Positions 1-61,060 of a stretch of 61,060 nt of DNA are shown one piece after another. Both the position numbers and the translations under genes were made by a program. The notes beneath the pieces are model-generated. The model worked only from the letters and a program-made list of their open reading frames with translations. It searched no databases and had not been told where the DNA came from. Position 1 is the first letter of the stretch. Each line of letters opens with the position of its first letter. The stretch lies in NCBI GenBank assembly GCA_038245905.1, contig JBBRRY010000024.1, positions 1 through 61,060 of the forward strand, given 5' to 3'. This DNA comes from Thermoanaerobaculia bacterium (GTDB lineage Bacteria; Acidobacteriota; Thermoanaerobaculia; UBA5066).

Positions 1-1
1 G

Positions 2-748
2 CTCGACGTCCTCGGCGCCCAGACCGAAGGAATGATCGGTTACATGATCGAGCAGGAGCTCGGCAATCTTCTGCCGTTCGAGAAGCCCTTTGCGACGCTT
101 CTCACGATGGTCGAGGTCGACCCGGCGGACCCCGCCTTCCAACACCCGACGAAGCCGATCGGCCCCGTCTACTCCGAGGAGGAGGCGAAGCGCCTCGCAA
201 GGGAGCGGGGCTGGGCCATCGCCCCGGACGGACAGGGTTGGCGCCGGGTTGTCGCATCGCCCTTGCCGAAGCGGATCTTCGAGATTCGGCCCGTCAAGTG
301 GCTCCTCGAAAAGGGAGCGATCGTGACTTGCGGGGGAGGCGGAGGGATCCCCACCGTCTACGGGCCCGACGGGAAGCTCCAGGGCGTCGAGGCCGTCATC
401 GACAAGGATCGTGTCGCGTCGCTCCTCGCTCAACAGATCGAGGCCGACGTCTTCATCATGGCCACGGATGTCTCGGCCGTCGTCGCGGCATGGGGGACGA
501 AGGATGCGCGTGCCATACGCCGCGCGTCGCCCGCCGCGCTTTCTCGCTTCGACTTCGCGACGGGCTCGATGGGGCCGAAGGTCGAGGCGGCGCGGGACTT
601 CGCGGAGCGGACGGGGAAGACGGCCGGGATCGGCTCCCTCGAGGACATTCCTCTGATCCTTGCCGGCGAGGCGGGCACTCTCGTCTCGAACGACGTCGCC
701 ACGCTCGAGTGGGCTCCCGCCGAGACGCTGACGCTCTTCCAGGATTAG
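2..748 (+). CDS. arcC: carbamate kinase (5' end outside window)
   Basis: Frame open from base 2 ([14 protein letters not shown]). Motifs [30 protein letters not shown] and [10 protein letters not shown] are typical of carbamate kinases. Confidence 0.93.
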
Positions 749-752
749 CTCC

Positions 753-782
753 TTGACAGCCGCGCGCGGCGCGACATACGCT
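753..782 (+). promoter_or_regulatory. sigma70-type promoter of the fad operon
   Basis: Perfect -35 TTGACA (753-758), 18-bp spacer, -10-like TACGCT (777-782). Confidence 0.7.
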
Positions 783-783
783 A

Positions 784-803
784 CTGAGTGATGGCTCATT
801 CAG
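784..803. promoter_or_regulatory. FadR(TetR)-type operator palindrome
   Basis: CTGAGTGA-TGGC-TCATTCAG inverted repeat with 1 mismatch; resembles the Bacillus FadR box TGAATGA-N4-TCATTCA and overlaps the predicted TSS and start codon. Confidence 0.75.
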
Positions 804-1468
804 CGGGTCGCGACGCGCTTCCGCATGCGGTCCTTGCGGCCGCCCGGGCGGCCGTCGTGGAAGACCGCGCGCCCCTCGGGGCCGATCCCGAGAAGCGGCG
901 CCGCATTCTCGAGGCGGCGATCCGGACGTTCGGGCAGCGGGGATTCCACGAGGCCCGCGTCGCCGAGATCGCCGCGGCGGCGAAAGTGGCCGAAGGGACG
1001 GTCTATCTCTATTTCCGCAACAAGGAAGACCTCCTCGGCGTCGTCTTCGACGAGTCGATGGACGACGTTCTTGCGAAGGGGCGCGCGATAGCAAGCTCTA
1101 AGGGATCGGCGGGCGAGCGCCTGACCGGGCTCGTCGATCTCCACCTCGAGTTCATCGGGTCCGACCGCGACCTCGCGTCCGTCTTCCAGATCGAGCTCCG
1201 AAGGAGCGCGCGCCTCGTCGAACGCTTCTCGCGCAGCAAGCTCGTGGAGTATTTCCGGCTTCTCGGTGAGGTCCTGCGGGACGGGATCGCAAGCGGCGAG
1301 TTCCGCCGTGACCTGGAGCCGCGCCTCGCCGTCCGCATCCTCTTCGGGGCCGCGGACGAGGTGCTCTCGGAATGGCTCCTCTCGGGTGAGAAGAGGCCGT
1401 CCGCGAACGCGAAGCAGCTGGTCGGAACACTTCTTTTGGGTTTCGGGCAGAGGAGCAAACGCAAGTGA
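788..1468 (+). CDS. fadR: TetR-family fatty acid degradation repressor (FadR/YsiA-like); start 788 GTG or 791 ATG
   Basis: TetR HTH (ILEAAIRTF...VAEIAAAAKVAEGTVYLYFRNKEDLL); YsiA-like C-terminus (VFQIELR); first gene of a beta-oxidation operon. Confidence 0.85.
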   Translation: MMAHSAGRDALPHAVLAAARAAVVEDRAPLGADPEKRRRILEAAIRTFGQRGFHEARVAEIAAAAKVAEGTVYLYFRNKEDLLGVVFDESMDDVLAKGRAIASSKGSAGERLTGLVDLHLEFIGSDRDLASVFQIELRRSARLVERFSRSKLVEYFRLLGEVLRDGIASGEFRRDLEPRLAVRILFGAADEVLSEWLLSGEKRPSANAKQLVGTLLLGFGQRSKRK

Positions 1469-2721
1469 TCAAAACCGCTTTCATCCTCAACGGCGCGCGG
1501 ACGCCGTTCGCGCGTGCCGGCACCGACTTCACGGGTGTCTCCGCGGTCGACCTCGGCCGCACGGCCGCCGTCGAGGCGATGGCTCGTGCGGGCGTCGAGC
1601 CCGGCGCCATCGACCAGGCCATCTTCGGCAACATCGCGACCCCCGTCGATGCCGCCAACATCGCGCGCATCATCGCGCTCCGGGCCGGCATCCCGAAGGA
1701 GAAGCCCGCGCACTCGGTGTCGCGCAATTGCGCCTCGGGCATCGAGTCCGTCGTGCAGGCCGCGCGCCTCATCGCGACGGGCGAGGCGGACGTCGTCCTT
1801 GCGGGTGGCGTCGAGAACATGACGCAGATCCCGTTTCTCTACCGGAACGGCGTCAAGGAGGTCTTCACGAAGGCCGGGATGTCCAAGTCCGCGGGGCAGC
1901 GGCTCTCGGCCTTCTCGAAGATGCCGTGGAAGGATCTCTTCAATCCCGTCATCGGACTCAAGGAAGGCCTCACGGACCCCGTGTGCGATCTCGGCATGGG
2001 CGACACCGCCGAGATCCTCGCCAAGGAAGGGCACTTCACGCGGGAGATGCAGGACACGTTCGCGCTGCGCTCGCACCACCGGGCGTTCGAGGCCCGAGCG
2101 AAGCTGTCCGAGGAGATCGTTCCCGTGCCGGTCCCTCCCGACTACGACCGCGTTCTCACCTTCGACAACGGGGTCCGGGAGAACCAGACGATGGACGCCC
2201 TCGCCAAGCTTCGGCCGTTTTTCGACCGTAAGTTCGGAACCGTCACGGCGGGGAACTCCTCCCAGATTACCGATGGCGGCGCGGCCGTCGTCGTGGCATC
2301 CGAGGATTACGTCCTCAGGCACGGGCTGAAGCCGCTCGGACGGATCTCGGGCTGGGGTTTCGCGGGTCTCGAGCCCGAGCGCATGGGCCTCGGGCCGTCG
2401 CGCTCGACGCCGATCGCCCTGAAGAAGGCCGGCCTCTCGATGAAAGACGTGAGCCTCGTCGAGATGAACGAGGCGTTCGCGGTGCAGGTCCTCGCGAACC
2501 TCGACGCCTTCGAGAAGTCGCCCGAGCTCGGCCCGATCTCGGAGGACGCCCTGAACGTGAACGGCGGCGCGATCGCCCTCGGGCATCCGGTCGGATGCTC
2601 GGGCACGCGCCTCATCCTGACGCTCCTGCTCGAGATGCGCCGCCGCAAGGTGGCGCACGGCCTCGCGACGCTCTGCGTCGGAGGCGGGCAGGGCGCGTCG
2701 ATCCTCCTGGAGGCTGTGTGA
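1465..2721 (+). CDS. fadI: acetyl-CoA C-acyltransferase (3-ketoacyl-CoA thiolase)
   Basis: Thiolase motifs NCASG, NEAFA, GHPVG, CVGGGQG; GTGA overlap with the upstream gene. Confidence 0.92.
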   Translation: MIKTAFILNGARTPFARAGTDFTGVSAVDLGRTAAVEAMARAGVEPGAIDQAIFGNIATPVDAANIARIIALRAGIPKEKPAHSVSRNCASGIESVVQAARLIATGEADVVLAGGVENMTQIPFLYRNGVKEVFTKAGMSKSAGQRLSAFSKMPWKDLFNPVIGLKEGLTDPVCDLGMGDTAEILAKEGHFTREMQDTFALRSHHRAFEARAKLSEEIVPVPVPPDYDRVLTFDNGVRENQTMDALAKLRPFFDRKFGTVTAGNSSQITDGGAAVVVASEDYVLRHGLKPLGRISGWGFAGLEPERMGLGPSRSTPIALKKAGLSMKDVSLVEMNEAFAVQVLANLDAFEKSPELGPISEDALNVNGGAIALGHPVGCSGTRLILTLLLEMRRRKVAHGLATLCVGGGQGASILLEAV

Positions 2722-4940
2722 TGTCCAGCATCGTCGACGAAACGGTTCCCCTCACGGCGCCCGCGGACGTGCGTTCTCCGTTCCGGCTGACGGTCGAGGG
2801 AGACGGGCTTGCCGTCCTCGTTTTCGACACGCCGGGCGAGAAGGTGAACAAGTTCTCGACGCCCGTCATGAAGGAGTTCGACCGCGTGCTGGAGACGCTC
2901 GCCGGCCGGTCCGACGTCCGGGCGCTACTCCTTCTCTCCGCGAAACCCGGCATCTTCATCGCCGGCGCGGACGTGAACGAGATCGCGAAGGCCGACCGGA
3001 ACGCGAACCCTGAGATGATCCGGGGACCCCACCGGACCTTCAACAAGCTCGCGAACCTCCCGTTCCCCACGGTGGCCGCGATCGACGGCGCTTGCGTGGG
3101 CGGCGGCTGCGAGACCGCTCTGTCGATGGACTGGCGCCTCATCTCGGACTCGAAAAAGGCGCAAATCGGGCTTCCGGAGATCAAGCTCGGCATTCTGCCG
3201 GCCTGGGGCGGCACGACGCGGCTTCCCCGGATGATCGGCCTCGCGAGCGCCCTCGACATCATTCTCGCGGGCAGGGTGCTCGACGGAAAGCGCGCGAAGA
3301 GGATCGGTCTCGTCGACGAGGTCGTTCCGCAGGCGATCATCGAGGAATGGGCGAAGAATTTTGCTCGAGGAAAATTCGGCACGAAGAAACGCTCGAACGC
3401 AGGGCCGGGGGGCGGTCCCGCGCGGGTCCGGGAACCGAAGCTGGTCGAGAGGCTTCTTGAGGGTCCGGGCAAGGGGATCGTCTTCTCGAAGGCTCGCCAG
3501 GCGGTCCTGAAGGAGACGAAGGGGCACTACCCGGCGCCACTCGCGGCCTTGTCCGTCGTCGAAAAGGGCTTCTCACGGCCGTTTGCGGAGGCGCTCGAGC
3601 TCGAGGTCGAAGGCGTCTCATCGCTCATCGGAACGCCCGTGATGCGGAGCCTCGTGGGCCTGTTCTTCCGGATGGAAGAGGTCAAGAAGGAAACCGGCGT
3701 CGAGGCTTTCGACGGTGCCGGCGCGCGGGTCAAGCCCCGGAAGATCCGGCGGGTCGGCGTCCTCGGTGCCGGCGTCATGGGCGGCGGCATCGCGCAGCTC
3801 GCGGCCGACAAGGGCTTCCCGACACGCATGAAGGACATCAAACCCGAGGCGCTCGCGCTCGGTTTCGCGCAGGCGGCCCGTATCTGGAAAGAGAAGCTCA
3901 AGAAACGGCGGATGACCCGCGCGGAGTTCGCGGCGAAGATGTCGCTCCTCAGCGGCTCGATGGAGTACGCGGGCTTCGACGGCTGTGACATCACGATCGA
4001 GGCCGTGCTCGAGAAGATGTCCGTCAAGCAGGCGGTCCTTGCAGACTGGGAGCACGTCGCGTCGCCGACCGCTATCTTCGCGTCGAACACGTCGACGCTC
4101 CCGATTACCGAGATCGCGGCGAAGGCGGTGCACCCCGAGCGTGTCGTGGGCATGCATTTCTTCAACCCCGTCCACAAGATGCCTCTCGTCGAGATCATCT
4201 ACGGGGAGAAGACGGACCCCGAGGTGACCGCGACGGTCTTCGATCTCGCGAAGAAGATGGGGAAGACGCCGGTCGTCGTGAAGGACGCCCCCGGCTTTCT
4301 CGTGAACCGCATCCTCAGCCCTTACATCGGCGAGGCGGCGCGACTGCTCCTCGAGGGCGCTGACTTCGTCGTCGTCGACAAGGCGATGCGGTCCTTCGGG
4401 ATGCCGGTCGGACCCTTCGAGCTCCTGGACGACGTCGGGATCGACGTCGCCGTGAAAGCGGCCGGGACGATGGCGAGCGCTTTTCCCACGCGGATGCCCG
4501 CGGATCCAGCCCTGGAGAAGCTCGTCGCGAGCGGCCGGATAGGGAGGAAGGCGAAGAAGGGATTTTATTTCTATGAAAAGGACAGGCGCGGCGGGCCGGA
4601 CCCGGCGGTGTATGCCGAGCTGGGGCTCTCTTCACCTTCTAAGAATCTTCCTCTTTCTTCCTCCGAAATCCAGGAACGCCTGATCCTCCCGATGATCAAC
4701 GAGGCGGCGTTCTGCCTCGCGGACGGCATTGTCGCGAGCCCCGCGAAGCTCGATCTCGCGATGATCTTCGGCACGGGATTCCCGCCGTTCCGCGGGGGAC
4801 TCTGCGCCTACGCCGATGCGCTCGGTGCGACAGCGGTCGTCTCCGGGCTCGAGAAACTCACCCGCGAAAAGGGCGCCCGGTTCGCACCGGCTCCGCTGCT
4901 CGTCGAGATGGCAAAGACTGGTAAGAAATTCTTCGTATGA
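2721..4940 (+). CDS. fadJ: fatty acid oxidation complex alpha subunit (enoyl-CoA hydratase / 3-hydroxyacyl-CoA dehydrogenase)
   Basis: Crotonase domain (FIAGAD, GGGCE, LPEIKLG) plus HAD domain (GAGVMGGG, SNTS, GMHFFNP, GFPPFRGG). ATG 2721 overlaps the thiolase stop. Confidence 0.93.
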   Translation: MSSIVDETVPLTAPADVRSPFRLTVEGDGLAVLVFDTPGEKVNKFSTPVMKEFDRVLETLAGRSDVRALLLLSAKPGIFIAGADVNEIAKADRNANPEMIRGPHRTFNKLANLPFPTVAAIDGACVGGGCETALSMDWRLISDSKKAQIGLPEIKLGILPAWGGTTRLPRMIGLASALDIILAGRVLDGKRAKRIGLVDEVVPQAIIEEWAKNFARGKFGTKKRSNAGPGGGPARVREPKLVERLLEGPGKGIVFSKARQAVLKETKGHYPAPLAALSVVEKGFSRPFAEALELEVEGVSSLIGTPVMRSLVGLFFRMEEVKKETGVEAFDGAGARVKPRKIRRVGVLGAGVMGGGIAQLAADKGFPTRMKDIKPEALALGFAQAARIWKEKLKKRRMTRAEFAAKMSLLSGSMEYAGFDGCDITIEAVLEKMSVKQAVLADWEHVASPTAIFASNTSTLPITEIAAKAVHPERVVGMHFFNPVHKMPLVEIIYGEKTDPEVTATVFDLAKKMGKTPVVVKDAPGFLVNRILSPYIGEAARLLLEGADFVVVDKAMRSFGMPVGPFELLDDVGIDVAVKAAGTMASAFPTRMPADPALEKLVASGRIGRKAKKGFYFYEKDRRGGPDPAVYAELGLSSPSKNLPLSSSEIQERLILPMINEAAFCLADGIVASPAKLDLAMIFGTGFPPFRGGLCAYADALGATAVVSGLEKLTREKGARFAPAPLLVEMAKTGKKFFV
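4626..4664 (+). repeat. intragenic TTCnAAGAA motif copy (fadJ)
   Basis: CTCTCTTCACCTTCTAAGAATCTTCCTCTTTCTTCCTCC. Confidence 0.75.
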
Positions 4941-4951
4941 GGGGGGCCGAG

Positions 4952-6733
4952 ATGTCCACAGTCAAAGAAGAAACGAAGCACGAGACCACTGTCGAGGTCG
5001 AATCCTTCCTAAAGACCCTGTTCCAGGGGCACATCGCCGAGGATCTCGTCTTCCCATTCCCGGAGATCCCGCAGGACGTGAAGGAGACCGTGGAGGCTTT
5101 CGCGGGCGCCTACGCCGAATTCGACGCGGCGAACCTCGATTCCGACAAGATGGACAAGGAGCACTTCTTCCCTCGCGAAGCCGTCAAGGCCATGGGCGAG
5201 CTGGGCGTGCTGGGGATGACGATCCCCGAGGAATACGGCGGCAGCGGGTTTGGGTCGGCGGCGTACTGCCGCATGACGGAGGTGATCGCGCCTCTCGATG
5301 CCTCCGCCTCGATCGTCGTCGGGGCCCACCAGTCGATCGGTCTCAAGCCGCTCGTCCTATTCGGGACCGAGGAGCAGAAGAAGAAGTGGCTGCCCGATCT
5401 CGCGTCTGGAAAGCTGATCGCGGCGTTCTGCCTGACCGAACCGGAGGCCGGCTCCGATGCGGGCTCCCTGAAGACGACTGCCATCTACGACCCTCAGGCG
5501 AACGAGTACGTCCTGAACGGGACGAAGCAGTGGATCTCGAACGGCGGCTTCGCCCGGTTCTTCTCGGTGTTTGCCCGGATCCCTGGCAGCCCCGCCGAGA
5601 AAGACGGCCACAGGGAGATCGCCTGCTTCGCCGTCGTCGCGAAGGAGGACGGGACGCTGCCCGGCCTCTCGCGGGGGCCCGAGGAGAAGAAGCTCGGCCT
5701 GTGCGCGTCCTCGACCTGCCAGATCATCTTCGAGAACTGCCGGGTCCCTGCCGCGAATCTCATCGGCGAGAAGGGCCATGGTTTCAAGATCGCCCTCGAG
5801 ACGCTGAATACAGGACGCACCTCGCTCGGCGCGGGCTCGGTCGGCGGCTCGAAGATGATGATCAAGCTCGCCGTGGACCACGCGACGCAGCGCAAGCAGT
5901 TCAAGACCCGCATCGCCGACTTCGAGATGATCCGCCACAAGATCACGCGGATGACGGCGACCACGTATGTCCTCGAGTCGATGGTCTACCTGACCGCCGG
6001 CCTCGTGGACCGGCACGTCGGCGACTATTCCCTCGAAGGCGCGTGCTGCAAGGTTTTCGGCACGGAGGTCCTCTGGCAGAACATCAACGACGGCCTCCAG
6101 ATCGCCGGCGGCAACGGTTTCATGAACGAGTACCCCTACGGGCGCGCGCTCCGCGACAGCCGCATCAACATGATCTTCGAGGGCACGAACGAGATCCTGC
6201 GCCTCCTCATCGCGCTCTCGGGCATGAAGGAGCTGGGCGACTCGCTGAAGGAAGTCCAGAGCGCCCTCAAGAGCCCGCTCGCGCAGCGCGGCATCCTCAC
6301 GGAGTACGCCCACAAGCGCCTCAAGGGCGTCATCACGCACGACAAGCTCACGAAGGTCCACCCCTCGCTCGCGCCCGAGGCGGATCAGGTGGGGCGGTAC
6401 GCCGGCATCTTCACGAATGCCTGCGAGACGATCCTCCGGAAGCACGGCAAGAAGGTCGTCGACAAGGAATACCAGCAGGAGCGCATCGCGGACGTCCTCA
6501 TCGACCTCTACGCCCAGATCGCGACGCTCTCTCGCGTGACGTCTTCGATCGCGAAGAAGGGCGAGGAGAAGGCGGCAGGGGAGATCGAGATCGCGCGCTG
6601 GTTCTGCCGCCGCGCGCGGCATCGGATGGTCGCAAACCTCAAGGCGCTCGAGAAGAACCGCGACGCCGAATGCACATCGATCAGCGACCGCGTCTACGAG
6701 GCGGGCGGCTATCCCTACGACCTCTGGGCCTGA
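4952..6733 (+). CDS. acyl-CoA dehydrogenase (long, VLCAD/ACAD9-like)
   Basis: FCLTEPEAGSD, NGTKQWISNG, RKQF, IFEGTNEILRL plus C-terminal extension; GAGGGG SD before ATG 4952. Confidence 0.92.
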   Translation: MSTVKEETKHETTVEVESFLKTLFQGHIAEDLVFPFPEIPQDVKETVEAFAGAYAEFDAANLDSDKMDKEHFFPREAVKAMGELGVLGMTIPEEYGGSGFGSAAYCRMTEVIAPLDASASIVVGAHQSIGLKPLVLFGTEEQKKKWLPDLASGKLIAAFCLTEPEAGSDAGSLKTTAIYDPQANEYVLNGTKQWISNGGFARFFSVFARIPGSPAEKDGHREIACFAVVAKEDGTLPGLSRGPEEKKLGLCASSTCQIIFENCRVPAANLIGEKGHGFKIALETLNTGRTSLGAGSVGGSKMMIKLAVDHATQRKQFKTRIADFEMIRHKITRMTATTYVLESMVYLTAGLVDRHVGDYSLEGACCKVFGTEVLWQNINDGLQIAGGNGFMNEYPYGRALRDSRINMIFEGTNEILRLLIALSGMKELGDSLKEVQSALKSPLAQRGILTEYAHKRLKGVITHDKLTKVHPSLAPEADQVGRYAGIFTNACETILRKHGKKVVDKEYQQERIADVLIDLYAQIATLSRVTSSIAKKGEEKAAGEIEIARWFCRRARHRMVANLKALEKNRDAECTSISDRVYEAGGYPYDLWA

Positions 6734-6743
6734 TCGCGATTTC

Positions 6744-7694
6744 ATCAGGACGCTGACTGTCCCGACCCCGTTTCCGGTCGGGCCGGTCAACGTCCATGTG
6801 ATTCTGCGCGACCCCGTCACGCTCGTCGACAGCGGACCCCTGACGCGTGAGGCGTGGGACGTTCTCGGTGCGGGCCTCAAGGGCCTCGGCGTCGAGATTT
6901 CAGACGTGAAGCGCGTCCTCCTGACGCACGGGCACCACGACCACTACGGGCTCGCGGCGAAAGTCGCGGACGCTTCGGCAGCGACGCTTTTCGGGGGGCG
7001 GCTCGACCGGAGAAACTTCCGACAGGACCGCAGCCGCAAGCTCCTGCTCCACGACATGTCACGTTCGGGCTTCGGTCTCGTGTCACGCCTCGCGGTCGTC
7101 GCGTCGGTCGCGGGAGTCGACCACTTCGCGAAGCCTCTCGAGGCCTGGGATGAGCTTTCTGGCGGCGAAACGCTTCCCGGCGACGGTTGGTCCGTCGTCG
7201 TCCGGTCCACGCCGGGCCATACGCCTGGCAGCCTCACGTTCGAGATCCCGGAGGCGGGCGTCCTCTTCACGGGAGACACCGTGCTCAAGGAGATCACGCC
7301 GAACGCGGTCGTGGACGAGGATCCCGAGGAGCCGGGTCGCCCGTTTCGCAGCGTTACGCGCTACTTCGAAAGCCTCGACGCGCTGGATCTCACGGTGGGG
7401 AGCGCCATCCTCCTCACGGGGCACGGCGCGCCGGTCATGGACTGGGCCGCGCATCGAAGGACGCTCGACCGGCGCTACGGACTCCGCGTCGGGCAGATCG
7501 AACGCGAGCTCGCGAAGGGCCCGGCGACGGTGCGCGATCTCGTCGCGGCGATCTTTCCGCGCGTGAAGACGCTCAACGTTTTTCTCGCGTACAGCGAGGT
7601 CCTCGGATTCCTGATGTACCTCGAGGACACGGGGCGCGTCGAGAAGCTCGTCGCCGCGACTCGCGACCTCTATCGGCTCGTCCCGGCGGCCTGA
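6744..7694 (+). CDS. MBL-fold metallo-hydrolase (start uncertain; first canonical start GTG 6798)
   Basis: THGHHDHYG, TPGHTPG, FTGD, GHG. The family-typical N-terminal VPTPFPVGPVNV is in frame upstream of 6798. Confidence 0.85.
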   Translation: MRTLTVPTPFPVGPVNVHVILRDPVTLVDSGPLTREAWDVLGAGLKGLGVEISDVKRVLLTHGHHDHYGLAAKVADASAATLFGGRLDRRNFRQDRSRKLLLHDMSRSGFGLVSRLAVVASVAGVDHFAKPLEAWDELSGGETLPGDGWSVVVRSTPGHTPGSLTFEIPEAGVLFTGDTVLKEITPNAVVDEDPEEPGRPFRSVTRYFESLDALDLTVGSAILLTGHGAPVMDWAAHRRTLDRRYGLRVGQIERELAKGPATVRDLVAAIFPRVKTLNVFLAYSEVLGFLMYLEDTGRVEKLVAATRDLYRLVPAA

Positions 7695-8369
7695 TCAGCG
7701 GCAGCGGACCTGGATCGACGAAGCGGCGTCCTCCCCGACGGCGGTGTTCCGGAGATTGTTGTCCCGCTCACGAAACTCCGTCCGCCGGCCGCGGAACCCG
7801 GGAAGCTCGTAGAGGATCGCGATGCAGCCGGGGGAGACGTCGACCGAACTTGCCATGCGGCTGCCGAAGCGCGTGCGGTCGAGGTCCGGAACGTCCTGCT
7901 CGAAGAACTGGCTCGGCCCCCGCGCCTCGCGGTCGCGGTAAAGAACGACGCCGCGGGACGGCGCGGACGGAGACGGGCGGTCCACGTGCCAGTCGGGGTG
8001 GTAGTGGGACTCAGGGCCGTCGTGCCGGCAATTGACTCGGAGCGACGAGGCCGTGTCCTCGCCGACCGCCGTGTTCGACAGGTCGTTGTCGGGCTCCCGG
8101 AACTCGGTGCGCCGCCCGCGGAAGCCCGGCCGCTCGAACAGCACCGCGACACAGCCCTCGGGCACGTAAATCGAGCTGGCCCGCCGGCTTCCGAACTGTG
8201 TGTACCGGAGATCGGGTACGTCGTCGTGGAACGTTTGAGACGGCCCCCGCAGCGCGCGTTCCTGAAAGAGGGTGACGCCTTGGGCCGCTGCCGGACGGGA
8301 AGCGGCTATTGCGGCAACGAGGACCAGGACGGTGGTCAGAGTCCGGAAGGGGAGCGTACTTTTTCGCAT
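7695..8369 (-). CDS. secreted beta/gamma-crystallin domain protein (two tandem domains)
   Basis: GGAGG SD before ATG 8369; signal peptide ending PAAA-Q; two near-duplicate domains with Greek-key patterns (LFERPGFRG...GEDTASSLRV). Confidence 0.8.
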   Translation of the reverse strand: MRKSTLPFRTLTTVLVLVAAIAASRPAAAQGVTLFQERALRGPSQTFHDDVPDLRYTQFGSRRASSIYVPEGCVAVLFERPGFRGRRTEFREPDNDLSNTAVGEDTASSLRVNCRHDGPESHYHPDWHVDRPSPSAPSRGVVLYRDREARGPSQFFEQDVPDLDRTRFGSRMASSVDVSPGCIAILYELPGFRGRRTEFRERDNNLRNTAVGEDAASSIQVRCR

Positions 8370-8430
8370 TCGGGATTCCTCCGTGCCCCCGAGCCTACTT
8401 TGATATCCTCCTTGGCCGGAGGATCGCCAG

Positions 8431-9249
8431 ATGGCCGACGAAACGACGCCTTCCGCGCCCCTGAGTGCCGGCTCGACCGCCCCTGATTTTTCGCTTCCGG
8501 CCCGCTCGGGGAAGACGATCTCGCTGCGCGACTTCCGGGGCAGCAAGGACGTCCTAGTCTATTTTTACCCGAAAGACGACACTCCCGGATGCACGCGCGA
8601 ATCCTGCAGTCTCCGGGACGGATGGGCGGAACTGCAGAAGGCCGGCATCGAGATCCTCGGGATCTCGCGCGACGACTCCGCGTCGCATAACGCTTTTGCC
8701 TCGAAGTACAACCTGCCTTTCGAGCTCCTGACAGATGCCGACCACGCCGTCCACGAGGTGTATGGCTCGTGGGGCCCGAACCCGAACCCCGCCTGGGGAG
8801 TCGGTCCCCTCCGCAAGTCGTTCCTGGTCGGGAAGGACGGACGCATCCGCCACGTGTTCGACAAGGTCGACACCGAGCACCATGCCGAGCAGGTGCTACG
8901 CGCCGCAGGCGTCACCGTTGCTCCGAGGCCTTCTGCTCCGGCTGCTCCTGCTCCGGCTGCTCCTGCCGCCGTTGCTCCTGCTCCGAAGCCGGCCGCCGCG
9001 ATGAAGAAGGCCGCTCCGAAAAAGAGAGCCGCTCCGAAAAAGAAAGCTGTCTCGAAAAAGAAGGCCGCACCGAAAAAGAAGTCCGCGCCCAGGAAGCGAG
9101 CCGCGAAGAAGTCGGCCCCCAAGAAAAGAGCCGTGAAGAAGACGGCGAAGAAGGCCGCGAAAAAGGCGGCGAAAAAGAAGGGTCCGAAGAAGGTCGCGAA
9201 AAAGGTCCGGAAGCCGGCGAAGAAAGCCGTGAAGCGGAAGAAGCGCTGA
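8431..9249 (+). CDS. bcp: BCP/PrxQ peroxiredoxin with C-terminal Pro/Ala linker and Lys-rich histone-H1-like tail
   Basis: FYPKDDTPGCTRESC active site; last ~82 aa are AAPKKK/AKKAAKK repeats; GGAGG SD. Confidence 0.88.
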   Translation: MADETTPSAPLSAGSTAPDFSLPARSGKTISLRDFRGSKDVLVYFYPKDDTPGCTRESCSLRDGWAELQKAGIEILGISRDDSASHNAFASKYNLPFELLTDADHAVHEVYGSWGPNPNPAWGVGPLRKSFLVGKDGRIRHVFDKVDTEHHAEQVLRAAGVTVAPRPSAPAAPAPAAPAAVAPAPKPAAAMKKAAPKKRAAPKKKAVSKKKAAPKKKSAPRKRAAKKSAPKKRAVKKTAKKAAKKAAKKKGPKKVAKKVRKPAKKAVKRKKR

Positions 9250-9393
9250 GGCTGGCGGGGGGCGCCCCGCATCCCCGGATGTCTCGAAGGCGCCGCGATC
9301 GACACGACACTGAAAAGGAGACCGGAGGATTTCTCCTCGAATACGTGGATGCGGCGTTCGCCGCTATCTGCTGAGGCGAACCTCCCAATCGAC

Positions 9394-10107
9394 ATGTCCA
9401 ACCGACTGACGAAGAAACAGATGAAGACGGATCAGCTCGAGCACGCGCTGACGGATGCGCGCGACTTCGTCGTGTCGCACAAGTCCGAAACCACGCGCTG
9501 GATGCTGATCGCCGGCGGTGCCATCCTCGCGATCGGCGCCGTCTGGGGAGGGATCGTTCTCAGGAACAACCGCCTCGCCGCACGCTTCTCCTCGGCGCTG
9601 GCTCTCTTCGACGCGCCTCTCGCGTCCGACACCGCGCCCGCGCCCGGCGCCCGAATCTTCAAGGACGTTGCGGAACGGACCGCGGCCGCGAGAGCGGAGC
9701 TCGCTGCTCTCGCCAAGGATTCCTCATCGACTTCCGCCGGGCGCGCGGCGGCCATCCTCCTGCTCTCGCTCGACGGCGCCAAGGCGGCGACGGGTGCGAA
9801 CCTCGACGCGGCCAAGGCGTTTGCGAGATCCGAGAGCGGCACGATTGCGGCGGGAATCGCCGCCGTGGCGGCGATCGACGCGGAGGCGGGCGCGGGGCGC
9901 CCCAAGGAGGCCCTCGAGACCGCGAAGAAGTACCTCGAGGCCAGCGACTCGCCGGTCTCGAAGGACGTCCTCGTCTTCACGATGGCACGCCTCTACGAGC
10001 AGACGGGACAGAACGTCGAGGCGAAGAGCTTTTATCAGCGCCTCGTGACGGACTTTCCGGACTCGCCTCTCCGGACCGACGCGCAGCAGCGTCTGGCGTC
10101 TTTGTAG
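9394..10107 (+). CDS. membrane-anchored TPR protein (YfgM-like)
   Basis: N-terminal RLTKKQMKTD, one TM helix, C-terminal TPR (ARLYEQTG...AKSFYQRLVTDFPDSP). Confidence 0.7.
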   Translation: MSNRLTKKQMKTDQLEHALTDARDFVVSHKSETTRWMLIAGGAILAIGAVWGGIVLRNNRLAARFSSALALFDAPLASDTAPAPGARIFKDVAERTAAARAELAALAKDSSSTSAGRAAAILLLSLDGAKAATGANLDAAKAFARSESGTIAAGIAAVAAIDAEAGAGRPKEALETAKKYLEASDSPVSKDVLVFTMARLYEQTGQNVEAKSFYQRLVTDFPDSPLRTDAQQRLASL

Positions 10108-10112
10108 AACGC

Positions 10113-11282
10113 GTGAAGCGCCGAGCCATCGTCGTCGTCTGTGACGGGCTCGGAGTCGGTGAGGCCCCGGATGCCGCCGCGTTCGGCGACGTCGGTGCGC
10201 GCACTCTCCAGCACATCGTGCGCGACGGGAGGCCCGTGATCCCGAACCTCACGAAGCTCGGCCTCCTCCACACGATGTACGGCGAGGCGCCTGCCTGGCT
10301 TCCGGCGCCCTCGGGCGCGTTCGGGCGGCTCGCGGAGGCCTCGGCGGGGAAGGACTCGACGACCGGGCACTGGGAGCTCATGGGGCTGACCGTGCCCGTC
10401 GCCTTCCCACTCTACCCGGAGGGCTTCCCGCCCGAGGTCATCGAGCCGTTCGAGAAGGCCGTCGGGAAGAAGGTCCTGCACAACCGTCCCGCCTCGGGGA
10501 CGGAGGTGATCAAGCAGTACGGCGAAGAGCACATGAAGACTGGCCGCCCGATCGTCTACACGTCGGGCGATTCCGTGTTCCAGATCGCGGCCCACGAAGA
10601 GTTCGTCCCGATCGAGACGCTCTACCGCTGGTGCGAGATCGCGCGGGAGATTCTCGTCGGAGAGCACCGCGTCGGCCGCGTCATCGCGCGGCCGTTCGTC
10701 GGCAAGCCGGGCGCCTTCACGCGCACCCACCGGCGGCACGACTACACGGTTCCGCCGGACGGCCCGACGCTCCTCGACACGCTCGACGCCCAGGGCCGGC
10801 GCGTATACGGGATCGGGAAGATCGAGGACCTCTTCTCGGGACGCGGCATCGCGGCGGCCGTCCACACGGAGTCCAACCGCGACGGCCTCGAGAAGACGGT
10901 CGCGGCCCTCTCGGAGCGTGACGACGACTTCGTCTTCTCGAACCTCAACGACTTCGACACGAAGTTTGGCCACCGCAACGACCCGGATGGCTACGCCCGC
11001 GCGCTCGAGGAGCTGGACGCATTCGTCCCGGCGCTTCTCGCTGGGCTCAAAGAGGGCGATGTCCTCCTGATCACGGCGGACCACGGCGGCGACCCGTCGG
11101 ACGTGTCGACGGACCACACGCGCGAGTTCGTGCCGCTGCTGGCCGCGGGCCCGCGCGTGCTCCCCGGCGTGGATATCGGGACGCGCGCGACGTTCGCCGA
11201 CCTCGGGGCGACGGTGGCGGAACATCTTGGGGTCCCGTCCCTCGGCGGCGCGAGCTTCCTCCCGGCGATCTTCCGCGCCTGA
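10113..11282 (+). CDS. deoB: phosphopentomutase
   Basis: VCDGLGVG, GKDSTTGHWE, YTSGDSVFQIAAHE, RVIARPF, GHRND, TADHG, TDHTRE. Confidence 0.95.
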   Translation: MKRRAIVVVCDGLGVGEAPDAAAFGDVGARTLQHIVRDGRPVIPNLTKLGLLHTMYGEAPAWLPAPSGAFGRLAEASAGKDSTTGHWELMGLTVPVAFPLYPEGFPPEVIEPFEKAVGKKVLHNRPASGTEVIKQYGEEHMKTGRPIVYTSGDSVFQIAAHEEFVPIETLYRWCEIAREILVGEHRVGRVIARPFVGKPGAFTRTHRRHDYTVPPDGPTLLDTLDAQGRRVYGIGKIEDLFSGRGIAAAVHTESNRDGLEKTVAALSERDDDFVFSNLNDFDTKFGHRNDPDGYARALEELDAFVPALLAGLKEGDVLLITADHGGDPSDVSTDHTREFVPLLAAGPRVLPGVDIGTRATFADLGATVAEHLGVPSLGGASFLPAIFRA

Positions 11283-11310
11283 CGCGTCTTATACTGAGAC
11301 CGTTCCTCAG

Positions 11311-14058
11311 ATGACGATCAACTCGGGTGTCCGCCTCGGGCCCTATGAGGTCCTGTCTCCCCTCGGCGCCGGAGGGATGGGAGAGGTCTACAGGGCGAAA
11401 GACGTGCGCGTCGACCGGGCGGTGGCCCTGAAGGTACTGCCGGAAGAGCTCTTTGAAAGTGAAGAGAGGAGAGTGCGCTTCGAGCGAGAGGCTCGCATGC
11501 TCGCGAGCCTCAACCATCCGGGAATTGCCGTCCTCTACTCATTCGAAGAAATCCCCGGTCCTTCTCCTTCTTCGACGCGCCACCTCCTCGTCATGGAGCT
11601 CGTCGAGGGAGAAGGCCTCGACCAGAAGGTTTCCTCCGGCCCTCTTCCACTCGAAGAATCTCTTTTGCTGGCGAAACAGATCGCGGACGCGCTGGAAGCG
11701 GCGCACGAGAATGGGATCGTCCACCGGGACCTCAAGCCCGCGAACGTCAAGGTGACGCCCGACGGACGGGTGAAGCTTCTCGACTTCGGCCTCGCGAAGA
11801 TCTTCGAGAGCGACACGATCGCCTCGTCCCCTTCGATCTCCTATTCACCGACGCTCACGGCCCGCGGCACGGCTGCGGGCATGATTCTCGGGACCGCGGC
11901 ATACATGAGCCCGGAGCAGGCTCGCGGCAAGCCGGTCGACAAGCGGACGGACGTCTGGGCGTTTGGGTGCGTGCTCTTCGAAATGCTGACGGGAAAGAGG
12001 GCGTTCGAGGGCGAGACCGTGAGCGACACGCTGGCGGCAATCCTCAGGGGCGAGCCCGACTGGGCGGCGCTGCCGGAGCAGACGCCTGGGGTCGTAAGAA
12101 AGATTCTTAGAAGGTGTTTGCAGCGCGATGCGCGCCTGAGGCTGCACGACATTGCCGATGCCCGGTTGGACCTCGAAGAACTGAGCGCACCGGGCGCGTC
12201 GAGCGCGTCCGGCCAATCACCCTTCGAGGAAGGACAGGTGGGTCCGAGCCCCACGGGAGCAAGCGCGGAACGAGCGAGTCGTGAGCGAGGGAACAGAAAA
12301 TCTCTCTGGATCGCCTGCGGGATTGCGGCCGCGTTCGCGGCCGCGGCGACTGTTTTCGGAGGCTTCGCGTTGCGCTCTCGCAGTCCGCAGCGGGACGCGC
12401 GCGTCGTCCAGTTCGAGGTCCGCGTCCCGGAGGGGGCGGTGTTCGGCAACTCGATGGCGCTTTCGCCCGACGGGCGCCGTCTCGCGTTCGTCGCGTCGGA
12501 CGAGAAGGACGTCGAGCGCCTCTACGTCCGCTCGTTCGACTCCGTCGGCGCCCGGGTCCTCCCCGGAACCGAGGGCGCACGGTTTCCCTTCTGGTCCCCC
12601 GACGGAGCGTCTATCGCGTTCTTCACGGGCGACCGTCTCGCTCGCGTGGGCGTTTCCGGGGGGTCGCCCCAGACGATCTGTCCGGCCACGGACGGCCGTG
12701 GCGGATCCTGGTCCCCCCGCGGCGTCATCGTCTTCGCGCCCGGGACGCGGATGCCGCTCCACCGCGTGAGCGCGATGGGCGGGGTCCCGGCGCTGGTGTC
12801 GGCGTTCGGCTCGAAGGACTTCTCCCACCGCTGGCCGAAAATCCTGCCGGACGGGAGTCACTTCCTCTATCTCTGCATGAGCGATGACGCAGCCCGAGCG
12901 GGCGTGCGTGTCGCGTCGCTCGACGACGCCGAGGACGCGTTCATCGTGGCGTCGCGGGGACGGGCCGACTACGACGCGGGCCGCCTTCTCTACGTGCGCG
13001 AGAGCTCCCTGTACTCGCAGCCTTTCGACGCGGGCCGCCGCAAGCTCTCCGGCGAGCCCGGGCTCGTCGCCGACGGGATCGTCGTCGAGGGAGAGAGCGG
13101 TTTTACCGGCCTCTCGGCCTTCGCGGCGGCCGGGGACGGCGCACTCGTCTACAGGCGCCGCGCGAATCCCCGCCAAAAGCTCACCTGGTTCGACCGCGCA
13201 GGCAGGGTTCTGGGGACGGTGGGGGACCCGGCCGTCATGTCCGAGCCGTTCTGGTTCGCAGGGGGGCAGCGCCTCGGAATCGCGGTGACCGACCGCCGCG
13301 CCGAACTTCTCGACCTCTGGCAGGTCGACCTCGCGCGCGGAACGTGGACGCGCCTCACGTTCGGACCGAAGTCCAACAACACGGGGCTGATCACTCCGGA
13401 CGGAAAGTGGCTCTACTTCTCGTCGAGCCGCGAGGGGCGGATGGGCCTCTTCCGCCGTCCGCTCGACGGGTCCGGTGGCGACGAGCGCGTGCTGGCCTCG
13501 GATGCGGACGTGTACGGCGACTTCGTCAGCCCGGACGGCGCGTGGCTCGTCTACGAATCTCCGGCCGACGCGGGCCGCTACCAGCTCCGGAGGCTCGCGC
13601 TCGCCGGCGACGGCAAGAACCAGCTTCTTCTCGCCATGCCCCAGGCTTCCGTCACGCACTCGTCCCCGTCTCCCGACGGCAGGTTCTTCGCGTACGCCTC
13701 CGACGAGACGGGCCGGGCGGAGGTCTACGTGCAGCGGTTCCCGCCGTCGGGCGGGAAGTGGCAGATCTCGACGGACGGCGGCGACCAGCCGCTCTGGCGC
13801 GCGGACGGCCGCGAGCTTTATTTCCTGTCGACAGACCGGAAGCTCATGGCGGTCGAGCTCTCCCTGGGCGGTGAGGCACAGGTTGGAGTCCCGAAGCAGC
13901 TCTTCCCGATTCGCGTGTCGGCCAACGGGATCTCGGACAACCGTTCGCAATACATCCCGGCCCCGGACGGAAATCGTTTCCTCGTCCTCGCCAACGCGGA
14001 CGACCGGCTCGATCAGCCCGCCGTCGTCGTCCTTAACTGGCCCGCGATGGGAAAATGA
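11311..14058 (+). CDS. Ser/Thr protein kinase K1 (kinase - TM - PD40/TolB-like beta-propeller)
   Basis: GAGGMGEV, VALK, HRDLKPAN, DFG, YMSPEQ; hydrophobic helix; many SPDG repeats; -10 TATACT at 11290-11295. Confidence 0.92.
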   Translation: MTINSGVRLGPYEVLSPLGAGGMGEVYRAKDVRVDRAVALKVLPEELFESEERRVRFEREARMLASLNHPGIAVLYSFEEIPGPSPSSTRHLLVMELVEGEGLDQKVSSGPLPLEESLLLAKQIADALEAAHENGIVHRDLKPANVKVTPDGRVKLLDFGLAKIFESDTIASSPSISYSPTLTARGTAAGMILGTAAYMSPEQARGKPVDKRTDVWAFGCVLFEMLTGKRAFEGETVSDTLAAILRGEPDWAALPEQTPGVVRKILRRCLQRDARLRLHDIADARLDLEELSAPGASSASGQSPFEEGQVGPSPTGASAERASRERGNRKSLWIACGIAAAFAAAATVFGGFALRSRSPQRDARVVQFEVRVPEGAVFGNSMALSPDGRRLAFVASDEKDVERLYVRSFDSVGARVLPGTEGARFPFWSPDGASIAFFTGDRLARVGVSGGSPQTICPATDGRGGSWSPRGVIVFAPGTRMPLHRVSAMGGVPALVSAFGSKDFSHRWPKILPDGSHFLYLCMSDDAARAGVRVASLDDAEDAFIVASRGRADYDAGRLLYVRESSLYSQPFDAGRRKLSGEPGLVADGIVVEGESGFTGLSAFAAAGDGALVYRRRANPRQKLTWFDRAGRVLGTVGDPAVMSEPFWFAGGQRLGIAVTDRRAELLDLWQVDLARGTWTRLTFGPKSNNTGLITPDGKWLYFSSSREGRMGLFRRPLDGSGGDERVLASDADVYGDFVSPDGAWLVYESPADAGRYQLRRLALAGDGKNQLLLAMPQASVTHSSPSPDGRFFAYASDETGRAEVYVQRFPPSGGKWQISTDGGDQPLWRADGRELYFLSTDRKLMAVELSLGGEAQVGVPKQLFPIRVSANGISDNRSQYIPAPDGNRFLVLANADDRLDQPAVVVLNWPAMGK
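12096..12116 (-). repeat. intragenic TTCnAAGAA motif copy (K1 C-lobe)
   Basis: Reverse complement CACCTTCTAAGAATCTTTCTT shares 17 identical nt with the fadJ copy. Confidence 0.75.
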
Positions 14059-16562
14059 CGCTCGAGAAGGGTACCGTCCTCGGGGCGTACGAAATCGTAG
14101 GCCCGCTCGGGGCCGGCGGGATGGGGGAGGTCTACCGGGCGAGAGACGCGAGGCTCGCGAGGGACGTCGCGATCAAGGTGTTGTCGGAAGAGTTCTTCGA
14201 AGGTGAAGAGAGGCGGCAGAGGTTCGAGCGGGAGGCGAAGGCGCTAGCCTCCTTGAACCACCCGAACGTCGCCGCCATCTACTCATTCGAAGAAGCGCCC
14301 TCTTCCTCTTCTCTCTCGTCTTCCCGCCACTTTCTCGTCATGGAGCTCATCGAGGGCGAGACGCTGCGTCATGCCTTCCCACCGGAGCCGCTCGGGACGA
14401 AGCGGATCCTCGAGATCGGGGCGCAGCTCGCGGACGGCCTCGCGAAGGCGCACGCGTCGGGGATCGTCCACCGCGACCTCAAGCCCGAAAACGTCATGGT
14501 GTCCCGTGAAGGCTGGGTGAAGATTCTCGACTTCGGCCTCGCGAAGCTCGCCGAGCCGCGCGGGCAGAACGTCTCGAATCTCGCCACGGCGTCCGGAACG
14601 GTCCCGGGGATGGTGATGGGCACCGTCGGGTACATGTCGCCGGAGCAGGCTGCGGGCCGGCCGGTGGACTTCCGCTCGGACCAGTTCTCCTTCGGGACGA
14701 TGCTTTACGAGCTCGCGACGGGCCGCCGCGCGTTCCAGCGCGACACGAGCGCCGAGACGATCGTCGCGGTCATGCGCGAGGAGCCGGAGCCCATCGTCAA
14801 GCTGAACCCGCGTGTGCCGGCGCCGCTCCGATGGATCGTCGAGCGCTGCCTCGCGAAGGACCCGGAACAGCGCTACGCCTCGACGCGCGACCTCGCGCGC
14901 GACCTCGCGAGCCTGCGCGACCACCTCTCGGAGCTGTCAGGCGAGACGTCCGCGGGCGTCGCGGAGCCCGCGCCCTCGCACCCGACGTTCCAGCGGCTCA
15001 GCTTCCGGCGCGGCACGATCCTCTCGGCGCGGTTCGCACCCGACGGACGGACCGTCGTGTACGGCGCCGCGTGGGAAGGCGAGCCCTGCCGGCTGTTCTC
15101 GACGCGCCCCGAGAGCCCCGAATCCAGCCCTCTGATGTTGCCGGACGCCGAGATCCTGTCGATTTCGCGCACGGGGCAGATGGCGGTCTCGCTCGAGCGG
15201 CGCTGGGCGGGCCGATTCGTCTGGAGCGGCACGCTTTCGCAGGTTCCGCTCTCGGGCGGCGCGCCGCGCGAGCTCCTCGAGGACGTGCACTGGGCGGACT
15301 GGGGGCCCGAGGGCACGAGCCTTGCCGTCGTACGCTCGGTGGCGGGCAAGACCCGGCTCGAGTATCCGATCGGAAAGGTCCTCTACGAGACAGGCGGCTG
15401 GATCAGCCACCCTCGGGTGTCGCCGAAGGGCGACCTCATCGCCTTCCTCGACCATCCGGCCCTCGGCGACGACGAGGGCTCGGTCCTCAGCGTGGACCGG
15501 ACGGGTAAGACAACGGTTCTGTCGAAGGACTGGATCACCGCGTACGGCCTCGCATGGTCGGGCGATGGCAGCGAGATCCTGTTCACGGCGACCCGCGTCG
15601 GCGTCGCGCGCTCGGTTTGGTCCGTCTCGCTCGAGGGCCGCGAGCGGCTCCTCGTGCGGACCCCCGGCGAGCTGACGATCCAGGACGCATCGGCGGACGG
15701 CCGCATCCTCTTGACGAGCGACAACGGGAAGGTCGGGATCATCGGGCGGCCTCCCGGCTCCGACCGGGATCGCGACCTCTCGCTCCTGGACTGGTCGCTC
15801 GTCCGGGATCTCTCGCCGGACGGCAAGCTCCTCCTCTTCGACGAGACGGGCGAGGGGGGCGGCGCCCGGCACGCGCTCTATATGCGGAGTACGGACGGCT
15901 CGCCCGCCGTGCAGCTCGGGTCGGGATGGGCCGGAAGCTTCTCGCCCGACGGCCGATGGGTCGCGTCGACCGGACATGCTCCCGGCGGCCGCGAAATCAC
16001 CCTCCTTCCCGTGAAAGCCGGGGAACCTCGCTCTCTTCCTCGGACCGACCTTGCGATCCACCGCACGTGGTGGCTGCCGGACGGGAAGCGCATCCTCGTC
16101 GCGGCGAACGCGCCCGGAGAAGGGCTCCGTCTCTTCGTCCAGGAGCTCGAAGGCGAGCCCCCACGCCCCATCACGCCGCCGGGGATCGCTCTCGGCTTCT
16201 TTCCGGTCTCACCCGATGGGCGCATCGTCGTGGGACAGGGGCCCGACCGGCATTTCTACGGGTATCCGGTCGAAGGCGGCGACCCCGAGTACGTGCCTGG
16301 GCTCGTCGCCGAGGACAGGCCGATTCGCTTCTCGCCGGATGGCCGCGCCCTTTACGCCTACAGGCGCGGAGAGCTTCCCGCCCGCGTCATCCGCCTCGAT
16401 CTCGAGACTGGCGAGAAGACGACTTCGCACGAGCTGATGCCGGCGGACCCCGCTGGGGTCGTCGAGGTCGTGTCGGTCGCTCTGACCCGCGACGTTTCGT
16501 CATACGCATACAGCTACCACCGAATTCTGTCCGACCTTTTCCTTGTGGAGGGCATTCGATGA
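14055..16562 (+). CDS. Ser/Thr protein kinase K2 with PD40 beta-propeller, no TM helix
   Basis: Intact kinase motifs; SPDG repeats; ATGA overlap with K1; no hydrophobic segment between the domains. Confidence 0.92.
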   Translation: MTLEKGTVLGAYEIVGPLGAGGMGEVYRARDARLARDVAIKVLSEEFFEGEERRQRFEREAKALASLNHPNVAAIYSFEEAPSSSSLSSSRHFLVMELIEGETLRHAFPPEPLGTKRILEIGAQLADGLAKAHASGIVHRDLKPENVMVSREGWVKILDFGLAKLAEPRGQNVSNLATASGTVPGMVMGTVGYMSPEQAAGRPVDFRSDQFSFGTMLYELATGRRAFQRDTSAETIVAVMREEPEPIVKLNPRVPAPLRWIVERCLAKDPEQRYASTRDLARDLASLRDHLSELSGETSAGVAEPAPSHPTFQRLSFRRGTILSARFAPDGRTVVYGAAWEGEPCRLFSTRPESPESSPLMLPDAEILSISRTGQMAVSLERRWAGRFVWSGTLSQVPLSGGAPRELLEDVHWADWGPEGTSLAVVRSVAGKTRLEYPIGKVLYETGGWISHPRVSPKGDLIAFLDHPALGDDEGSVLSVDRTGKTTVLSKDWITAYGLAWSGDGSEILFTATRVGVARSVWSVSLEGRERLLVRTPGELTIQDASADGRILLTSDNGKVGIIGRPPGSDRDRDLSLLDWSLVRDLSPDGKLLLFDETGEGGGARHALYMRSTDGSPAVQLGSGWAGSFSPDGRWVASTGHAPGGREITLLPVKAGEPRSLPRTDLAIHRTWWLPDGKRILVAANAPGEGLRLFVQELEGEPPRPITPPGIALGFFPVSPDGRIVVGQGPDRHFYGYPVEGGDPEYVPGLVAEDRPIRFSPDGRALYAYRRGELPARVIRLDLETGEKTTSHELMPADPAGVVEVVSVALTRDVSSYAYSYHRILSDLFLVEGIR
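14186..14213 (-). repeat. intragenic TTCnAAGAA motif copy (K2 N-lobe)
   Basis: Reverse complement CCTCTCTTCACCTTCGAAGAACTCTTCC. Confidence 0.72.
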
Positions 16563-16631
16563 AGACGACGCGCTCCCGGGCGGCGGAAAGCTCGGTGATT
16601 CCTCTCGAGTAACTTTTGGAAGGAGATCCGG

Positions 16632-17915
16632 ATGAGACGTGGCCTCGCAGTCGTTCCGCTCGCGATCGTCATCGGCCTGTCCGCAGACTCGAGCGCGCAG
16701 CCGGCCGGCGCGGCACCGCCGCCGCCGATCACGCTCAAGCCGGTCCGCGCGGGTCAGGCGCCTCCGAACCCGTACTCGAAGAAGCTCGTGGACCGCGGAA
16801 AGCATCTCGTCCTGGCCAGCGGCTGCAACGACTGCCACACGCCGCGGCTCTTCGATCCCGAGCTGGGCATGCCCACGTTCGACTGGTCGCGAATGCTCTC
16901 GGGACATCCCGAGGGCGGACCGGACCCCGAGGGGGAGCTCGGGCCGGGAGACAACGCCCTCACCGGGGCCACGTTCACGAGCTTCAAGCTGCCCTTCGGC
17001 ACGACGTATTCGGTGAATCTGACGCCCGACCTCGACACGGGGACCGGAACATGGACGGAAAAGATGTTCCTCAACATCTTCAAGAAGGGCCGCCACCTCG
17101 GGGGCGATAGCCGGCCTGTGTATCCGCCCATGCCGTGGGACCGGTACCGAACGATGCCGGAACAGGACCTCAGGGCCATCTTCGCGTACCTGAGGTCGAT
17201 CCCGCCTCTTCGCAACATGCCCGCCACGGAGAAGATTCCGCCGCCGGTCGTCGACTTCGTCATCTCGATCAACGAGAAGAAAATCGCGCTGCAGAAGAAC
17301 CCCGCGGCGAAGCTCGAGAAGGCACCGGCGGGGCCGCGGCCGCCCGCGCTCGCGCTCAAGCCCGTGCATGCCGGAAAGTCGTCGGGTAAGAAGTACGCCG
17401 CCGACCTCGTCAAGAGGGGCAAGGCAATCGTGACGGCCGGGGCCTGCAACGTCTGCCACACGCCGTGGGTCTTCGACGAAACCCTGGGAGTGGCCGCTCC
17501 CGACTTCACCCGCATGCTCTCCGGCCATCCGGAAGGCGGCCCCGATCCCCAGGGCAGGCTCGGACCGCACGACGCGGCGCTCTTCGGGCCGACGTTCACG
17601 AGCGTCGCGCTGCCGTTCGGCGTCGTCTACTCGAAGAACCTGACGCCGGATCTCGAGACCGGCACCGGGAAGTGGACGGAAGACCAGTTCCTTGGTGTCT
17701 TCCGGAAGGCCCGTCATCCGGACGGCAAGACGATCCTCCCGCCGATGCCGTGGGACATGATCCGGTACCGGTCCGACGCGGATCTCAAGGCGGTCTTCGC
17801 GTACCTGCAGTCGATCCCTCCGATTCGGAACGTGGTGGCCGAATCCAAGGTGCCACCGCCGGTCGTGCAGGTGATCGAGAAGGCGAACGAGATCGAAGTG
17901 AAGCGGCGCCGGTGA
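16632..17915 (+). CDS. exported di-heme cytochrome c built from two duplicated domains
   Basis: AAGGAG SD, signal peptide, CNDCH and CNVCH, each followed by NLTPD..TGTG.W and PPMPW. Confidence 0.88.
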   Translation: MRRGLAVVPLAIVIGLSADSSAQPAGAAPPPPITLKPVRAGQAPPNPYSKKLVDRGKHLVLASGCNDCHTPRLFDPELGMPTFDWSRMLSGHPEGGPDPEGELGPGDNALTGATFTSFKLPFGTTYSVNLTPDLDTGTGTWTEKMFLNIFKKGRHLGGDSRPVYPPMPWDRYRTMPEQDLRAIFAYLRSIPPLRNMPATEKIPPPVVDFVISINEKKIALQKNPAAKLEKAPAGPRPPALALKPVHAGKSSGKKYAADLVKRGKAIVTAGACNVCHTPWVFDETLGVAAPDFTRMLSGHPEGGPDPQGRLGPHDAALFGPTFTSVALPFGVVYSKNLTPDLETGTGKWTEDQFLGVFRKARHPDGKTILPPMPWDMIRYRSDADLKAVFAYLQSIPPIRNVVAESKVPPPVVQVIEKANEIEVKRRR

Positions 17916-19585
17916 AGGTCGTGGTGATTCTCCTGGCGCTCGTCGCAGCATCCGCCGCCGCCGCGCCCGCGGCGGCTGACGAATTGTCGGCGCTCGCGCG
18001 TGACTTCTGGACGTGGCGCGCCGTGACGAAGCCGATGACGCGCGACGACGTCGAGCGTATCGCGAGGCCGCAAGGCTGGACGCCGGACTGGTTACTGGAA
18101 TCCGTCGAGGCGCGGAAGAGAACGCTCACGCTCTTCGAGGAGCGGCTGAAGAACCTCGCCGATCCTTTGCGGCCGGTCCCGTGGCAGGTGGACCGGCGCC
18201 TCATCGGGTCGGCGCTCGCGCGCGTTCACTGGGAGCTGGACGTCAAACGCTCGTGGCGGCGCGACCCGACGTTCTGGGTGGACCAGACGCTCCCGATCCT
18301 CGTGGACGCGATGCTCTCGCCGCCACCCTTCGACGAGGCGCGGAGCATGGACGTGGTGCTGCGGCTCGAGTCGATCCCGCGCACACTGGACGAAGCCCGT
18401 GCGGCCCTTGACGAGGTGGCGGCGCCGTCCGCGAAGCTCGCGATCGAGGACCTGAACAAGATCGGCCCGAAGTTGAAGGCCTCGATGGCGGCGCTCGCGC
18501 CGCTCCTCGCTCCCGAGGCGCGCGGGCGCGTCGCTTCCGCGACGCAAAGGGCGATCACGGCCCTGGATTCCTTCCGCGTGTGGCTCGAAGCGCGCCTGCC
18601 ATCGCTCCCGGATCGGAAACCCGTCGGACGCGACGGATACCTGTTCTTCCTCCGCAACGTCGCGCTCGTCCCGTTCTCCCCCGAGGAGCTGCTGTTGATG
18701 GGCCGGCAGGAGTACGACCGCGCCGTCGCGCTCGAAGTCTACGAGCGGCAGTGGAACGCAGGAGTCACGAACCTCCCGATGGTCGCGGACCAGGCCGCGC
18801 ACTCCGCGATGACGGTTCGCGCCGAGGCCGAGATCCGCCGCTTTCTCGACGAGAAGGGAATTCTGAGCTTGCCCGCTTGGCTTCCCCATTACGTGGACGT
18901 GCCTGTGCCGCCGTACCTCGAGGCCCTCGACGGTTTCGGTGAGTGGACTCTCTTCCCGAACACGGCCCGTCCCGGCGAGCCCTCGATCCGGTACATCCCG
19001 AAGCCGTCGCCGAAGCTCGGGTACTTCGCTTCCTCGATGGCGAAGGACCGGCGCCCCCACATGTCGCACGAGGGAATTCCGGGCCATGCGTTTCAGCTCG
19101 TCGCCCTCGCCTCGCGGCACGAGGACGAGATCCGGCGCGAGTTCTACGACTCCGGCCCGATCGAGGGCCTCGCGTTCTACTCCGAGGAGCTGCTTCTCTC
19201 GAGCGGCCTCTACGCGGACGCCCCGAAGGCGCGCGAGATGACGGCGAACTACATGCGCCTCCGGGCCCTCCGTGTCGACGTCGACATTCGTCTCGCGCTC
19301 GGAACCTTCACGATCGATCAAGCCGCGGAGTACCTCCGCACGAGCGTCCCGATGGACGCGGGCACCGCCCGCGCCGAGGCCGCCTCGTTCGCGGCGTCGC
19401 CAGGGCAGGCGATCACGTACCAGATCGGCAAGCTTCAGGTCCTGCGCCTTCTCGCCGAGGCCAGGCGCGTGCAGGGCGACGCCTTCCGCCTTCGCGCTTT
19501 TCACGACTTCGTGTACAAGAACGGCAATGTTCCGCTCTCGCTCCAGCGATGGGAGCTTCTGGGACTGGAGGACGACCTGAAATGA
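17912..19585 (+). CDS. DUF885 family protein (exported)
   Basis: GTG overlapping upstream stop; signal peptide; HEGIPGH, EGLAFYSE, PGQAITYQIG, FHD motifs. Confidence 0.82.
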   Translation: MKVVVILLALVAASAAAAPAAADELSALARDFWTWRAVTKPMTRDDVERIARPQGWTPDWLLESVEARKRTLTLFEERLKNLADPLRPVPWQVDRRLIGSALARVHWELDVKRSWRRDPTFWVDQTLPILVDAMLSPPPFDEARSMDVVLRLESIPRTLDEARAALDEVAAPSAKLAIEDLNKIGPKLKASMAALAPLLAPEARGRVASATQRAITALDSFRVWLEARLPSLPDRKPVGRDGYLFFLRNVALVPFSPEELLLMGRQEYDRAVALEVYERQWNAGVTNLPMVADQAAHSAMTVRAEAEIRRFLDEKGILSLPAWLPHYVDVPVPPYLEALDGFGEWTLFPNTARPGEPSIRYIPKPSPKLGYFASSMAKDRRPHMSHEGIPGHAFQLVALASRHEDEIRREFYDSGPIEGLAFYSEELLLSSGLYADAPKAREMTANYMRLRALRVDVDIRLALGTFTIDQAAEYLRTSVPMDAGTARAEAASFAASPGQAITYQIGKLQVLRLLAEARRVQGDAFRLRAFHDFVYKNGNVPLSLQRWELLGLEDDLK

Positions 19586-22173
19586 CGCTCGCCGCTGGGA
19601 CCCGCCTCGGGAACTACGAGATCGTCGCGCAGATCGGCGCGGGGGGGATGGGCGAGGTCTACAAGGCCCGCGACCCCAAGCTCGACCGGTTTGTGGCGAT
19701 AAAGGTGCTTCCTCCGTCGCTCGCCGAGAGTCCGGACCTCCTCACCCGGTTCGAGCGCGAGGCGAAGGCCGTCGCTGCCCTGAACCACCCGAACATTCTC
19801 GGCATCTACGACTTTGCGAAGTCGGGCGAGCACACCTTCGCCGTGATGGAGCTTCTGGAGGGCGAATCGCTCCGCGACCGACTGAGAGCCGGAGCCCTCC
19901 CGCCGAAGAAGGCCGTCGAGCTGGGCGTGCAGCTGGCCGATGGTCTCGCTGCCGCACACGTCCGGGGCATCGTCCACAGGGACGTGAAGCCCGAGAACAT
20001 CTTCCTGGGCCGCGACGGCCGCGTGAAGATCCTCGACTTTGGCCTCGCCAAGCAGCTTCCGAAGTGGACCGGGCAGAGTGGCCCGCACACGAACCTGCCG
20101 ACCGAGGTGCCGTCCGCGGCCCACACGGAAGCCGGCGTCGTGATGGGCACCGTCGGCTACATGAGCCCTGAGCAGGTGAGAGGCGAACCCGCGGATCACC
20201 GAAGCGACGTTTTCAGCTTCGGGGCCGTCCTGTACGAGATGCTGTGCGGACAGAAGGCGTTCAGCCGCGCCTCGGGAGTCGAGACGATGAACGCCATTCT
20301 CCACGACGATCCCGCGGCGCTCGTGGTCACGAAGGGGCAGATGCCGCCCGCGCTGGAGCGCCTCGTCCTGCACTGCCTCGAGAAGTCACCGGAGACCCGC
20401 TTCCAGTCCATGAAGGACGTCGCGTACGACCTGCAGGCGATCTCGACGATCTCCACGGTGGACGGGGGAAAGCACGCGGCTCGCGCCGGGGGCGATCGAT
20501 GGAGGTGGCTTACCTTCGGCACCGCCGCCGCGCTCGTCGCGGGTCTCGTCGCGTGGTTCACGGGAGCCTTACAGGTGGGCCGTCACGCGCAGCCGGCGTT
20601 CCGGCAGGTCTCGTTCCGGCAGGGCAGGATCGGGGGTGCGCGATTCGCGCCCGGCGGGCAGGACGTGATTTACGACGCGAGCTGGCAGGGGGAGCCCTGG
20701 CAACTGTTCTCCTCTCCCATCGTCGATCCCAAGGAGCGGCCTCTCGGCCAGACCGACGTCCAGCTCCTCGACGTGTCACCCACTGGAGAGCTGGCCGTCC
20801 GGTTGAAGAGCAAGGTCGCGGACACTTGGCAATTCGAGGGCACGCTGGCCCGCTCCGCGCTGGGCGGGGACCTCGCACCGAAACCCATCCTCGGGGGAGT
20901 ACTTCAATCCGCGTGGGCGCCCAAGAGCCAGCTCGCCCTCGTGCGGCAGACGGGCGGCCGCTCGTTTCTCGAGTTCCCGCAGGGGCAGGTGCGCGTCGAA
21001 TCCGCCGGCTGGTTCGGCGACCTGCGATTCTCGGCGGACGGAACGCAGCTCGCCTACGTCGACCATCCGACCGCCGGAGACGACGCCGGCCGGGTCGCGG
21101 TCCTGGACGTCGCGACGGGGAAAACCCGGGTTCTCTCGAAGGCACACGACACTCTTCGCGGGCTCGCCTGGAGAGGCAAGGAAATCTGGTTCACCTCCGG
21201 AACCAACATGCTCAATCGCGGCCTCTCCGCCGTGGACCTCTCGGGCCGGGAGCGCGGAGTCTTCAGTCAGGCCGGCGGTCTGTACGTCCACGACGTCGCG
21301 CCCGACGGCCGCGTCCTCCTGAGCCGCGAGGAAATGCGGGGCGGGCTGCTCGCGCAAGTCGAAGGGCAGGTCCAGCCGATGGACCTTTCATGGCGAACGT
21401 GGAGCTTTCTCCTGGATTGCTCGGCCGACGGACGGATGCTGCTCTTCGAGGAGGAGGAGGGAGATCCGGGCGGCCCGGACCTGTTCCTGCGCCCGGCGGC
21501 GGGCGGTCACGCGACGCCGCTCGGGAAGAGCGACGGATTCGGCGCCCTCTCTCCAGACGGCACGCTCGCGGTGGCCTGGCTCGAGAAGCCGAAGCCCCAC
21601 TGGGTGCTCTACCCCGCGGGGACGGGCAGCCCGCGTGAGCTTCCGCTCGGCGAGATTCGGTCGATCAAGTCCGTCACCTTCCGGAAGGACGGCAAGAGCC
21701 TCATTTTCATCGGCACGGGCGGAGAGAAGGAGGACCGCGTCTGGGTGCAGGGTCTCGACGGCAGCGCTCCGAAGCCCATCACGCCGGAAGGCATCACGGG
21801 GCTCGACACGTGGCCGTTTCTGAGTCCGGACGGGCGAAGCTTCCTGGCCCGGGAGAAGGCGGGTTGGGGAATTTTCGATCTCGAGCACCCGGAGGCGCCG
21901 GCCCGTCGCGTCATGGGCCTCGAAGAAGGCGAGAGGCTGACGCAGTGGTGCCCGGACGGCCGTTTCTACGTGTCGAGGCCGGGCAGCTTTCCGATCGACG
22001 TCGCGAAGCTCGACCCGGCGACGGGGAAGCGCCAGCCGTGGAAGACGATCAGCCCCGCCGGCTACGTTGGAGTCGAAGGCTCGACGATCCGGTTCAGTGA
22101 GGACGGCCGCCGCATGGCCGCGCGCTACATCCTCCAGCGCAGCACGCTATACGTCGTCGAAGGGCTGCGGTAG
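19582..22173 (+). CDS. Ser/Thr protein kinase K3 (kinase - TM - PD40 propeller)
   Basis: ATG 19582 overlaps the DUF885 stop; GAGGMGEV, HRDVKPEN, DFG; TM WLTFGTAAALVAGLVAWF. Confidence 0.92.
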   Translation: MTLAAGTRLGNYEIVAQIGAGGMGEVYKARDPKLDRFVAIKVLPPSLAESPDLLTRFEREAKAVAALNHPNILGIYDFAKSGEHTFAVMELLEGESLRDRLRAGALPPKKAVELGVQLADGLAAAHVRGIVHRDVKPENIFLGRDGRVKILDFGLAKQLPKWTGQSGPHTNLPTEVPSAAHTEAGVVMGTVGYMSPEQVRGEPADHRSDVFSFGAVLYEMLCGQKAFSRASGVETMNAILHDDPAALVVTKGQMPPALERLVLHCLEKSPETRFQSMKDVAYDLQAISTISTVDGGKHAARAGGDRWRWLTFGTAAALVAGLVAWFTGALQVGRHAQPAFRQVSFRQGRIGGARFAPGGQDVIYDASWQGEPWQLFSSPIVDPKERPLGQTDVQLLDVSPTGELAVRLKSKVADTWQFEGTLARSALGGDLAPKPILGGVLQSAWAPKSQLALVRQTGGRSFLEFPQGQVRVESAGWFGDLRFSADGTQLAYVDHPTAGDDAGRVAVLDVATGKTRVLSKAHDTLRGLAWRGKEIWFTSGTNMLNRGLSAVDLSGRERGVFSQAGGLYVHDVAPDGRVLLSREEMRGGLLAQVEGQVQPMDLSWRTWSFLLDCSADGRMLLFEEEEGDPGGPDLFLRPAAGGHATPLGKSDGFGALSPDGTLAVAWLEKPKPHWVLYPAGTGSPRELPLGEIRSIKSVTFRKDGKSLIFIGTGGEKEDRVWVQGLDGSAPKPITPEGITGLDTWPFLSPDGRSFLAREKAGWGIFDLEHPEAPARRVMGLEEGERLTQWCPDGRFYVSRPGSFPIDVAKLDPATGKRQPWKTISPAGYVGVEGSTIRFSEDGRRMAARYILQRSTLYVVEGLR

Positions 22174-22176
22174 CCC

Positions 22177-23310
22177 TCAGGCCGCACGCACGGGCGCCGG
22201 CACGATTCCCGGAAGCGCAGCGAGGAACGCGGCGACCTCGTCTCGCTTCCCGACCGTGACGCGTAGCCAGTTCGGCAGCGACGGGAACTTCCGCCCAACG
22301 AGGATCTTCTTCGCGCGGAACGCCTGGATCACGGGCGTGACGTCGCCGCCGACGTCCATCATCACGAAGTTTGCTTCCGAGGGCATCGTCCGGAAACCCT
22401 GCTTCGTCAGCTCCCCGACCAGCCACTTCCTCGTGTCGTTCAGGAGCTTCCTCTGGCGCGGGACGAGGTCAGGGTCCGCGAGGCTCGCGACCGCGGCCGC
22501 GAGGACGGACGCGTTCGTGTTCGACCACGAGGCGTACGGGGCCATCGCGGCGATCGTCTCCTTAGAGCCGACGGCGTAGCCGAGTCTCAGGCCGGCCATC
22601 CCGTAGATCTTCGAGAACGTGCGCGCCACGACGACGTTCGGGTGCTTTGCGATCAGCTCGAGGCTGGAACGGTAGCGCGGGTCCTCGACGAAGTGGTGGT
22701 ACGCCTCGTCCACGAGGATCGTCGCGGTTGCCGGAACCTGCGCTGCGAGGCCGGCCATCTCGTCGCCCGTGACGATCGTGGCCGTCGGGTTGTTCGGGTT
22801 GCAGACGTAGACGAGGCCCGTCGTCGCGTCACAGGCCGCGGCCATCTTCGGGAGGTCGTGCCGGAAGTCGGCCGTGAGCGGTACCTTGGTCCCGTCGGCG
22901 CGGACCACCTTCGCGTACGCGAGGACTGCCTCGAACGTGGGCTCGGCGGCGACGACTTTCTTCGTGGGCCCGCTGAACGCCTCGTCGGCCATCTGGAGGA
23001 TCTCGGACGAGCCGCATCCGAGGAGAACCTGCTCGGCGCCGACGTCGTGGTGCTTCGCGATCGCCTCGCGAGCTTCCTCTTCGAGCGCGTCGGGGTAACG
23101 ATTCGCGGCCGCGTGCGCCGCCGCCTCGAGCGCCCTCGGCGGCGGCCCGTAGGGATTCTCGTTCGAGCTGAGGATGACCGCGTCGGCCGGGCGCGCGCGT
23201 TTCGTCGCGGCCTCCGCGGCTCGGCGCACAAGAGGGGAGTCGAGAAGTACAACGCCGGCGGTGACACCGAGGGTTCCGGCAAAAGCGCGGCGAGACATCG
23301 GGAGCGGCAT
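22177..23310 (-). CDS. HisC-family PLP aminotransferase with Tat signal peptide
   Basis: GGAGG SD, ATG 23310; SRRAF twin-arginine motif; NENPYG, CNPNNPT, DEAY, RTFSKIYGMAGLRLGY. Confidence 0.88.
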   Translation of the reverse strand: MPLPMSRRAFAGTLGVTAGVVLLDSPLVRRAAEAATKRARPADAVILSSNENPYGPPPRALEAAAHAAANRYPDALEEEAREAIAKHHDVGAEQVLLGCGSSEILQMADEAFSGPTKKVVAAEPTFEAVLAYAKVVRADGTKVPLTADFRHDLPKMAAACDATTGLVYVCNPNNPTATIVTGDEMAGLAAQVPATATILVDEAYHHFVEDPRYRSSLELIAKHPNVVVARTFSKIYGMAGLRLGYAVGSKETIAAMAPYASWSNTNASVLAAAVASLADPDLVPRQRKLLNDTRKWLVGELTKQGFRTMPSEANFVMMDVGGDVTPVIQAFRAKKILVGRKFPSLPNWLRVTVGKRDEVAAFLAALPGIVPAPVRAA

Positions 23311-23399
23311 GGCGGCCTCCTCGTCTTCCCGATCATCTCGCACTCGGCGCCGCCCCCGTGCATGCGACTCGTTCACGGATAGAATCCATGCGATTCCCC

Positions 23400-23825
23400 A
23401 TGAGTCCCATCACGCTCGCCCTCTTCGAGGCAAGTCTGAAGCGCTGCGAGGCGCGACAGGACTTCTTCGACGTGTTCTACGGGAACTTCCTCGCCTCTTC
23501 CCCGGAGGTGGCCGAGAAGTTCGCGGGGACCGACTTTGGCCGCCAGAAAGAGTTGCTCCGTACGTCGCTCCACCACCTCCTCCTCGTCGCGCGGGATCCC
23601 AAACAAGGGCCGGACCCGTACCTCGAGGAGGTGGCCGTCCGCCACGGAGCCGGCGGTCTCGCGATCGGCGCCCACCTGTACGATCTGTGGCTGGACAGCC
23701 TGCTCGAGACCGTGCGCGCGTGCGATCCCGAGTCCGTCCCGGAGGTGGAGGCCGCCTGGGAGGACGTCATGATGGTGGGAATTCACTACCTTTGCGCGAA
23801 CTACGAGAGGCATCCGCACCGTTGA
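23400..23825 (+). CDS. single-domain globin
   Basis: Globin pattern FY..F...SPEV..KF..TDF..QK, proximal His (VRHG), LYDLW; -10 TAGAAT at 23380-23385. Start 23400 or 23388. Confidence 0.8.
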   Translation: MSPITLALFEASLKRCEARQDFFDVFYGNFLASSPEVAEKFAGTDFGRQKELLRTSLHHLLLVARDPKQGPDPYLEEVAVRHGAGGLAIGAHLYDLWLDSLLETVRACDPESVPEVEAAWEDVMMVGIHYLCANYERHPHR

Positions 23826-23872
23826 CCTGTCGCGCTTTGCGGCCGACGGTGAGATGCGGACCTGAAGAACCC

Positions 23873-24886
23873 ATGATGCCGAATCGGGAGACGCCCGAGG
23901 GCGGGCCGGCAACGCCCGCCGGGGAAGCGCCGCGCGGCCGCAGGAAATGGGTCACGCACGGGCTGTCGAACCGTGTCGTGTACAGGGGTCTTCACTACGG
24001 CGCTCGCTGGCTGCCTCTCGCCGTCCTCCATGGCATCTCGTTTGTCCTGAACAGCCTCGCCGTGATTCTCATGAGCGAAACGCTCGGGGCCATCCGCGAG
24101 AACTTCCGTCTCGCGCTTGGCGTTCCGGAGCGGGAGGCGCGACACCTCGCGCGCCTCCTCTTCTTCGAATACGGCCGCTCGGTGATCGACGTGTGGCGGA
24201 CCAGGAGCGAAGCCTTCGTCCCGAAAATCACTTCGTTCGACGCGGATCGCACCATTCTGGCCGAGATCCGGAGCAACGGCCGCGGATTCCTTCTCGTGAC
24301 GGGGCACGTCGGCAACTGGGAGATGGGCGCCGTGACGCTGCGCGGCCACGCGCTGACGCCGGCGGTTGTCGGACAGCCGGAGCTCGACCCGGATGTCGAG
24401 TCGATGCGCCTGAACCTGAGGACGAGCCTCGGCGTCGAGTCGATCGACATCGGCTCGTCCATGGCCACGGCGTTCCGGGTGCGCGCGGCGGTCGAGGCAG
24501 GGCGGGCGGTCGCGCTGCTCGTCGACCGCGCCTATCCGGAGGACCAGGTCGTCGTCTCCTACTTTGGCCGCCCCACGCCTTTCCTTCGCTCGCCGGCCCT
24601 CCTCGCCCGTTTCTGCAAGTGCGAGATCCTCCCCGGCTTCTTCCTGCGCAGCCCCGACGGCTCGTACTTCAACGTCTGGGGCACGCCGCTTGCCGCCGAC
24701 GAGTCGCTCTCTCCCGAAGAGGACGCGCGCCGCATCATGAGCCGCGTGGCCGCCGATCTGGAAGCCGTCGTGCGTGCGCACCCGACGCAGTGGTTCAATT
24801 TCTACCGGTTCTGGGAGGACAGGAGCGCGTCGGGTGGAGCGGCGGGGGCCCGGCCGGAGTCCGACGTGCGCGTCCACGCGCCGTAG
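23873..24886 (+). CDS. LpxL/HtrB-family (lysophospholipid) acyltransferase
   Basis: TGHVGNWE (HxxxxE), ALLVDR, YFGRP, HPTQWFNF. Confidence 0.85.
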   Translation: MMPNRETPEGGPATPAGEAPRGRRKWVTHGLSNRVVYRGLHYGARWLPLAVLHGISFVLNSLAVILMSETLGAIRENFRLALGVPEREARHLARLLFFEYGRSVIDVWRTRSEAFVPKITSFDADRTILAEIRSNGRGFLLVTGHVGNWEMGAVTLRGHALTPAVVGQPELDPDVESMRLNLRTSLGVESIDIGSSMATAFRVRAAVEAGRAVALLVDRAYPEDQVVVSYFGRPTPFLRSPALLARFCKCEILPGFFLRSPDGSYFNVWGTPLAADESLSPEEDARRIMSRVAADLEAVVRAHPTQWFNFYRFWEDRSASGGAAGARPESDVRVHAP

Positions 24887-26109
24887 ACCCAGCTTCCGCA
24901 GCACCTGCTGCAGATGGGAAGCGGCTCTCTCGCGAGCTTTTCGCGGAATCGGCCGGCGCGCTCCCCGGTCCAGATCTCCCGGAACGACGTCTTCCGAACG
25001 TTGCCGATGAAGTAATCGGGAAAATCCCCGCAGAAGCAGACCTGGCCGTCGGGCTCGATCTGAGCGAAATACCAGGCCACGGGGCATAGGTCGTGTCCGA
25101 ATGTCCGGCCGGCGTCGGCGAAGTAGTCGGGCACGCTTGCCGCCGGCAAATTGGGCACGAAAGAGATCCAGGGGCGGCCCCGGGCGGAGTCGAGAAAGCG
25201 CCGGCGGCGGAGGCCCGTGAGGAGCTTCACGAGCTCGGTCAGTTGGCGTCCCTTCGTGACCGCGAAGTCCGGGCCGTCGAACTCGAATCCCTTCCAGGAG
25301 CTGCCCGAGACGCCGAAGGTTTCGGACATCACCTTCTCGTACTGTGCGCCGGTGTCCTTCGACACGAACCAGCGGAGCCCGATGTTGACCGTGTCGAGCG
25401 GAAGCTCTCGGAGGGCGTCGAGTGCCGGTGCGATGTCTTCCAGGTTGAGCTCGGTGATCGGCAGGATGGCGAGGAGCATCGGCGCGGCGGACCCGCGCTC
25501 GTCGCGGGCGCGGGCCACGGCCCGGATGCCGGCTGCCGCGCGTGCGAAGCTGCCGGCCTGTCCCCGGATCCGATCGTGAACGTCGGGCTCGCCGTCGATC
25601 GAGACCATGATCGAGTCCACGCCGGCCTCGACGAGCTCGCGGGCCATCTCCTCGAGCCGCCAGCCGTTCGTGATCATCGAGCACGTCAAACCGCGCGCCT
25701 TCACTTCGCGGATGAGCGGCAGGATATCGGGGTAAAGCAGCGGTTCGCCGCCGAAGAGGCTGATGATGGGCCGCGACGGCGCGAGCTCGTCGAGGAGGCG
25801 GACGTAGTCAGAGAGCGCCATCTGACGGTTCAGCCCGATCAGCTCGCGAATCCGGCTCTTCTCCCTCTCACCGTCCGAGGCCGATGCCTCGGCGCCCGCG
25901 CGGAAGATCCCCGTGTCTCCCCACTGTCCGCACATCTTGCAGCGGAGGTTGCAGAGGTTCGTGACGCGGAGCTGCACGAACGTCGGCATCGGCAGGTTCC
26001 CGGGGCTGGGTGCGGAAAGGTGCTCCATCACCTCGCGGCGCCCTCGAGCCATGCGGCCAAGATGACGACGCGCGAAACCCGCGAGCTTCAGACCGCGCTC
26101 GAAGCTCAT
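24802..26109 (-). CDS. radical SAM / SPASM-Twitch domain protein
   Basis: CNLRCKMC, GGEPLL, SIDG, C-terminal CPVAW...DGQVCFC...IGNV...EIW...CSRCC; ATG 26109 overlaps the upstream stop. Confidence 0.9.
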   Translation of the reverse strand: MSFERGLKLAGFARRHLGRMARGRREVMEHLSAPSPGNLPMPTFVQLRVTNLCNLRCKMCGQWGDTGIFRAGAEASASDGEREKSRIRELIGLNRQMALSDYVRLLDELAPSRPIISLFGGEPLLYPDILPLIREVKARGLTCSMITNGWRLEEMARELVEAGVDSIMVSIDGEPDVHDRIRGQAGSFARAAAGIRAVARARDERGSAAPMLLAILPITELNLEDIAPALDALRELPLDTVNIGLRWFVSKDTGAQYEKVMSETFGVSGSSWKGFEFDGPDFAVTKGRQLTELVKLLTGLRRRRFLDSARGRPWISFVPNLPAASVPDYFADAGRTFGHDLCPVAWYFAQIEPDGQVCFCGDFPDYFIGNVRKTSFREIWTGERAGRFREKLAREPLPICSRCCGSWVYGAWTRTSDSGRAPAAPPDALLSSQNR

Positions 26110-27461
26110 GGCACGTCTTTCGGCTCGAGAATTCCCGTCGCCCGCTCGAACGCGCCGCGACCCCGGAACGCCTGCTGCACCCTTATGAGGGCGGTCGAGA
26201 CGTGAAAGGCGAAGATCCAGAAGCGCGCCTTGAGGGTGGGACGGAAGACGCCGCCGCCGAGCACCGTCGTGACGCCGCGCTCTATCCACGGGTTTGGAGC
26301 CTGCGTGTAGAACGTCTCGAGGACGTGCGGCTCGTAGAAGCCGTGGACGAAGCGCTCGAATCGCCGGATCGCGCGGTGGTACGTCCTCTCGAACCGGCGG
26401 AAGTCGCTCGCGTCCACGCGCCCCTTCGCGCGGAGCGCCCGCGAGGCGGCGGCCGCCGCGAGCTCGGCGGACGCCATTGCGAGAAGAACGCCCGTCGAGA
26501 AGACAGGGTCGAGGAAGCCGGCCGCGTCACCCACGAGGCAGAAGCCGTCTCCGACGATGCGCGGCGTTCTGTATGAGTAGTCCGCGATGGCCTGCACCTC
26601 GTTCGTGCGTTTCGAGCCCGCCAGGAGCTCGCGCACCTCCGGCGCCGCCAGGACCGACTCCTCGAAGAGCTGCTCCACGGTGCCCTGCCGCTCCTTGAAC
26701 CGGCGCGAGGGCATCACGATTCCGACCGAGACGGAGCCGTCGGAGAACGGAATCAGCCACCACCAGCCGTCCGGCGTCGTGACGATGACGATGTCTCCGG
26801 CGGTGGGCCCCTCCGCGCGCCGGAACGTGTCGAAGTGGGCAAACGCCGCCGAGCGGTCGAGAAGGGGGTCGCGCTTGCGTCCGCCGAGGCGACGGGAGAG
26901 GAGCGCGTCGCGGCCGGTCGCGTCCACGACGAGCTTCGCAAACAAGGTGCGCGGCTCGCTTTCCCCCTTCAGCAGAACCTTCACGCCCCGGGCCCTCTTG
27001 CCGTCCTCCGTAAAAAGCACTTCTGTCACGCGCGCTTCCTCGAAGACGGTCGCTCCGGACTCCCGCGCGTGGTCGAGGAGGAGAGCGTCGAACTCGGCCC
27101 GCTTCACCTGAAACGAGCTCGGGTGGTCGCTGTCGACGCCGTTCACGAACAATACCGGGCGCGTGAAGGACGTCCCCTGATGGTAGAAGCGCGCCCCGAA
27201 CTTCACCTGGTGCCCCGCCGCCCTAAGCTTCGAAAGAACCCCGATGCGCTCGAAGAGCGGCACGTTCCAGGGGAGAAGCGACTCGCCGATATGGAAGCGC
27301 GGGAACTTCTCGCGTTCGAAGAGCAGCGTGCGATGGCCCGCTCGCGCCATCAGCGTCGCGAAAGTGGAGCCCCCGGGTCCGCCGCCGCAGACGACCGCGT
27401 CGATCTCGGCGGGGAAGGCCCCGGAGCTCGCAGTCTCTTCCCCTCGATCCTTCGCCGACAC
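26106..27461 (-). CDS. flavin-dependent halogenase-family oxidoreductase
   Basis: GGGPGG, FPRFHIGESL, VKFGA, RAEFD, WWWLIP, GDAAGFLDPVFSTG; probable GTG start at 27461. Confidence 0.82.
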   Translation of the reverse strand: MSAKDRGEETASSGAFPAEIDAVVCGGGPGGSTFATLMARAGHRTLLFEREKFPRFHIGESLLPWNVPLFERIGVLSKLRAAGHQVKFGARFYHQGTSFTRPVLFVNGVDSDHPSSFQVKRAEFDALLLDHARESGATVFEEARVTEVLFTEDGKRARGVKVLLKGESEPRTLFAKLVVDATGRDALLSRRLGGRKRDPLLDRSAAFAHFDTFRRAEGPTAGDIVIVTTPDGWWWLIPFSDGSVSVGIVMPSRRFKERQGTVEQLFEESVLAAPEVRELLAGSKRTNEVQAIADYSYRTPRIVGDGFCLVGDAAGFLDPVFSTGVLLAMASAELAAAAASRALRAKGRVDASDFRRFERTYHRAIRRFERFVHGFYEPHVLETFYTQAPNPWIERGVTTVLGGGVFRPTLKARFWIFAFHVSTALIRVQQAFRGRGAFERATGILEPKDVP

Positions 27462-27545
27462 GCCCGCAATTATCCACGGGAAGGCACGCGGAGCCTCGGA
27501 GCGATGACATGCGGGTTCGCGACGTAGAATTGCGGCACAAACTCT

Positions 27546-30014
27546 ATGGCTCTGCCGTCGGGCGCACGCCTTGGACCCTATGAAATCCTCGCCCCGCTCA
27601 GCGCGGGCGGAATGGAGGAGGTGTACCGGGCGAGGGACCCGCGACTCGCGAGAGAGGTCGCGATGAAGGTATCGCCGGAAGAATTCTTTGAAGATGAAGA
27701 AAGAAGACAGCGGTTCGAGAGGGAGGCGAGGCTGCTCGCAGCGCTCAATCATCCCGGAATCGCGTCCATCTACTCATTCGAAGAGATCCCCGGTTCTTCT
27801 CCTTCTTCGGCCCGCCACCTCCTCGTCATGGAGCTCGTTGAGGGCGAGGACCTCGCGGTACGCCTCGCCTCCGGCCCTCTTTCACTCGAAGAATCTCTTT
27901 CCTATGCCCGCCAGATTGCCGAAGCGCTGGAAGCGGCGCACGAGAAGGGGATCGTCCACCGCGACCTCAAGCCCGCGAACGTCAAGGTCACGCCCGACGG
28001 GCGCGTGAAGCTCCTCGACTTCGGACTCGCGAAGATCTTCGAGGGCGACGCGGGACCCGGCTCGAGCCCCGCGATCACGAAGTCACCGACGCTCACGGCG
28101 CGGGCGACGGCCGCGGGAGCGATCCTCGGGACGGCGGCATACATGTCGCCCGAGCAGGCGCGTGGCAAACCGCTCGACAAGCGGACGGACGTCTGGGCGT
28201 TTGGCTGTGTTCTCTTCGAGATGCTGACGGGGAAGAGGGCCTTCGAGGGCGAGACCGTGACCGACACGCTCGCGGCCGTGCTCATGAAGGAGCCCGACTG
28301 GGCGGCGCTGCCGCCGGGGACTCCGGAGAAAGTCAGAGAGATTCTTAGAAAGTGCCTGAGGCGCGACGCGAAGGTGAGGCTGCGCGACATCGGCGACGCG
28401 AGGCTGGACCTCGAGGAGCTCGCCGCGTCGGCGGACGCATCCGGCCAATTACCCTTCGAAGAAAATCCCGCGGCTCCAAGCTCCACTGTAGCTCGGAACG
28501 CTTCAGCGGTGTCCGCGCGAGGGAGCAGAAGATCTCTCTATCTTGCCTGGGCGGTTGCGGCCGCGTTCGCGGCCGCGGCGGCTGTGTTCGGAGTCCTCGT
28601 GCTGCGAGCTCGCGGCCCCCGTCCCGTCACGGCCATCCGCGGGCAAATACTGCTCTCGTCGGACGAGCTCTTGGACGGTCCCGGGACTGCCGCCGTCGTG
28701 TCGCCGGACGGATCCCGGCTCGCGTACGTCACGCGAAGCCCCCGCCGGCGGCTCTTCCTCCGGCCGCTCGGCGACCTCCAGCCCGTCGAGGTGCCGGAGT
28801 CCGAGGGCGCCGAAGGCCCCTTTTTCTCGCCGGACGGGAAGTGGATCGCGTTCTTCGCGCGGGGAAAGCTGCGAAAGGCGCCGGTTTCGGGCGGCGCACC
28901 GGTGACGATCTGCGACGCGCCGATCCCGAGGGGAGGTGCCTGGCTTTCCGGAGACACGATCGTCTTCACGCCCAAGACGACCGGCGGCCTCTCGATCGTC
29001 TCCGCGACGGGCGGAGAGCCGCGGATCCTGACGGCGGCAAACGTCGGGGCGCGCGAGCGGACGCATCGCTGGCCTGCGCCCCTTCCGGGGGGAAAAGCGG
29101 TCCTCTTCTCTACCCAGCTCTCGGGCTCCGACTACGACGACGGGATCACCGAAGCTGTCGGGATCGCAAGCGGGAAGAGAACCGTTGTCCAGAAGGGCGG
29201 GGCATACCCGCGCTGGTCGCCGCCGGGACACCTTCTCTTCGCACGAAAGGGGACAGACAACGCCGGCGCCGTCTGGAGCCCGGACGGCCGCGAGATCGTG
29301 TTCGCGTCCGATCGCGTGCGAGAGCTCGTGGCCCGCCCGAACGACTCGCCGATCACTCTGCGGGAGATGTACGTCGAGCCCGCCGACGGCTCGGGGCCGG
29401 CGCGTCTTCTCTTCAGGATGGCGGGGACCCTTGCGCCGACCGGGTTCTCGCCGGACGGGCGGACGCTCGCGTTCCAGACCTCGCGCCCGGAGACGCAACT
29501 GGACCTCGGCGTGATCCGCCTGAAGGGAGGTGCGGTCGACGGGGAGCCCGAGATGATCCTCGCGGAGCCGTCGAACGAAGGCAGCGCGGTCTTCTCGCCG
29601 GACGGCCGGTGGCTGGCGTACGACGTGAACGACGGCGGCCACGGATACGTCTACGTGCGAAGCGCAGCGGGCGGGGACGCCAAGTGGCAGGTCCCGGGCG
29701 AGATGGGGTCTAGCCCTCGCTGGAGCCGGGACGGAACACTCTACGTCGTGCGCCGGGACGCTTCGATCGTCGCGACGCGCGTCACCGCGGAAGCCGGAGC
29801 TCCCGTTTTTGGGAGGGAAGAGCGTCTCTTCACGCTTGCGGCGTTCGAGGCCGGAAGCCGAATCGTCGCGGGTTGGGATGTGTCTCCCGATGGACAGAGA
29901 TTCCTCGTCCTGATGCGGGAGGGCGCCGCGAACACGCCCGACGTCAACCACGTCACCTTCGCCACCGACTTCGCGGAGGAGCTCAAGCGCCTGGCACCCG
30001 CGGGCGGGAAGTGA
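27546..30014 (+). CDS. Ser/Thr kinase K4 with degenerate Gly-loop and internally deleted propeller (possible pseudokinase or decaying gene)
   Basis: LSAGGMEEVY instead of LGAGGMGEVY; HRD/DFG intact; ~120 aa of propeller missing versus K1; -10 TAGAAT at 27525-27530. Confidence 0.85.
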   Translation: MALPSGARLGPYEILAPLSAGGMEEVYRARDPRLAREVAMKVSPEEFFEDEERRQRFEREARLLAALNHPGIASIYSFEEIPGSSPSSARHLLVMELVEGEDLAVRLASGPLSLEESLSYARQIAEALEAAHEKGIVHRDLKPANVKVTPDGRVKLLDFGLAKIFEGDAGPGSSPAITKSPTLTARATAAGAILGTAAYMSPEQARGKPLDKRTDVWAFGCVLFEMLTGKRAFEGETVTDTLAAVLMKEPDWAALPPGTPEKVREILRKCLRRDAKVRLRDIGDARLDLEELAASADASGQLPFEENPAAPSSTVARNASAVSARGSRRSLYLAWAVAAAFAAAAAVFGVLVLRARGPRPVTAIRGQILLSSDELLDGPGTAAVVSPDGSRLAYVTRSPRRRLFLRPLGDLQPVEVPESEGAEGPFFSPDGKWIAFFARGKLRKAPVSGGAPVTICDAPIPRGGAWLSGDTIVFTPKTTGGLSIVSATGGEPRILTAANVGARERTHRWPAPLPGGKAVLFSTQLSGSDYDDGITEAVGIASGKRTVVQKGGAYPRWSPPGHLLFARKGTDNAGAVWSPDGREIVFASDRVRELVARPNDSPITLREMYVEPADGSGPARLLFRMAGTLAPTGFSPDGRTLAFQTSRPETQLDLGVIRLKGGAVDGEPEMILAEPSNEGSAVFSPDGRWLAYDVNDGGHGYVYVRSAAGGDAKWQVPGEMGSSPRWSRDGTLYVVRRDASIVATRVTAEAGAPVFGREERLFTLAAFEAGSRIVAGWDVSPDGQRFLVLMREGAANTPDVNHVTFATDFAEELKRLAPAGGK

Positions 30015-30015
30015 A

Positions 30016-31173
30016 TTGCTCGCCGTCATCCTGAAGGTGCTCCTTGCCCTCTGGCTTCTTCGCGCCGCGAACGTGGCGTTGTCGTTCCTCCTCGTCCCCG
30101 AGCTTGCGCCCGCATCGGGGCGGAAAGTCGGCGCTCCGTTCGTGTCGATCGTCGTCCCCTCCCGGGACGAGGAGCGCGCGATAGAAGCCGCGACCCGGAG
30201 CAAGTGTCTTCAGGACGATCCGGCGTTCGAGGTCGTCGTCGTGGATGACCGGTCCTCGGACGGGACCCGCGCGATCCTTCGTCGTCTCGAAAGCGGGTTC
30301 CCGGGAACCTTGCGCGTTGTGGACGGCATCGAGCCGCCAGCCGACTGGCTCGGGAAGCCGCACGCCCTCGACGAGGGCACGCGCGCGGCTCGCGCCGCTC
30401 GCCCCGACGACTGGCTCGTCTTCTCGGATGCGGACGTCGTCTTCGCCCCGGATCTGCTGGCGCGGGCGCTCGCGCACGCCGAGAAGCACCAGCTCGACTT
30501 CCTGACTCTCCTCCCGCAGATGGACGCGCGCGGGTTCGGCGAGCGGCTCATGGTCCCGACAATCCCGGCTGCCGCGTTCTGCTACTTCCCCGGCTGGCTC
30601 ATGAACATTCGCTCGGCCCGGCGCTTCGGCGGCGGGGGAGGCGTCTTCAACTTGATCCAACGCGACCTCTTCGATCGCATCGGCGGGCACGTGGCGCTGA
30701 AGGCCTCCGTCGTCGACGACATCCAGCTCGGCCGCAACGCGCGGCGCGCGGGCGGCCGCACGGGCCTCGCCCTCGCGCTCGACTCGATCTCCCTGCGCAT
30801 TTATCACGGCTTTCGGGAGATCGCGAAGGGGCTGGAAAAGAATGGTTTCTTCGTGCTTGGAAACGTGCCGCTGGCGGTGTTTGGACTTCTGTTGTTTTTC
30901 TTAGAAGGTGAATTGGCTTACGCAATCCTGCTCGGCGCCCCCCTCTTCACCTTCAAAGAAATCCTTCTTTCTTCTCTCGTCGTCCTCGCGTCGTTCGTCG
31001 TGCGGGCTATCTGCGACCTGCGCCTGAGGCTCGGAATCCTCTCCGCGCTTCTTCATCCCGTCTGGGTGGCCGCGCTCACCGGGATCTTTGCCAGGTCGAC
31101 CTGGGTGAACGGCGTATTGCACCGCAACGAGTGGCGCGGGCGGGTGCGGGACGCCCGGACGCTGAAGTCGTGA
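30016..31173 (+). CDS. membrane glycosyltransferase family 2 (CrtQ/HpnB-like)
   Basis: VSIVVPSRDE, VDDRSSDGT, WLGKPHAL, DADV, VVDD, C-terminal TMs and WRGR. Confidence 0.87.
   Translation: MLAVILKVLLALWLLRAANVALSFLLVPELAPASGRKVGAPFVSIVVPSRDEERAIEAATRSKCLQDDPAFEVVVVDDRSSDGTRAILRRLESGFPGTLRVVDGIEPPADWLGKPHALDEGTRAARAARPDDWLVFSDADVVFAPDLLARALAHAEKHQLDFLTLLPQMDARGFGERLMVPTIPAAAFCYFPGWLMNIRSARRFGGGGGVFNLIQRDLFDRIGGHVALKASVVDDIQLGRNARRAGGRTGLALALDSISLRIYHGFREIAKGLEKNGFFVLGNVPLAVFGLLLFFLEGELAYAILLGAPLFTFKEILLSSLVVLASFVVRAICDLRLRLGILSALLHPVWVAALTGIFARSTWVNGVLHRNEWRGRVRDARTLKS
30895..30978. repeat. inverted pair of TTCnAAGAA motifs inside the GT2 gene
   Basis: TTCTTAGAAGGTGAA (30898-30912), 33 bp, TTCACCTTCAAAGAA (30946-30960) plus pyrimidine tail. 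Confidence 0.78.
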
Positions 31174-31211
31174 CCGGGCTCGACCGGAGAGACCGTTATG
31201 CTTGAGGCCGG

Positions 31212-33875
31212 GTGAAGGTCGGAGATCGCCTCGGTCCCTTTGAAGTCCTTGCTCCGCTGGGAGCGGGAGGAATGGGGGAGGTGTACCGGGCGAAGGACAC
31301 GCGCGTCGACCGGGCGGTCGCGTTGAAGGTGCTGCCGGAAGAGTTCTTCGAGAATGAAGAGCGGAGGGCGCGTTTCGTGCGCGAGGCACGCACGCTCGCG
31401 AGCCTCAATCACCCTGGCGTCGCCACCCTTTATTCGTTCGAAGAGATCCCCGGATCCTCGCCATCCTCGACGCGTCACGTCCTCGCCATGGAGCTCGTGG
31501 AGGGCGAGACGCTGTCGGCGCGGCTCGCGAAGGGACCCCTGCCGCTGTTGGAGGCGCTGCGCTACGGCGCGGAGATCGCCGCGGCGCTCGAGGCCGCTCA
31601 CCGACGCGGGATCGTGCACCGTGACCTGAAGCCCGCGAACGTCATGTTGGCGAAGGCGGGCGTCAAGCTCCTCGACTTCGGCCTCGCGCGGGCGACGGTC
31701 CCGTCCCGGGCGGACGCACCGCTGTCCGTCCTCACGACGCAGGACAGCGAGCTGACGGCCGAGGGTGTGGTCGTCGGGACCCTGCCGTACATGGCGCCGG
31801 AGCAGCTCAAGGGCTGGGAGACGGACGCGCGCACGGACATCTTCGCGTTCGGCGCGATGCTCCACGAGATGGCTACCGGGCGGCGGGCTTTCGCGGCGGA
31901 CGACCGCGCGAGCCTTGTCGCCGCGATCCTCACGGCGAATCCTCCGTCCGTCGAGCAGATCGAGCCCTCGTGTCCCCCCGCGCTGGGGCGGGTCGTCGCG
32001 GCCTGCCTCGCGAAGGATCCGGACGAGCGATGGCAGAACGCCGCGGACGTCGGGCGAGAGCTCCGTTGGATTGCGGAGGGAGGGACCGCCTTCGGCGCCC
32101 CTGTCCCGGACAGTCCGCGCCGCCTCCGGGGGCTCGTCCCATGGGGTGTCGCCGCGATCGCCGCCCTCCTGGCGATCGCCGCCCTGTTCCGCTCTCCGCG
32201 CCCCGACGCGCGCGAGGAGACGATGCGCTTCAAGATCTTCCCGCCCTCCGGACAGAACCTGATGGGTTTCGCCCTGCTGTCGCCGGACGCGCGACGCCTG
32301 CTCCTGCAGCTCCGGGACGACGGCGGCAAGAACCGGCTCGCAATCCGGTCGCTCGACGGCCTCGACGTGCGGATCCTTCCGGGGACCGACGATACGCGCG
32401 GAGCGTTCTGGTCGCCCGACGGGCGGGAGATCGCCTTCTTCGCGGAAGGAAAGCTCAAGCGGATGAGCGCGGAGGGCGGGCCCGCCCGCGCGATTTGCGA
32501 CAGCGGCGGGGCCGTCTGGGGTGCGTGGAGCCCAGGGGGCACGATCCTCTTCGCGACGAATTTTGGCGGCCCGCTCAGTGTCGTCCCAGCGGCGGGTGGA
32601 GTGCTCGCACCGGCCACGGCCCTCGACGACGCGGCCGGCGAGACGCACCAGAATCAGCCCTGTTTCCTGCCGGACGGCCGGCACTTCGTCTATTTCTCGG
32701 CGAATGCGGATTTCACGAAGAAATTCATCCGGCTCGGCTCGCTCGACTCGAAGAAGACGCGGCCGTTGTTCGAGTCGGATTCTTCGGCGGTCTACGCGGA
32801 CGGATATCTCGTCTTCGGGCGCGACGACGCGGTCCTCGCGTGGCGGTTCGACCCCGGGACCCTGAAGCTCGTCGGCGAGCCCGCCCCCGCGTTCGAGCAC
32901 GTCCACTGGGCGAGCGGCGACGCCTTCCTGTCCCTTTCGGCGGCCGGAAACCGCGTTGCGTACGTGTCCTGGTTGCTTCGGCGGCAACTGGTCTGGGTGG
33001 ATCGGAAGGGGCGCGAGCTCGGGACCCTCGGCGAGGTTGGCGGCTACGCGGACGTGAGGATTTCGCCGGATGGACGCAAGGTCGCCGTGGCGGTGCGCGG
33101 ACGCGCCCACGGCGGGAACGGCGACGTCTGGGTCCTCGACGCGACTCGGGGCACTGCGGTCCGGATCACCTCCGAAGCCACCGACGACTTCAATCCGGCT
33201 TGGTTCCCGGACGGAGAGAGGATCGCGTACGTCTCCGACCGCTTCGGTTCCTACAACCTCTTCGAGCGGCCGGCGGGCGGCGGCCTCGAGAAGCTCCTGA
33301 TCCGCAGCGAGCGGGACAAGATGTTCCCGTCGATCCTCCCGGACGGCCGCCGCGTGCTCCTGGACGTGGACGAAAGACCACGATACGTCCGGGAGATCCT
33401 GCCTCTCGACGACCCGAAGAACGCCGTTCGCCTCTCGGCCGACTCCCGGTTCTCCGAGGAGCACCCGGCGATCTCGGCGGACGGTCGCTGGTGCGTGTTC
33501 GACTCGATCGAGTCGGGCCAGAGGGAGGTCTTCCTGCAGCCGGTGCCAGACGGTCCGAAGCGTCAGGTCTCGATCGGCGGAGGCCAGATGCCCGTCTGGA
33601 ACCGCAGCGGCCGCGAGATCTTCTACGCCGCGCGGAACGGGACGCTCATGTCCGTGGCCCTACGCGTCGAAGGTGGCCGGGTCGAGCCCGGAGAACCGCA
33701 ACCTCTCTTTCCCCTCCAGTTCGACCTTTCCGGTGAATTGCCGTGGCACCTCGGACCTTACGACGTGACGCCGGACGGACAGCGCTTCCTCGTCATCCGC
33801 CGCGCGCCGGGCGTGGAGTCCGACGGCGTCGTCGTGGTCACGAACTGGACCGCTGGCTCGACGGGCCGGCCCTGA
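31212..33875 (+). CDS. Ser/Thr protein kinase K5 (kinase - TM - PD40 propeller)
   Basis: Intact kinase motifs, TM LVPWGVAAIAALLAIAALF, SPDG repeats; -10 TATGCT at 31197-31202. Confidence 0.92.
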   Translation: MKVGDRLGPFEVLAPLGAGGMGEVYRAKDTRVDRAVALKVLPEEFFENEERRARFVREARTLASLNHPGVATLYSFEEIPGSSPSSTRHVLAMELVEGETLSARLAKGPLPLLEALRYGAEIAAALEAAHRRGIVHRDLKPANVMLAKAGVKLLDFGLARATVPSRADAPLSVLTTQDSELTAEGVVVGTLPYMAPEQLKGWETDARTDIFAFGAMLHEMATGRRAFAADDRASLVAAILTANPPSVEQIEPSCPPALGRVVAACLAKDPDERWQNAADVGRELRWIAEGGTAFGAPVPDSPRRLRGLVPWGVAAIAALLAIAALFRSPRPDAREETMRFKIFPPSGQNLMGFALLSPDARRLLLQLRDDGGKNRLAIRSLDGLDVRILPGTDDTRGAFWSPDGREIAFFAEGKLKRMSAEGGPARAICDSGGAVWGAWSPGGTILFATNFGGPLSVVPAAGGVLAPATALDDAAGETHQNQPCFLPDGRHFVYFSANADFTKKFIRLGSLDSKKTRPLFESDSSAVYADGYLVFGRDDAVLAWRFDPGTLKLVGEPAPAFEHVHWASGDAFLSLSAAGNRVAYVSWLLRRQLVWVDRKGRELGTLGEVGGYADVRISPDGRKVAVAVRGRAHGGNGDVWVLDATRGTAVRITSEATDDFNPAWFPDGERIAYVSDRFGSYNLFERPAGGGLEKLLIRSERDKMFPSILPDGRRVLLDVDERPRYVREILPLDDPKNAVRLSADSRFSEEHPAISADGRWCVFDSIESGQREVFLQPVPDGPKRQVSIGGGQMPVWNRSGREIFYAARNGTLMSVALRVEGGRVEPGEPQPLFPLQFDLSGELPWHLGPYDVTPDGQRFLVIRRAPGVESDGVVVVTNWTAGSTGRP

Positions 33876-33935
33876 GCGGCTGGAGCGCGCGATCGGGGTA
33901 TTCTTCGAGGCTCATTCCCCGGCAATGGAGGACAC

Positions 33936-35183
33936 GTGGAGCGATTCACCGGACTGATCGGCCTTTCGGTCGTGCTCGCTGTCGCGTTCGCGCTCTCGAA
34001 GAACCGCAAGGCGATCCGCTGGCGGACGATCGGCTGGGCGTTCGCGCTCCAGATGGTCTTTGGCGTCCTGGTCCTCTACTGGGAGCCCGGCAAGCAGGGC
34101 ATCGAATCGTTCTCGAACGGGGTCTCGCACGCGATCGGTTACGCGGACCAGGGTTCGTCGTTCCTGTTCGGCTGGCTCGCGGGGCCGATGGACGCCCTTG
34201 GCGAGAAGACCGGCATGGGCTTTCGCGGGATCATCTTCGCGTTCAAGGTCCTGCCGATCATCATCTTTATCTGTTCGTTCTTCTCGATCCTCTATTTCTT
34301 CGGGATCATCCAGTTCATCGTGAAAGGCATGGCGTGGGTCATGCAAAAGACGATGAAGGTCTCGGGCGCCGAGGCGCTTTGCGTGGCCGCGAACGTCTTC
34401 ATCGGCCAGACGGAGGCGCCGGTCCTCATCGCGCCGTACATCGCCGCGATGACGATGTCCGAGCTCTTCACGATGATGGTCGGCGGCATGGCGCACGTTT
34501 CCGGCGCCGTCATGCTCGCCTACGTCCTCATGGGCGCGCCGCTCAAGTATCTCATCACGGCGTCCGTCATGGCGGCGCCGGGCACGTTCCTGATCACGAA
34601 GATCATGTGGCCCGAGACGGACACGCCGGTCACGATGGGCACCGTCCGGATGCAGGTCGAAAATAAGGACGCGAACTTCATCGACGCGGCCGCGACGGGC
34701 GCCTCGCAAGGCATGACGCTCGTCCTCAACATCGCCGCGATGCTCATCGCGTTCGTCGCCCTCATCGCGATGATCAACGGCTTCCTCGGCTGGGCGGGCG
34801 GCCTCTTCGGATATCCGTCCTTCACGCTCCAGACGGTCTTCGGCTGGGTCATGAGTCCGCTCGCGCGCATCCTCGGCGCTCCGCAACAGGATGCCGCGAC
34901 GATCGGCAACCTCATCGCGAACAAGACGGTCATCAACGAGTTCTTCGCCTTCTCGATGTTCAAGGACGTCGTCGGAGGCCTCACGGAGAAGGGAAAGATC
35001 ATCGCGACGTTCGCGCTCTGCGGATTCGCGAACTTCTCCTCGATCGGCATTCAGATCGGCGGGATCGGCGGACTCGCCCCGTCCCGCAAGTCCGACCTCG
35101 CGCGGCTCGGCTTCCGCGCCCTCCTCGCCGGCTCGCTCGTGAGCTTCATGACGGCCGCGATCGCCGGAATTCTTATGTCCTAG
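33936..35183 (+). CDS. nupC: CNT-family nucleoside transporter
   Basis: AFKVLPIIIF, FIGQTEAP, NEF, FALCGFANFSSIGIQIGG; GGAGG SD. Confidence 0.93.
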   Translation: MERFTGLIGLSVVLAVAFALSKNRKAIRWRTIGWAFALQMVFGVLVLYWEPGKQGIESFSNGVSHAIGYADQGSSFLFGWLAGPMDALGEKTGMGFRGIIFAFKVLPIIIFICSFFSILYFFGIIQFIVKGMAWVMQKTMKVSGAEALCVAANVFIGQTEAPVLIAPYIAAMTMSELFTMMVGGMAHVSGAVMLAYVLMGAPLKYLITASVMAAPGTFLITKIMWPETDTPVTMGTVRMQVENKDANFIDAAATGASQGMTLVLNIAAMLIAFVALIAMINGFLGWAGGLFGYPSFTLQTVFGWVMSPLARILGAPQQDAATIGNLIANKTVINEFFAFSMFKDVVGGLTEKGKIIATFALCGFANFSSIGIQIGGIGGLAPSRKSDLARLGFRALLAGSLVSFMTAAIAGILMS

Positions 35184-35196
35184 GAGGACGAAACTC

Positions 35197-36114
35197 ATGG
35201 ATCCCAACCTCACGGTTTCCGCGGAGTGGCTCCGCGAACGCCTCCCGCATCCGCCGCTCGTCGGCGTGATTCTGGGCTCGGGCCTCGGCGACTTCGCCGA
35301 CGGCGTGGACGAGCGCGTCGCCGTGCCATACGGGGAGATTCCGGGATTTCCCGCATCGGCCGTCGTCGGGCATTCGGGAACGCTCGTGGCGGGGACCGTG
35401 CGCGGCGTTCCGACGGTCGTCCTCTCGGGCCGCGTTCATTACTACGAGGGCCACCCGATGCCGGCCGTCGTTTTCCCGGCGCGGGTGCTCGGCCTTCTCG
35501 GCTGCCGCACCGTCATCGTGACGAACGCTGCGGGCGGCATCGACAAGTCGTTCAAGTCCGGCAACCTCATGCTCATCGACGACCATATCAACGCATTCGG
35601 GACGAACCCGCTCGTGGGTGCGAACGAAGAGGACCTCGGGCCCCGATTCCCCGACATGTCGGACGCGTACCGCAAGGACCTCCGGACGCTCGCGTTCGCG
35701 GTCGCCGGGCAGCAGCGAATCCCGCTGAAACACGGCGTCTATGTCGGCGTCCACGGGCCCTCGTACGAGACGCCCGCTGAGATCCGCGCCTTTCGAACCT
35801 GGGGTGCGCACGCGGTGGGAATGTCCACGGTGCCCGAGGTGATCGCGCTGAACCAGATGGGCGTCGGGGTCCTTGGCATCTCGTGCATCACGAACATGGC
35901 GGCCGGTGTCCTCAAGCAGAAGCTCGATCACAAAGAGGTCCTCGAAACGACGCAGCGCGTGAAAGGCGACTTCGTCCGCCTCCTGACGGCCCTCGTCCAG
36001 GCCCTCGGAACCGGGCGTTCTGGCGCCACGGAGGACGCCTTCAAGCCGGTCGCCCTTCTCGCGGGGCGCGCGAAAGCGCGCGCGAAGAAGGCGAAGAAGG
36101 CGAAGCGAACATGA
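35197..36114 (+). CDS. punA: purine nucleoside phosphorylase (trimeric type) with short basic C-tail
   Basis: ILGSGLG, GRVHYYEG, TNAAGG, GPSYETPAE, VGMSTVPE, ITNMAAG. Confidence 0.93.
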   Translation: MDPNLTVSAEWLRERLPHPPLVGVILGSGLGDFADGVDERVAVPYGEIPGFPASAVVGHSGTLVAGTVRGVPTVVLSGRVHYYEGHPMPAVVFPARVLGLLGCRTVIVTNAAGGIDKSFKSGNLMLIDDHINAFGTNPLVGANEEDLGPRFPDMSDAYRKDLRTLAFAVAGQQRIPLKHGVYVGVHGPSYETPAEIRAFRTWGAHAVGMSTVPEVIALNQMGVGVLGISCITNMAAGVLKQKLDHKEVLETTQRVKGDFVRLLTALVQALGTGRSGATEDAFKPVALLAGRAKARAKKAKKAKRT

Positions 36115-36530
36115 GCGGCGGCCGGCCCCTCTTGGCGGACGAAGAGAATCGCCTCGTCGACGCGGCGCGGAAAGCGCGCGAACATGCCTCGGCGTCGTAC
36201 TCCGGTTTCCGGGTGGGTGCCGCTCTGCTTTCCGAGGACGGCACGATCTTCGGAGGGTGCAACGTCGAGTCGGCTTCCTACGGGCTGACGGTATGCGGGG
36301 AGAGGACCGCCGTCTTCAAGGCAATCTCCGAGGGGACGCGAAAGTTCCGGGCGGTCGCGGTCGTGACGGACGCCGACCCGCCCGCCGCGCCCTGCGGAGC
36401 GTGCCGCCAGGTTCTCTGGGACCAGTGCCGCGACATCGAAGTCGTCCTTGCGACGCCCGTGCGCGTTATCAGTCGGATGCGCCTCTCGACGCTTCTGCCG
36501 CTGCCCTTCGAGTTCGAGGGATCGAAGTGA
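36111..36530 (+). CDS. cdd: cytidine deaminase (homotetrameric type)
   Basis: YSGFRVGAAL, GCNVESASYGLTVCGER, PCGACRQ; ATGA overlap. Confidence 0.93.
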   Translation: MSGGRPLLADEENRLVDAARKAREHASASYSGFRVGAALLSEDGTIFGGCNVESASYGLTVCGERTAVFKAISEGTRKFRAVAVVTDADPPAAPCGACRQVLWDQCRDIEVVLATPVRVISRMRLSTLLPLPFEFEGSK

Positions 36531-37996
36531 GGCGCGTCTCGGTTCTCGTGCTCGCGTGCGCAGTGCTCGCCGCCGCGGCTCCGCCGCTAGCCGCCGCCGA
36601 GCGCCCTCACGCGCCTTCTAAGAAGTTTTCCTCTTCCTCTTCTTCTTCTTCTCTCTCCCCGGTCGACACCCTCGTCACCGCGGCCCACGTTCTGACGATG
36701 GACGGTGCGGATCGCGTCTTCTCTCCGGGCGCCGTCGCGATCAACGGCGGTGCCATCGTGGCCGTCGGCAAGCCCGCGGATCTCCTCGCTCTCTATTCTC
36801 CGAAGCAGAGAATTCTCCGTCCGAACGCGGTCGTCCTGCCCGGCCTCGTCAACACGCACACGCACGCTGCGATGAACCTCCTGCGCGGAATCGCGGACGA
36901 CTTGCCGCTCATGGACTGGCTCACGAAGTTCATCTTCCCGGCCGAAGGCAAGAACGTCTCACCGGCCTTCGTGAAGGCCGGCACTCTCCTCGCCTGCGCC
37001 GAGATGGTCCGCGGGGGCACGACGACGTTCGCGGACATGTACTACTACGAGTCGGATGTCGCGGCGGCGGTGGACGAATGCGGGATGCGCGCCGTCCTCG
37101 GCGAGACGTGGCTCGACTTCCCGGTGCCGGATCACAAGGACCTCGCGGAGTCGATCTCGACGACGCGGGCGTTCCTTGAGAAGTGGAAGGGCCATCCGCG
37201 TGTGATCCCCGCCGTGGCCCCGCACGCGCCGTACACGAACTCGGAAGGGTCTCTCCGTGCGGCGTACGATCTCGCCCGCGAATTCCATGCGCCGCTCCTC
37301 ATCCACCTCTCCGAGACGCGGGACGAGCAGAAGCAGATTCTCGAGAAGCACGGGACGACGCCCACGAAGTGGCTCGAGTCCATCGGCTTCCTGGGGGCGA
37401 ACGTCCTCGCGGCCCACGGAGTCTGGCTCGACGCCGACGACATGCGCATCCTCGCCGAGCGCCACGTGGGTCTTTCCCACAATCCCGAGTCGAACATGAA
37501 GCTCGCGTCGGGCATCGCGCCCGTCGTCGCGGAGCGCAAGGCGGGAATCGTCGTCGGCCTCGGGACGGACGGGGTCGCGGGCTCGAACAACGATCTCGAC
37601 ATGTGGGAGGCGATGGATTTCGCCGGCAAGCTCGCGAAAGTCTCGACAATGGACCCGACCGCGCTGCCTGCAAAGGACCTCCTCCGGATGGCGACGATCG
37701 AGGGCGCGCGCGCGATGAAGCTCGACGACCGGATCGGGTCCCTGGAGGCCGGCAAGCGAGCGGATCTCGTGGCCGTGGATCTCGTCCGGGCGCGGACGCA
37801 CCCCATCTGGGACCTGTATTCGACGCTCGTCTACTCGGTCAAGGAGAGCGACGTAACACTCACGATGGTCGAGGGCAAGGTCCTCTGGGACGGGACGCGC
37901 GTCACGACGCTCGACGAGGCGAGGGTCATCCGGGACGCCGACGAATGGCGGAGGAAGGTGGCGGCGTCACTCGCGGCGCTAGCCGGGAAGCCATGA
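36527..37996 (+). CDS. amidohydrolase, MtaD/SAH-deaminase-like, with N-terminal signal peptide
   Basis: NTHTH, APHAPY, IHLSET, HNPESNMKLASG, GTDG..SNN.LD; GTG 36527 overlaps the cdd stop. Confidence 0.85.
   Translation: MRRVSVLVLACAVLAAAAPPLAAAERPHAPSKKFSSSSSSSSLSPVDTLVTAAHVLTMDGADRVFSPGAVAINGGAIVAVGKPADLLALYSPKQRILRPNAVVLPGLVNTHTHAAMNLLRGIADDLPLMDWLTKFIFPAEGKNVSPAFVKAGTLLACAEMVRGGTTTFADMYYYESDVAAAVDECGMRAVLGETWLDFPVPDHKDLAESISTTRAFLEKWKGHPRVIPAVAPHAPYTNSEGSLRAAYDLAREFHAPLLIHLSETRDEQKQILEKHGTTPTKWLESIGFLGANVLAAHGVWLDADDMRILAERHVGLSHNPESNMKLASGIAPVVAERKAGIVVGLGTDGVAGSNNDLDMWEAMDFAGKLAKVSTMDPTALPAKDLLRMATIEGARAMKLDDRIGSLEAGKRADLVAVDLVRARTHPIWDLYSTLVYSVKESDVTLTMVEGKVLWDGTRVTTLDEARVIRDADEWRRKVAASLAALAGKP
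36614..36660 (+). repeat. intragenic TTCnAAGAA motif copy with long pyrimidine tail (deaminase)
   Basis: CCTTCTAAGAAGTTTTCCTCTTCCTCTTCTTCTTCTTCTCTCTCCCC. Confidence 0.7.
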
Positions 37997-39303
37997 GCCT
38001 CTTCGTGCGCACGATCGTCAAGAAGCGCGACGGCGGCGAGCTGTCCGAGGGCGAGATCGCCGATTTCGTCGCCGGCGTCACGGACAAGACGATCACGGAC
38101 GAGCAGGCGGCTGCGTTCCTGATGGCGGTCTGCTGCCGGGGCATGACGACCGCCGAGTCGGCCGCACTCACGTTCGCGATGATGAAGTCCGGCGAGACCT
38201 GGGATCTCTCGCGGCACGGATTCGTGGCCGACAAGCACTCGACTGGCGGGGTGGGCGACAAGGCCACTCTGGTACTCGCGCCGCTCCTCGCGGCAGTGGG
38301 CGTCAAGGCCGGCATGATGTCGGGGCGCGGCCTCGGGCACACGGGAGGCACTCTCGACAAGCTCGAGTCGATCCCCGGCTTCAAGACGGGCCTCCCGAAA
38401 TCCGAGTTCGACCGCCTTCTCGACACGGTCGGCTGCGCGCTCATCGGCCAGACCGACTCGATCGCGCCCGCCGACCGGCGCCTCTATGCGCTCCGCGACG
38501 TCACGGGAACGGTGGAATCGATCCCGCTCATCACGGCGTCGATTCTGTCCAAGAAGCTCGCGACCGGCGCTTCCGCCGTCGTCTTCGACGTCAAAACCGG
38601 GAATGGCGCGTTCATGGCGGATCCGAAGGACGCCGAGCGCCTCGGGAGGGCCCTCGTCGACACGACGCGGGCCACGGGCCGCAAGGCCTCGGGCTACATC
38701 ACGGCGATGGACCGGCCACTCGGCGAGGCGGTTGGGAATGCGAACGAGGTCGAGGAGTCGATTCGGATGCTGGGCGGCGAGGGGCCGGCCGACCTCCGTG
38801 AGAACACGCTGCTTCTCGGAGCCGATCTCGTCCTCGCGGCGGGCCTCGAGACGAGTGCGAAGGAGGCGCGGCGGCGCCTGAACGCCGCCCTCTCCGACGG
38901 CCGCGCGCTCGAGGTCTTCGCGAAGCTCATCGCGGCGCAGGGCGGAGACGCGACGATCTGCGACGACCCGAGGCGCCTCCCGCAGCCCGTATCGAGGAGG
39001 GACGTGTCCTCTTCGGAGACGGGCGTCGTCACCCGGATCGCGACGCGCGAGGTCGGACTCCTCGCCATCGAGCTCGGGTGCGGGCGTACGAAGAGAGACG
39101 ACGTGATCGACCCGGCATCGGGCTTCCATGTGAAGAAGAAGCCGGGCGATTCCGTGGAGAAAGGCGAGCCGCTGCTCGTCGTCGAGCTGGGGAAGGCCGC
39201 GAAGCCGAGGGCCGACTTCTTCGAGAGGCTCGCCGCCTGCTTCACGATCGCGCCCGCGGGGACCGCGGTCGAGTCCCTGCCTTTCGTCGTCGCGACTTTT
39301 TGA
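37993..39303 (+). CDS. pdp: pyrimidine-nucleoside (thymidine) phosphorylase
   Basis: DKHSTGGVGDK, SGRGLGHTGGTLDKLESIPG, YALRDVTGTV, SILSKK, DVKTGNGAFM. Confidence 0.93.
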   Translation: MSLFVRTIVKKRDGGELSEGEIADFVAGVTDKTITDEQAAAFLMAVCCRGMTTAESAALTFAMMKSGETWDLSRHGFVADKHSTGGVGDKATLVLAPLLAAVGVKAGMMSGRGLGHTGGTLDKLESIPGFKTGLPKSEFDRLLDTVGCALIGQTDSIAPADRRLYALRDVTGTVESIPLITASILSKKLATGASAVVFDVKTGNGAFMADPKDAERLGRALVDTTRATGRKASGYITAMDRPLGEAVGNANEVEESIRMLGGEGPADLRENTLLLGADLVLAAGLETSAKEARRRLNAALSDGRALEVFAKLIAAQGGDATICDDPRRLPQPVSRRDVSSSETGVVTRIATREVGLLAIELGCGRTKRDDVIDPASGFHVKKKPGDSVEKGEPLLVVELGKAAKPRADFFERLAACFTIAPAGTAVESLPFVVATF

Positions 39304-39860
39304 TGGCCGGGGAATCCGCGCGCGCGCGTCTCGTGAGCATCCTCCAGCACGCGCACGCGGGTGAGCTTGCCGCGGGACACGCGTATCGCGGCCACGCAGC
39401 GTCCGTATCCGACCCCGAGGAAAGGGCGCAGATTCGGAAGATCGAGGACGAGGAGTGGGTGCACCGGCGGCAGGTGGGCGAGATGCTCGCGGCGCTCGGC
39501 GGAGCGCCCGATCCGCCACGGGAGCGGAAGCTCCTCATCATTGGATCGACCATCGCCGTTCTCTGCCGGATCGGCGGCTGGTACGTCCCGATGTACGGCG
39601 CGGGAAGGCTCGAGAGCAAGAACGTCAAGGAATACGAAGATGCTGCCGACTTCGCGGTCGAGTCGGCACACCCGGAATTCGTGGAGTGCCTCCTCGAGAT
39701 GGCCGAGGTCGAGTGGGACCACGAGGCGTACTTTCGGAGCAAGGTCGAGAGCCACTGGCTGCGCCGCGTGATCCGCGTCTGGCCAGCGATCCCGCCGCGC
39801 GAAGCGATCCGGCGAAACTTTGCAGAGAGGCATCCCGCGCTTCGGCGCGCCCCGGGCTAG
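39303..39860 (+). CDS. ferritin-like di-iron protein (Coq7-like)
   Basis: HAGELAA..AY.GH, EEWVH, LE...V.EY, VEWDH carboxylate/His pattern; TGATG coupling to pdp. Confidence 0.72.
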   Translation: MAGESARARLVSILQHAHAGELAAGHAYRGHAASVSDPEERAQIRKIEDEEWVHRRQVGEMLAALGGAPDPPRERKLLIIGSTIAVLCRIGGWYVPMYGAGRLESKNVKEYEDAADFAVESAHPEFVECLLEMAEVEWDHEAYFRSKVESHWLRRVIRVWPAIPPREAIRRNFAERHPALRRAPG

Positions 39861-39872
39861 ACTCTTCGCAGA

Positions 39873-42518
39873 TTGAGTCTCACGGCCGGAACCCGTCTGG
39901 GCGCCTACGAGGTGCTCGGCTCGCTCGGTGCGGGCGGGATGGGGGAGGTCTATCGGGCCCGTGATCCGCGCGTCGACAGATCCGTGGCGCTGAAGGTCCT
40001 GCCGGAAGAGTTCTTCGGGGACAAGGAACGGACGGCCCGCTTCGAGCGCGAGGCGCGCACGCTCGCGAGTCTGAACCACCCTGGGATCGCGGCTCTGTAC
40101 TCATTCGAAGAAATCTCGGGTCGGCATGTCCTCGTCATGGAGCTCGTCGAGGGTGAGACGCTCCGCGAGCCGCTCTGTTCCGGACCTCTGCCGGCGAAGC
40201 GCGCCCTCGAGATCGCCGTACAGATCGCGCGGGGCCTGGCCGCGGCGCACGAGAAGAGCGTCGTCCACCGGGATCTGAAGCCCGAGAACGTGATCCTGAC
40301 GAAGGATGGCCGGGTCAAGATTCTCGACTTCGGCCTCGCAAAGCTGGCGCAGCCGCTCGCGGCCGGTGAGTCGCTCTCCGCGGCCGGCACGCTCTCCAAC
40401 CTGACAGAGGCGGGCGCGGTCTTCGGAACGGTTTCCTACATGTCGCCCGAGCAGACACGCGGGGAAGCCGTGGACCACCGGTCGGACATCTTCAGCTTCG
40501 GCACGATGCTCTACGAGATGCTCTCGGGGACGAACCCGTTCCGGTCCGCCACGGCGGCCGAGACGATGGCCGCGATCCTCAGGCACGATCCGCCGCCGCT
40601 GTCCGACGCGCCGACTCCCCCTCCGCCCGCGCTCGGCGCGATCGTCCTGCGCTGCCTCGAGAAGAAACGCGAGGCGCGCTTTCAGTCGACGCTCGATCTC
40701 GCGTTCGCGCTCGAGGCCCTGTCCGCGGCGTCGGCGCCCGCGCGTGCGCTCGCGGCTATGGCTGAGACTCCTCGCCCGAGATCGCGCATGGCCATCCTCG
40801 CGCTCGCGGCCGTCCTCGTGGGTGCGGGGGTCACGGCTGGAGTCCTGAGGGCGCGGGCGCCTCGAGCCGTCCCCGCTCCGACCATCCGCTTCGCGGTCCC
40901 GCCGCCCGAGGGAGGGGCGTTCGCATGGTCGGGCGAGGGGCGCACGCTCGGAGTTTCTCCGGACGGGGCGCGGCTCGCCTGGGTGGCGAGGGATGCGCGC
41001 GGCGAGAGGCGGATCTGGCTCCGGCCGCTCGAGTCCCTCGAGGCTCGGGCCCTCGCAGGGACGGAAGGCGCGTCGTCCTTCTTCTGGTCGCCCGACGGGG
41101 CCGCGCTCGCGTTTTTCGCCGGAGACAAGCTCAAGCGCCTCGACCTCCCGTCGGGCGCTCCCGTCCCGATTGCCGACGTTTCGGCGGGCGGCGGGAAGTC
41201 GGGGACGTGGGGAGCCGAGGACATCCTCTTCGGAGGCGTCCAGGGTGAGGCCCTCTATCGTGTCCCGCATTCGGGCGGGACGCCCGCTGTCGTCGTGAAA
41301 CCGGATGTGGCGCGCGGAGAGACGCGGGTCATCTGGCCGACCTTTCTCCCGGACGGCCGGCGCTTTCTCTACGTCTCGCGGCGCGGGAACGAGGGCACGC
41401 TGATGCTCGCGGAGCCGGACAAGGCGCCTCGGGCGGTCATGCCCGACGTGTCCGACACGGCTTACGTCGAGCCCGGGATCCTCGTGTTCGCGCGGGAGGG
41501 AACTCTTTTCGCGCAAGCCTTCGACGTGCGCACCGGGCGCATGACCGGCTCGGCGGCGGCGCTTGCGAAGAGCATCCGGTACTTCATGTCCACCGGCGGC
41601 GCGGGCTTCGCGGTTTCGCGGAACGGCACTCTCCTGTACGTCGTGCAGGAGGACGTGAGCCGGCTCGAGCGATTCGACCGCGCCGGACGGACCGGAGGGC
41701 GGGTCTCGACCGCGGGTTCCTATCTGAGCCTGAGTCTCTCGCCGGACGGGCGCCGCGTTCTCTACGATCGCGCGCGGCCCGGCATCTGGACGTACGACAT
41801 CTGGTCGTTCGACTTCGAGCGGGGCGTCGAGAGCCGCGTGACTTCGGACATCGGGAGCGAGTTCTCCCCGGTCTGGCTCCCGGAGGGAAGAAGCTTCATC
41901 TACTCGGCCGTCGCCGGGTCCAATCCTCGTCTCTATCGGATGGACCTCGCGACGGGGAAGAGCGAGGAGGTCGTGCCGGGGGCGGGCTTCCAGGAGGCAT
42001 CGGACGTTTCCGCGGACGGACGGTTCCTCGCGTATTCGGAACGTCAGGGCCGAAACTTTACATTGCGGACGGTCGCGCTCTCCGGGCCGCGAACGCCCGT
42101 CGTTCTCGGAGGGAACCCGTCCGTTGACTATGGGGCACCCCGGTTCTCCCCGGACGGGCGGTTCCTCGCCTTCCTCTGCGACGAATCGGGCCGCCGGGAA
42201 GCCTACGTGATGCCCTACCCGGGGCCGGGCGAGAAGACGCGCGTCTCGCCCGCCGGCGCGAGGCATTTGTGCTGGCCGCGCGGAACCGGCGAGATCCTGT
42301 TCCTCTCGGGCGACGGACACATGACGTCCGTCGCGGTGAGCACGTCCCCGGTGCTCGCAATCGGCCGTCCGGTCGTGCTCTTCCCGACGGATCCGGCCTG
42401 GGGCGGGTTCGACGTGTCGGCGGACGGGAAGCAATTTCTCGCCGTCGTCCCGGAGATCGACGGAAACCGGTACCCGGCGACCGTCGTCGTGAACGGCGCA
42501 ACGGCAGCTTCGAAGTAG
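39873..42518 (+). CDS. Ser/Thr protein kinase K6 (kinase - TM - PD40 propeller)
   Basis: Intact kinase motifs; TM; SPDG repeats; TTG start after -10 TAGACT (39858-39863). Confidence 0.92.
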   Translation: MSLTAGTRLGAYEVLGSLGAGGMGEVYRARDPRVDRSVALKVLPEEFFGDKERTARFEREARTLASLNHPGIAALYSFEEISGRHVLVMELVEGETLREPLCSGPLPAKRALEIAVQIARGLAAAHEKSVVHRDLKPENVILTKDGRVKILDFGLAKLAQPLAAGESLSAAGTLSNLTEAGAVFGTVSYMSPEQTRGEAVDHRSDIFSFGTMLYEMLSGTNPFRSATAAETMAAILRHDPPPLSDAPTPPPPALGAIVLRCLEKKREARFQSTLDLAFALEALSAASAPARALAAMAETPRPRSRMAILALAAVLVGAGVTAGVLRARAPRAVPAPTIRFAVPPPEGGAFAWSGEGRTLGVSPDGARLAWVARDARGERRIWLRPLESLEARALAGTEGASSFFWSPDGAALAFFAGDKLKRLDLPSGAPVPIADVSAGGGKSGTWGAEDILFGGVQGEALYRVPHSGGTPAVVVKPDVARGETRVIWPTFLPDGRRFLYVSRRGNEGTLMLAEPDKAPRAVMPDVSDTAYVEPGILVFAREGTLFAQAFDVRTGRMTGSAAALAKSIRYFMSTGGAGFAVSRNGTLLYVVQEDVSRLERFDRAGRTGGRVSTAGSYLSLSLSPDGRRVLYDRARPGIWTYDIWSFDFERGVESRVTSDIGSEFSPVWLPEGRSFIYSAVAGSNPRLYRMDLATGKSEEVVPGAGFQEASDVSADGRFLAYSERQGRNFTLRTVALSGPRTPVVLGGNPSVDYGAPRFSPDGRFLAFLCDESGRREAYVMPYPGPGEKTRVSPAGARHLCWPRGTGEILFLSGDGHMTSVAVSTSPVLAIGRPVVLFPTDPAWGGFDVSADGKQFLAVVPEIDGNRYPATVVVNGATAASK

Positions 42519-42531
42519 CCGCCGCTCATTC

Positions 42532-43176
42532 TCAGGGCGCCGTCGCCGTTGAGGCTGAGAGGGACGCGGCGCGGAAGACGAGGTCGACCGAGCCGATCCG
42601 GAGCCCGTCGCCGTCCGACAGCGGGACGAGGCCGTTGATCCGGCATCCGTCGCGGAGCGTGCCGTTCTTGCTGCCGAGGTCCTCGAGCATGGCCGCGCCG
42701 TCCCTCACGCGGATGCGGGCATGCTGGCGAGAGACGGAAACGTCTCCGACCCAGACGTCGGCCGTCGGATCCCGCCCCAGCACGTTGTCGCCCTCGACCA
42801 GAGGGAGAACGTTGAGTCCCCAGACGAGCCAGAGTCGGACCCCCGTGCGCTCCGCAACCGGTGCCTTCTCGATGATGACGTCGGCCACGAACGAATACCC
42901 GAACCCGTGATGCGTCCGGATGAAGGCCGGCTGCTTCGCGCCTTCTCCCAGCGCGGCACGCACGTCGTTCACGAGGCTCGTCAGGTTCGCCTCGGTCACG
43001 AGGACGTCCGGCCAGATCGCGTTCATCAGCTCTTCGCGGGAGAGCGCCCGAGGGCGCTGCTGGACGAGGAGCGCGAGCAGGTCGAACGCCTTCGGCGCTA
43101 GGTGCACCGGGCTCGGCCCGCGCAGAAGGAGGCGGGCCTCCGGGTCGAAGGTGACTTCGCCAAATCGAAGGCGCAT
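42532..43176 (-). CDS. OmpR-type winged-helix + FHA domain transcriptional regulator
   Basis: Trans_reg_C (SREELMNAIWPD...IRTHHGFGYSF) and FHA (LGRD, VSRQHA, DLGSKNGT); GGAGG SD, ATG 43176. Confidence 0.9.
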   Translation of the reverse strand: MRLRFGEVTFDPEARLLLRGPSPVHLAPKAFDLLALLVQQRPRALSREELMNAIWPDVLVTEANLTSLVNDVRAALGEGAKQPAFIRTHHGFGYSFVADVIIEKAPVAERTGVRLWLVWGLNVLPLVEGDNVLGRDPTADVWVGDVSVSRQHARIRVRDGAAMLEDLGSKNGTLRDGCRINGLVPLSDGDGLRIGSVDLVFRAASLSASTATAP

Positions 43177-43343
43177 CGGGTTCCTCCGATTATTGAACCG
43201 AAAAGGCAGATTTGCGGCACGAATACGGAAGGGCTCAGCTACACGGAGGGCCCATGTTTCTGCAGGTCCACAAGGCCCTTCGAGACACTCGCGACGCCCG
43301 AACCAAGCCACGAAGAACTCAACCGTTCCGAAAGGAGACACTC

Positions 43344-44159
43344 ATGCACATGACGAAGAACGTCCTCTCGGCAATCATCACCGCCGGTCTGGCCCTTGCG
43401 GTGAATCCTGCGGAGCTGAAAGCCGGCCCCATCATCTACGGGTCGGCGGGATTCGGAACGCAGCTGATCAAGATCGACGTCGCGACCGGGCACGTCACCC
43501 ACGTCGGCGACTTCGGGGTGTTCGCTCTGGGTCTCGCCATCAGTCCCCACGGCAAGCTGTATACGGTGACCGACTCGTTTGCCGACGGCTGTGCGCCGAA
43601 CTGCAATCCGCAGCTGGCCGCCGTGGATCTTTCAACCGGTCATGCGACTCCGTATGGGAATCTGCACGGAGAGCCGTTCATGGGGATCGCGTTCACGCCC
43701 GACGGTGCGCTGCAGGGCGTCAACGCCATGAGCGGGACGCCGGACGCCGGCAGCCTCTTCAGGTTCAACGTGGACAAGGGCAAGGCCACCCAGGTGGGAG
43801 TGACGGGTGGGTGCTTCGAGATCATGGACATGGCGTGGAGCCCCGATGGCAGGATGTACGGGGCCGCATGGGACTCGCTCTACCGTGTCAATTCGCACAC
43901 GGGGAAAGCAAAGTTGATCACCAAGATTCACGGCCTTGATGGAAATGCGGTGATGGGCCTCGCGATCGACGATGACGGCAACTTCTACGTGTCCGAGATC
44001 ATTCCCAACGCATCGCTCTTCAAGGTGAACCCGAAGAGCGGGGCGACGACCCGGATTCTTCTGGACACCCAGATCGACTATGTCCACGGGCTCGAGTTCA
44101 TGCCCGGACACGACAGGAAGCATCACGGGTGCGATGAAGATGGCGAGGATGACGATTAG
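43344..44159 (+). CDS. secreted hypothetical protein, predicted beta-propeller
   Basis: AAGGAG SD; signal-like N-terminus; ~6 repeats of L..(I/V)D..TG.AT..G.....GLA.SPDG.LY. Confidence 0.7.
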   Translation: MHMTKNVLSAIITAGLALAVNPAELKAGPIIYGSAGFGTQLIKIDVATGHVTHVGDFGVFALGLAISPHGKLYTVTDSFADGCAPNCNPQLAAVDLSTGHATPYGNLHGEPFMGIAFTPDGALQGVNAMSGTPDAGSLFRFNVDKGKATQVGVTGGCFEIMDMAWSPDGRMYGAAWDSLYRVNSHTGKAKLITKIHGLDGNAVMGLAIDDDGNFYVSEIIPNASLFKVNPKSGATTRILLDTQIDYVHGLEFMPGHDRKHHGCDEDGEDDD

Positions 44160-44232
44160 GGAGATCTGACGACCATTTCCGTCCAGGTCCGTATCTTCGC
44201 AATGTCGTTCTGGAGTTCTCGAAGCTGATGCG

Positions 44233-44261
44233 ACCCCCGCGACCACGCGGGGGTTTGTGTT
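44233..44261 (+). terminator. probable intrinsic terminator
   Basis: Perfect 9-bp stem ACCCCCGCG/CGCGGGGGT, 4-nt loop, followed by TTGTGTT. Confidence 0.6.
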
Positions 44262-44319
44262 GAAATGCGGGCGAGCCTTTTCCTTGAAGGCTATGGTCAA
44301 ATGATGCCGTCATTCGCCC

Positions 44320-46995
44320 ATGAGTCTGTCTCCCGGCACCCGACTGGGTCCGTACGAGGTCCTTGCCCCGCTCGGCGCGGGAGGGATGGGCGAGGTTTAC
44401 CGGGCCCGCGATGCGCGGCTCGAGCGCGACGTCGCGCTGAAGGTCCTGCCAGATTCGACCCTCGGCGACGAAGTCGCCCGGGCGCGCCTTCTGCGAGAGG
44501 CGCGCATGGCTTCGAAGCTGAACCATCCGCACATCTGCACGATTCACGAGGTCGGCGACGTCGACGGTCAGGTCTTCATCGCGATGGAGCTCGTGGAGGG
44601 CCGCACGCTGAGCGACCGGCTGGCCGCCCAGGCCCTTCCGTACGACGAGGTGCTCCGCTACGGCCAGCAGCTGGCCGACGCGCTCGCTCACGCCCACGAG
44701 CACGGTGTCGTTCATCGCGACTTCAAGAGCGCCAATGTTGCCCTCACGCCGGAGGGGCGCGTCAAGGTGCTCGATTTCGGGCTGGCGGAAAATGCCAGCA
44801 AGAGAGAGCTTGCCGAGGCGACAACAGCTTCCGGGGCTGCGCTGACCGAGACCGGAACGATGGCCGGGACGCCGGCCTACATGGCGCCCGAACAGCTGCA
44901 AGGTCAGCCGGCCGACGCGCGGAGCGACGTCTGGGCTCTCGGCGTCGTCCTCTACGAGATGGCGACGGGGCGGCGCCCGTTTCGGGGGAGCACGGGCCTC
45001 GAGCTGGCGTCTGCGATCCTCAGCCAGCCGCCGGTACCCCTTCCGTCTGGCGTGCCGGCTTCGCTCGCCGCCGTGATCGAGCGCTGCCTCGCCAAGGAGC
45101 CCGCGGCGCGTTATCAGCGCGGGAGCGAGGTGAGGGCGGCCCTGGAGAGCATTCAGTCGGGCCGGACACCTTCGCCGTGGTCCGCCCTGAAGGTCACGGC
45201 GAGACGGCGCCCCTGGGCGGCACTTGGCGTCGGCCTCGTGGCAATCGGCGCCGCCGTCCTTCTGGCCGTCCTCGCTCTGTCCTTCGCCCGGCGTCGCCAG
45301 GTCGCAGGGATGGACGCGTCGGCCGCGCAGGCGCGACCGCCGGTGCGCATCGTCGTCCTCCCGTTCGACAACCTCGGCGGCCCGGAGGACGGCTACTTCG
45401 CTGCCGGCATCACCGAAGAGATCACGAGCCGGCTGGCGAGCGTCCGCAGCCTCGCGGTCATCTCGCGTACAACCGCCACGCAATACGACCGCCGCGGAAA
45501 GACGGTCGAACAGATCGGCAAGGACCTCGGCGTGGGCTACGTCCTCGAGGGCTCGGTCCGGTGGGACAAGAGCGGCAGCGGGCCCGGGCGGGTGCGGATC
45601 ACGCCCCAGCTCATCCGGGTAGCCGACGACACGCATCTCTGGTCCGACCGCTACGACCGGTTGCTCGCGGACATCTTCGCGATTCAGGGCGACGTCGCGG
45701 ACGGCGTCGTAAGAGCGCTCAACGTCACGCTTGCGCCCGCAGAATCGACTGCCGTGCGTCGCGTGCCCACGCGCGATCTCGAGGCCTATGACCTCTATCT
45801 GCGGGCCCTCGAGCTCGAAAACCGGAATCTTCAACCCTTGGACATCGCCGAGCAGATCAGGCTTACCGAACGTGCGGTCGCCCGCGATCCTGAGTTCGCC
45901 GAAGCAATTGCCCTACTCGCAAGGGCACGAACCTCCAATTACTGGCTTTTCTACGACCGGAGCGAATCCGAGCTCGAGCGTGGAAGAGTCGAAGCGGAGC
46001 GTGCGGTCGCCCTGCGCCCCGATTCCGCGGAAGCGCACGTGGCCCTCGGCTTCTACTACTATCAAGCACGCCTCGATTACGAAAGAGCCCTCGCCGAGTT
46101 TGGCAAGGCCCTTGAGCTGCAGCCGAACGAACCCAGCGTTCATGCGGCGATTGGTTATGTCACGAGGCGCCAGGGAAGACCGGAGGAGGCGGAAGCTCAT
46201 CTTCAAACAGCGGTCGGTGGCGACCCGAGGAACGGCACGCTCTTCTATGGCCTCGGCGAAACGCAACTTCTGCTTCGCCACTATCCGGACGCAATCGAGA
46301 ACCTCGGCGTGTCGACATCGATCAACCCGGACCAGGCCGCCGGGTACACCCTCTGGGCCTGGGCTTACGTACTCTGGCATGGAGACGTTGCTGCCGCCGA
46401 GCGCGTCCTGCAGTCCGCGGCTGGAATTCCTGACCTGGACGACCCAGCCGGGTCGTCAGATTACTTTGTTTTTCGCCTTTCCCTCATCGCACGCGACTGG
46501 AAGCAAGCTCTTCACCGCATCGGCAGGCGTCAGCGAGAACTACATACCCAGTTTCTCCCAACCTCGCTCCTGCGTGCTGAGGTCCAGTCGTACATGGGTC
46601 GCGGGGATCTGGCTCGGGCGTCGTACGAGGACGGCCGCCGCATTCTGGTGGCGAGGATTGCCGAGGCACCTGAGGACGCGCGACTGCATTCCTCGCTCGG
46701 CATCGCTCTGGCCGGCCTCGGCCGGACGACCGAGGCGGTGAGAGAAGGTGGGCGCGGCGTCGAGCTGATGGGACCGTCTCGCGATGCGTTTCGGGGGCCT
46801 TTCCGGATGGAGGATCTCGCGCTCATCTATGCGATGGTCGGGAATCAGGACGCCGCCATCCAGCAGCTCGACAGGCTGCTCTCCGGCCCCTCGTGGATCT
46901 CGGTACCGCTTCTTCGTCTCGACCCGCGCTGGGATCCGCTGCGCAGGAACCCGAAGTTCGACGCGCTGCTGGCGAAGTACACCATCAAGGAGTGA
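44320..46995 (+). CDS. Ser/Thr protein kinase K7 (kinase - TM - TolB-N-like domain - TPR repeats)
   Basis: HRDFKSAN, DFG, YMAPEQ; IVVLPFDNL...YFAAGITEE...YVLEGSVR domain; TPRs; DPRWDPLR end motif. Confidence 0.92.
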   Translation: MSLSPGTRLGPYEVLAPLGAGGMGEVYRARDARLERDVALKVLPDSTLGDEVARARLLREARMASKLNHPHICTIHEVGDVDGQVFIAMELVEGRTLSDRLAAQALPYDEVLRYGQQLADALAHAHEHGVVHRDFKSANVALTPEGRVKVLDFGLAENASKRELAEATTASGAALTETGTMAGTPAYMAPEQLQGQPADARSDVWALGVVLYEMATGRRPFRGSTGLELASAILSQPPVPLPSGVPASLAAVIERCLAKEPAARYQRGSEVRAALESIQSGRTPSPWSALKVTARRRPWAALGVGLVAIGAAVLLAVLALSFARRRQVAGMDASAAQARPPVRIVVLPFDNLGGPEDGYFAAGITEEITSRLASVRSLAVISRTTATQYDRRGKTVEQIGKDLGVGYVLEGSVRWDKSGSGPGRVRITPQLIRVADDTHLWSDRYDRLLADIFAIQGDVADGVVRALNVTLAPAESTAVRRVPTRDLEAYDLYLRALELENRNLQPLDIAEQIRLTERAVARDPEFAEAIALLARARTSNYWLFYDRSESELERGRVEAERAVALRPDSAEAHVALGFYYYQARLDYERALAEFGKALELQPNEPSVHAAIGYVTRRQGRPEEAEAHLQTAVGGDPRNGTLFYGLGETQLLLRHYPDAIENLGVSTSINPDQAAGYTLWAWAYVLWHGDVAAAERVLQSAAGIPDLDDPAGSSDYFVFRLSLIARDWKQALHRIGRRQRELHTQFLPTSLLRAEVQSYMGRGDLARASYEDGRRILVARIAEAPEDARLHSSLGIALAGLGRTTEAVREGGRGVELMGPSRDAFRGPFRMEDLALIYAMVGNQDAAIQQLDRLLSGPSWISVPLLRLDPRWDPLRRNPKFDALLAKYTIKE

Positions 46996-47033
46996 CGCTT
47001 GACTCCGGCATCTGCCTCGGCCCATAGGGAATG
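46992..47033 (+). pseudogene. decayed 5' remnant of a further kinase gene
   Basis: GTG overlapping the K7 stop reads MTLDSGICLGP*GM, matching the family start M(T/S)LxxGTRLGPYEI. Confidence 0.65.
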
Positions 47034-47056
47034 AGCCCTTCGTTTATCCTCCGGCG

Positions 47057-49084
47057 GTGCTGTACCGCCTGGAAAACGTCCGCAAGAGCTTCGGGACGAA
47101 GGACGTCCTCGTGGACGCCACGTGGCAGCACGACCCGGGCCGGATCGTGGGCTTGGTCGGGCGGAACGGGGCGGGGAAGTCGACCGTCCTGAAAATCGTC
47201 CTGTCTCTCGTCGAGCCCGACGGCGGAAAGCTTTACGTTGCGGGGGGCACGACGTTCGCCTCCCTCGATCAGGCGGTCGAACCGGAAGGCGACGAGCCGC
47301 TCCGCACCTTCGTCGCGCGCGCGCAGGAGCCGCTTCTCGCCCTCGAGCGGACGATGCGGCGCCTCGAGGAAGAAATCGTCACGCACGGGGCCGATGGCGA
47401 TCGCGCGGCGCTCGACGCCCTCCTCGCGGAGCACGACGAGGTGCGCGAGCACTTCGAGCGGGCAGGCGGGTACGAGGCGGACTCGCGCATCGACCGTGTC
47501 CTGGACGGCGTCGGGCTCGCCCGTCCGTTGTGGGAGCGGCCCGTCGGCGAGCTTTCGGGCGGGCAGAAGCATCGCACCCAGATCGCGCGCCTCCTCCTGA
47601 CGGATGCGTCCGTCCTGCTCCTCGACGAACCCACGAACCATCTCGACGTCTCGGGAATCGAGTTTCTCGAGAGCTGGCTCGTGGAGCGCAAGTCAAGCGC
47701 CGGCCTCTCGGCGCTCGTCGTTTCGCACGACCGCCGCTTCCTCGACGCCGTGGCCGATCGCATTGTCGAGGTTGCCCACGGCCGCCTCGAGGACTACCCG
47801 GGCGACTACGCGACGTACCGGAAGCTGAAGGCCGAACGGGACCGGCTGCGGGCCAAGGAGGCCGAGAAGCAGCGGCAGATGATCGAGAAGACCGAGGATT
47901 TCATCCGCCGCAACATTGCGGGCCAGAAGACGAAGCAGGCTCAGGGGCGGCGAAAGATGCTTGCCCGGATCGAGCGCATCGAGGCGCCTCGCGAGGACGC
48001 GAACGACGTCTCGATCCGTTTCGAGGAGGCGCGCGTCTCAGGGGGCCGCGTCCTCGAAGCGAAAAAGATCGTTCCCGGATATCCCGAGACAGGCCCGCTG
48101 ACGGCGCCGGTGTCGTTCCTTCTGCGCCGCGGCGACCGGATGGCGCTCTGGGGGCCGAACGGCTGCGGCAAGACGACGCTCCTCAAGAACCTCGCGCGCG
48201 TTCTCCCGCCGCTCTCGGGCTCCGCCGTGCCGGGCGTCGGCGTCCTCGTCGGGTACTACGACCAGGAGATGGGCGACCTCGCGCCGAACGCGACGGCGCT
48301 CGACGTCGTGATGGACCTCGACCCGACGATGAAGGAGAACGACGCGCGGGACTTCCTCGCCCTCTTCGACTTTCGGGGCGACGAGGTGTTTCAGAAGATC
48401 GCGACGCTCTCCGGCGGTGAGAAGGGCCGCCTGTCGCTCGCGCGCATCGTCTTCGGAGGCGCGAACTTCCTGCTCCTCGACGAGCCCACGAATCATCTCG
48501 ACCTCGACGCGCGAGAGCAGCTCGAGGACGCCCTGGAAGCGTTCGAAGGCGCGATCGTCTTCGTGAGTCACGACCGCTGGTTCGTGGACCGCATCGCGAC
48601 GCAGATCCTCGAGATCGGCCAGGGGGGCGAGGTCGACGTGCACGACGGCAACTATTCAGATCTGCTTCGGAGGAAGAAGGAGAAAGAAGGGAAGAGAGAA
48701 GGAAAGAAGGAAGAAGGGATTTCTTTGAATGGTGAAGAGGGCCGCGGCGCGCCCCGTGCCGCCGGTGCGCGACCCGCCACCGGATCCCCGCCCTCTTCCC
48801 CTTCTAAGAAATCTTCCTCTTCCTCTCCCGACCGCGCCGCCGACAGGCGGCGCGCGAAGAACAAGAAACTTCTCTCTGATCTCGAGGAGGCGATTTCGGG
48901 GCTCGAAGGCGAGATTCAGACGCTCGATCTTTCGCTTTCCAACCCGGACGTCTATCGCGACGGCGAGAAGGCGCGGCACGTGACCGCGGCGCGCGAGAAT
49001 GCGCGCCGCACGCTCGAGGCGAAGATGTGGGAGTGGGAAGAGACGTCGCGGAAGATCCAGGTGGGCGACGCGGTGACGGCGTGA
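47057..49084 (+). CDS. ABC-F family ATPase (Uup/YdiF-like)
   Basis: Two ABC domains (GRNGAGKS, LSGGQK, LLDEPTNHLD; GPNGCGKT, LSGGEK), no TM, C-terminal coiled coil. Confidence 0.93.
   Translation: MLYRLENVRKSFGTKDVLVDATWQHDPGRIVGLVGRNGAGKSTVLKIVLSLVEPDGGKLYVAGGTTFASLDQAVEPEGDEPLRTFVARAQEPLLALERTMRRLEEEIVTHGADGDRAALDALLAEHDEVREHFERAGGYEADSRIDRVLDGVGLARPLWERPVGELSGGQKHRTQIARLLLTDASVLLLDEPTNHLDVSGIEFLESWLVERKSSAGLSALVVSHDRRFLDAVADRIVEVAHGRLEDYPGDYATYRKLKAERDRLRAKEAEKQRQMIEKTEDFIRRNIAGQKTKQAQGRRKMLARIERIEAPREDANDVSIRFEEARVSGGRVLEAKKIVPGYPETGPLTAPVSFLLRRGDRMALWGPNGCGKTTLLKNLARVLPPLSGSAVPGVGVLVGYYDQEMGDLAPNATALDVVMDLDPTMKENDARDFLALFDFRGDEVFQKIATLSGGEKGRLSLARIVFGGANFLLLDEPTNHLDLDAREQLEDALEAFEGAIVFVSHDRWFVDRIATQILEIGQGGEVDVHDGNYSDLLRRKKEKEGKREGKKEEGISLNGEEGRGAPRAAGARPATGSPPSSPSKKSSSSSPDRAADRRRAKNKKLLSDLEEAISGLEGEIQTLDLSLSNPDVYRDGEKARHVTAARENARRTLEAKMWEWEETSRKIQVGDAVTA
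48669..48829. repeat. inverted pair of TTCnAAGAA motifs with purine/pyrimidine tails inside the ABC-F gene
   Basis: Purine run + GATTTCTTTGAATGGTGAAGAGGG (to 48741), 49 bp GC-rich spacer, CCCTCTTCCCCTTCTAAGAAATCTTCCTCTTCCTCTCCC. Confidence 0.78.
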
Positions 49085-50361
49085 GCGTCGAGGCGCCTCC
49101 CGGCCCCCGGACGGCTTCAATCCTGGCGGTTGGAAGCGAGCTTCTCGGCACGACGCGCCTCGACACGAACTCGCTCTACCTGACCGGCCGCCTCGAAGCG
49201 CTCGGGATCGGGGTGCTGCGGAAGGCCTGTGTCGGAGACGGCTGGAACGACCTCCTCGCCGAAATTCCCCTCGCGCTCTCCCGCGCGCCGCTTCTCGTCG
49301 TGACGGGCGGCCTCGGGCCCACGGACGACGACCGCACGAAGGAAGCCGTCGCCCGGGTGCTCGGCCGCGCTCTCGTGCGCGACGAGGGAATTCTCCTTGG
49401 TCTCAAGGAGCGCTTTCGGCGCCGCGGGATCGACATGCCGAAGGTGAACGAAAAGCAGGCGGACGTGATCGAGGGGTCTGTCGTCCTCGCGAATCCGCGC
49501 GGATCGGCTCCGGGATTCCTCGTGACCGCGGGCGGCGGCACCGTCGTGCTGCTGCCCGGAGTCCCGCACGAGATGAAGGGGATGTGGGCGGAGGCGGTCG
49601 AGCCGCTGCTCGCGCGCGACGGAACGCCCGGGCTGCATCGGCGCACGCTCAAGGTCGCCGCGATGCCCGAGAGCCTCGTGGAGACGCTCGTCAAGCCCGT
49701 GTACGCGGCGTATCCCGAAGTGCCCTTCACGATCCTCGCCTCGCCGGGCGAGGTGCAGCTGCAGTTCGCCGCGCGGGGCTCGGCCGAAGAGGCGTCCCGC
49801 GTCCTCGATCGGATCGAATCCGACTTTCACAAGGCGCTCTCGGGAGAGATCTTCGGCCGCGACGACGATACGCTCGAAGGGGTCGTCGGCGATCTGCTTC
49901 GGAAGAAGAGCCAGACGCTCGCGCTCGCCGAGTCCTGCACGGGGGGGCAGCTCGCGGGCCGCGTGACGGACATTCCGGGCTCGTCGGACTATTTTCTCGG
50001 CGCGGCCGTCACGTACGCGAACACGGCGAAGGCGGACCTCGTGGGCGTCTCGGCCGGCACGCTCGAACGATACGGCGCCGTATCGGAGGAGACCGCGCGC
50101 GAGATGGCGCTGGGAGCACGGAAGAGGTTCGGCGCGACCGTCGGGCTCGCGACGACGGGCATCGCGGGCCCGGGAGGCGGCACGCCGGAGAAGCCCGTCG
50201 GAACGATCCACATCGCGCTCGACGCGGCGGACGGGACGCGGGTCCACAAGCGGCTCCTCCTGCCGGGCGAACGGGCGCTCGTCCGCCGCTGGACGACCTC
50301 GACCGCGCTCGGAATGCTGCGAAAGCATCTTCTCGGACTCGCGGACGGTGGGCGAAGGTGA
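49081..50361 (+). CDS. cinA: competence/damage-inducible protein A (MocF + PncC)
   Basis: VGSELL...DTNS, TGGLGPTDDDRT, LPGVPHEM, AESCTGG, GAVSEETA, TGIAGPGGG. Confidence 0.92.
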   Translation: MSVEAPPGPRTASILAVGSELLGTTRLDTNSLYLTGRLEALGIGVLRKACVGDGWNDLLAEIPLALSRAPLLVVTGGLGPTDDDRTKEAVARVLGRALVRDEGILLGLKERFRRRGIDMPKVNEKQADVIEGSVVLANPRGSAPGFLVTAGGGTVVLLPGVPHEMKGMWAEAVEPLLARDGTPGLHRRTLKVAAMPESLVETLVKPVYAAYPEVPFTILASPGEVQLQFAARGSAEEASRVLDRIESDFHKALSGEIFGRDDDTLEGVVGDLLRKKSQTLALAESCTGGQLAGRVTDIPGSSDYFLGAAVTYANTAKADLVGVSAGTLERYGAVSEETAREMALGARKRFGATVGLATTGIAGPGGGTPEKPVGTIHIALDAADGTRVHKRLLLPGERALVRRWTTSTALGMLRKHLLGLADGGRR

Positions 50362-50957
50362 CGCGTGAGATCGTCGCCCTCGTCGCGGCCTATCTGATCG
50401 GCTCGATCTCCTTCGCGATCGTCCTCGTGCGCGTCTTCCGGGGAGTGGACGTGAGAGGCGAGGGCTCGGGCAACGCGGGCGCTACGAACGTGCTCCGCAC
50501 CTCGGGGAAGGGGCTGGCCGTCCTCACGGCGCTCCTCGACGTCGGAAAGGGCGTCGTCGCGGTGCTCCTCATGCGGAGTCTCACGTACGACCCCCGCTGG
50601 TTGGGCGCGGCAGCCGTCGCGGTCATCCTCGGACACGTCTTTCCGATGTGGTTCGGATTCCGGGGCGGCAAGGGTGTCGCGCCGGCCATCGGCGGGTTTT
50701 TCGTTCTGAGCCCCCTCGCGGTGCTCACTGTCGTCGGCGTCTTCCTCACCGTCGTGGCGGTGACGCGCTTCGTATCTCTGGGCTCGATCACCGCGGCGTG
50801 CCTTCTCCCGCTCGCCATGAGGCTTCTTTTCGACGCGCCCGATGCGGAAGTCGTCGCGGCCTCGGTGACGACAATTCTTCTTCTCGTTTCTCATCGCGCG
50901 AACATCCGGCGGCTCCTGGACGGGACGGAGCGCCGGCTGGGACGGAGGGACCCGTGA
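50358..50957 (+). CDS. plsY: glycerol-3-phosphate acyltransferase
   Basis: YLIGSI, GSGNAGATNVLR, DVGKG, GHVFP, FRGGKGVA, HRANIRRL. Confidence 0.93.
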   Translation: MTREIVALVAAYLIGSISFAIVLVRVFRGVDVRGEGSGNAGATNVLRTSGKGLAVLTALLDVGKGVVAVLLMRSLTYDPRWLGAAAVAVILGHVFPMWFGFRGGKGVAPAIGGFFVLSPLAVLTVVGVFLTVVAVTRFVSLGSITAACLLPLAMRLLFDAPDAEVVAASVTTILLLVSHRANIRRLLDGTERRLGRRDP

Positions 50958-51952
50958 GTCGAATCGCCATCGTGGGCACCGGCGCATGGGGCACCGCTCT
51001 CGCCGTTCATGGCGCGAACGCGGGCCACGACGTGGCGCTCGTCGGCCGCCGCCCGGACGTCGTGGCGCGCCTCGCGGAGACACGCGTCCATCCGGCGCTC
51101 GCCGGGGCGCCACCGATTCCGCCGCGCGTGACGATCACGACGAACGCGCGGGAGGCGTTCGACGGAGCGTCCGCCGTTCTCTGGTCGGTTTCCGTACAGG
51201 CGACGGCCGGGGAGCTCGAAAGGCTCGCGTCCCTGCTTCCGGACGCGCCGCTCGTCGCGACGTCCAAAGGCCTCGAGATCGGCTCGCGACGGAGGACGAC
51301 CGAGATCATGTCGTTCGTCACGGGGAGGACGGCCGGACTCGCCGTCCTCTCCGGCCCGACGTTCGCGGCCGAGGTGGCGCGCGGCCTGCCCGCGGCAGCC
51401 GTCGTCGCGAGCGCGGATCCGGTCGTCGCGACCGCGCTCCAGGCGCTCCTGTCCTCGCCCACGCTCAGGCTCTATCGCTCGGCCGACGTCCTCGGAGTCG
51501 AGATCGCGGGTGCGGCGAAGAACGTCGTCGCGATCGCGGCCGGCCTCGTGGACGGCCTGCGCCTCGGGCACAACACCCGGGCGGCGCTCTTGACGCGCGC
51601 GCTGGCCGAGATCCGGCGGCTCGGGACGCGCCTTGGGGGGATTCCCGAGACCTTCTACGGCCTCGCGGGCGTCGGGGACCTCATCCTCACCGCCACCGGG
51701 GACCTCTCGCGCAACCGCCGCGTCGGTCTCGCACTGGCGTCCGGAAAGTCGCTCACCGAGGCGGTCGCCGCGCTGGGCGGCGAGGTCGCCGAGGGTGTCG
51801 CGACGTCGCCGGTGCTCCTCGAGCTCGCCGAAGAGTCGGGCGTCGAGATGCCGATTGCCGCGATGGTCGCGTCGATTCTCTCGGGCCGCACGACCCCGAC
51901 GGATGCCGTGCGAAATCTGATGACACGTGCGCTCAAGGAGGAGAAGGTCTGA
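50954..51952 (+). CDS. gpsA: NAD(P)H-dependent glycerol-3-phosphate dehydrogenase
   Basis: GTGAWGTAL, SKGLE, SGPTFA, KNVVAIA, GDLILT...SRN, VEMPI. Confidence 0.94.
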   Translation: MSRIAIVGTGAWGTALAVHGANAGHDVALVGRRPDVVARLAETRVHPALAGAPPIPPRVTITTNAREAFDGASAVLWSVSVQATAGELERLASLLPDAPLVATSKGLEIGSRRRTTEIMSFVTGRTAGLAVLSGPTFAAEVARGLPAAAVVASADPVVATALQALLSSPTLRLYRSADVLGVEIAGAAKNVVAIAAGLVDGLRLGHNTRAALLTRALAEIRRLGTRLGGIPETFYGLAGVGDLILTATGDLSRNRRVGLALASGKSLTEAVAALGGEVAEGVATSPVLLELAEESGVEMPIAAMVASILSGRTTPTDAVRNLMTRALKEEKV

Positions 51953-52986
51953 GCGAGAATGCGGCCTCCGTGACCGTGCGCGCGCCCGCCCCCGGCTCCA
52001 ACATCGTCGTGCCGCCCGGGCTCGGCCTGTCGTACGTCCGCGTGGACGAGGCGGGCGACGAACCTCTTCCGGAGAAGGGCCTCGTAGACATCGCCGTCCT
52101 CGACATGCACCACGGCTATGCGAACCTGGGGCACGCCTCGATCGTCGAGAGCCTCCTCAATTATGCGCACGACGCGCGCCAGAGGATCCCCGGGGCCCCG
52201 GCCGTCCGGGTCGTGAGCTACGACGTGCGTCTCGGACTCGCCATTCCGTCTTTTCCAGGGCGCTTTCCGATCGTCGTGGGTTCGGGCGGCCCGGGAGCCC
52301 TGGACCCGCGCGAAAACGACGGCGTCTCGACGAGCTCGCAGGGGGTCCTCGAGAATCCCGCCTGGGAGGCGCCGCTCTTCCGCTTCTTCGACGGGGTCCT
52401 CGCGAGCCCCTCCACGGCGATGCTCGGCATCTGTCATTCGTTTGGTGTCCTCGCGCGGTGGGCGGGCGTCGCCCGCGCGGCCTTGCGTGGGCCGGAGAGG
52501 GGCGGGAAGAGCGCGGGCATCGTGACGAACATCCTCACGGACGATGCGTGGGCGCACCCGTTTTTCGGCGACTACTTCGCCGAGAACGGGAGCCCGGACG
52601 TCAAGGTGCTCGACAGCCGCCTGTTCGACCTGCTGCCGACGGGAGCGGGAATCGCGCGGCCTCTCGGCTTCGACTGCGACGGGCAAGGAGCGGGGCCGGG
52701 GCCGGCCGTGACGATGTTCGAATTCGCGCGGATGGAGGACGGCACGCTGCCGCGCATCTGGGGCGTGAACCACCACCCGGAGATCGGCGACACCCTGCTC
52801 CAGCGCGAAAGGCTCGAGCGAGTCTGGGCGAACGGAGGCGTCTCTCCAGCCTGGTACCACGAGCGGCTCGGCGCTCTGGCCGCCTGGCACGTCTCGGCCG
52901 CGACGGAGCAGGGCCTTCAGCGCACGACGCGCTGGACTTTCGAGAAGCCTCTACGCCTGCATCTCGAACGGGCGCTCGAGAGTTGA
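51949..52986 (+). CDS. class I glutamine amidotransferase-like protein (start CTG 51949 or GTG 51970)
   Basis: SGGPG, LGICHSFG nucleophile elbow, HHPE His-x-Glu motif. Confidence 0.7.
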   Translation: MSENAASVTVRAPAPGSNIVVPPGLGLSYVRVDEAGDEPLPEKGLVDIAVLDMHHGYANLGHASIVESLLNYAHDARQRIPGAPAVRVVSYDVRLGLAIPSFPGRFPIVVGSGGPGALDPRENDGVSTSSQGVLENPAWEAPLFRFFDGVLASPSTAMLGICHSFGVLARWAGVARAALRGPERGGKSAGIVTNILTDDAWAHPFFGDYFAENGSPDVKVLDSRLFDLLPTGAGIARPLGFDCDGQGAGPGPAVTMFEFARMEDGTLPRIWGVNHHPEIGDTLLQRERLERVWANGGVSPAWYHERLGALAAWHVSAATEQGLQRTTRWTFEKPLRLHLERALES

Positions 52987-53019
52987 CGGCCCGGCTGGTC
53001 TCGGGGCGTCGTCCCCTCT

Positions 53020-53367
53020 TCAGCCCTTCTTCGCGTTCCCGTCGGTGCCAGGCAGGAGGCCGTGCAGGTCGCAGTGGCCGGCGTGCGGGTGATGAAGGGC
53101 GCCGGCGACGTCGTAATCCAGGTGATCGCCGTGTGGGACGCGCTCGTGGCCGCAGGACCCTCCGTGCGCCTCGCCGCACTCGATGGGCGCGCAGACGTCC
53201 GGCCGTTTCCGGTCCACTTCGAGGCGGTGCTCGTCGAGATGGTTCTCGTGGGGCGCGTGCAGGTGCCCGTCATGGAGGTAGTCCGCGTGGTCGCCGTGCC
53301 GTACGGCCTTGTGGCCGCAGCTCGGCCCGTGCTGGTGCTTGTGACTCTCGTGCTCGCGGCAGGACAC
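53020..53367 (-). CDS. small His/Cys-rich putative metal-binding protein (two internal repeats)
   Basis: GAGGAGG SD before GTG 53367; HGxSCGHxxVxHGDHxDY...LHxPH occurs twice; divergent from the metal ABC operon. Confidence 0.78.
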   Translation of the reverse strand: MSCREHESHKHQHGPSCGHKAVRHGDHADYLHDGHLHAPHENHLDEHRLEVDRKRPDVCAPIECGEAHGGSCGHERVPHGDHLDYDVAGALHHPHAGHCDLHGLLPGTDGNAKKG

Positions 53368-53416
53368 GTTTGGCCTCCTCATGCATCGTCGCTCGCCGCG
53401 ATGCGCGGGTCAACCG

Positions 53417-53433
53417 TGGGATAATTTTTTCCA
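53417..53433. promoter_or_regulatory. candidate Fur/Zur-family operator overlapping -10 (GATAAT)
   Basis: AT-rich imperfect 8-1-8 palindrome TGGGATAA-T-TTTTTCCA directly before the znuA-like ATG. Confidence 0.45.
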
Positions 53434-53434
53434 G

Positions 53435-54319
53435 ATGAGGCGATTTTCACGATTGTTGCTCGTTGCCTGCCTCCTCGCGGCGGCGGGACGGGGAGAGTGC
53501 GCTCCCGCGCGGCAGGTCGCCGCGGCGACGATCGCGCCCCTCGCGAGTCTCGCGTCGATGGTGGCCGGCCCGGAGTGGGACGTCCGGACGGTCATTCCGC
53601 CGGGGATGTCCCCGCACGTGTTCGAACCTGCACCGCGCGACGTCCGGCGGTTCGCGCCCGCGCGCCTCGTGGTCACCGTGGGCGCGGGTTACGACGACTG
53701 GGCGGGAAGGCTCGTCGCGGCGTGCGCCACGGGCGCGGTCCTCTACGACGCCGGGCTGTCCGTGGGTGTCAAACGGGGTGACGGCGGCGATCACGACGGG
53801 GAGCTCGGCCGGGACCCGCACTGGTGGCTCTCTCCGAAGCGGGCGGCGCGCGCGCTGGCGCCGCTCGCCGAGCTGTTTGCCCGGCTCGATCCGCCGCGCG
53901 CCGAGGGCTACCTTCGCCGGGCGCGCGCCGGCGCCGCGGCCCTTCTCGCGCTGGACGACGAGCTCGCCGCGCTACTCGGTCCGGTGAGGGGAGCGACCGT
54001 CGTCGCCGCGCACAACTCGTGGGCGTATTTCACCTCGGACTACGGCCTCGTGGACGGAGGCGCGATCGAGACGGCTCCGGGAAGGGAGCCGTCGCCGCGG
54101 GATCTGCGAAAGCTCCTCGACCTCGTCCACGCGCGAAAGGTCCGCGCCGTCTTCGCGGAACCTCAGTTCTCGCCCGCGGCCGCGCGCGTGCTCGCCTCGG
54201 ACGCGGGGATCCGTGTCGCGTTCGTGGATCCGATCGGCGGGGTGCCGGGGCGCACGGACTACGCCGACCTTCTGCGGTACGACGCCCACGCGTTCCGCGA
54301 CGCGCTCGGTTCGCCATGA
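53435..54319 (+). CDS. znuA: Zn/Mn ABC transporter substrate-binding protein
   Basis: SPHVFEP, DPHWWLSP, HNSWAYF, EPSP, EPQF; signal peptide. Confidence 0.85.
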   Translation: MRRFSRLLLVACLLAAAGRGECAPARQVAAATIAPLASLASMVAGPEWDVRTVIPPGMSPHVFEPAPRDVRRFAPARLVVTVGAGYDDWAGRLVAACATGAVLYDAGLSVGVKRGDGGDHDGELGRDPHWWLSPKRAARALAPLAELFARLDPPRAEGYLRRARAGAAALLALDDELAALLGPVRGATVVAAHNSWAYFTSDYGLVDGGAIETAPGREPSPRDLRKLLDLVHARKVRAVFAEPQFSPAAARVLASDAGIRVAFVDPIGGVPGRTDYADLLRYDAHAFRDALGSP

Positions 54320-54993
54320 ACGTCGGGGTCCGTTTCGAGAATGTCGGCGTACGGATGGGCGGGCGGACGGTCGTCGAGGAGGCGAGCTTCGAGATTCGTC
54401 CGGGAGAGCGGACCGCATTCCTGGGACCGAACGGGGGAGGGAAGACCACGCTCATGCGTGTCCTCCTGGGGCTCCTCGAGCCGGACGCGGGCCGCGTCAT
54501 GTTTCTCGAAGACGGCCGGGAGATTCCCCGCCCGCGCGTCGGCTACCTTTCGCAGCGCTCCACGCTCCACGCGGACGCTCCGCTGTCGGGCGTGGACCTC
54601 GTCGCGCTGACGCTTGCCCCGGCACCTGGCTTCTCAGGCCTAGGCCCCGCGCGCGCCGGAGCGCAGGTCGCTCTCTCTCGCGCCGGACTCGCCGCTGACA
54701 AGCAGGCCCTGCCCGTGGGGCGCCTCTCGGGAGGGCAGCGGCAGCGCGTCCTTCTGGCGCGGGCGATCGCCGGCTCGCCTCCGCTCCTCGTTCTGGACGA
54801 GCCCGACACGGCTCTCGACGCGGAAGGCCTCGCGACTCTCCGGCGCCTCGTGACCGAGGAAGTCGCGGCGGGCCGCACGGTCGTCTACGTCACGCACGAC
54901 AGCGATGCGATGGGAGGGGCCGACGCCGTTTTCAGCGTGGACGGACGCGTGAGCGTGGGGACACCCCTCCACTCTCACGGGGCGGCCTCGTGA
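54316..54993 (+). CDS. znuC: metal ABC transporter ATPase
   Basis: [24 protein letters not shown]. Confidence 0.85.
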
Positions 54994-55820
54994 TCGAGTT
55001 CCTCGCCTATCCGTTCTTCCAGCGGGCGCTCCTCGCGGGCGCGCTCGCTGCGCTTCTCTGCGGCGCACTTTCGTTCTTCGTCGTCCTCCGGCGTCTCGCG
55101 TTTGTGGGCTCAGGCGTCGCGCACGCCACGTTTGGGGGAGTGGCGCTGGCGACGCTGGCCGGGCTGCCGCCGGGCCTCGGGGGTCTCGTCGCGTCGCTCG
55201 CCGTGGCGGCCGCGACGGCCCGGGCGTCGGAGAGCGCGGACGTCACGGAGGACACCGCGGTGGGCGTCTTCACGGTCGCCGCGATGGCCGCAGGCGTCGT
55301 GGCGCTCGGTTTCGTGAAGACGAACGTGGACCTCTTCGGTCTCATGTTCGGCAACATCCTGACGGTGAATCCGTCGGACCTCCTGATCCTCGCGGGAGCG
55401 ACCGCGGGAGTCCTCGTGGCGCTCGCGTTCTTCTTCCGGCCGCTCCTTCTCGCCTCCGTCGACGAGGAGGGCGCGCGCGCGGCCGGGGTCGCCACTGGAG
55501 GAATGAGGCTCCTCGTGCTCGTCCTCATCGCGGTCGCCGTCGTCGTCGCCCTGAAGGTCGTCGGCATCCTCCTCGTGTCGGCGCTGCTCGTCCTGCCGGG
55601 CGCCACCGCGCGGCCGCTCGCGAGCCGCTGGCCCGGTTTTCTGACGATCTCGATCGCCGTCGCGCTCGTCTCCGTCCTCGGAGGACTGCTCCTCTCCGTG
55701 GCGCTCGACGTCGCGTCCGGCGCCGCGATCATCCTGCTCGGTGCCGCGCTGTTCGTCGGCGCGCTGGCGTTTGCGCGGGTCCGCGCGCGTCTCGGCGGCC
55801 GGTCTATCCTTGGGGCATGA
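54990..55820 (+). CDS. znuB: metal ABC transporter permease
   Basis: ABC-3 pattern [32 protein letters not shown]. Confidence 0.87.
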
Positions 55821-56578
55821 GCACCGCGACGCTTCCGAACAAGCTCGTCCTCGTCCGTCACGGCGAGAGCACGTGGAACCTCGAGAACCGCTTCACGGGC
55901 TGGGTGGACGTCGGCCTCTCGCCGAAAGGCGTCGAAGAGGCGCACGCCGCCGGGCGATTGCTCAAGTCAGATGGATTTCGCTTTGACCGTCTTTTCACGT
56001 CTCTTCTTTCGCGCGCGATTCTCACCGCGCAAATCGTCCTCGAGGAGCTGGACCAGCTCTGGCTGCCCGTCGAACGCTCCTGGCGCCTGAACGAGAGGCA
56101 CTACGGCGCTCTCCAGGGACTCAACAAGAAAGAGACGGCGCAGAAGTACGGCGACGAGCAGCTCTTCAAGTGGCGGCGCGGGTACGCGATCACGCCGCCC
56201 CCGCTCGGCGCGGACGATCCCGACCAGCCGCGCTTCGATCCGCGCTACGCGGGAATGCCGCCGGAGATCCTCCCGGCGACCGAGAGCCTCGCCCTCGTCG
56301 TGGACCGCGTCCTCCCGTACTGGTACGACGCGATCGTCCCGCGCCTCGCCCGCGATGAGCAGGTTCTCGTCGCGGCTCACGGCAACAGCTTGCGCGCGCT
56401 CGTGAAGCACCTCGACGGGATCTCCGACGAGGACATCCCCGAGCTGAACATCCCGACGGGGATTCCGCTCGTCTACACGCTCGACACATCGTTCCGAAAG
56501 GTCGACAGCCGATACCTCGGCGACGCTGATCTGGCGAGAAAAGCCGCTGAGGCCGTCGCGAAGCAGGCGCAGAGATAG
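55817..56578 (+). CDS. gpmA: 2,3-bisphosphoglycerate-dependent phosphoglycerate mutase
   Basis: [45 protein letters not shown]. Confidence 0.96.
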
Positions 56579-56626
56579 CCTCGGCGGGCTCAGGCCCTGC
56601 CGTCGATCCCGCTGCGAACGCTCGAC

Positions 56627-56655
56627 TTGCGCCTCCACTCGTGATCTGCTAGAGT
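56627..56655 (+). promoter_or_regulatory. sigma70-type promoter for rpmB-rpmG
   Basis: TTGCGC, 17 bp, TAGAGT with extended TG; GGAGG SD downstream. Confidence 0.55.
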
Positions 56656-56681
56656 CACGGGTTCTGCCGGAGGAGTTCGAG

Positions 56682-56918
56682 ATGTCGGGAATCTGTCAGG
56701 TCACGGGAAGGCGCGCGGTAACGGGAAACAAGGTTTCCCGCGCAAACAACAAGACGAAGCGGCTTTTCAAGCCAAACATCCGTTCGCAGAGGTTCTGGCT
56801 TGCCGCCGAAAACCGCTGGGTGCGCCTCCGCGTTTCGACCGCCGCGATGCGGACGATCGACAAGAACGGCATTGACGCCGTCGTCGCCGGGATGCGCCGC
56901 GAAGGGAAAAGGGTCTAG
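56682..56918 (+). CDS. rpmB: 50S ribosomal protein L28 (no Zn ribbon)
   Basis: CQVTG...GNKVS.ANNKTKR.FKPN...RFW...LRVS...MRTIDK. Confidence 0.95.
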
Positions 56919-56921
56919 CCT

Positions 56922-57074
56922 ATGCGCGAGAAGGTGAAGCTCGTCTCGACCGCGGGCACGGGTTACTTCTACACGATCACGAAGAACAAAAAGCTCCATC
57001 AGGACAAGATGGAAGTGAAGAAGTACGACCCCAAAATCCGCAAGCACGTCGCGTTCAAGGAATCGAAGATTTAG
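56922..57074 (+). CDS. rpmG: 50S ribosomal protein L33 (Cys-free); not in the supplied ORF track
   Basis: Manual translation: [50 protein letters not shown]. Confidence 0.95.
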
Positions 57075-59814
57075 ACTTCGGTTTCTTTTCCCCCCAGCTG
57101 TCTACCTCCACCGGCGCCGGTAATCCCGTCTCCTTGAGCTGGGGGAGGATCGTCGCCTTGTCTCCCACGAGGACGAGGACGCCGCGGTCGAGCGCGATCG
57201 CGGTCTTCGCGGAGGCGTTCAGCGCGGCGGCATCGAGGGAGGATTGTGCCGCGAGGTCTTCGCCGAGCGTCTCGAAGCGGGCCCCGAGCTCTGCGTACGT
57301 CGTCGCGGTCGCGAGGATTCCCGAAAGGCCGGAGAAACCCTCCACGGCGCCATTCTTGACGATGTCCCGGGCCTTCCCGACTTCGTCCGGCGTGACGTCG
57401 CCGCTCGAGAAACGGGCGAACTCGGACAGGAACTCCCGAAGCGACGCGCCGGTCACCTTGGCGGTCACGTCGGCGCCGGCGGTGAACGCTCCGGTCGCCC
57501 GGCCGAGGCCGAAACGGGAGGATGCCCCGTATGTGTACCCGTTCTTCTCCCTGAGATTCTGGTTCAGGCGGCTCGTGAAGCTGCCGCCGAGAATGGTGCC
57601 GAGCAGGCGAAGTCTCGGCCGCGCGGGATCCGCGAACACGGGCGCGGGGGTGGCAAACCGCACGACGGTCTGCGGCGCCTCGGGTCGGTCCACGATGACG
57701 AGCCTCGGGCCGCCGTTCCGTGATGGCGTCGCCGGGACCGGAACCACGGGCGGCTTTCCTCCCTCGGCTTTCCAGTCGCCGAGGGCCTTCTCGAGCGCGG
57801 CCATCGTCTCCGTGGCGGAGAGGCTTCCCGCGACGACGAGGGTCGCGAGGTCGGGGCGGACGAGCGCGGCGCGCTCGGCCTTCACCCGATCGAGCGTGAT
57901 CGCCTCCACGGAGGCCGGCGTGCCTTCGACGGGCCAGGCGTACGGATGTCCGTCCCCATAGAGCGCACGGTTGACGACTCTCGCCGCGACTTGGTCCGGC
58001 CGCTCGTCCGACTGTACGAGATCGTCGAGGGCGAGACGTTTGACGCGCGCGAAATCCTTCTCTTCGAAACGCGGCCGGCGCACGGCGTCCGCGAGAAGGG
58101 AGGCGCCCTTGAAGAAATTGCGGGAGAGAACCGTCATGGTCACTTCGAGCGCGTTGCGGCCGGCCGTGGAGGAGAACCGTCCTCCGAGAGCGGCCACGGC
58201 CTCGCCGAACCGCAGCGCGTCGAGATCGCCCGCGCCTTCGTCGAGCATCTGGGCCGTGAGGGACGCGAGTCCCGCGTCGCGGCCGTCGGGGGCCGTCAAC
58301 GCTCCGCCTGTCTGGAGGAGGAGACGTACCGCCGTCAGCGGCAGCTCGGGCGTGCGCCAGAACTGTACGGGAATCCCGTTCGCGAGTGTGAAGCGCTCCG
58401 GCGCGGGAGGACGGAACGCCGCAGGTGTGCCGTCTTTCGGGCGCGTGTCGCGTGGGCCGGGCCCGCGCTTCGGCTGCTCGGCGAGGACGCGGAAGATGAC
58501 GCGCGCGTTCGGTGTGAGGACCTTGCGCGCCGTCTCGAGGACGCCGGTAGTCGTCGCGTTCCGGTAGCGGTCGAGGTCGCGTTGGAATCCGTTCGGGTCG
58601 CCCCAGAAGAACTCGTACTGGTTCAGGAAGTCGGCGCGGGTCTCGAGCCTCTGGAGGGAGGAGAGTTTTCCGGCCTCGATCGTCGCCTTGCGCTGGTCCA
58701 GCTCGAGCTGCGTCGGGCCGTCCTTCAGGAAGCGCGCGAGCTCTTCGTCGACGACTTTCTCGACGCGGTCGAGGTCCACACCGGGGCGCGTCTGGACGTC
58801 GATGCGGAAGACCGAGCCGAGCAACTGGCTGGAGTTGTTCGCGGTCACCGAGGCTGCAAGTGCTTCGTCCACGACGAGGCGTTTGAAGAGCCGGCTGCTC
58901 TTACCGTCGGCGAGGACGGCCGACAGGAGATCCGTCTCTGCGTCGCCGGGGCTGAATCCCTTCGGCGCGTGATAGGCGAAGGAAACCTGGGGGAGCTGAA
59001 CCTTGTCGAACACGATCCCGCGCTTCACGCCGTCCAGGGTCGCCGGGGGCACCGCGCGCCGCGGCCCGTCGGCGCCGCGCGGCAGGCTGCCGAAAAGCGA
59101 CTCGACGAGCGGCCGGACCGCCTTCGGATCGAAATCGCCCGCCACGACGAGGCTCGCATTCGACGGCGTGTAGTACGTCGCGAAGAAGTCCTTCACGTCG
59201 TTCACCTTTGCCGCCTCGAGGTCCTCCTCCGTGCCGATCGTCGAGAAGTGGTACGGGTGCGCGCCGGGGTAGAGCAGATACTGAATCGCGAGCTCGGCGC
59301 GGCCGTACGGCTGATTCTCGTAGCTCTGCCGGAGCTCGTTCAGGACGACGTCCCGCTGGAGGTCCAGCTTCTTCTGGTCCATGGCCCGCGCGAGATCCTC
59401 GAGCCGGTCGGCGTCGAGCCAGAGGAGAGTCGGCAGGAGTGATGCGGGGCCGGAGGAGTAGTAGTTCGTCCGGTCGGCGGACGTCGACGCATTGTTCGAC
59501 CCGCCCGCGGCCTCCATGATCCGGTCGAAGTCGCCGTTCGGGACGCGCTCGGTCCCCATGAACATCAGATGCTCGAAAAGGTGCGCGAAACCGCTCCGGT
59601 GCGGCATCTCGTCCTTGCTGCCGACGCGGTACCAGATGTTGACGGTGGCGGTCGGAAGGGCGTGGTCCGGGTAAAGGATCACCGTCATCCCGTTTTTCAG
59701 CGAAAATTTCTCGACGGCGAGGCTTTGCGCAGGAGCGGAAGCCGGAGCGAGAAGGACAACGGTGAGGAGTCCGGCGAGGACGGCAAGCGGCCTGGGAAGC
59801 ATGATTCGGCGCAT
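57055..59814 (-). CDS. M16 family zinc peptidase (two-module, exported)
   Basis: HLFEH inverted zincin, NASTS.DRTNYY, VLNE; second module with [16 protein letters not shown]; signal peptide after ATG 59814. Confidence 0.92.
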
Positions 59815-59820
59815 GGCTGC

Positions 59821-59827
59821 TAGGATA
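59821..59827. promoter_or_regulatory. overlapping bidirectional -10 elements
   Basis: TAGGAT (+) lies 6 nt before the sod ATG; TATCCT (-) lies 7 nt before the M16 ATG; only 18 bp separate the two starts. Confidence 0.65.
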
Positions 59828-59832
59828 GATCC

Positions 59833-60546
59833 ATGAGTGAAATCAAGCACGACAACCGCCGCGATTTCGTCAAGACCGTCGCCGTCGCCGCCGCCGCTCT
59901 TTCCGCCAAAGAGGTGGGCTTTCCGTCGATTGCGACGGGGGCCTCGCCGATCGTCCTTCCCGCCCTTCCCTGGCCCGACAACGCGCTCGAGCCCTTCATC
60001 TCGAAGAACACGATCGGCTTCCATTACGGGAAGCACCACAAGGCTTACGTCGACAACCTGAACGGCCTCATCGCCGGCAAGCCGGAAGCCGACCTGGACC
60101 TCGTCGCGATCGTGAAGGGTGCGGCAGGGAAGGCCGACAAGACAGCCGTCTTCAGCAACGCCGCGCAGATCTGGAACCACACGTTCTACTGGAACAGCCT
60201 GCGGCCGAAGACCGACGCGAAGATGCCGAAGGAGATCGCGGACAAGATCGAGGCCTCCTTCGCCGGCGGCTACGAGGGGTTCAAGAAGGAATTCACGGAC
60301 GCCGCCATGGGACAGTTCGGAAGCGGATGGGCGTGGCTCGTGGCGGAGGGCGGGAAGCTCAAGGTCACGAAGACGCCGAACGCCGAGAACCCGCTGACGA
60401 CCGGCGCCACGCCGCTCCTGACGCTCGACGTCTGGGAGCATGCGTACTACCTCGACTACCAGAACAAGCGGAAGGACTACGCTCTCGCCGTGATCGACAA
60501 CCTTCTGAACTGGGAGTTCGCGGCGAAGAACCTGCCGAAAGCCTGA
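59833..60546 (+). CDS. sodB: Fe superoxide dismutase with Tat signal
   Basis: HYGKHH, NAAQIWNHTFYW (Fe-type AAQ), FGSGWAW, DVWEHAYY; N-terminal NRRDFVK. Confidence 0.92.
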   Translation: MSEIKHDNRRDFVKTVAVAAAALSAKEVGFPSIATGASPIVLPALPWPDNALEPFISKNTIGFHYGKHHKAYVDNLNGLIAGKPEADLDLVAIVKGAAGKADKTAVFSNAAQIWNHTFYWNSLRPKTDAKMPKEIADKIEASFAGGYEGFKKEFTDAAMGQFGSGWAWLVAEGGKLKVTKTPNAENPLTTGATPLLTLDVWEHAYYLDYQNKRKDYALAVIDNLLNWEFAAKNLPKA

Positions 60547-60567
60547 GCTACGGGCTCCAGCCGGCGG

Positions 60568-60951
60568 TACCCGTGCGCGCCGCCGGTGTCCCTTGAGGCG
60601 ACCTACCGCAACTCCCGCGTGGCATTCACTGGCTCCGTCACACGAGTCGCCACGGATTACGAAACGGGCATCACGCACTTCAGGTTCCGCGTGCCGCGAT
60701 ACTTCAAAGGCGTAGCCGGCGCGGACACACAGGTCGCTACTTCCGGCGGGTGTCGGGAGTCCTTCTCGCGCGAAATACCGTACCTCGTCTTTGTCGGGTA
60801 TGTGAACGATAAGGCTCTTCACGGCCTCCCCTTCACGAACCAGTGCATGGGAAACCGCCTGGCCAGCAGGCTCCGGAAAAGCGCCACGATCTGGGTAGCG
60901 GTTCGGCTCAACCCTCGCTGCCTAACCCGTCGTTGCAGCGGACTTCCATGA
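60568..60951 (+). pseudogene. 5'-truncated TIMP/NTR-like gene fragment, possibly a decayed gene cassette
   Basis: xxCAPP...VAFTGSV...F.V.RYFKG...V.T...C...F...YLVF...C pattern; no signal peptide or SD; lower GC; runs into an attC-like sequence. Confidence 0.4.
60920..60943 (+). mobile_element. attC-like left arm (R''-L'')
   Basis: GCCTAAC (RYYYAAC), 5-bp spacer CCGTC, GTTGCAGC, GGAC; partner arm not visible in the window. Confidence 0.5.
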
Positions 60952-61060
60952 GAAGGCCGGTCGTAGTCAAGAGAGGGCTGAGATCTTCGGTGGAAATTCC
61001 CGGGCTCGAGTTGGTCGCCGTGCTTCCATTCGCACTCGTGTGGGCCGCGTCGTGTCGGCC

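Follow-up and report, generated by a model that had tools for sequence, protein, structure and literature searches.

A directional DNA word in divergent pairs, a candidate self-DNA recognition signal in one Acidobacteriota genus

The window analysed here, a 61,060-nt stretch of contig JBBRRY010000024.1, comes from a soil or sediment acidobacterium of an uncultured genus of Thermoanaerobaculia (Acidobacteriota). Pfam domains bear out the gene names of the original prediction, which had reported a recurrent AT-rich motif inside a FadJ-like ECH+3HCDH gene, Pkinase+PD40 kinases, a GT2 gene, an amidohydrolase and an ABC-F gene. The 11 copies it called clear and the five it called weaker all lie where it placed them, and 16 of 16 score at least 14 bits, our cut-off for a copy, with a position weight matrix (PWM) trained on the whole genome. 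The window holds six copies beyond that list, at 11542+, 12223+, 14286+, 27777+, 31437+ and 40104+, and the 17 nt said to be common to the fadJ and kinase copies on opposite strands are indeed present (CACCTTCTAAGAATCTT). Sites are given below as extent, core coordinate with motif strand (+ or -), and PWM bits at that core.

The fadJ-like gene has a weak left arm (4547..4589, core 4577-, 15.9 bits) and, after the first 3HCDH C-terminal domain, a right arm read as SSPSKNLPLSSSE (4625..4667, core 4637+, 28.9 bits). The relative G035 and G034 both conserve the right arm; at this position the sister-genus orthologue has a GC-rich stretch of almost equal length, which points to substitution. Kinase 1 carries an antisense arm (LPEELFESEE) 146 nt into the gene, compared with paralogue and outgroup (11427..11469, core 11457-, 21.1 bits), and its partner YSFEEIPGPSPSS (11530..11572, core 11542+, 26.9 bits), whose core already exists in the outgroup and whose CT tail is an insertion or expansion. 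Further along are a second same-strand arm (site 3, PLPLEESLL; 11638..11680, core 11650+, 20.4 bits), an antisense arm (site 4, KILRRC; 12082..12124, core 12112-, 20.2 bits) and the latter's weak partner (site 5, SPFEEG; 12211..12253, core 12223+, 15.4 bits).

In kinase 2, an antisense arm (EEFFEGEER; 14171..14213, core 14201-, 24.9 bits) pairs with YSFEEAPSSSS (14274..14316, core 14286+, 22.1 bits). Kinase 4 has an antisense arm (EEFFEDEER; 27662..27704, core 27692-, 26.7 bits), its partner (27765..27807, core 27777+, 21.1 bits), a second same-strand arm (27873..27915, core 27885+, 20.3 bits), and a further pair formed by an antisense EILRKC arm (28320..28362, core 28350-, 19.2 bits) and LPFEEN (28443..28485, core 28455+, 26.2 bits). 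A weak antisense arm of kinase 5 (31322..31364, core 31352-, 16.8 bits) is paired with 31425..31467 (core 31437+, 19.1 bits), and kinase 6 has an arm at the YSFEE position (site 2; 40092..40134, core 40104+, 24.2 bits).

The GT2 left arm lies in a membrane segment (LFFLEGEL; 30876..30918, core 30906-, 28.6 bits); the outgroup reads LTLLDGLL there, gap-free, again indicating substitution. Its right arm, PLFTFKEILLSS, 46 bp from its partner (30940..30982, core 30952+, 30.6 bits), is in part an insertion relative to the outgroup. In the ABC-F linker, a left arm with an AG-rich tail (KKEKEGKREGKKEEGISLNGEE; 48668..48741, core 48729-, 27.4 bits) recurs at this position in 19 of 22 orthologous loci of the genus. 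The right arm with its CT tail (PSSPSKKSSSSS; 48790..48832, core 48802+, 30.6 bits) precedes the C-terminal coiled-coil domain; its DNA is conserved, the spacer is hypervariable, and the arm is missing from four of four more distant orthologues. A single arm with a long TCT tail stands in the amidohydrolase gene (36604..36660, core 36616+, 15.3 bits). The gene caller labels this site intergenic, yet an open frame runs through it, and the site probably encodes APSKKFSSSSSSSS, a linker that joins a signal peptide to the amidohydrolase domain; in the gene model starting at 36533, the Amidohydro_1 match (Pfam) begins at residue 100.

Genome-wide, the consensus reads, in order, pyrimidine-rich flank, C, TTC[T>G/A]AAGAAA, (A)TCTTC and CT-rich tail. 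G is nearly absent from the motif strand between -10 and about +30, and conservation around the motif ends beyond about 30 nt. The 3.8-Mb genome contains 774 copies, compared with 103 in a Markov-4 simulated genome; they form AT-rich islands within 68% GC DNA at about 1 per 5 kb, with tenfold differences in density among contigs (0.4-4.5 per 10 kb). When coding sequences were shuffled with each protein and each gene's codon usage preserved, 15.9 sense and 7.4 antisense in-gene copies of at least 20 bits appeared, against 187 and 165 observed; at 24 bits or more, the figures were 3.8 and 1.4 against 114 and 102. By this genome-wide count, the in-gene motif is enriched 12-70 times over the shuffles, and 12-22 times at the 20-bit threshold. 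In the window itself, CYTTCDAAGAA occurs nine times where 0.11 are expected, and none of 100 shuffles reached 9.

Coding sequence holds 582 of the 774 copies (75%), and intergenic density is five times the in-gene density. The use of several frames and both strands, first noticed in the window, extends across the genome: all six frames carry copies (142/57/113 sense, 81/80/109 antisense), and the two DNA strands are used equally. Of 192 intergenic copies, 106 have T as the centre base, as against just 10 of 142 and 3 of 80 copies for the two frames in which T gives TAA or TAG; G or A replaces it only where T would create a stop codon. Six frames, stop avoidance, the excess over shuffles and third-position conservation together uphold the original claim that the constraint acts on nucleic acid rather than protein, although the label "second code" adds no testable content. 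The motif is thus a recognition word at the DNA level, directional and about 25-30 nt long. Its placement is unrelated to transcription: of the copies in tandem intergenic regions, 57 are directed at a gene start and 65 at a gene end, and densities per kb are 0.85 in tandem, 0.83 in convergent and 0.47 in divergent regions.

More than half of the copies (430 of 774) form divergent pairs, 25-300 bp apart. The usual unit is a back-to-back dyad, with a minus-strand arm, 25-215 bp of ordinary DNA and a plus-strand arm, tails outward; the spacers are mutually unrelated and often conserved host coding sequence. There are 214 such units, on average one per roughly 18 kb, with both arms inside genes in 159, and lysA alone carries three. 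The minus-then-plus order described for the window is strong genome-wide, with 193 adjacent -+ pairs within 200 bp against eight +- pairs at 51-200 bp; divergent pairing is over-represented about 20 times, and convergent pairing is at chance level. In nested arrays, polarity is uniform within each side (-++ 22, --+ 17, ---+ 3). About a third of sites have no partner, but a weak divergent one lies beside a further 25-32% of "single" sites, as against 6% with a convergent one. The arms of a unit do not co-vary, so that each is an independent site, and dyad spacing has no helical phasing.

Comparison among genomes shows the motif to be lineage-restricted, with a gradient in copy number. The exact 12-mer occurs 21-210 times per genome throughout the genus (28 of 28 genomes) and 1-16 times in seven of eight genomes of the sister genus, and is absent from 27 of 27 genomes in eight other genera of the family and from 12 of 12 in two other families. 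Its recurrence throughout the genus makes an assembly artefact, an objection raised at the outset, an unlikely source. Orthologue alignment, proposed earlier to separate insertion from rewriting, gave mainly in-place substitution: 35 of 45 site cores align ungapped to the sister-genus orthologue, where 43 of 45 counterparts score under 8 bits. Gaps longer than 6 nt contain eight of the 45 cores, and gaps of at least 7 nt contain eight of the 45 tails. On these alignments, the sites arose mostly through point substitution where proteins tolerate change.

Once formed, sites persist. Two species with 79% nucleotide identity have 48 of 57 sites in common (49 of 61 in the reverse direction), and third-position identity is 0.69 in the motif core against 0.53-0.58 in the flanks. 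Between-species divergence is higher, not lower, near sites, and we therefore see no sign of recent exchange around them. Genes with at least 90% identity have no copies in 35 kb, compared with 0.41-0.54 per kb in genes at 60-80%; accessory genes have two copies in 33.1 kb against 75 in 293.6 kb.

Among the three candidates of the original prediction, the uptake-sequence-like one appears to fit this accumulation pattern best. We tentatively favour, with less than even confidence, a self-DNA recognition signal of the uptake-sequence type (DUS/USS-like) whose dyad architecture would be new. Under this reading, some part of the apparatus for DNA uptake or recombination would prefer word-carrying DNA, so that better-matching alleles would be taken up and recombined more often. 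Molecular drive would then build up the word in DNA that is long resident and weakly constrained, irrespective of strand, transcription and reading frame, with purifying selection on proteins limiting its possible positions. The dyad might reflect a two-site (dimeric) receptor, or else a secondary constraint on single strands, in which a leading purine arm can pair with the pyrimidine arm that follows it. The genome encodes core competence proteins (ComEC, DprA, a ComEA-like HHH_3 protein and two secretins), but ComEC is also present in 12 of 12 motif-free outgroup genomes, which makes these genes non-discriminating. A ComP_DUS-family receptor was found in none of 63 genomes, in a search that gave no match in any control genome either. 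A simple uptake drive predicts even spacing, and the tight divergent pairing speaks against it; the high positional conservation is just as compatible with plain purifying selection on a structural role.

Such a role, close to the nucleoid or chromosome-organising site among the original candidates, is the substance of the most serious rival, which we regard as possible but doubtful: the arms would be directional binding sites of a lineage-specific chromosomal protein, one protomer per arm in a fixed direction, maintained by ordinary purifying selection. The dyad would then be a polar barrier or loading unit that bounds, traps or launches, in both directions, a factor travelling along DNA, for example an SMC-type loop extruder, a helicase-nuclease or a spreading nucleoid-protein filament. 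It is arranged like divergent CTCF sites at domain borders or opposed Ter arrays. The roughly twentyfold divergent excess with convergent pairs at chance, the polarity of nested arrays, the weak divergent partners of single sites (25-32% versus 6%), the independence of the arms, the conserved positions, the indifference to transcription and the spacing of roughly 18 kb per unit are all consistent with this. A parallel is HIP1, a hyper-abundant motif for which its authors argue a nucleoid-structure role (PMC5861425). Against it, the binder is purely hypothetical, tenfold ranges in copy number within the genus (21-210) and in density among contigs (0.4-4.5 per 10 kb) are odd for a fixed architectural set, spacing lacks helical phasing, and accessory and conserved genes are both avoided, as by a slowly accumulating word. 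We know of no bacterial architectural protein with hundreds of long in-gene consensus sites.

We consider it unlikely that the word is a Chi-like recombination or repair signal, read from one side by a RecBCD/AddAB-type helicase-nuclease that it would switch from degradation to RecA loading, with pairs serving both approaches. The word is polar, lineage-specific and frame-independent, its copy number is comparable to the about 1000 Chi sites of E. coli, divergent pairs would give two-way coverage, and depletion in accessory DNA would suit a self marker. In G035, 15 of 15 exact 12-mers lie on one strand of a 400-kb stretch adjoining a GC-skew sign change, but the same stretch is balanced at PWM level (73 vs 72). 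In the present genome, the motif is not a replication-skewed signal: orientation relative to GC skew is 315 vs 314 for all copies and 30 vs 34 for exact 12-mers, and the co-oriented arm scores better in 98 units vs 81 (p = 0.19). Moreover, known Chi sequences are 5-8 nt long, and a word of 25 nt or more exceeds them.

A structural element in RNA or single-stranded DNA, in which the arms pair into a long stem enclosing the spacer and act on mRNA processing or stability, Rho loading or a single-stranded DNA intermediate, seems distinctly improbable. Read 5' to 3' on either strand, a purine arm comes first and a pyrimidine arm second, an order that would suit a 5'-to-3' process; these arms are able to pair with each other. 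Of five window units, three (z = -4.9, -3.1 and -2.4) form much more stable folds than shuffled sequences, and the other two have z = -1.5 and +1.1. However, complementarity within a unit does not exceed that between arms of different units, about a third of sites are partnerless, orientation is unrelated to gene direction, and no Rfam family matches the motif.

A mobile or formerly mobile miniature repeat (REP/REPIN, MITE or an in-frame insertion like Rickettsia palindromic elements, one of the original candidates) is very improbable and largely refuted already. In its favour, the arms have inverted orientation, insertion relative to the outgroup accounts for some arms and many tails (8/45 cores and 8/45 tails in gaps), and CT tails undergo expansion, reaching 19 Ser codons in one kinase; nevertheless, the ungapped substitutions (35/45 cores), the unrelated and often conserved coding spacers, the end of conservation at about 30 nt and the failure to find a Y1/RAYT transposase in this 96%-complete genome speak against a REP/RAYT repeat and a palindromic-element-like insertion. 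Reverse transcriptase was likewise not found here, and is present in only four of 28 genus genomes. A promoter, terminator or inverton is scarcely credible: the copies are AT-rich islands in GC-rich DNA, their divergent pairing is reminiscent of divergent promoters and their inverted repetition of invertons, but tRNA genes have canonical TTGAC-N17-TAnAAT promoters with the motif upstream of just 1 of 50 tRNA/tmRNA genes, divergent intergenic regions have the lowest density of all, and copies are oriented at random relative to gene starts; inversion of in-gene segments (75% of copies, including the three lysA units) would destroy essential enzymes, and the joints listed from contigs of four runs, weak evidence since contigs only, include no strand-changing one.

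The self-DNA uptake reading is best judged against the known uptake sequences. Findlay and Redfield (PMC2817400) report that USS and DUS likewise concentrate in poorly conserved genes and are depleted in accessory genes, and inverted pairs are common among them according to a 2025 preprint. Those pairs, as described there, are closely spaced stem-loops in terminators, whereas here both arms lie inside genes in 159 of 214 units, and the arms are 25-215 bp apart. The present word is also longer than DUS/USS cores and about 4-5 times sparser than the counts tabulated in PMC2817400. If the uptake reading is true, this would be an uptake-type signal with a new dyad architecture, belonging to one Acidobacteriota genus.

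The word that recurs through the window is found across the genome (3,797,265 bp in 113 contigs, 67.8% GC). All 16 copies listed in the original prediction were recovered in the window as it had placed them. Genome-wide, the 9-mer TTCTAAGAA occurs 149 times with directional and conserved flanks: position -2 is C in 142 of the 149 copies, G is near-absent between -10 and +15 around the core, and the core is followed on its 3' side by A(A)TCTTC, with a wobble of 0-2 nt, and then by a CT-rich tail. Each copy, or arm, extends over about 60 nt, 70-84% pyrimidine on one strand, and is interrupted by the AT-rich core. We represented the word by a position-weight matrix spanning positions -10 to +9, refined on the genome, and counted copies scoring at least 14 bits. 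This gave 774 copies, about one per 5 kb with balanced strand counts, the commonest cores being TTCTAAGAA (147), TTCAAAGAA (118) and TTCGAAGAA (112). A Markov-4 simulated genome yielded 103 matches, and the reversed matrix yielded 328, a control contaminated by the pyrimidine richness of both flanks. The window contains 9 occurrences of CYTTCDAAGAA, for which the expected number is 0.11. Applied to the AT-rich DNA of a Fusobacteriaceae ABC-F locus (L029), the matrix gave 12 scattered matches of 14-24 bits, and it is therefore meaningful only in GC-rich genomes.

Most copies lie inside genes. According to gene calls from our own codon-usage model, which placed 3174 genes on 93% of the genome and is crude, above all in its start codons, 312 of the 774 copies are in sense orientation in genes, 270 are antisense and 192 are intergenic; the 582 genic copies (75%) occupy all six reading frames. 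The core centre is T in 106 of the 192 intergenic copies. It is T in just 10 of 142 copies in the sense frame TTC NAA GAA and in 3 of 80 in the antisense frame where T reads TAG, with G or A instead in both. This avoidance of T in stop-making frames shows that those frames are truly translated, and that the DNA word is primary and the protein accommodates it. As a null, we used 20 replicates of synonymous-codon shuffling that preserved every protein and each gene's codon usage. At 20 bits or more, 187 sense and 165 antisense copies were observed compared with 15.9 and 7.4 in the shuffles, and at 24 bits or more 114 and 102 compared with 3.8 and 1.4. Enrichment over a codon-shuffled null, on which the original prediction had staked its claim, is thus present. 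Intergenic density per kb was 0.85 in tandem, 0.83 in convergent and 0.47 in divergent spacers, and tandem intergenic copies pointed toward the gene start in 57 cases and toward the gene end in 65. A single tRNA gene has the word upstream, a tRNA-Ser at G000:C2:171900-172030 in this genome; a co-oriented copy scoring 29 bits lies 41 nt before the gene and is paired with a divergent copy at 180 nt.

The copies are also ordered with respect to one another. Adjacent neighbours in minus-then-plus order, tails outward, form 256 pairs with a median core-to-core distance of 106 bp, and 193 of these pairs fall within 200 bp; plus-then-minus neighbours at 51-200 bp number 8, about the chance level. Such divergent units, 214 in total, hold 430 of the 774 copies, and among 220 strong copies that appear single, 25-32% have a weaker divergent partner and 6% a convergent one. 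Larger clusters preserve this polarity (-++ 22, --+ 17, -+-+ 10, ---+ 3). The spacers, 25-215 bp long, are unrelated, ordinary GC-rich sequence and often conserved coding sequence. The arms of one unit are no more similar than arms taken from different units, and arm spacing showed neither a 10.5-bp (helical) nor a 3-bp (codon) periodicity. One five-copy cluster (-+-++), at G000:C40:15810-16255, lies about 1 kb upstream of a ComEC competence-domain match (C40:17273-18061).

The proteins of the window illustrate how differently the word is read. In the FadJ-like protein it appears as SSPSKNLPLSSSE, after the first 3HCDH C-terminal domain; in the GT2 glycosyltransferase as LFFLEGEL and LFTFKEILLSS, in membrane segments; in the ABC-F protein as ...KKEEGISLNGEE...PSSPSKKSSSSS, in the linker preceding the C-terminal domain; and in the amidohydrolase as APSKKFSSSSSSSS, between a probable signal peptide and the amidohydrolase domain. 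The likely start of the amidohydrolase gene is near 36533, where it overlaps the stop of the gene before it, which we take to encode a cytidine deaminase; the N-terminus read from 36533 would be signal-peptide-like (VRRVSVLVLACAVLAAAAPPLAAA) and would continue into a poly-Ser linker encoded by the motif tail. The gene caller began this gene at 36698, so that the site at 36616 was called intergenic and is probably coding. Seven paralogous Ser/Thr kinase genes lie within 36 kb of the window (11311-46995), at 11311-14058, 14055-16562, 19582-22173, 27546-30014, 31212-33875, 39873-42518 and 44320-46995, and relatives carry similar arrays. Pkinase and PD40 domains were confirmed in the two of the seven that were scanned. 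The word occurs at the same domain positions in five of the seven, read as LPEE(F/L)FE(G/S)EE, YSFEEIPGSS, ILR(R/K)C and PFEE, and is lacking from the genes starting at 19582 and 44320. The densest region of the genome is an ordinary operon of ispE, lysA (with three units), dapD, dapA, dapB, an aspartokinase gene and asd, as named by eye from their translations. The case illustrates the extent to which a DNA-level signal can reshape proteins: housekeeping enzymes and kinases here contain PSKK-polySer, FLEGEE and ILRK segments as a result, and the low-complexity inserts that it creates may be misread by annotators.

Comparison among relatives shows a restricted distribution. The exact 12-mer CCTTCTAAGAAA, with 76 copies here, occurs at 21-210 copies per genome in 28 of 28 other same-genus genomes and at 1-16 copies in 7 of 8 genomes of the sister genus, these being metagenome-assembled genomes of kin that are not independent of one another. 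None of 27 genomes from eight other genera in the family had it, nor did any of 12 genomes from two further families of the order (G019 and G024 among these 12 being unpublished). The 12-mer read backwards, as a control, occurred 0-3 times. The 16 copies in one sister-genus genome have the full consensus and mostly form divergent pairs. Of its 11 mapped strong sites, 10 fall on a site of the present genome; the system is therefore older than the genus. These copy numbers would reflect either a 10-40-fold expansion in the genus or decay in the sister genus.

To follow the origin of individual sites, we sampled 480 kb from each of two genomes: G035, of the same genus (160 matrix matches), and G031, of the sister genus and lacking the word (17 matrix matches). 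The sites compared were in-gene copies of at least 17 bits with single-copy orthologue alignments over all 20 positions, multi-copy kinases being excluded. In G035, the word (at least 14 bits) stands at the aligned place for 48 of 57 sites, and in the reverse direction for 49 of 61; in G031, the aligned place scores below 8 bits for 43 of 45. Against G031, 35 of 45 sites align without a gap across the 20-nt core window, 8 have it inside a gap exceeding 6 nt, and 36 of 45 have an ungapped tail. Most sites therefore arose by rewriting in place rather than by insertion, and the suggestion that they might be in-frame insertions resembling Rickettsia palindromic elements (RPEs) was not borne out. 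In fadJ, GLPVPSGP-KAPPEEI of the sister genus corresponds to GLSSPSKNLPLSSSEI here at about equal length, and in the GT2 gene LTLLDGLL corresponds to LFFLEGEL. In the kinases, at least five paralogue clades show a change from outgroup FFEDKD (TTCTTCGAGGAC) to FFEGEE (TTCTTTGAAGGTGAAGAG), and outgroup FSFEEISG became YSFEEIPGSS(S)nPSS, the CT tail being a variable-length expansion. At the syntenic position 33046 in a kinase of another genome (G034; L064-L067, reverse-complemented), the CT tail after YSFEE encodes about 19 Ser-rich residues (SSFSSSSSSSSSSSSSTS), so that CT tails behave like slippage-prone microsatellites. Of 22 same-genus loci, 18 have the ABC-F unit with both arms and 4 with one arm (one of these four being truncated and one partly masked), and the unit was found in none of 4 more distant orthologues; its arm DNA is conserved and its spacer hypervariable.

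The sites are kept in places where the surrounding protein varies. Overall nucleotide identity in alignments of this genome and G035 is 79.4%, and at third positions it is 61.4%. Identity falls to 70-72% overall and to 53-58% at third positions in the flanks of 56 sites, yet stands at 68.8% at third positions inside the core of these sites. At protein identities of 90% or more between the two genomes, 35 kb of genes held 0 matches, and the density per kb was 0.10 at 85-90% protein identity, 0.17 at 80-85%, 0.54 at 75-80% and 0.41 at 60-75%. Within syntenic blocks, genes without an orthologue had 2 matches in 33.1 kb compared with 75 in 293.6 kb of genes with one. The word is a DNA-level, directional and lineage-restricted signal, born by substitution, kept in place and blind to transcription, and it is concentrated where proteins tolerate change and missing from accessory DNA.

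Uptake sequences of the DUS/USS type are described, in the available text of PMC2817400, as concentrated in poorly conserved genes and residues and as lacking from genes without homologues in relatives. Because the accumulation pattern of the word matches this description, we rank first the reading that it is a self-DNA recognition signal of uptake type, a proposal by analogy that we hold tentatively. The genome encodes ComEC, DprA, a ComEA-like protein and two secretins, but these competence genes do not discriminate, as they are also present in relatives free of the motif. ComP_DUS (PF16732) matched 0 of 63 genomes, the control genomes likewise giving no match. The tight intragenic divergent pairing is a point that the uptake reading fails to explain.

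That pairing is better explained if the arms are directional protein sites forming two-way units, a reading that we regard as possible but doubtful. Back-to-back, nested arms recall the two-way barriers of opposed Ter arrays and divergent CTCF sites. However, this is a candidate reading, and we know of no bacterial precedent for directional protein sites on a scale of hundreds of copies. In a more specific form, which we consider unlikely, the dyads would be two-way polar stations for a DNA-translocating machine, placed every ~10-20 kb in coding DNA like divergent CTCF boundaries or opposed Ter arrays, and read by a protein dating from the common ancestor of the two acidobacterial genera. About 30 word-bearing genomes, together with close relatives without the word, offer a handle for finding the reading machinery.

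A Chi-like signal is improbable. The word shares with Chi, KOPS, opposed Ter arrays and divergent CTCF sites the property of being directional inside genes irrespective of frame, but it is far longer than Chi or KOPS and has no replication strand skew in this genome. With GC skew serving as a proxy only for replication direction, 315 copies were co-oriented and 314 anti-oriented (629 of 774 copies having a usable skew window), exact 12-mers divided 30 to 34, and the co-oriented arm outscored its partner in 98 units and was outscored by it in 81 (p = 0.19). Replication polarity was accordingly rejected as an explanation here. In G035, a 400-kb stretch (G035:C1:2195001-2595000, L124-L143) that lies immediately to the right of a GC-skew sign change at ~2.05-2.1 Mb carries 15 of 15 exact 12-mers on the plus strand. 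Its matrix-level matches are balanced (73 plus, 72 minus, mostly paired), so the plus arm is consistently the better one in that stretch, a bias not seen in the present genome.

Still less probable is a single-strand structure. Folding of five window units gave z values of -4.9, -3.1, -2.4, -1.5 and +1.1 relative to shuffles, and the better-than-shuffle folding of three units follows from the inversion of the consensus, with nothing more needed. A search of the window against Rfam 15 returned a sole match, mir-188 at 10199-10290, at chance level (E = 0.48) and away from all sites.

A mobile repeat is highly improbable. REPs are extragenic palindromes spread by RAYT, and RPEs are whole insertions of 100-150 bp with conserved sequence. 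The word resembles REP/BIME and REPIN elements in its hundreds of copies, often in inverted pairs with a spacer, and RPEs in being repeat DNA translated within variable segments of host proteins; unlike REPs, however, 75% of its copies are genic, the arm is non-palindromic beyond TTC-N3-GAA and the spacers are unrelated, and unlike RPEs, most sites are ungapped rewriting of existing codons (35/45). The REP-associated transposase that the original prediction proposed to look for had no counterpart, as Y1 transposase/RAYT (PF01797) had no match in this 96%-complete genome, and MITE, REP and RPE origins were rejected on the unrelated spacers, the finding that arms of one unit resemble each other no more than those of different units, the predominance of substitutions and the lack of a RAYT match. 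Writing by a retron or reverse transcriptase was also rejected, RVT_1 being found in 4 of 28 same-genus genomes and not in this one. Reverse-transcriptase genes are scarce in the two word-bearing genera (4 of 28 and 0 of 8 genomes) and common elsewhere in the family (15 of 27), where genomes are also larger.

Promoter, terminator or inverton functions are equally remote, since copies have no fixed orientation or distance to gene starts or ends as a sigma-70 promoter or intrinsic terminator would, tRNA genes carry TTGAC-N17-TAnAAT as a housekeeping promoter and the word lies upstream of only 1 of 50 tRNA/tmRNA genes, and a terminator or rut site was rejected on the unbiased orientation and lack of excess in convergent spacers. 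Among the joints listed for contigs of four DNA runs, none changed strand; those seen were cross-links between kinase paralogues. In run X1, which may be the source DNA, contigs end at or beside units at 30933-30962 and 36532-36660 of the window, and reads seem to break off in the TCT repeat (36622-36660). Short-read assembly graphs apparently branch at the shared word. We leave the remaining probability to something not considered here.

Hyper-abundant lineage-specific DNA words are rare, and the known cases have each opened a field (DUS/USS in uptake, Chi and KOPS in repair and segregation, and HIP1, which is unresolved). No description of the present word was found in full-text searches covering the main text of openly accessible papers; among the matches listed for the TTCTAAGAA core, none concerned bacteria with the motif, and among those for Thermoanaerobaculia, none concerned genomic repeats. 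HIP1 (GCGATCGC) of cyanobacteria is likewise hyper-abundant, genic and intergenic, conserved in position and unrelated to peptide, RNA or regulation, and in the available text of PMC5861425 its function is unresolved, the authors arguing for selection and a nucleoid role. HIP1 is, however, a perfect 8-bp palindrome tied to methyltransferases, without direction, tail or pairing rule. The likeness to DUS/USS, as far as the available text of the sources goes (PMC2817400; 10.1101/2025.10.24.684340), lies in the following: a lineage-specific word in hundreds of copies on both strands, genic in all usable frames with stop-making frames avoided, located at poorly conserved positions, arising by substitution, often in inverted pairs and, as in USS, built of a core plus a compositionally biased flank. 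In contrast, the host belongs to another phylum, Acidobacteriota, the consensus is longer (25-30 nt plus the CT tail) and the density lower (~1 per 5 kb). Inverted pairs are frequent in DUS/USS, and the pairs described in the available part of 10.1101/2025.10.24.684340 are tight terminator stem-loops, whereas those of the word are divergent, 25-215 bp apart and mostly intragenic (both arms genic in 159 of 214 units), and copies are not in excess in convergent spacers. If the uptake reading is true, this would be the first uptake-type signal in Acidobacteriota, so far as our literature search shows, and one with a two-site architecture. The word is a clean new case from an uncultured soil and sediment lineage, and three of its features are absent from the known ones: a directional 25-30-nt consensus carrying a pyrimidine tail, divergent pairing at 25-215 bp that is almost obligatory, and an origin that can still be seen, the word being sparse in the sister genus and expanded 10-40 times here.
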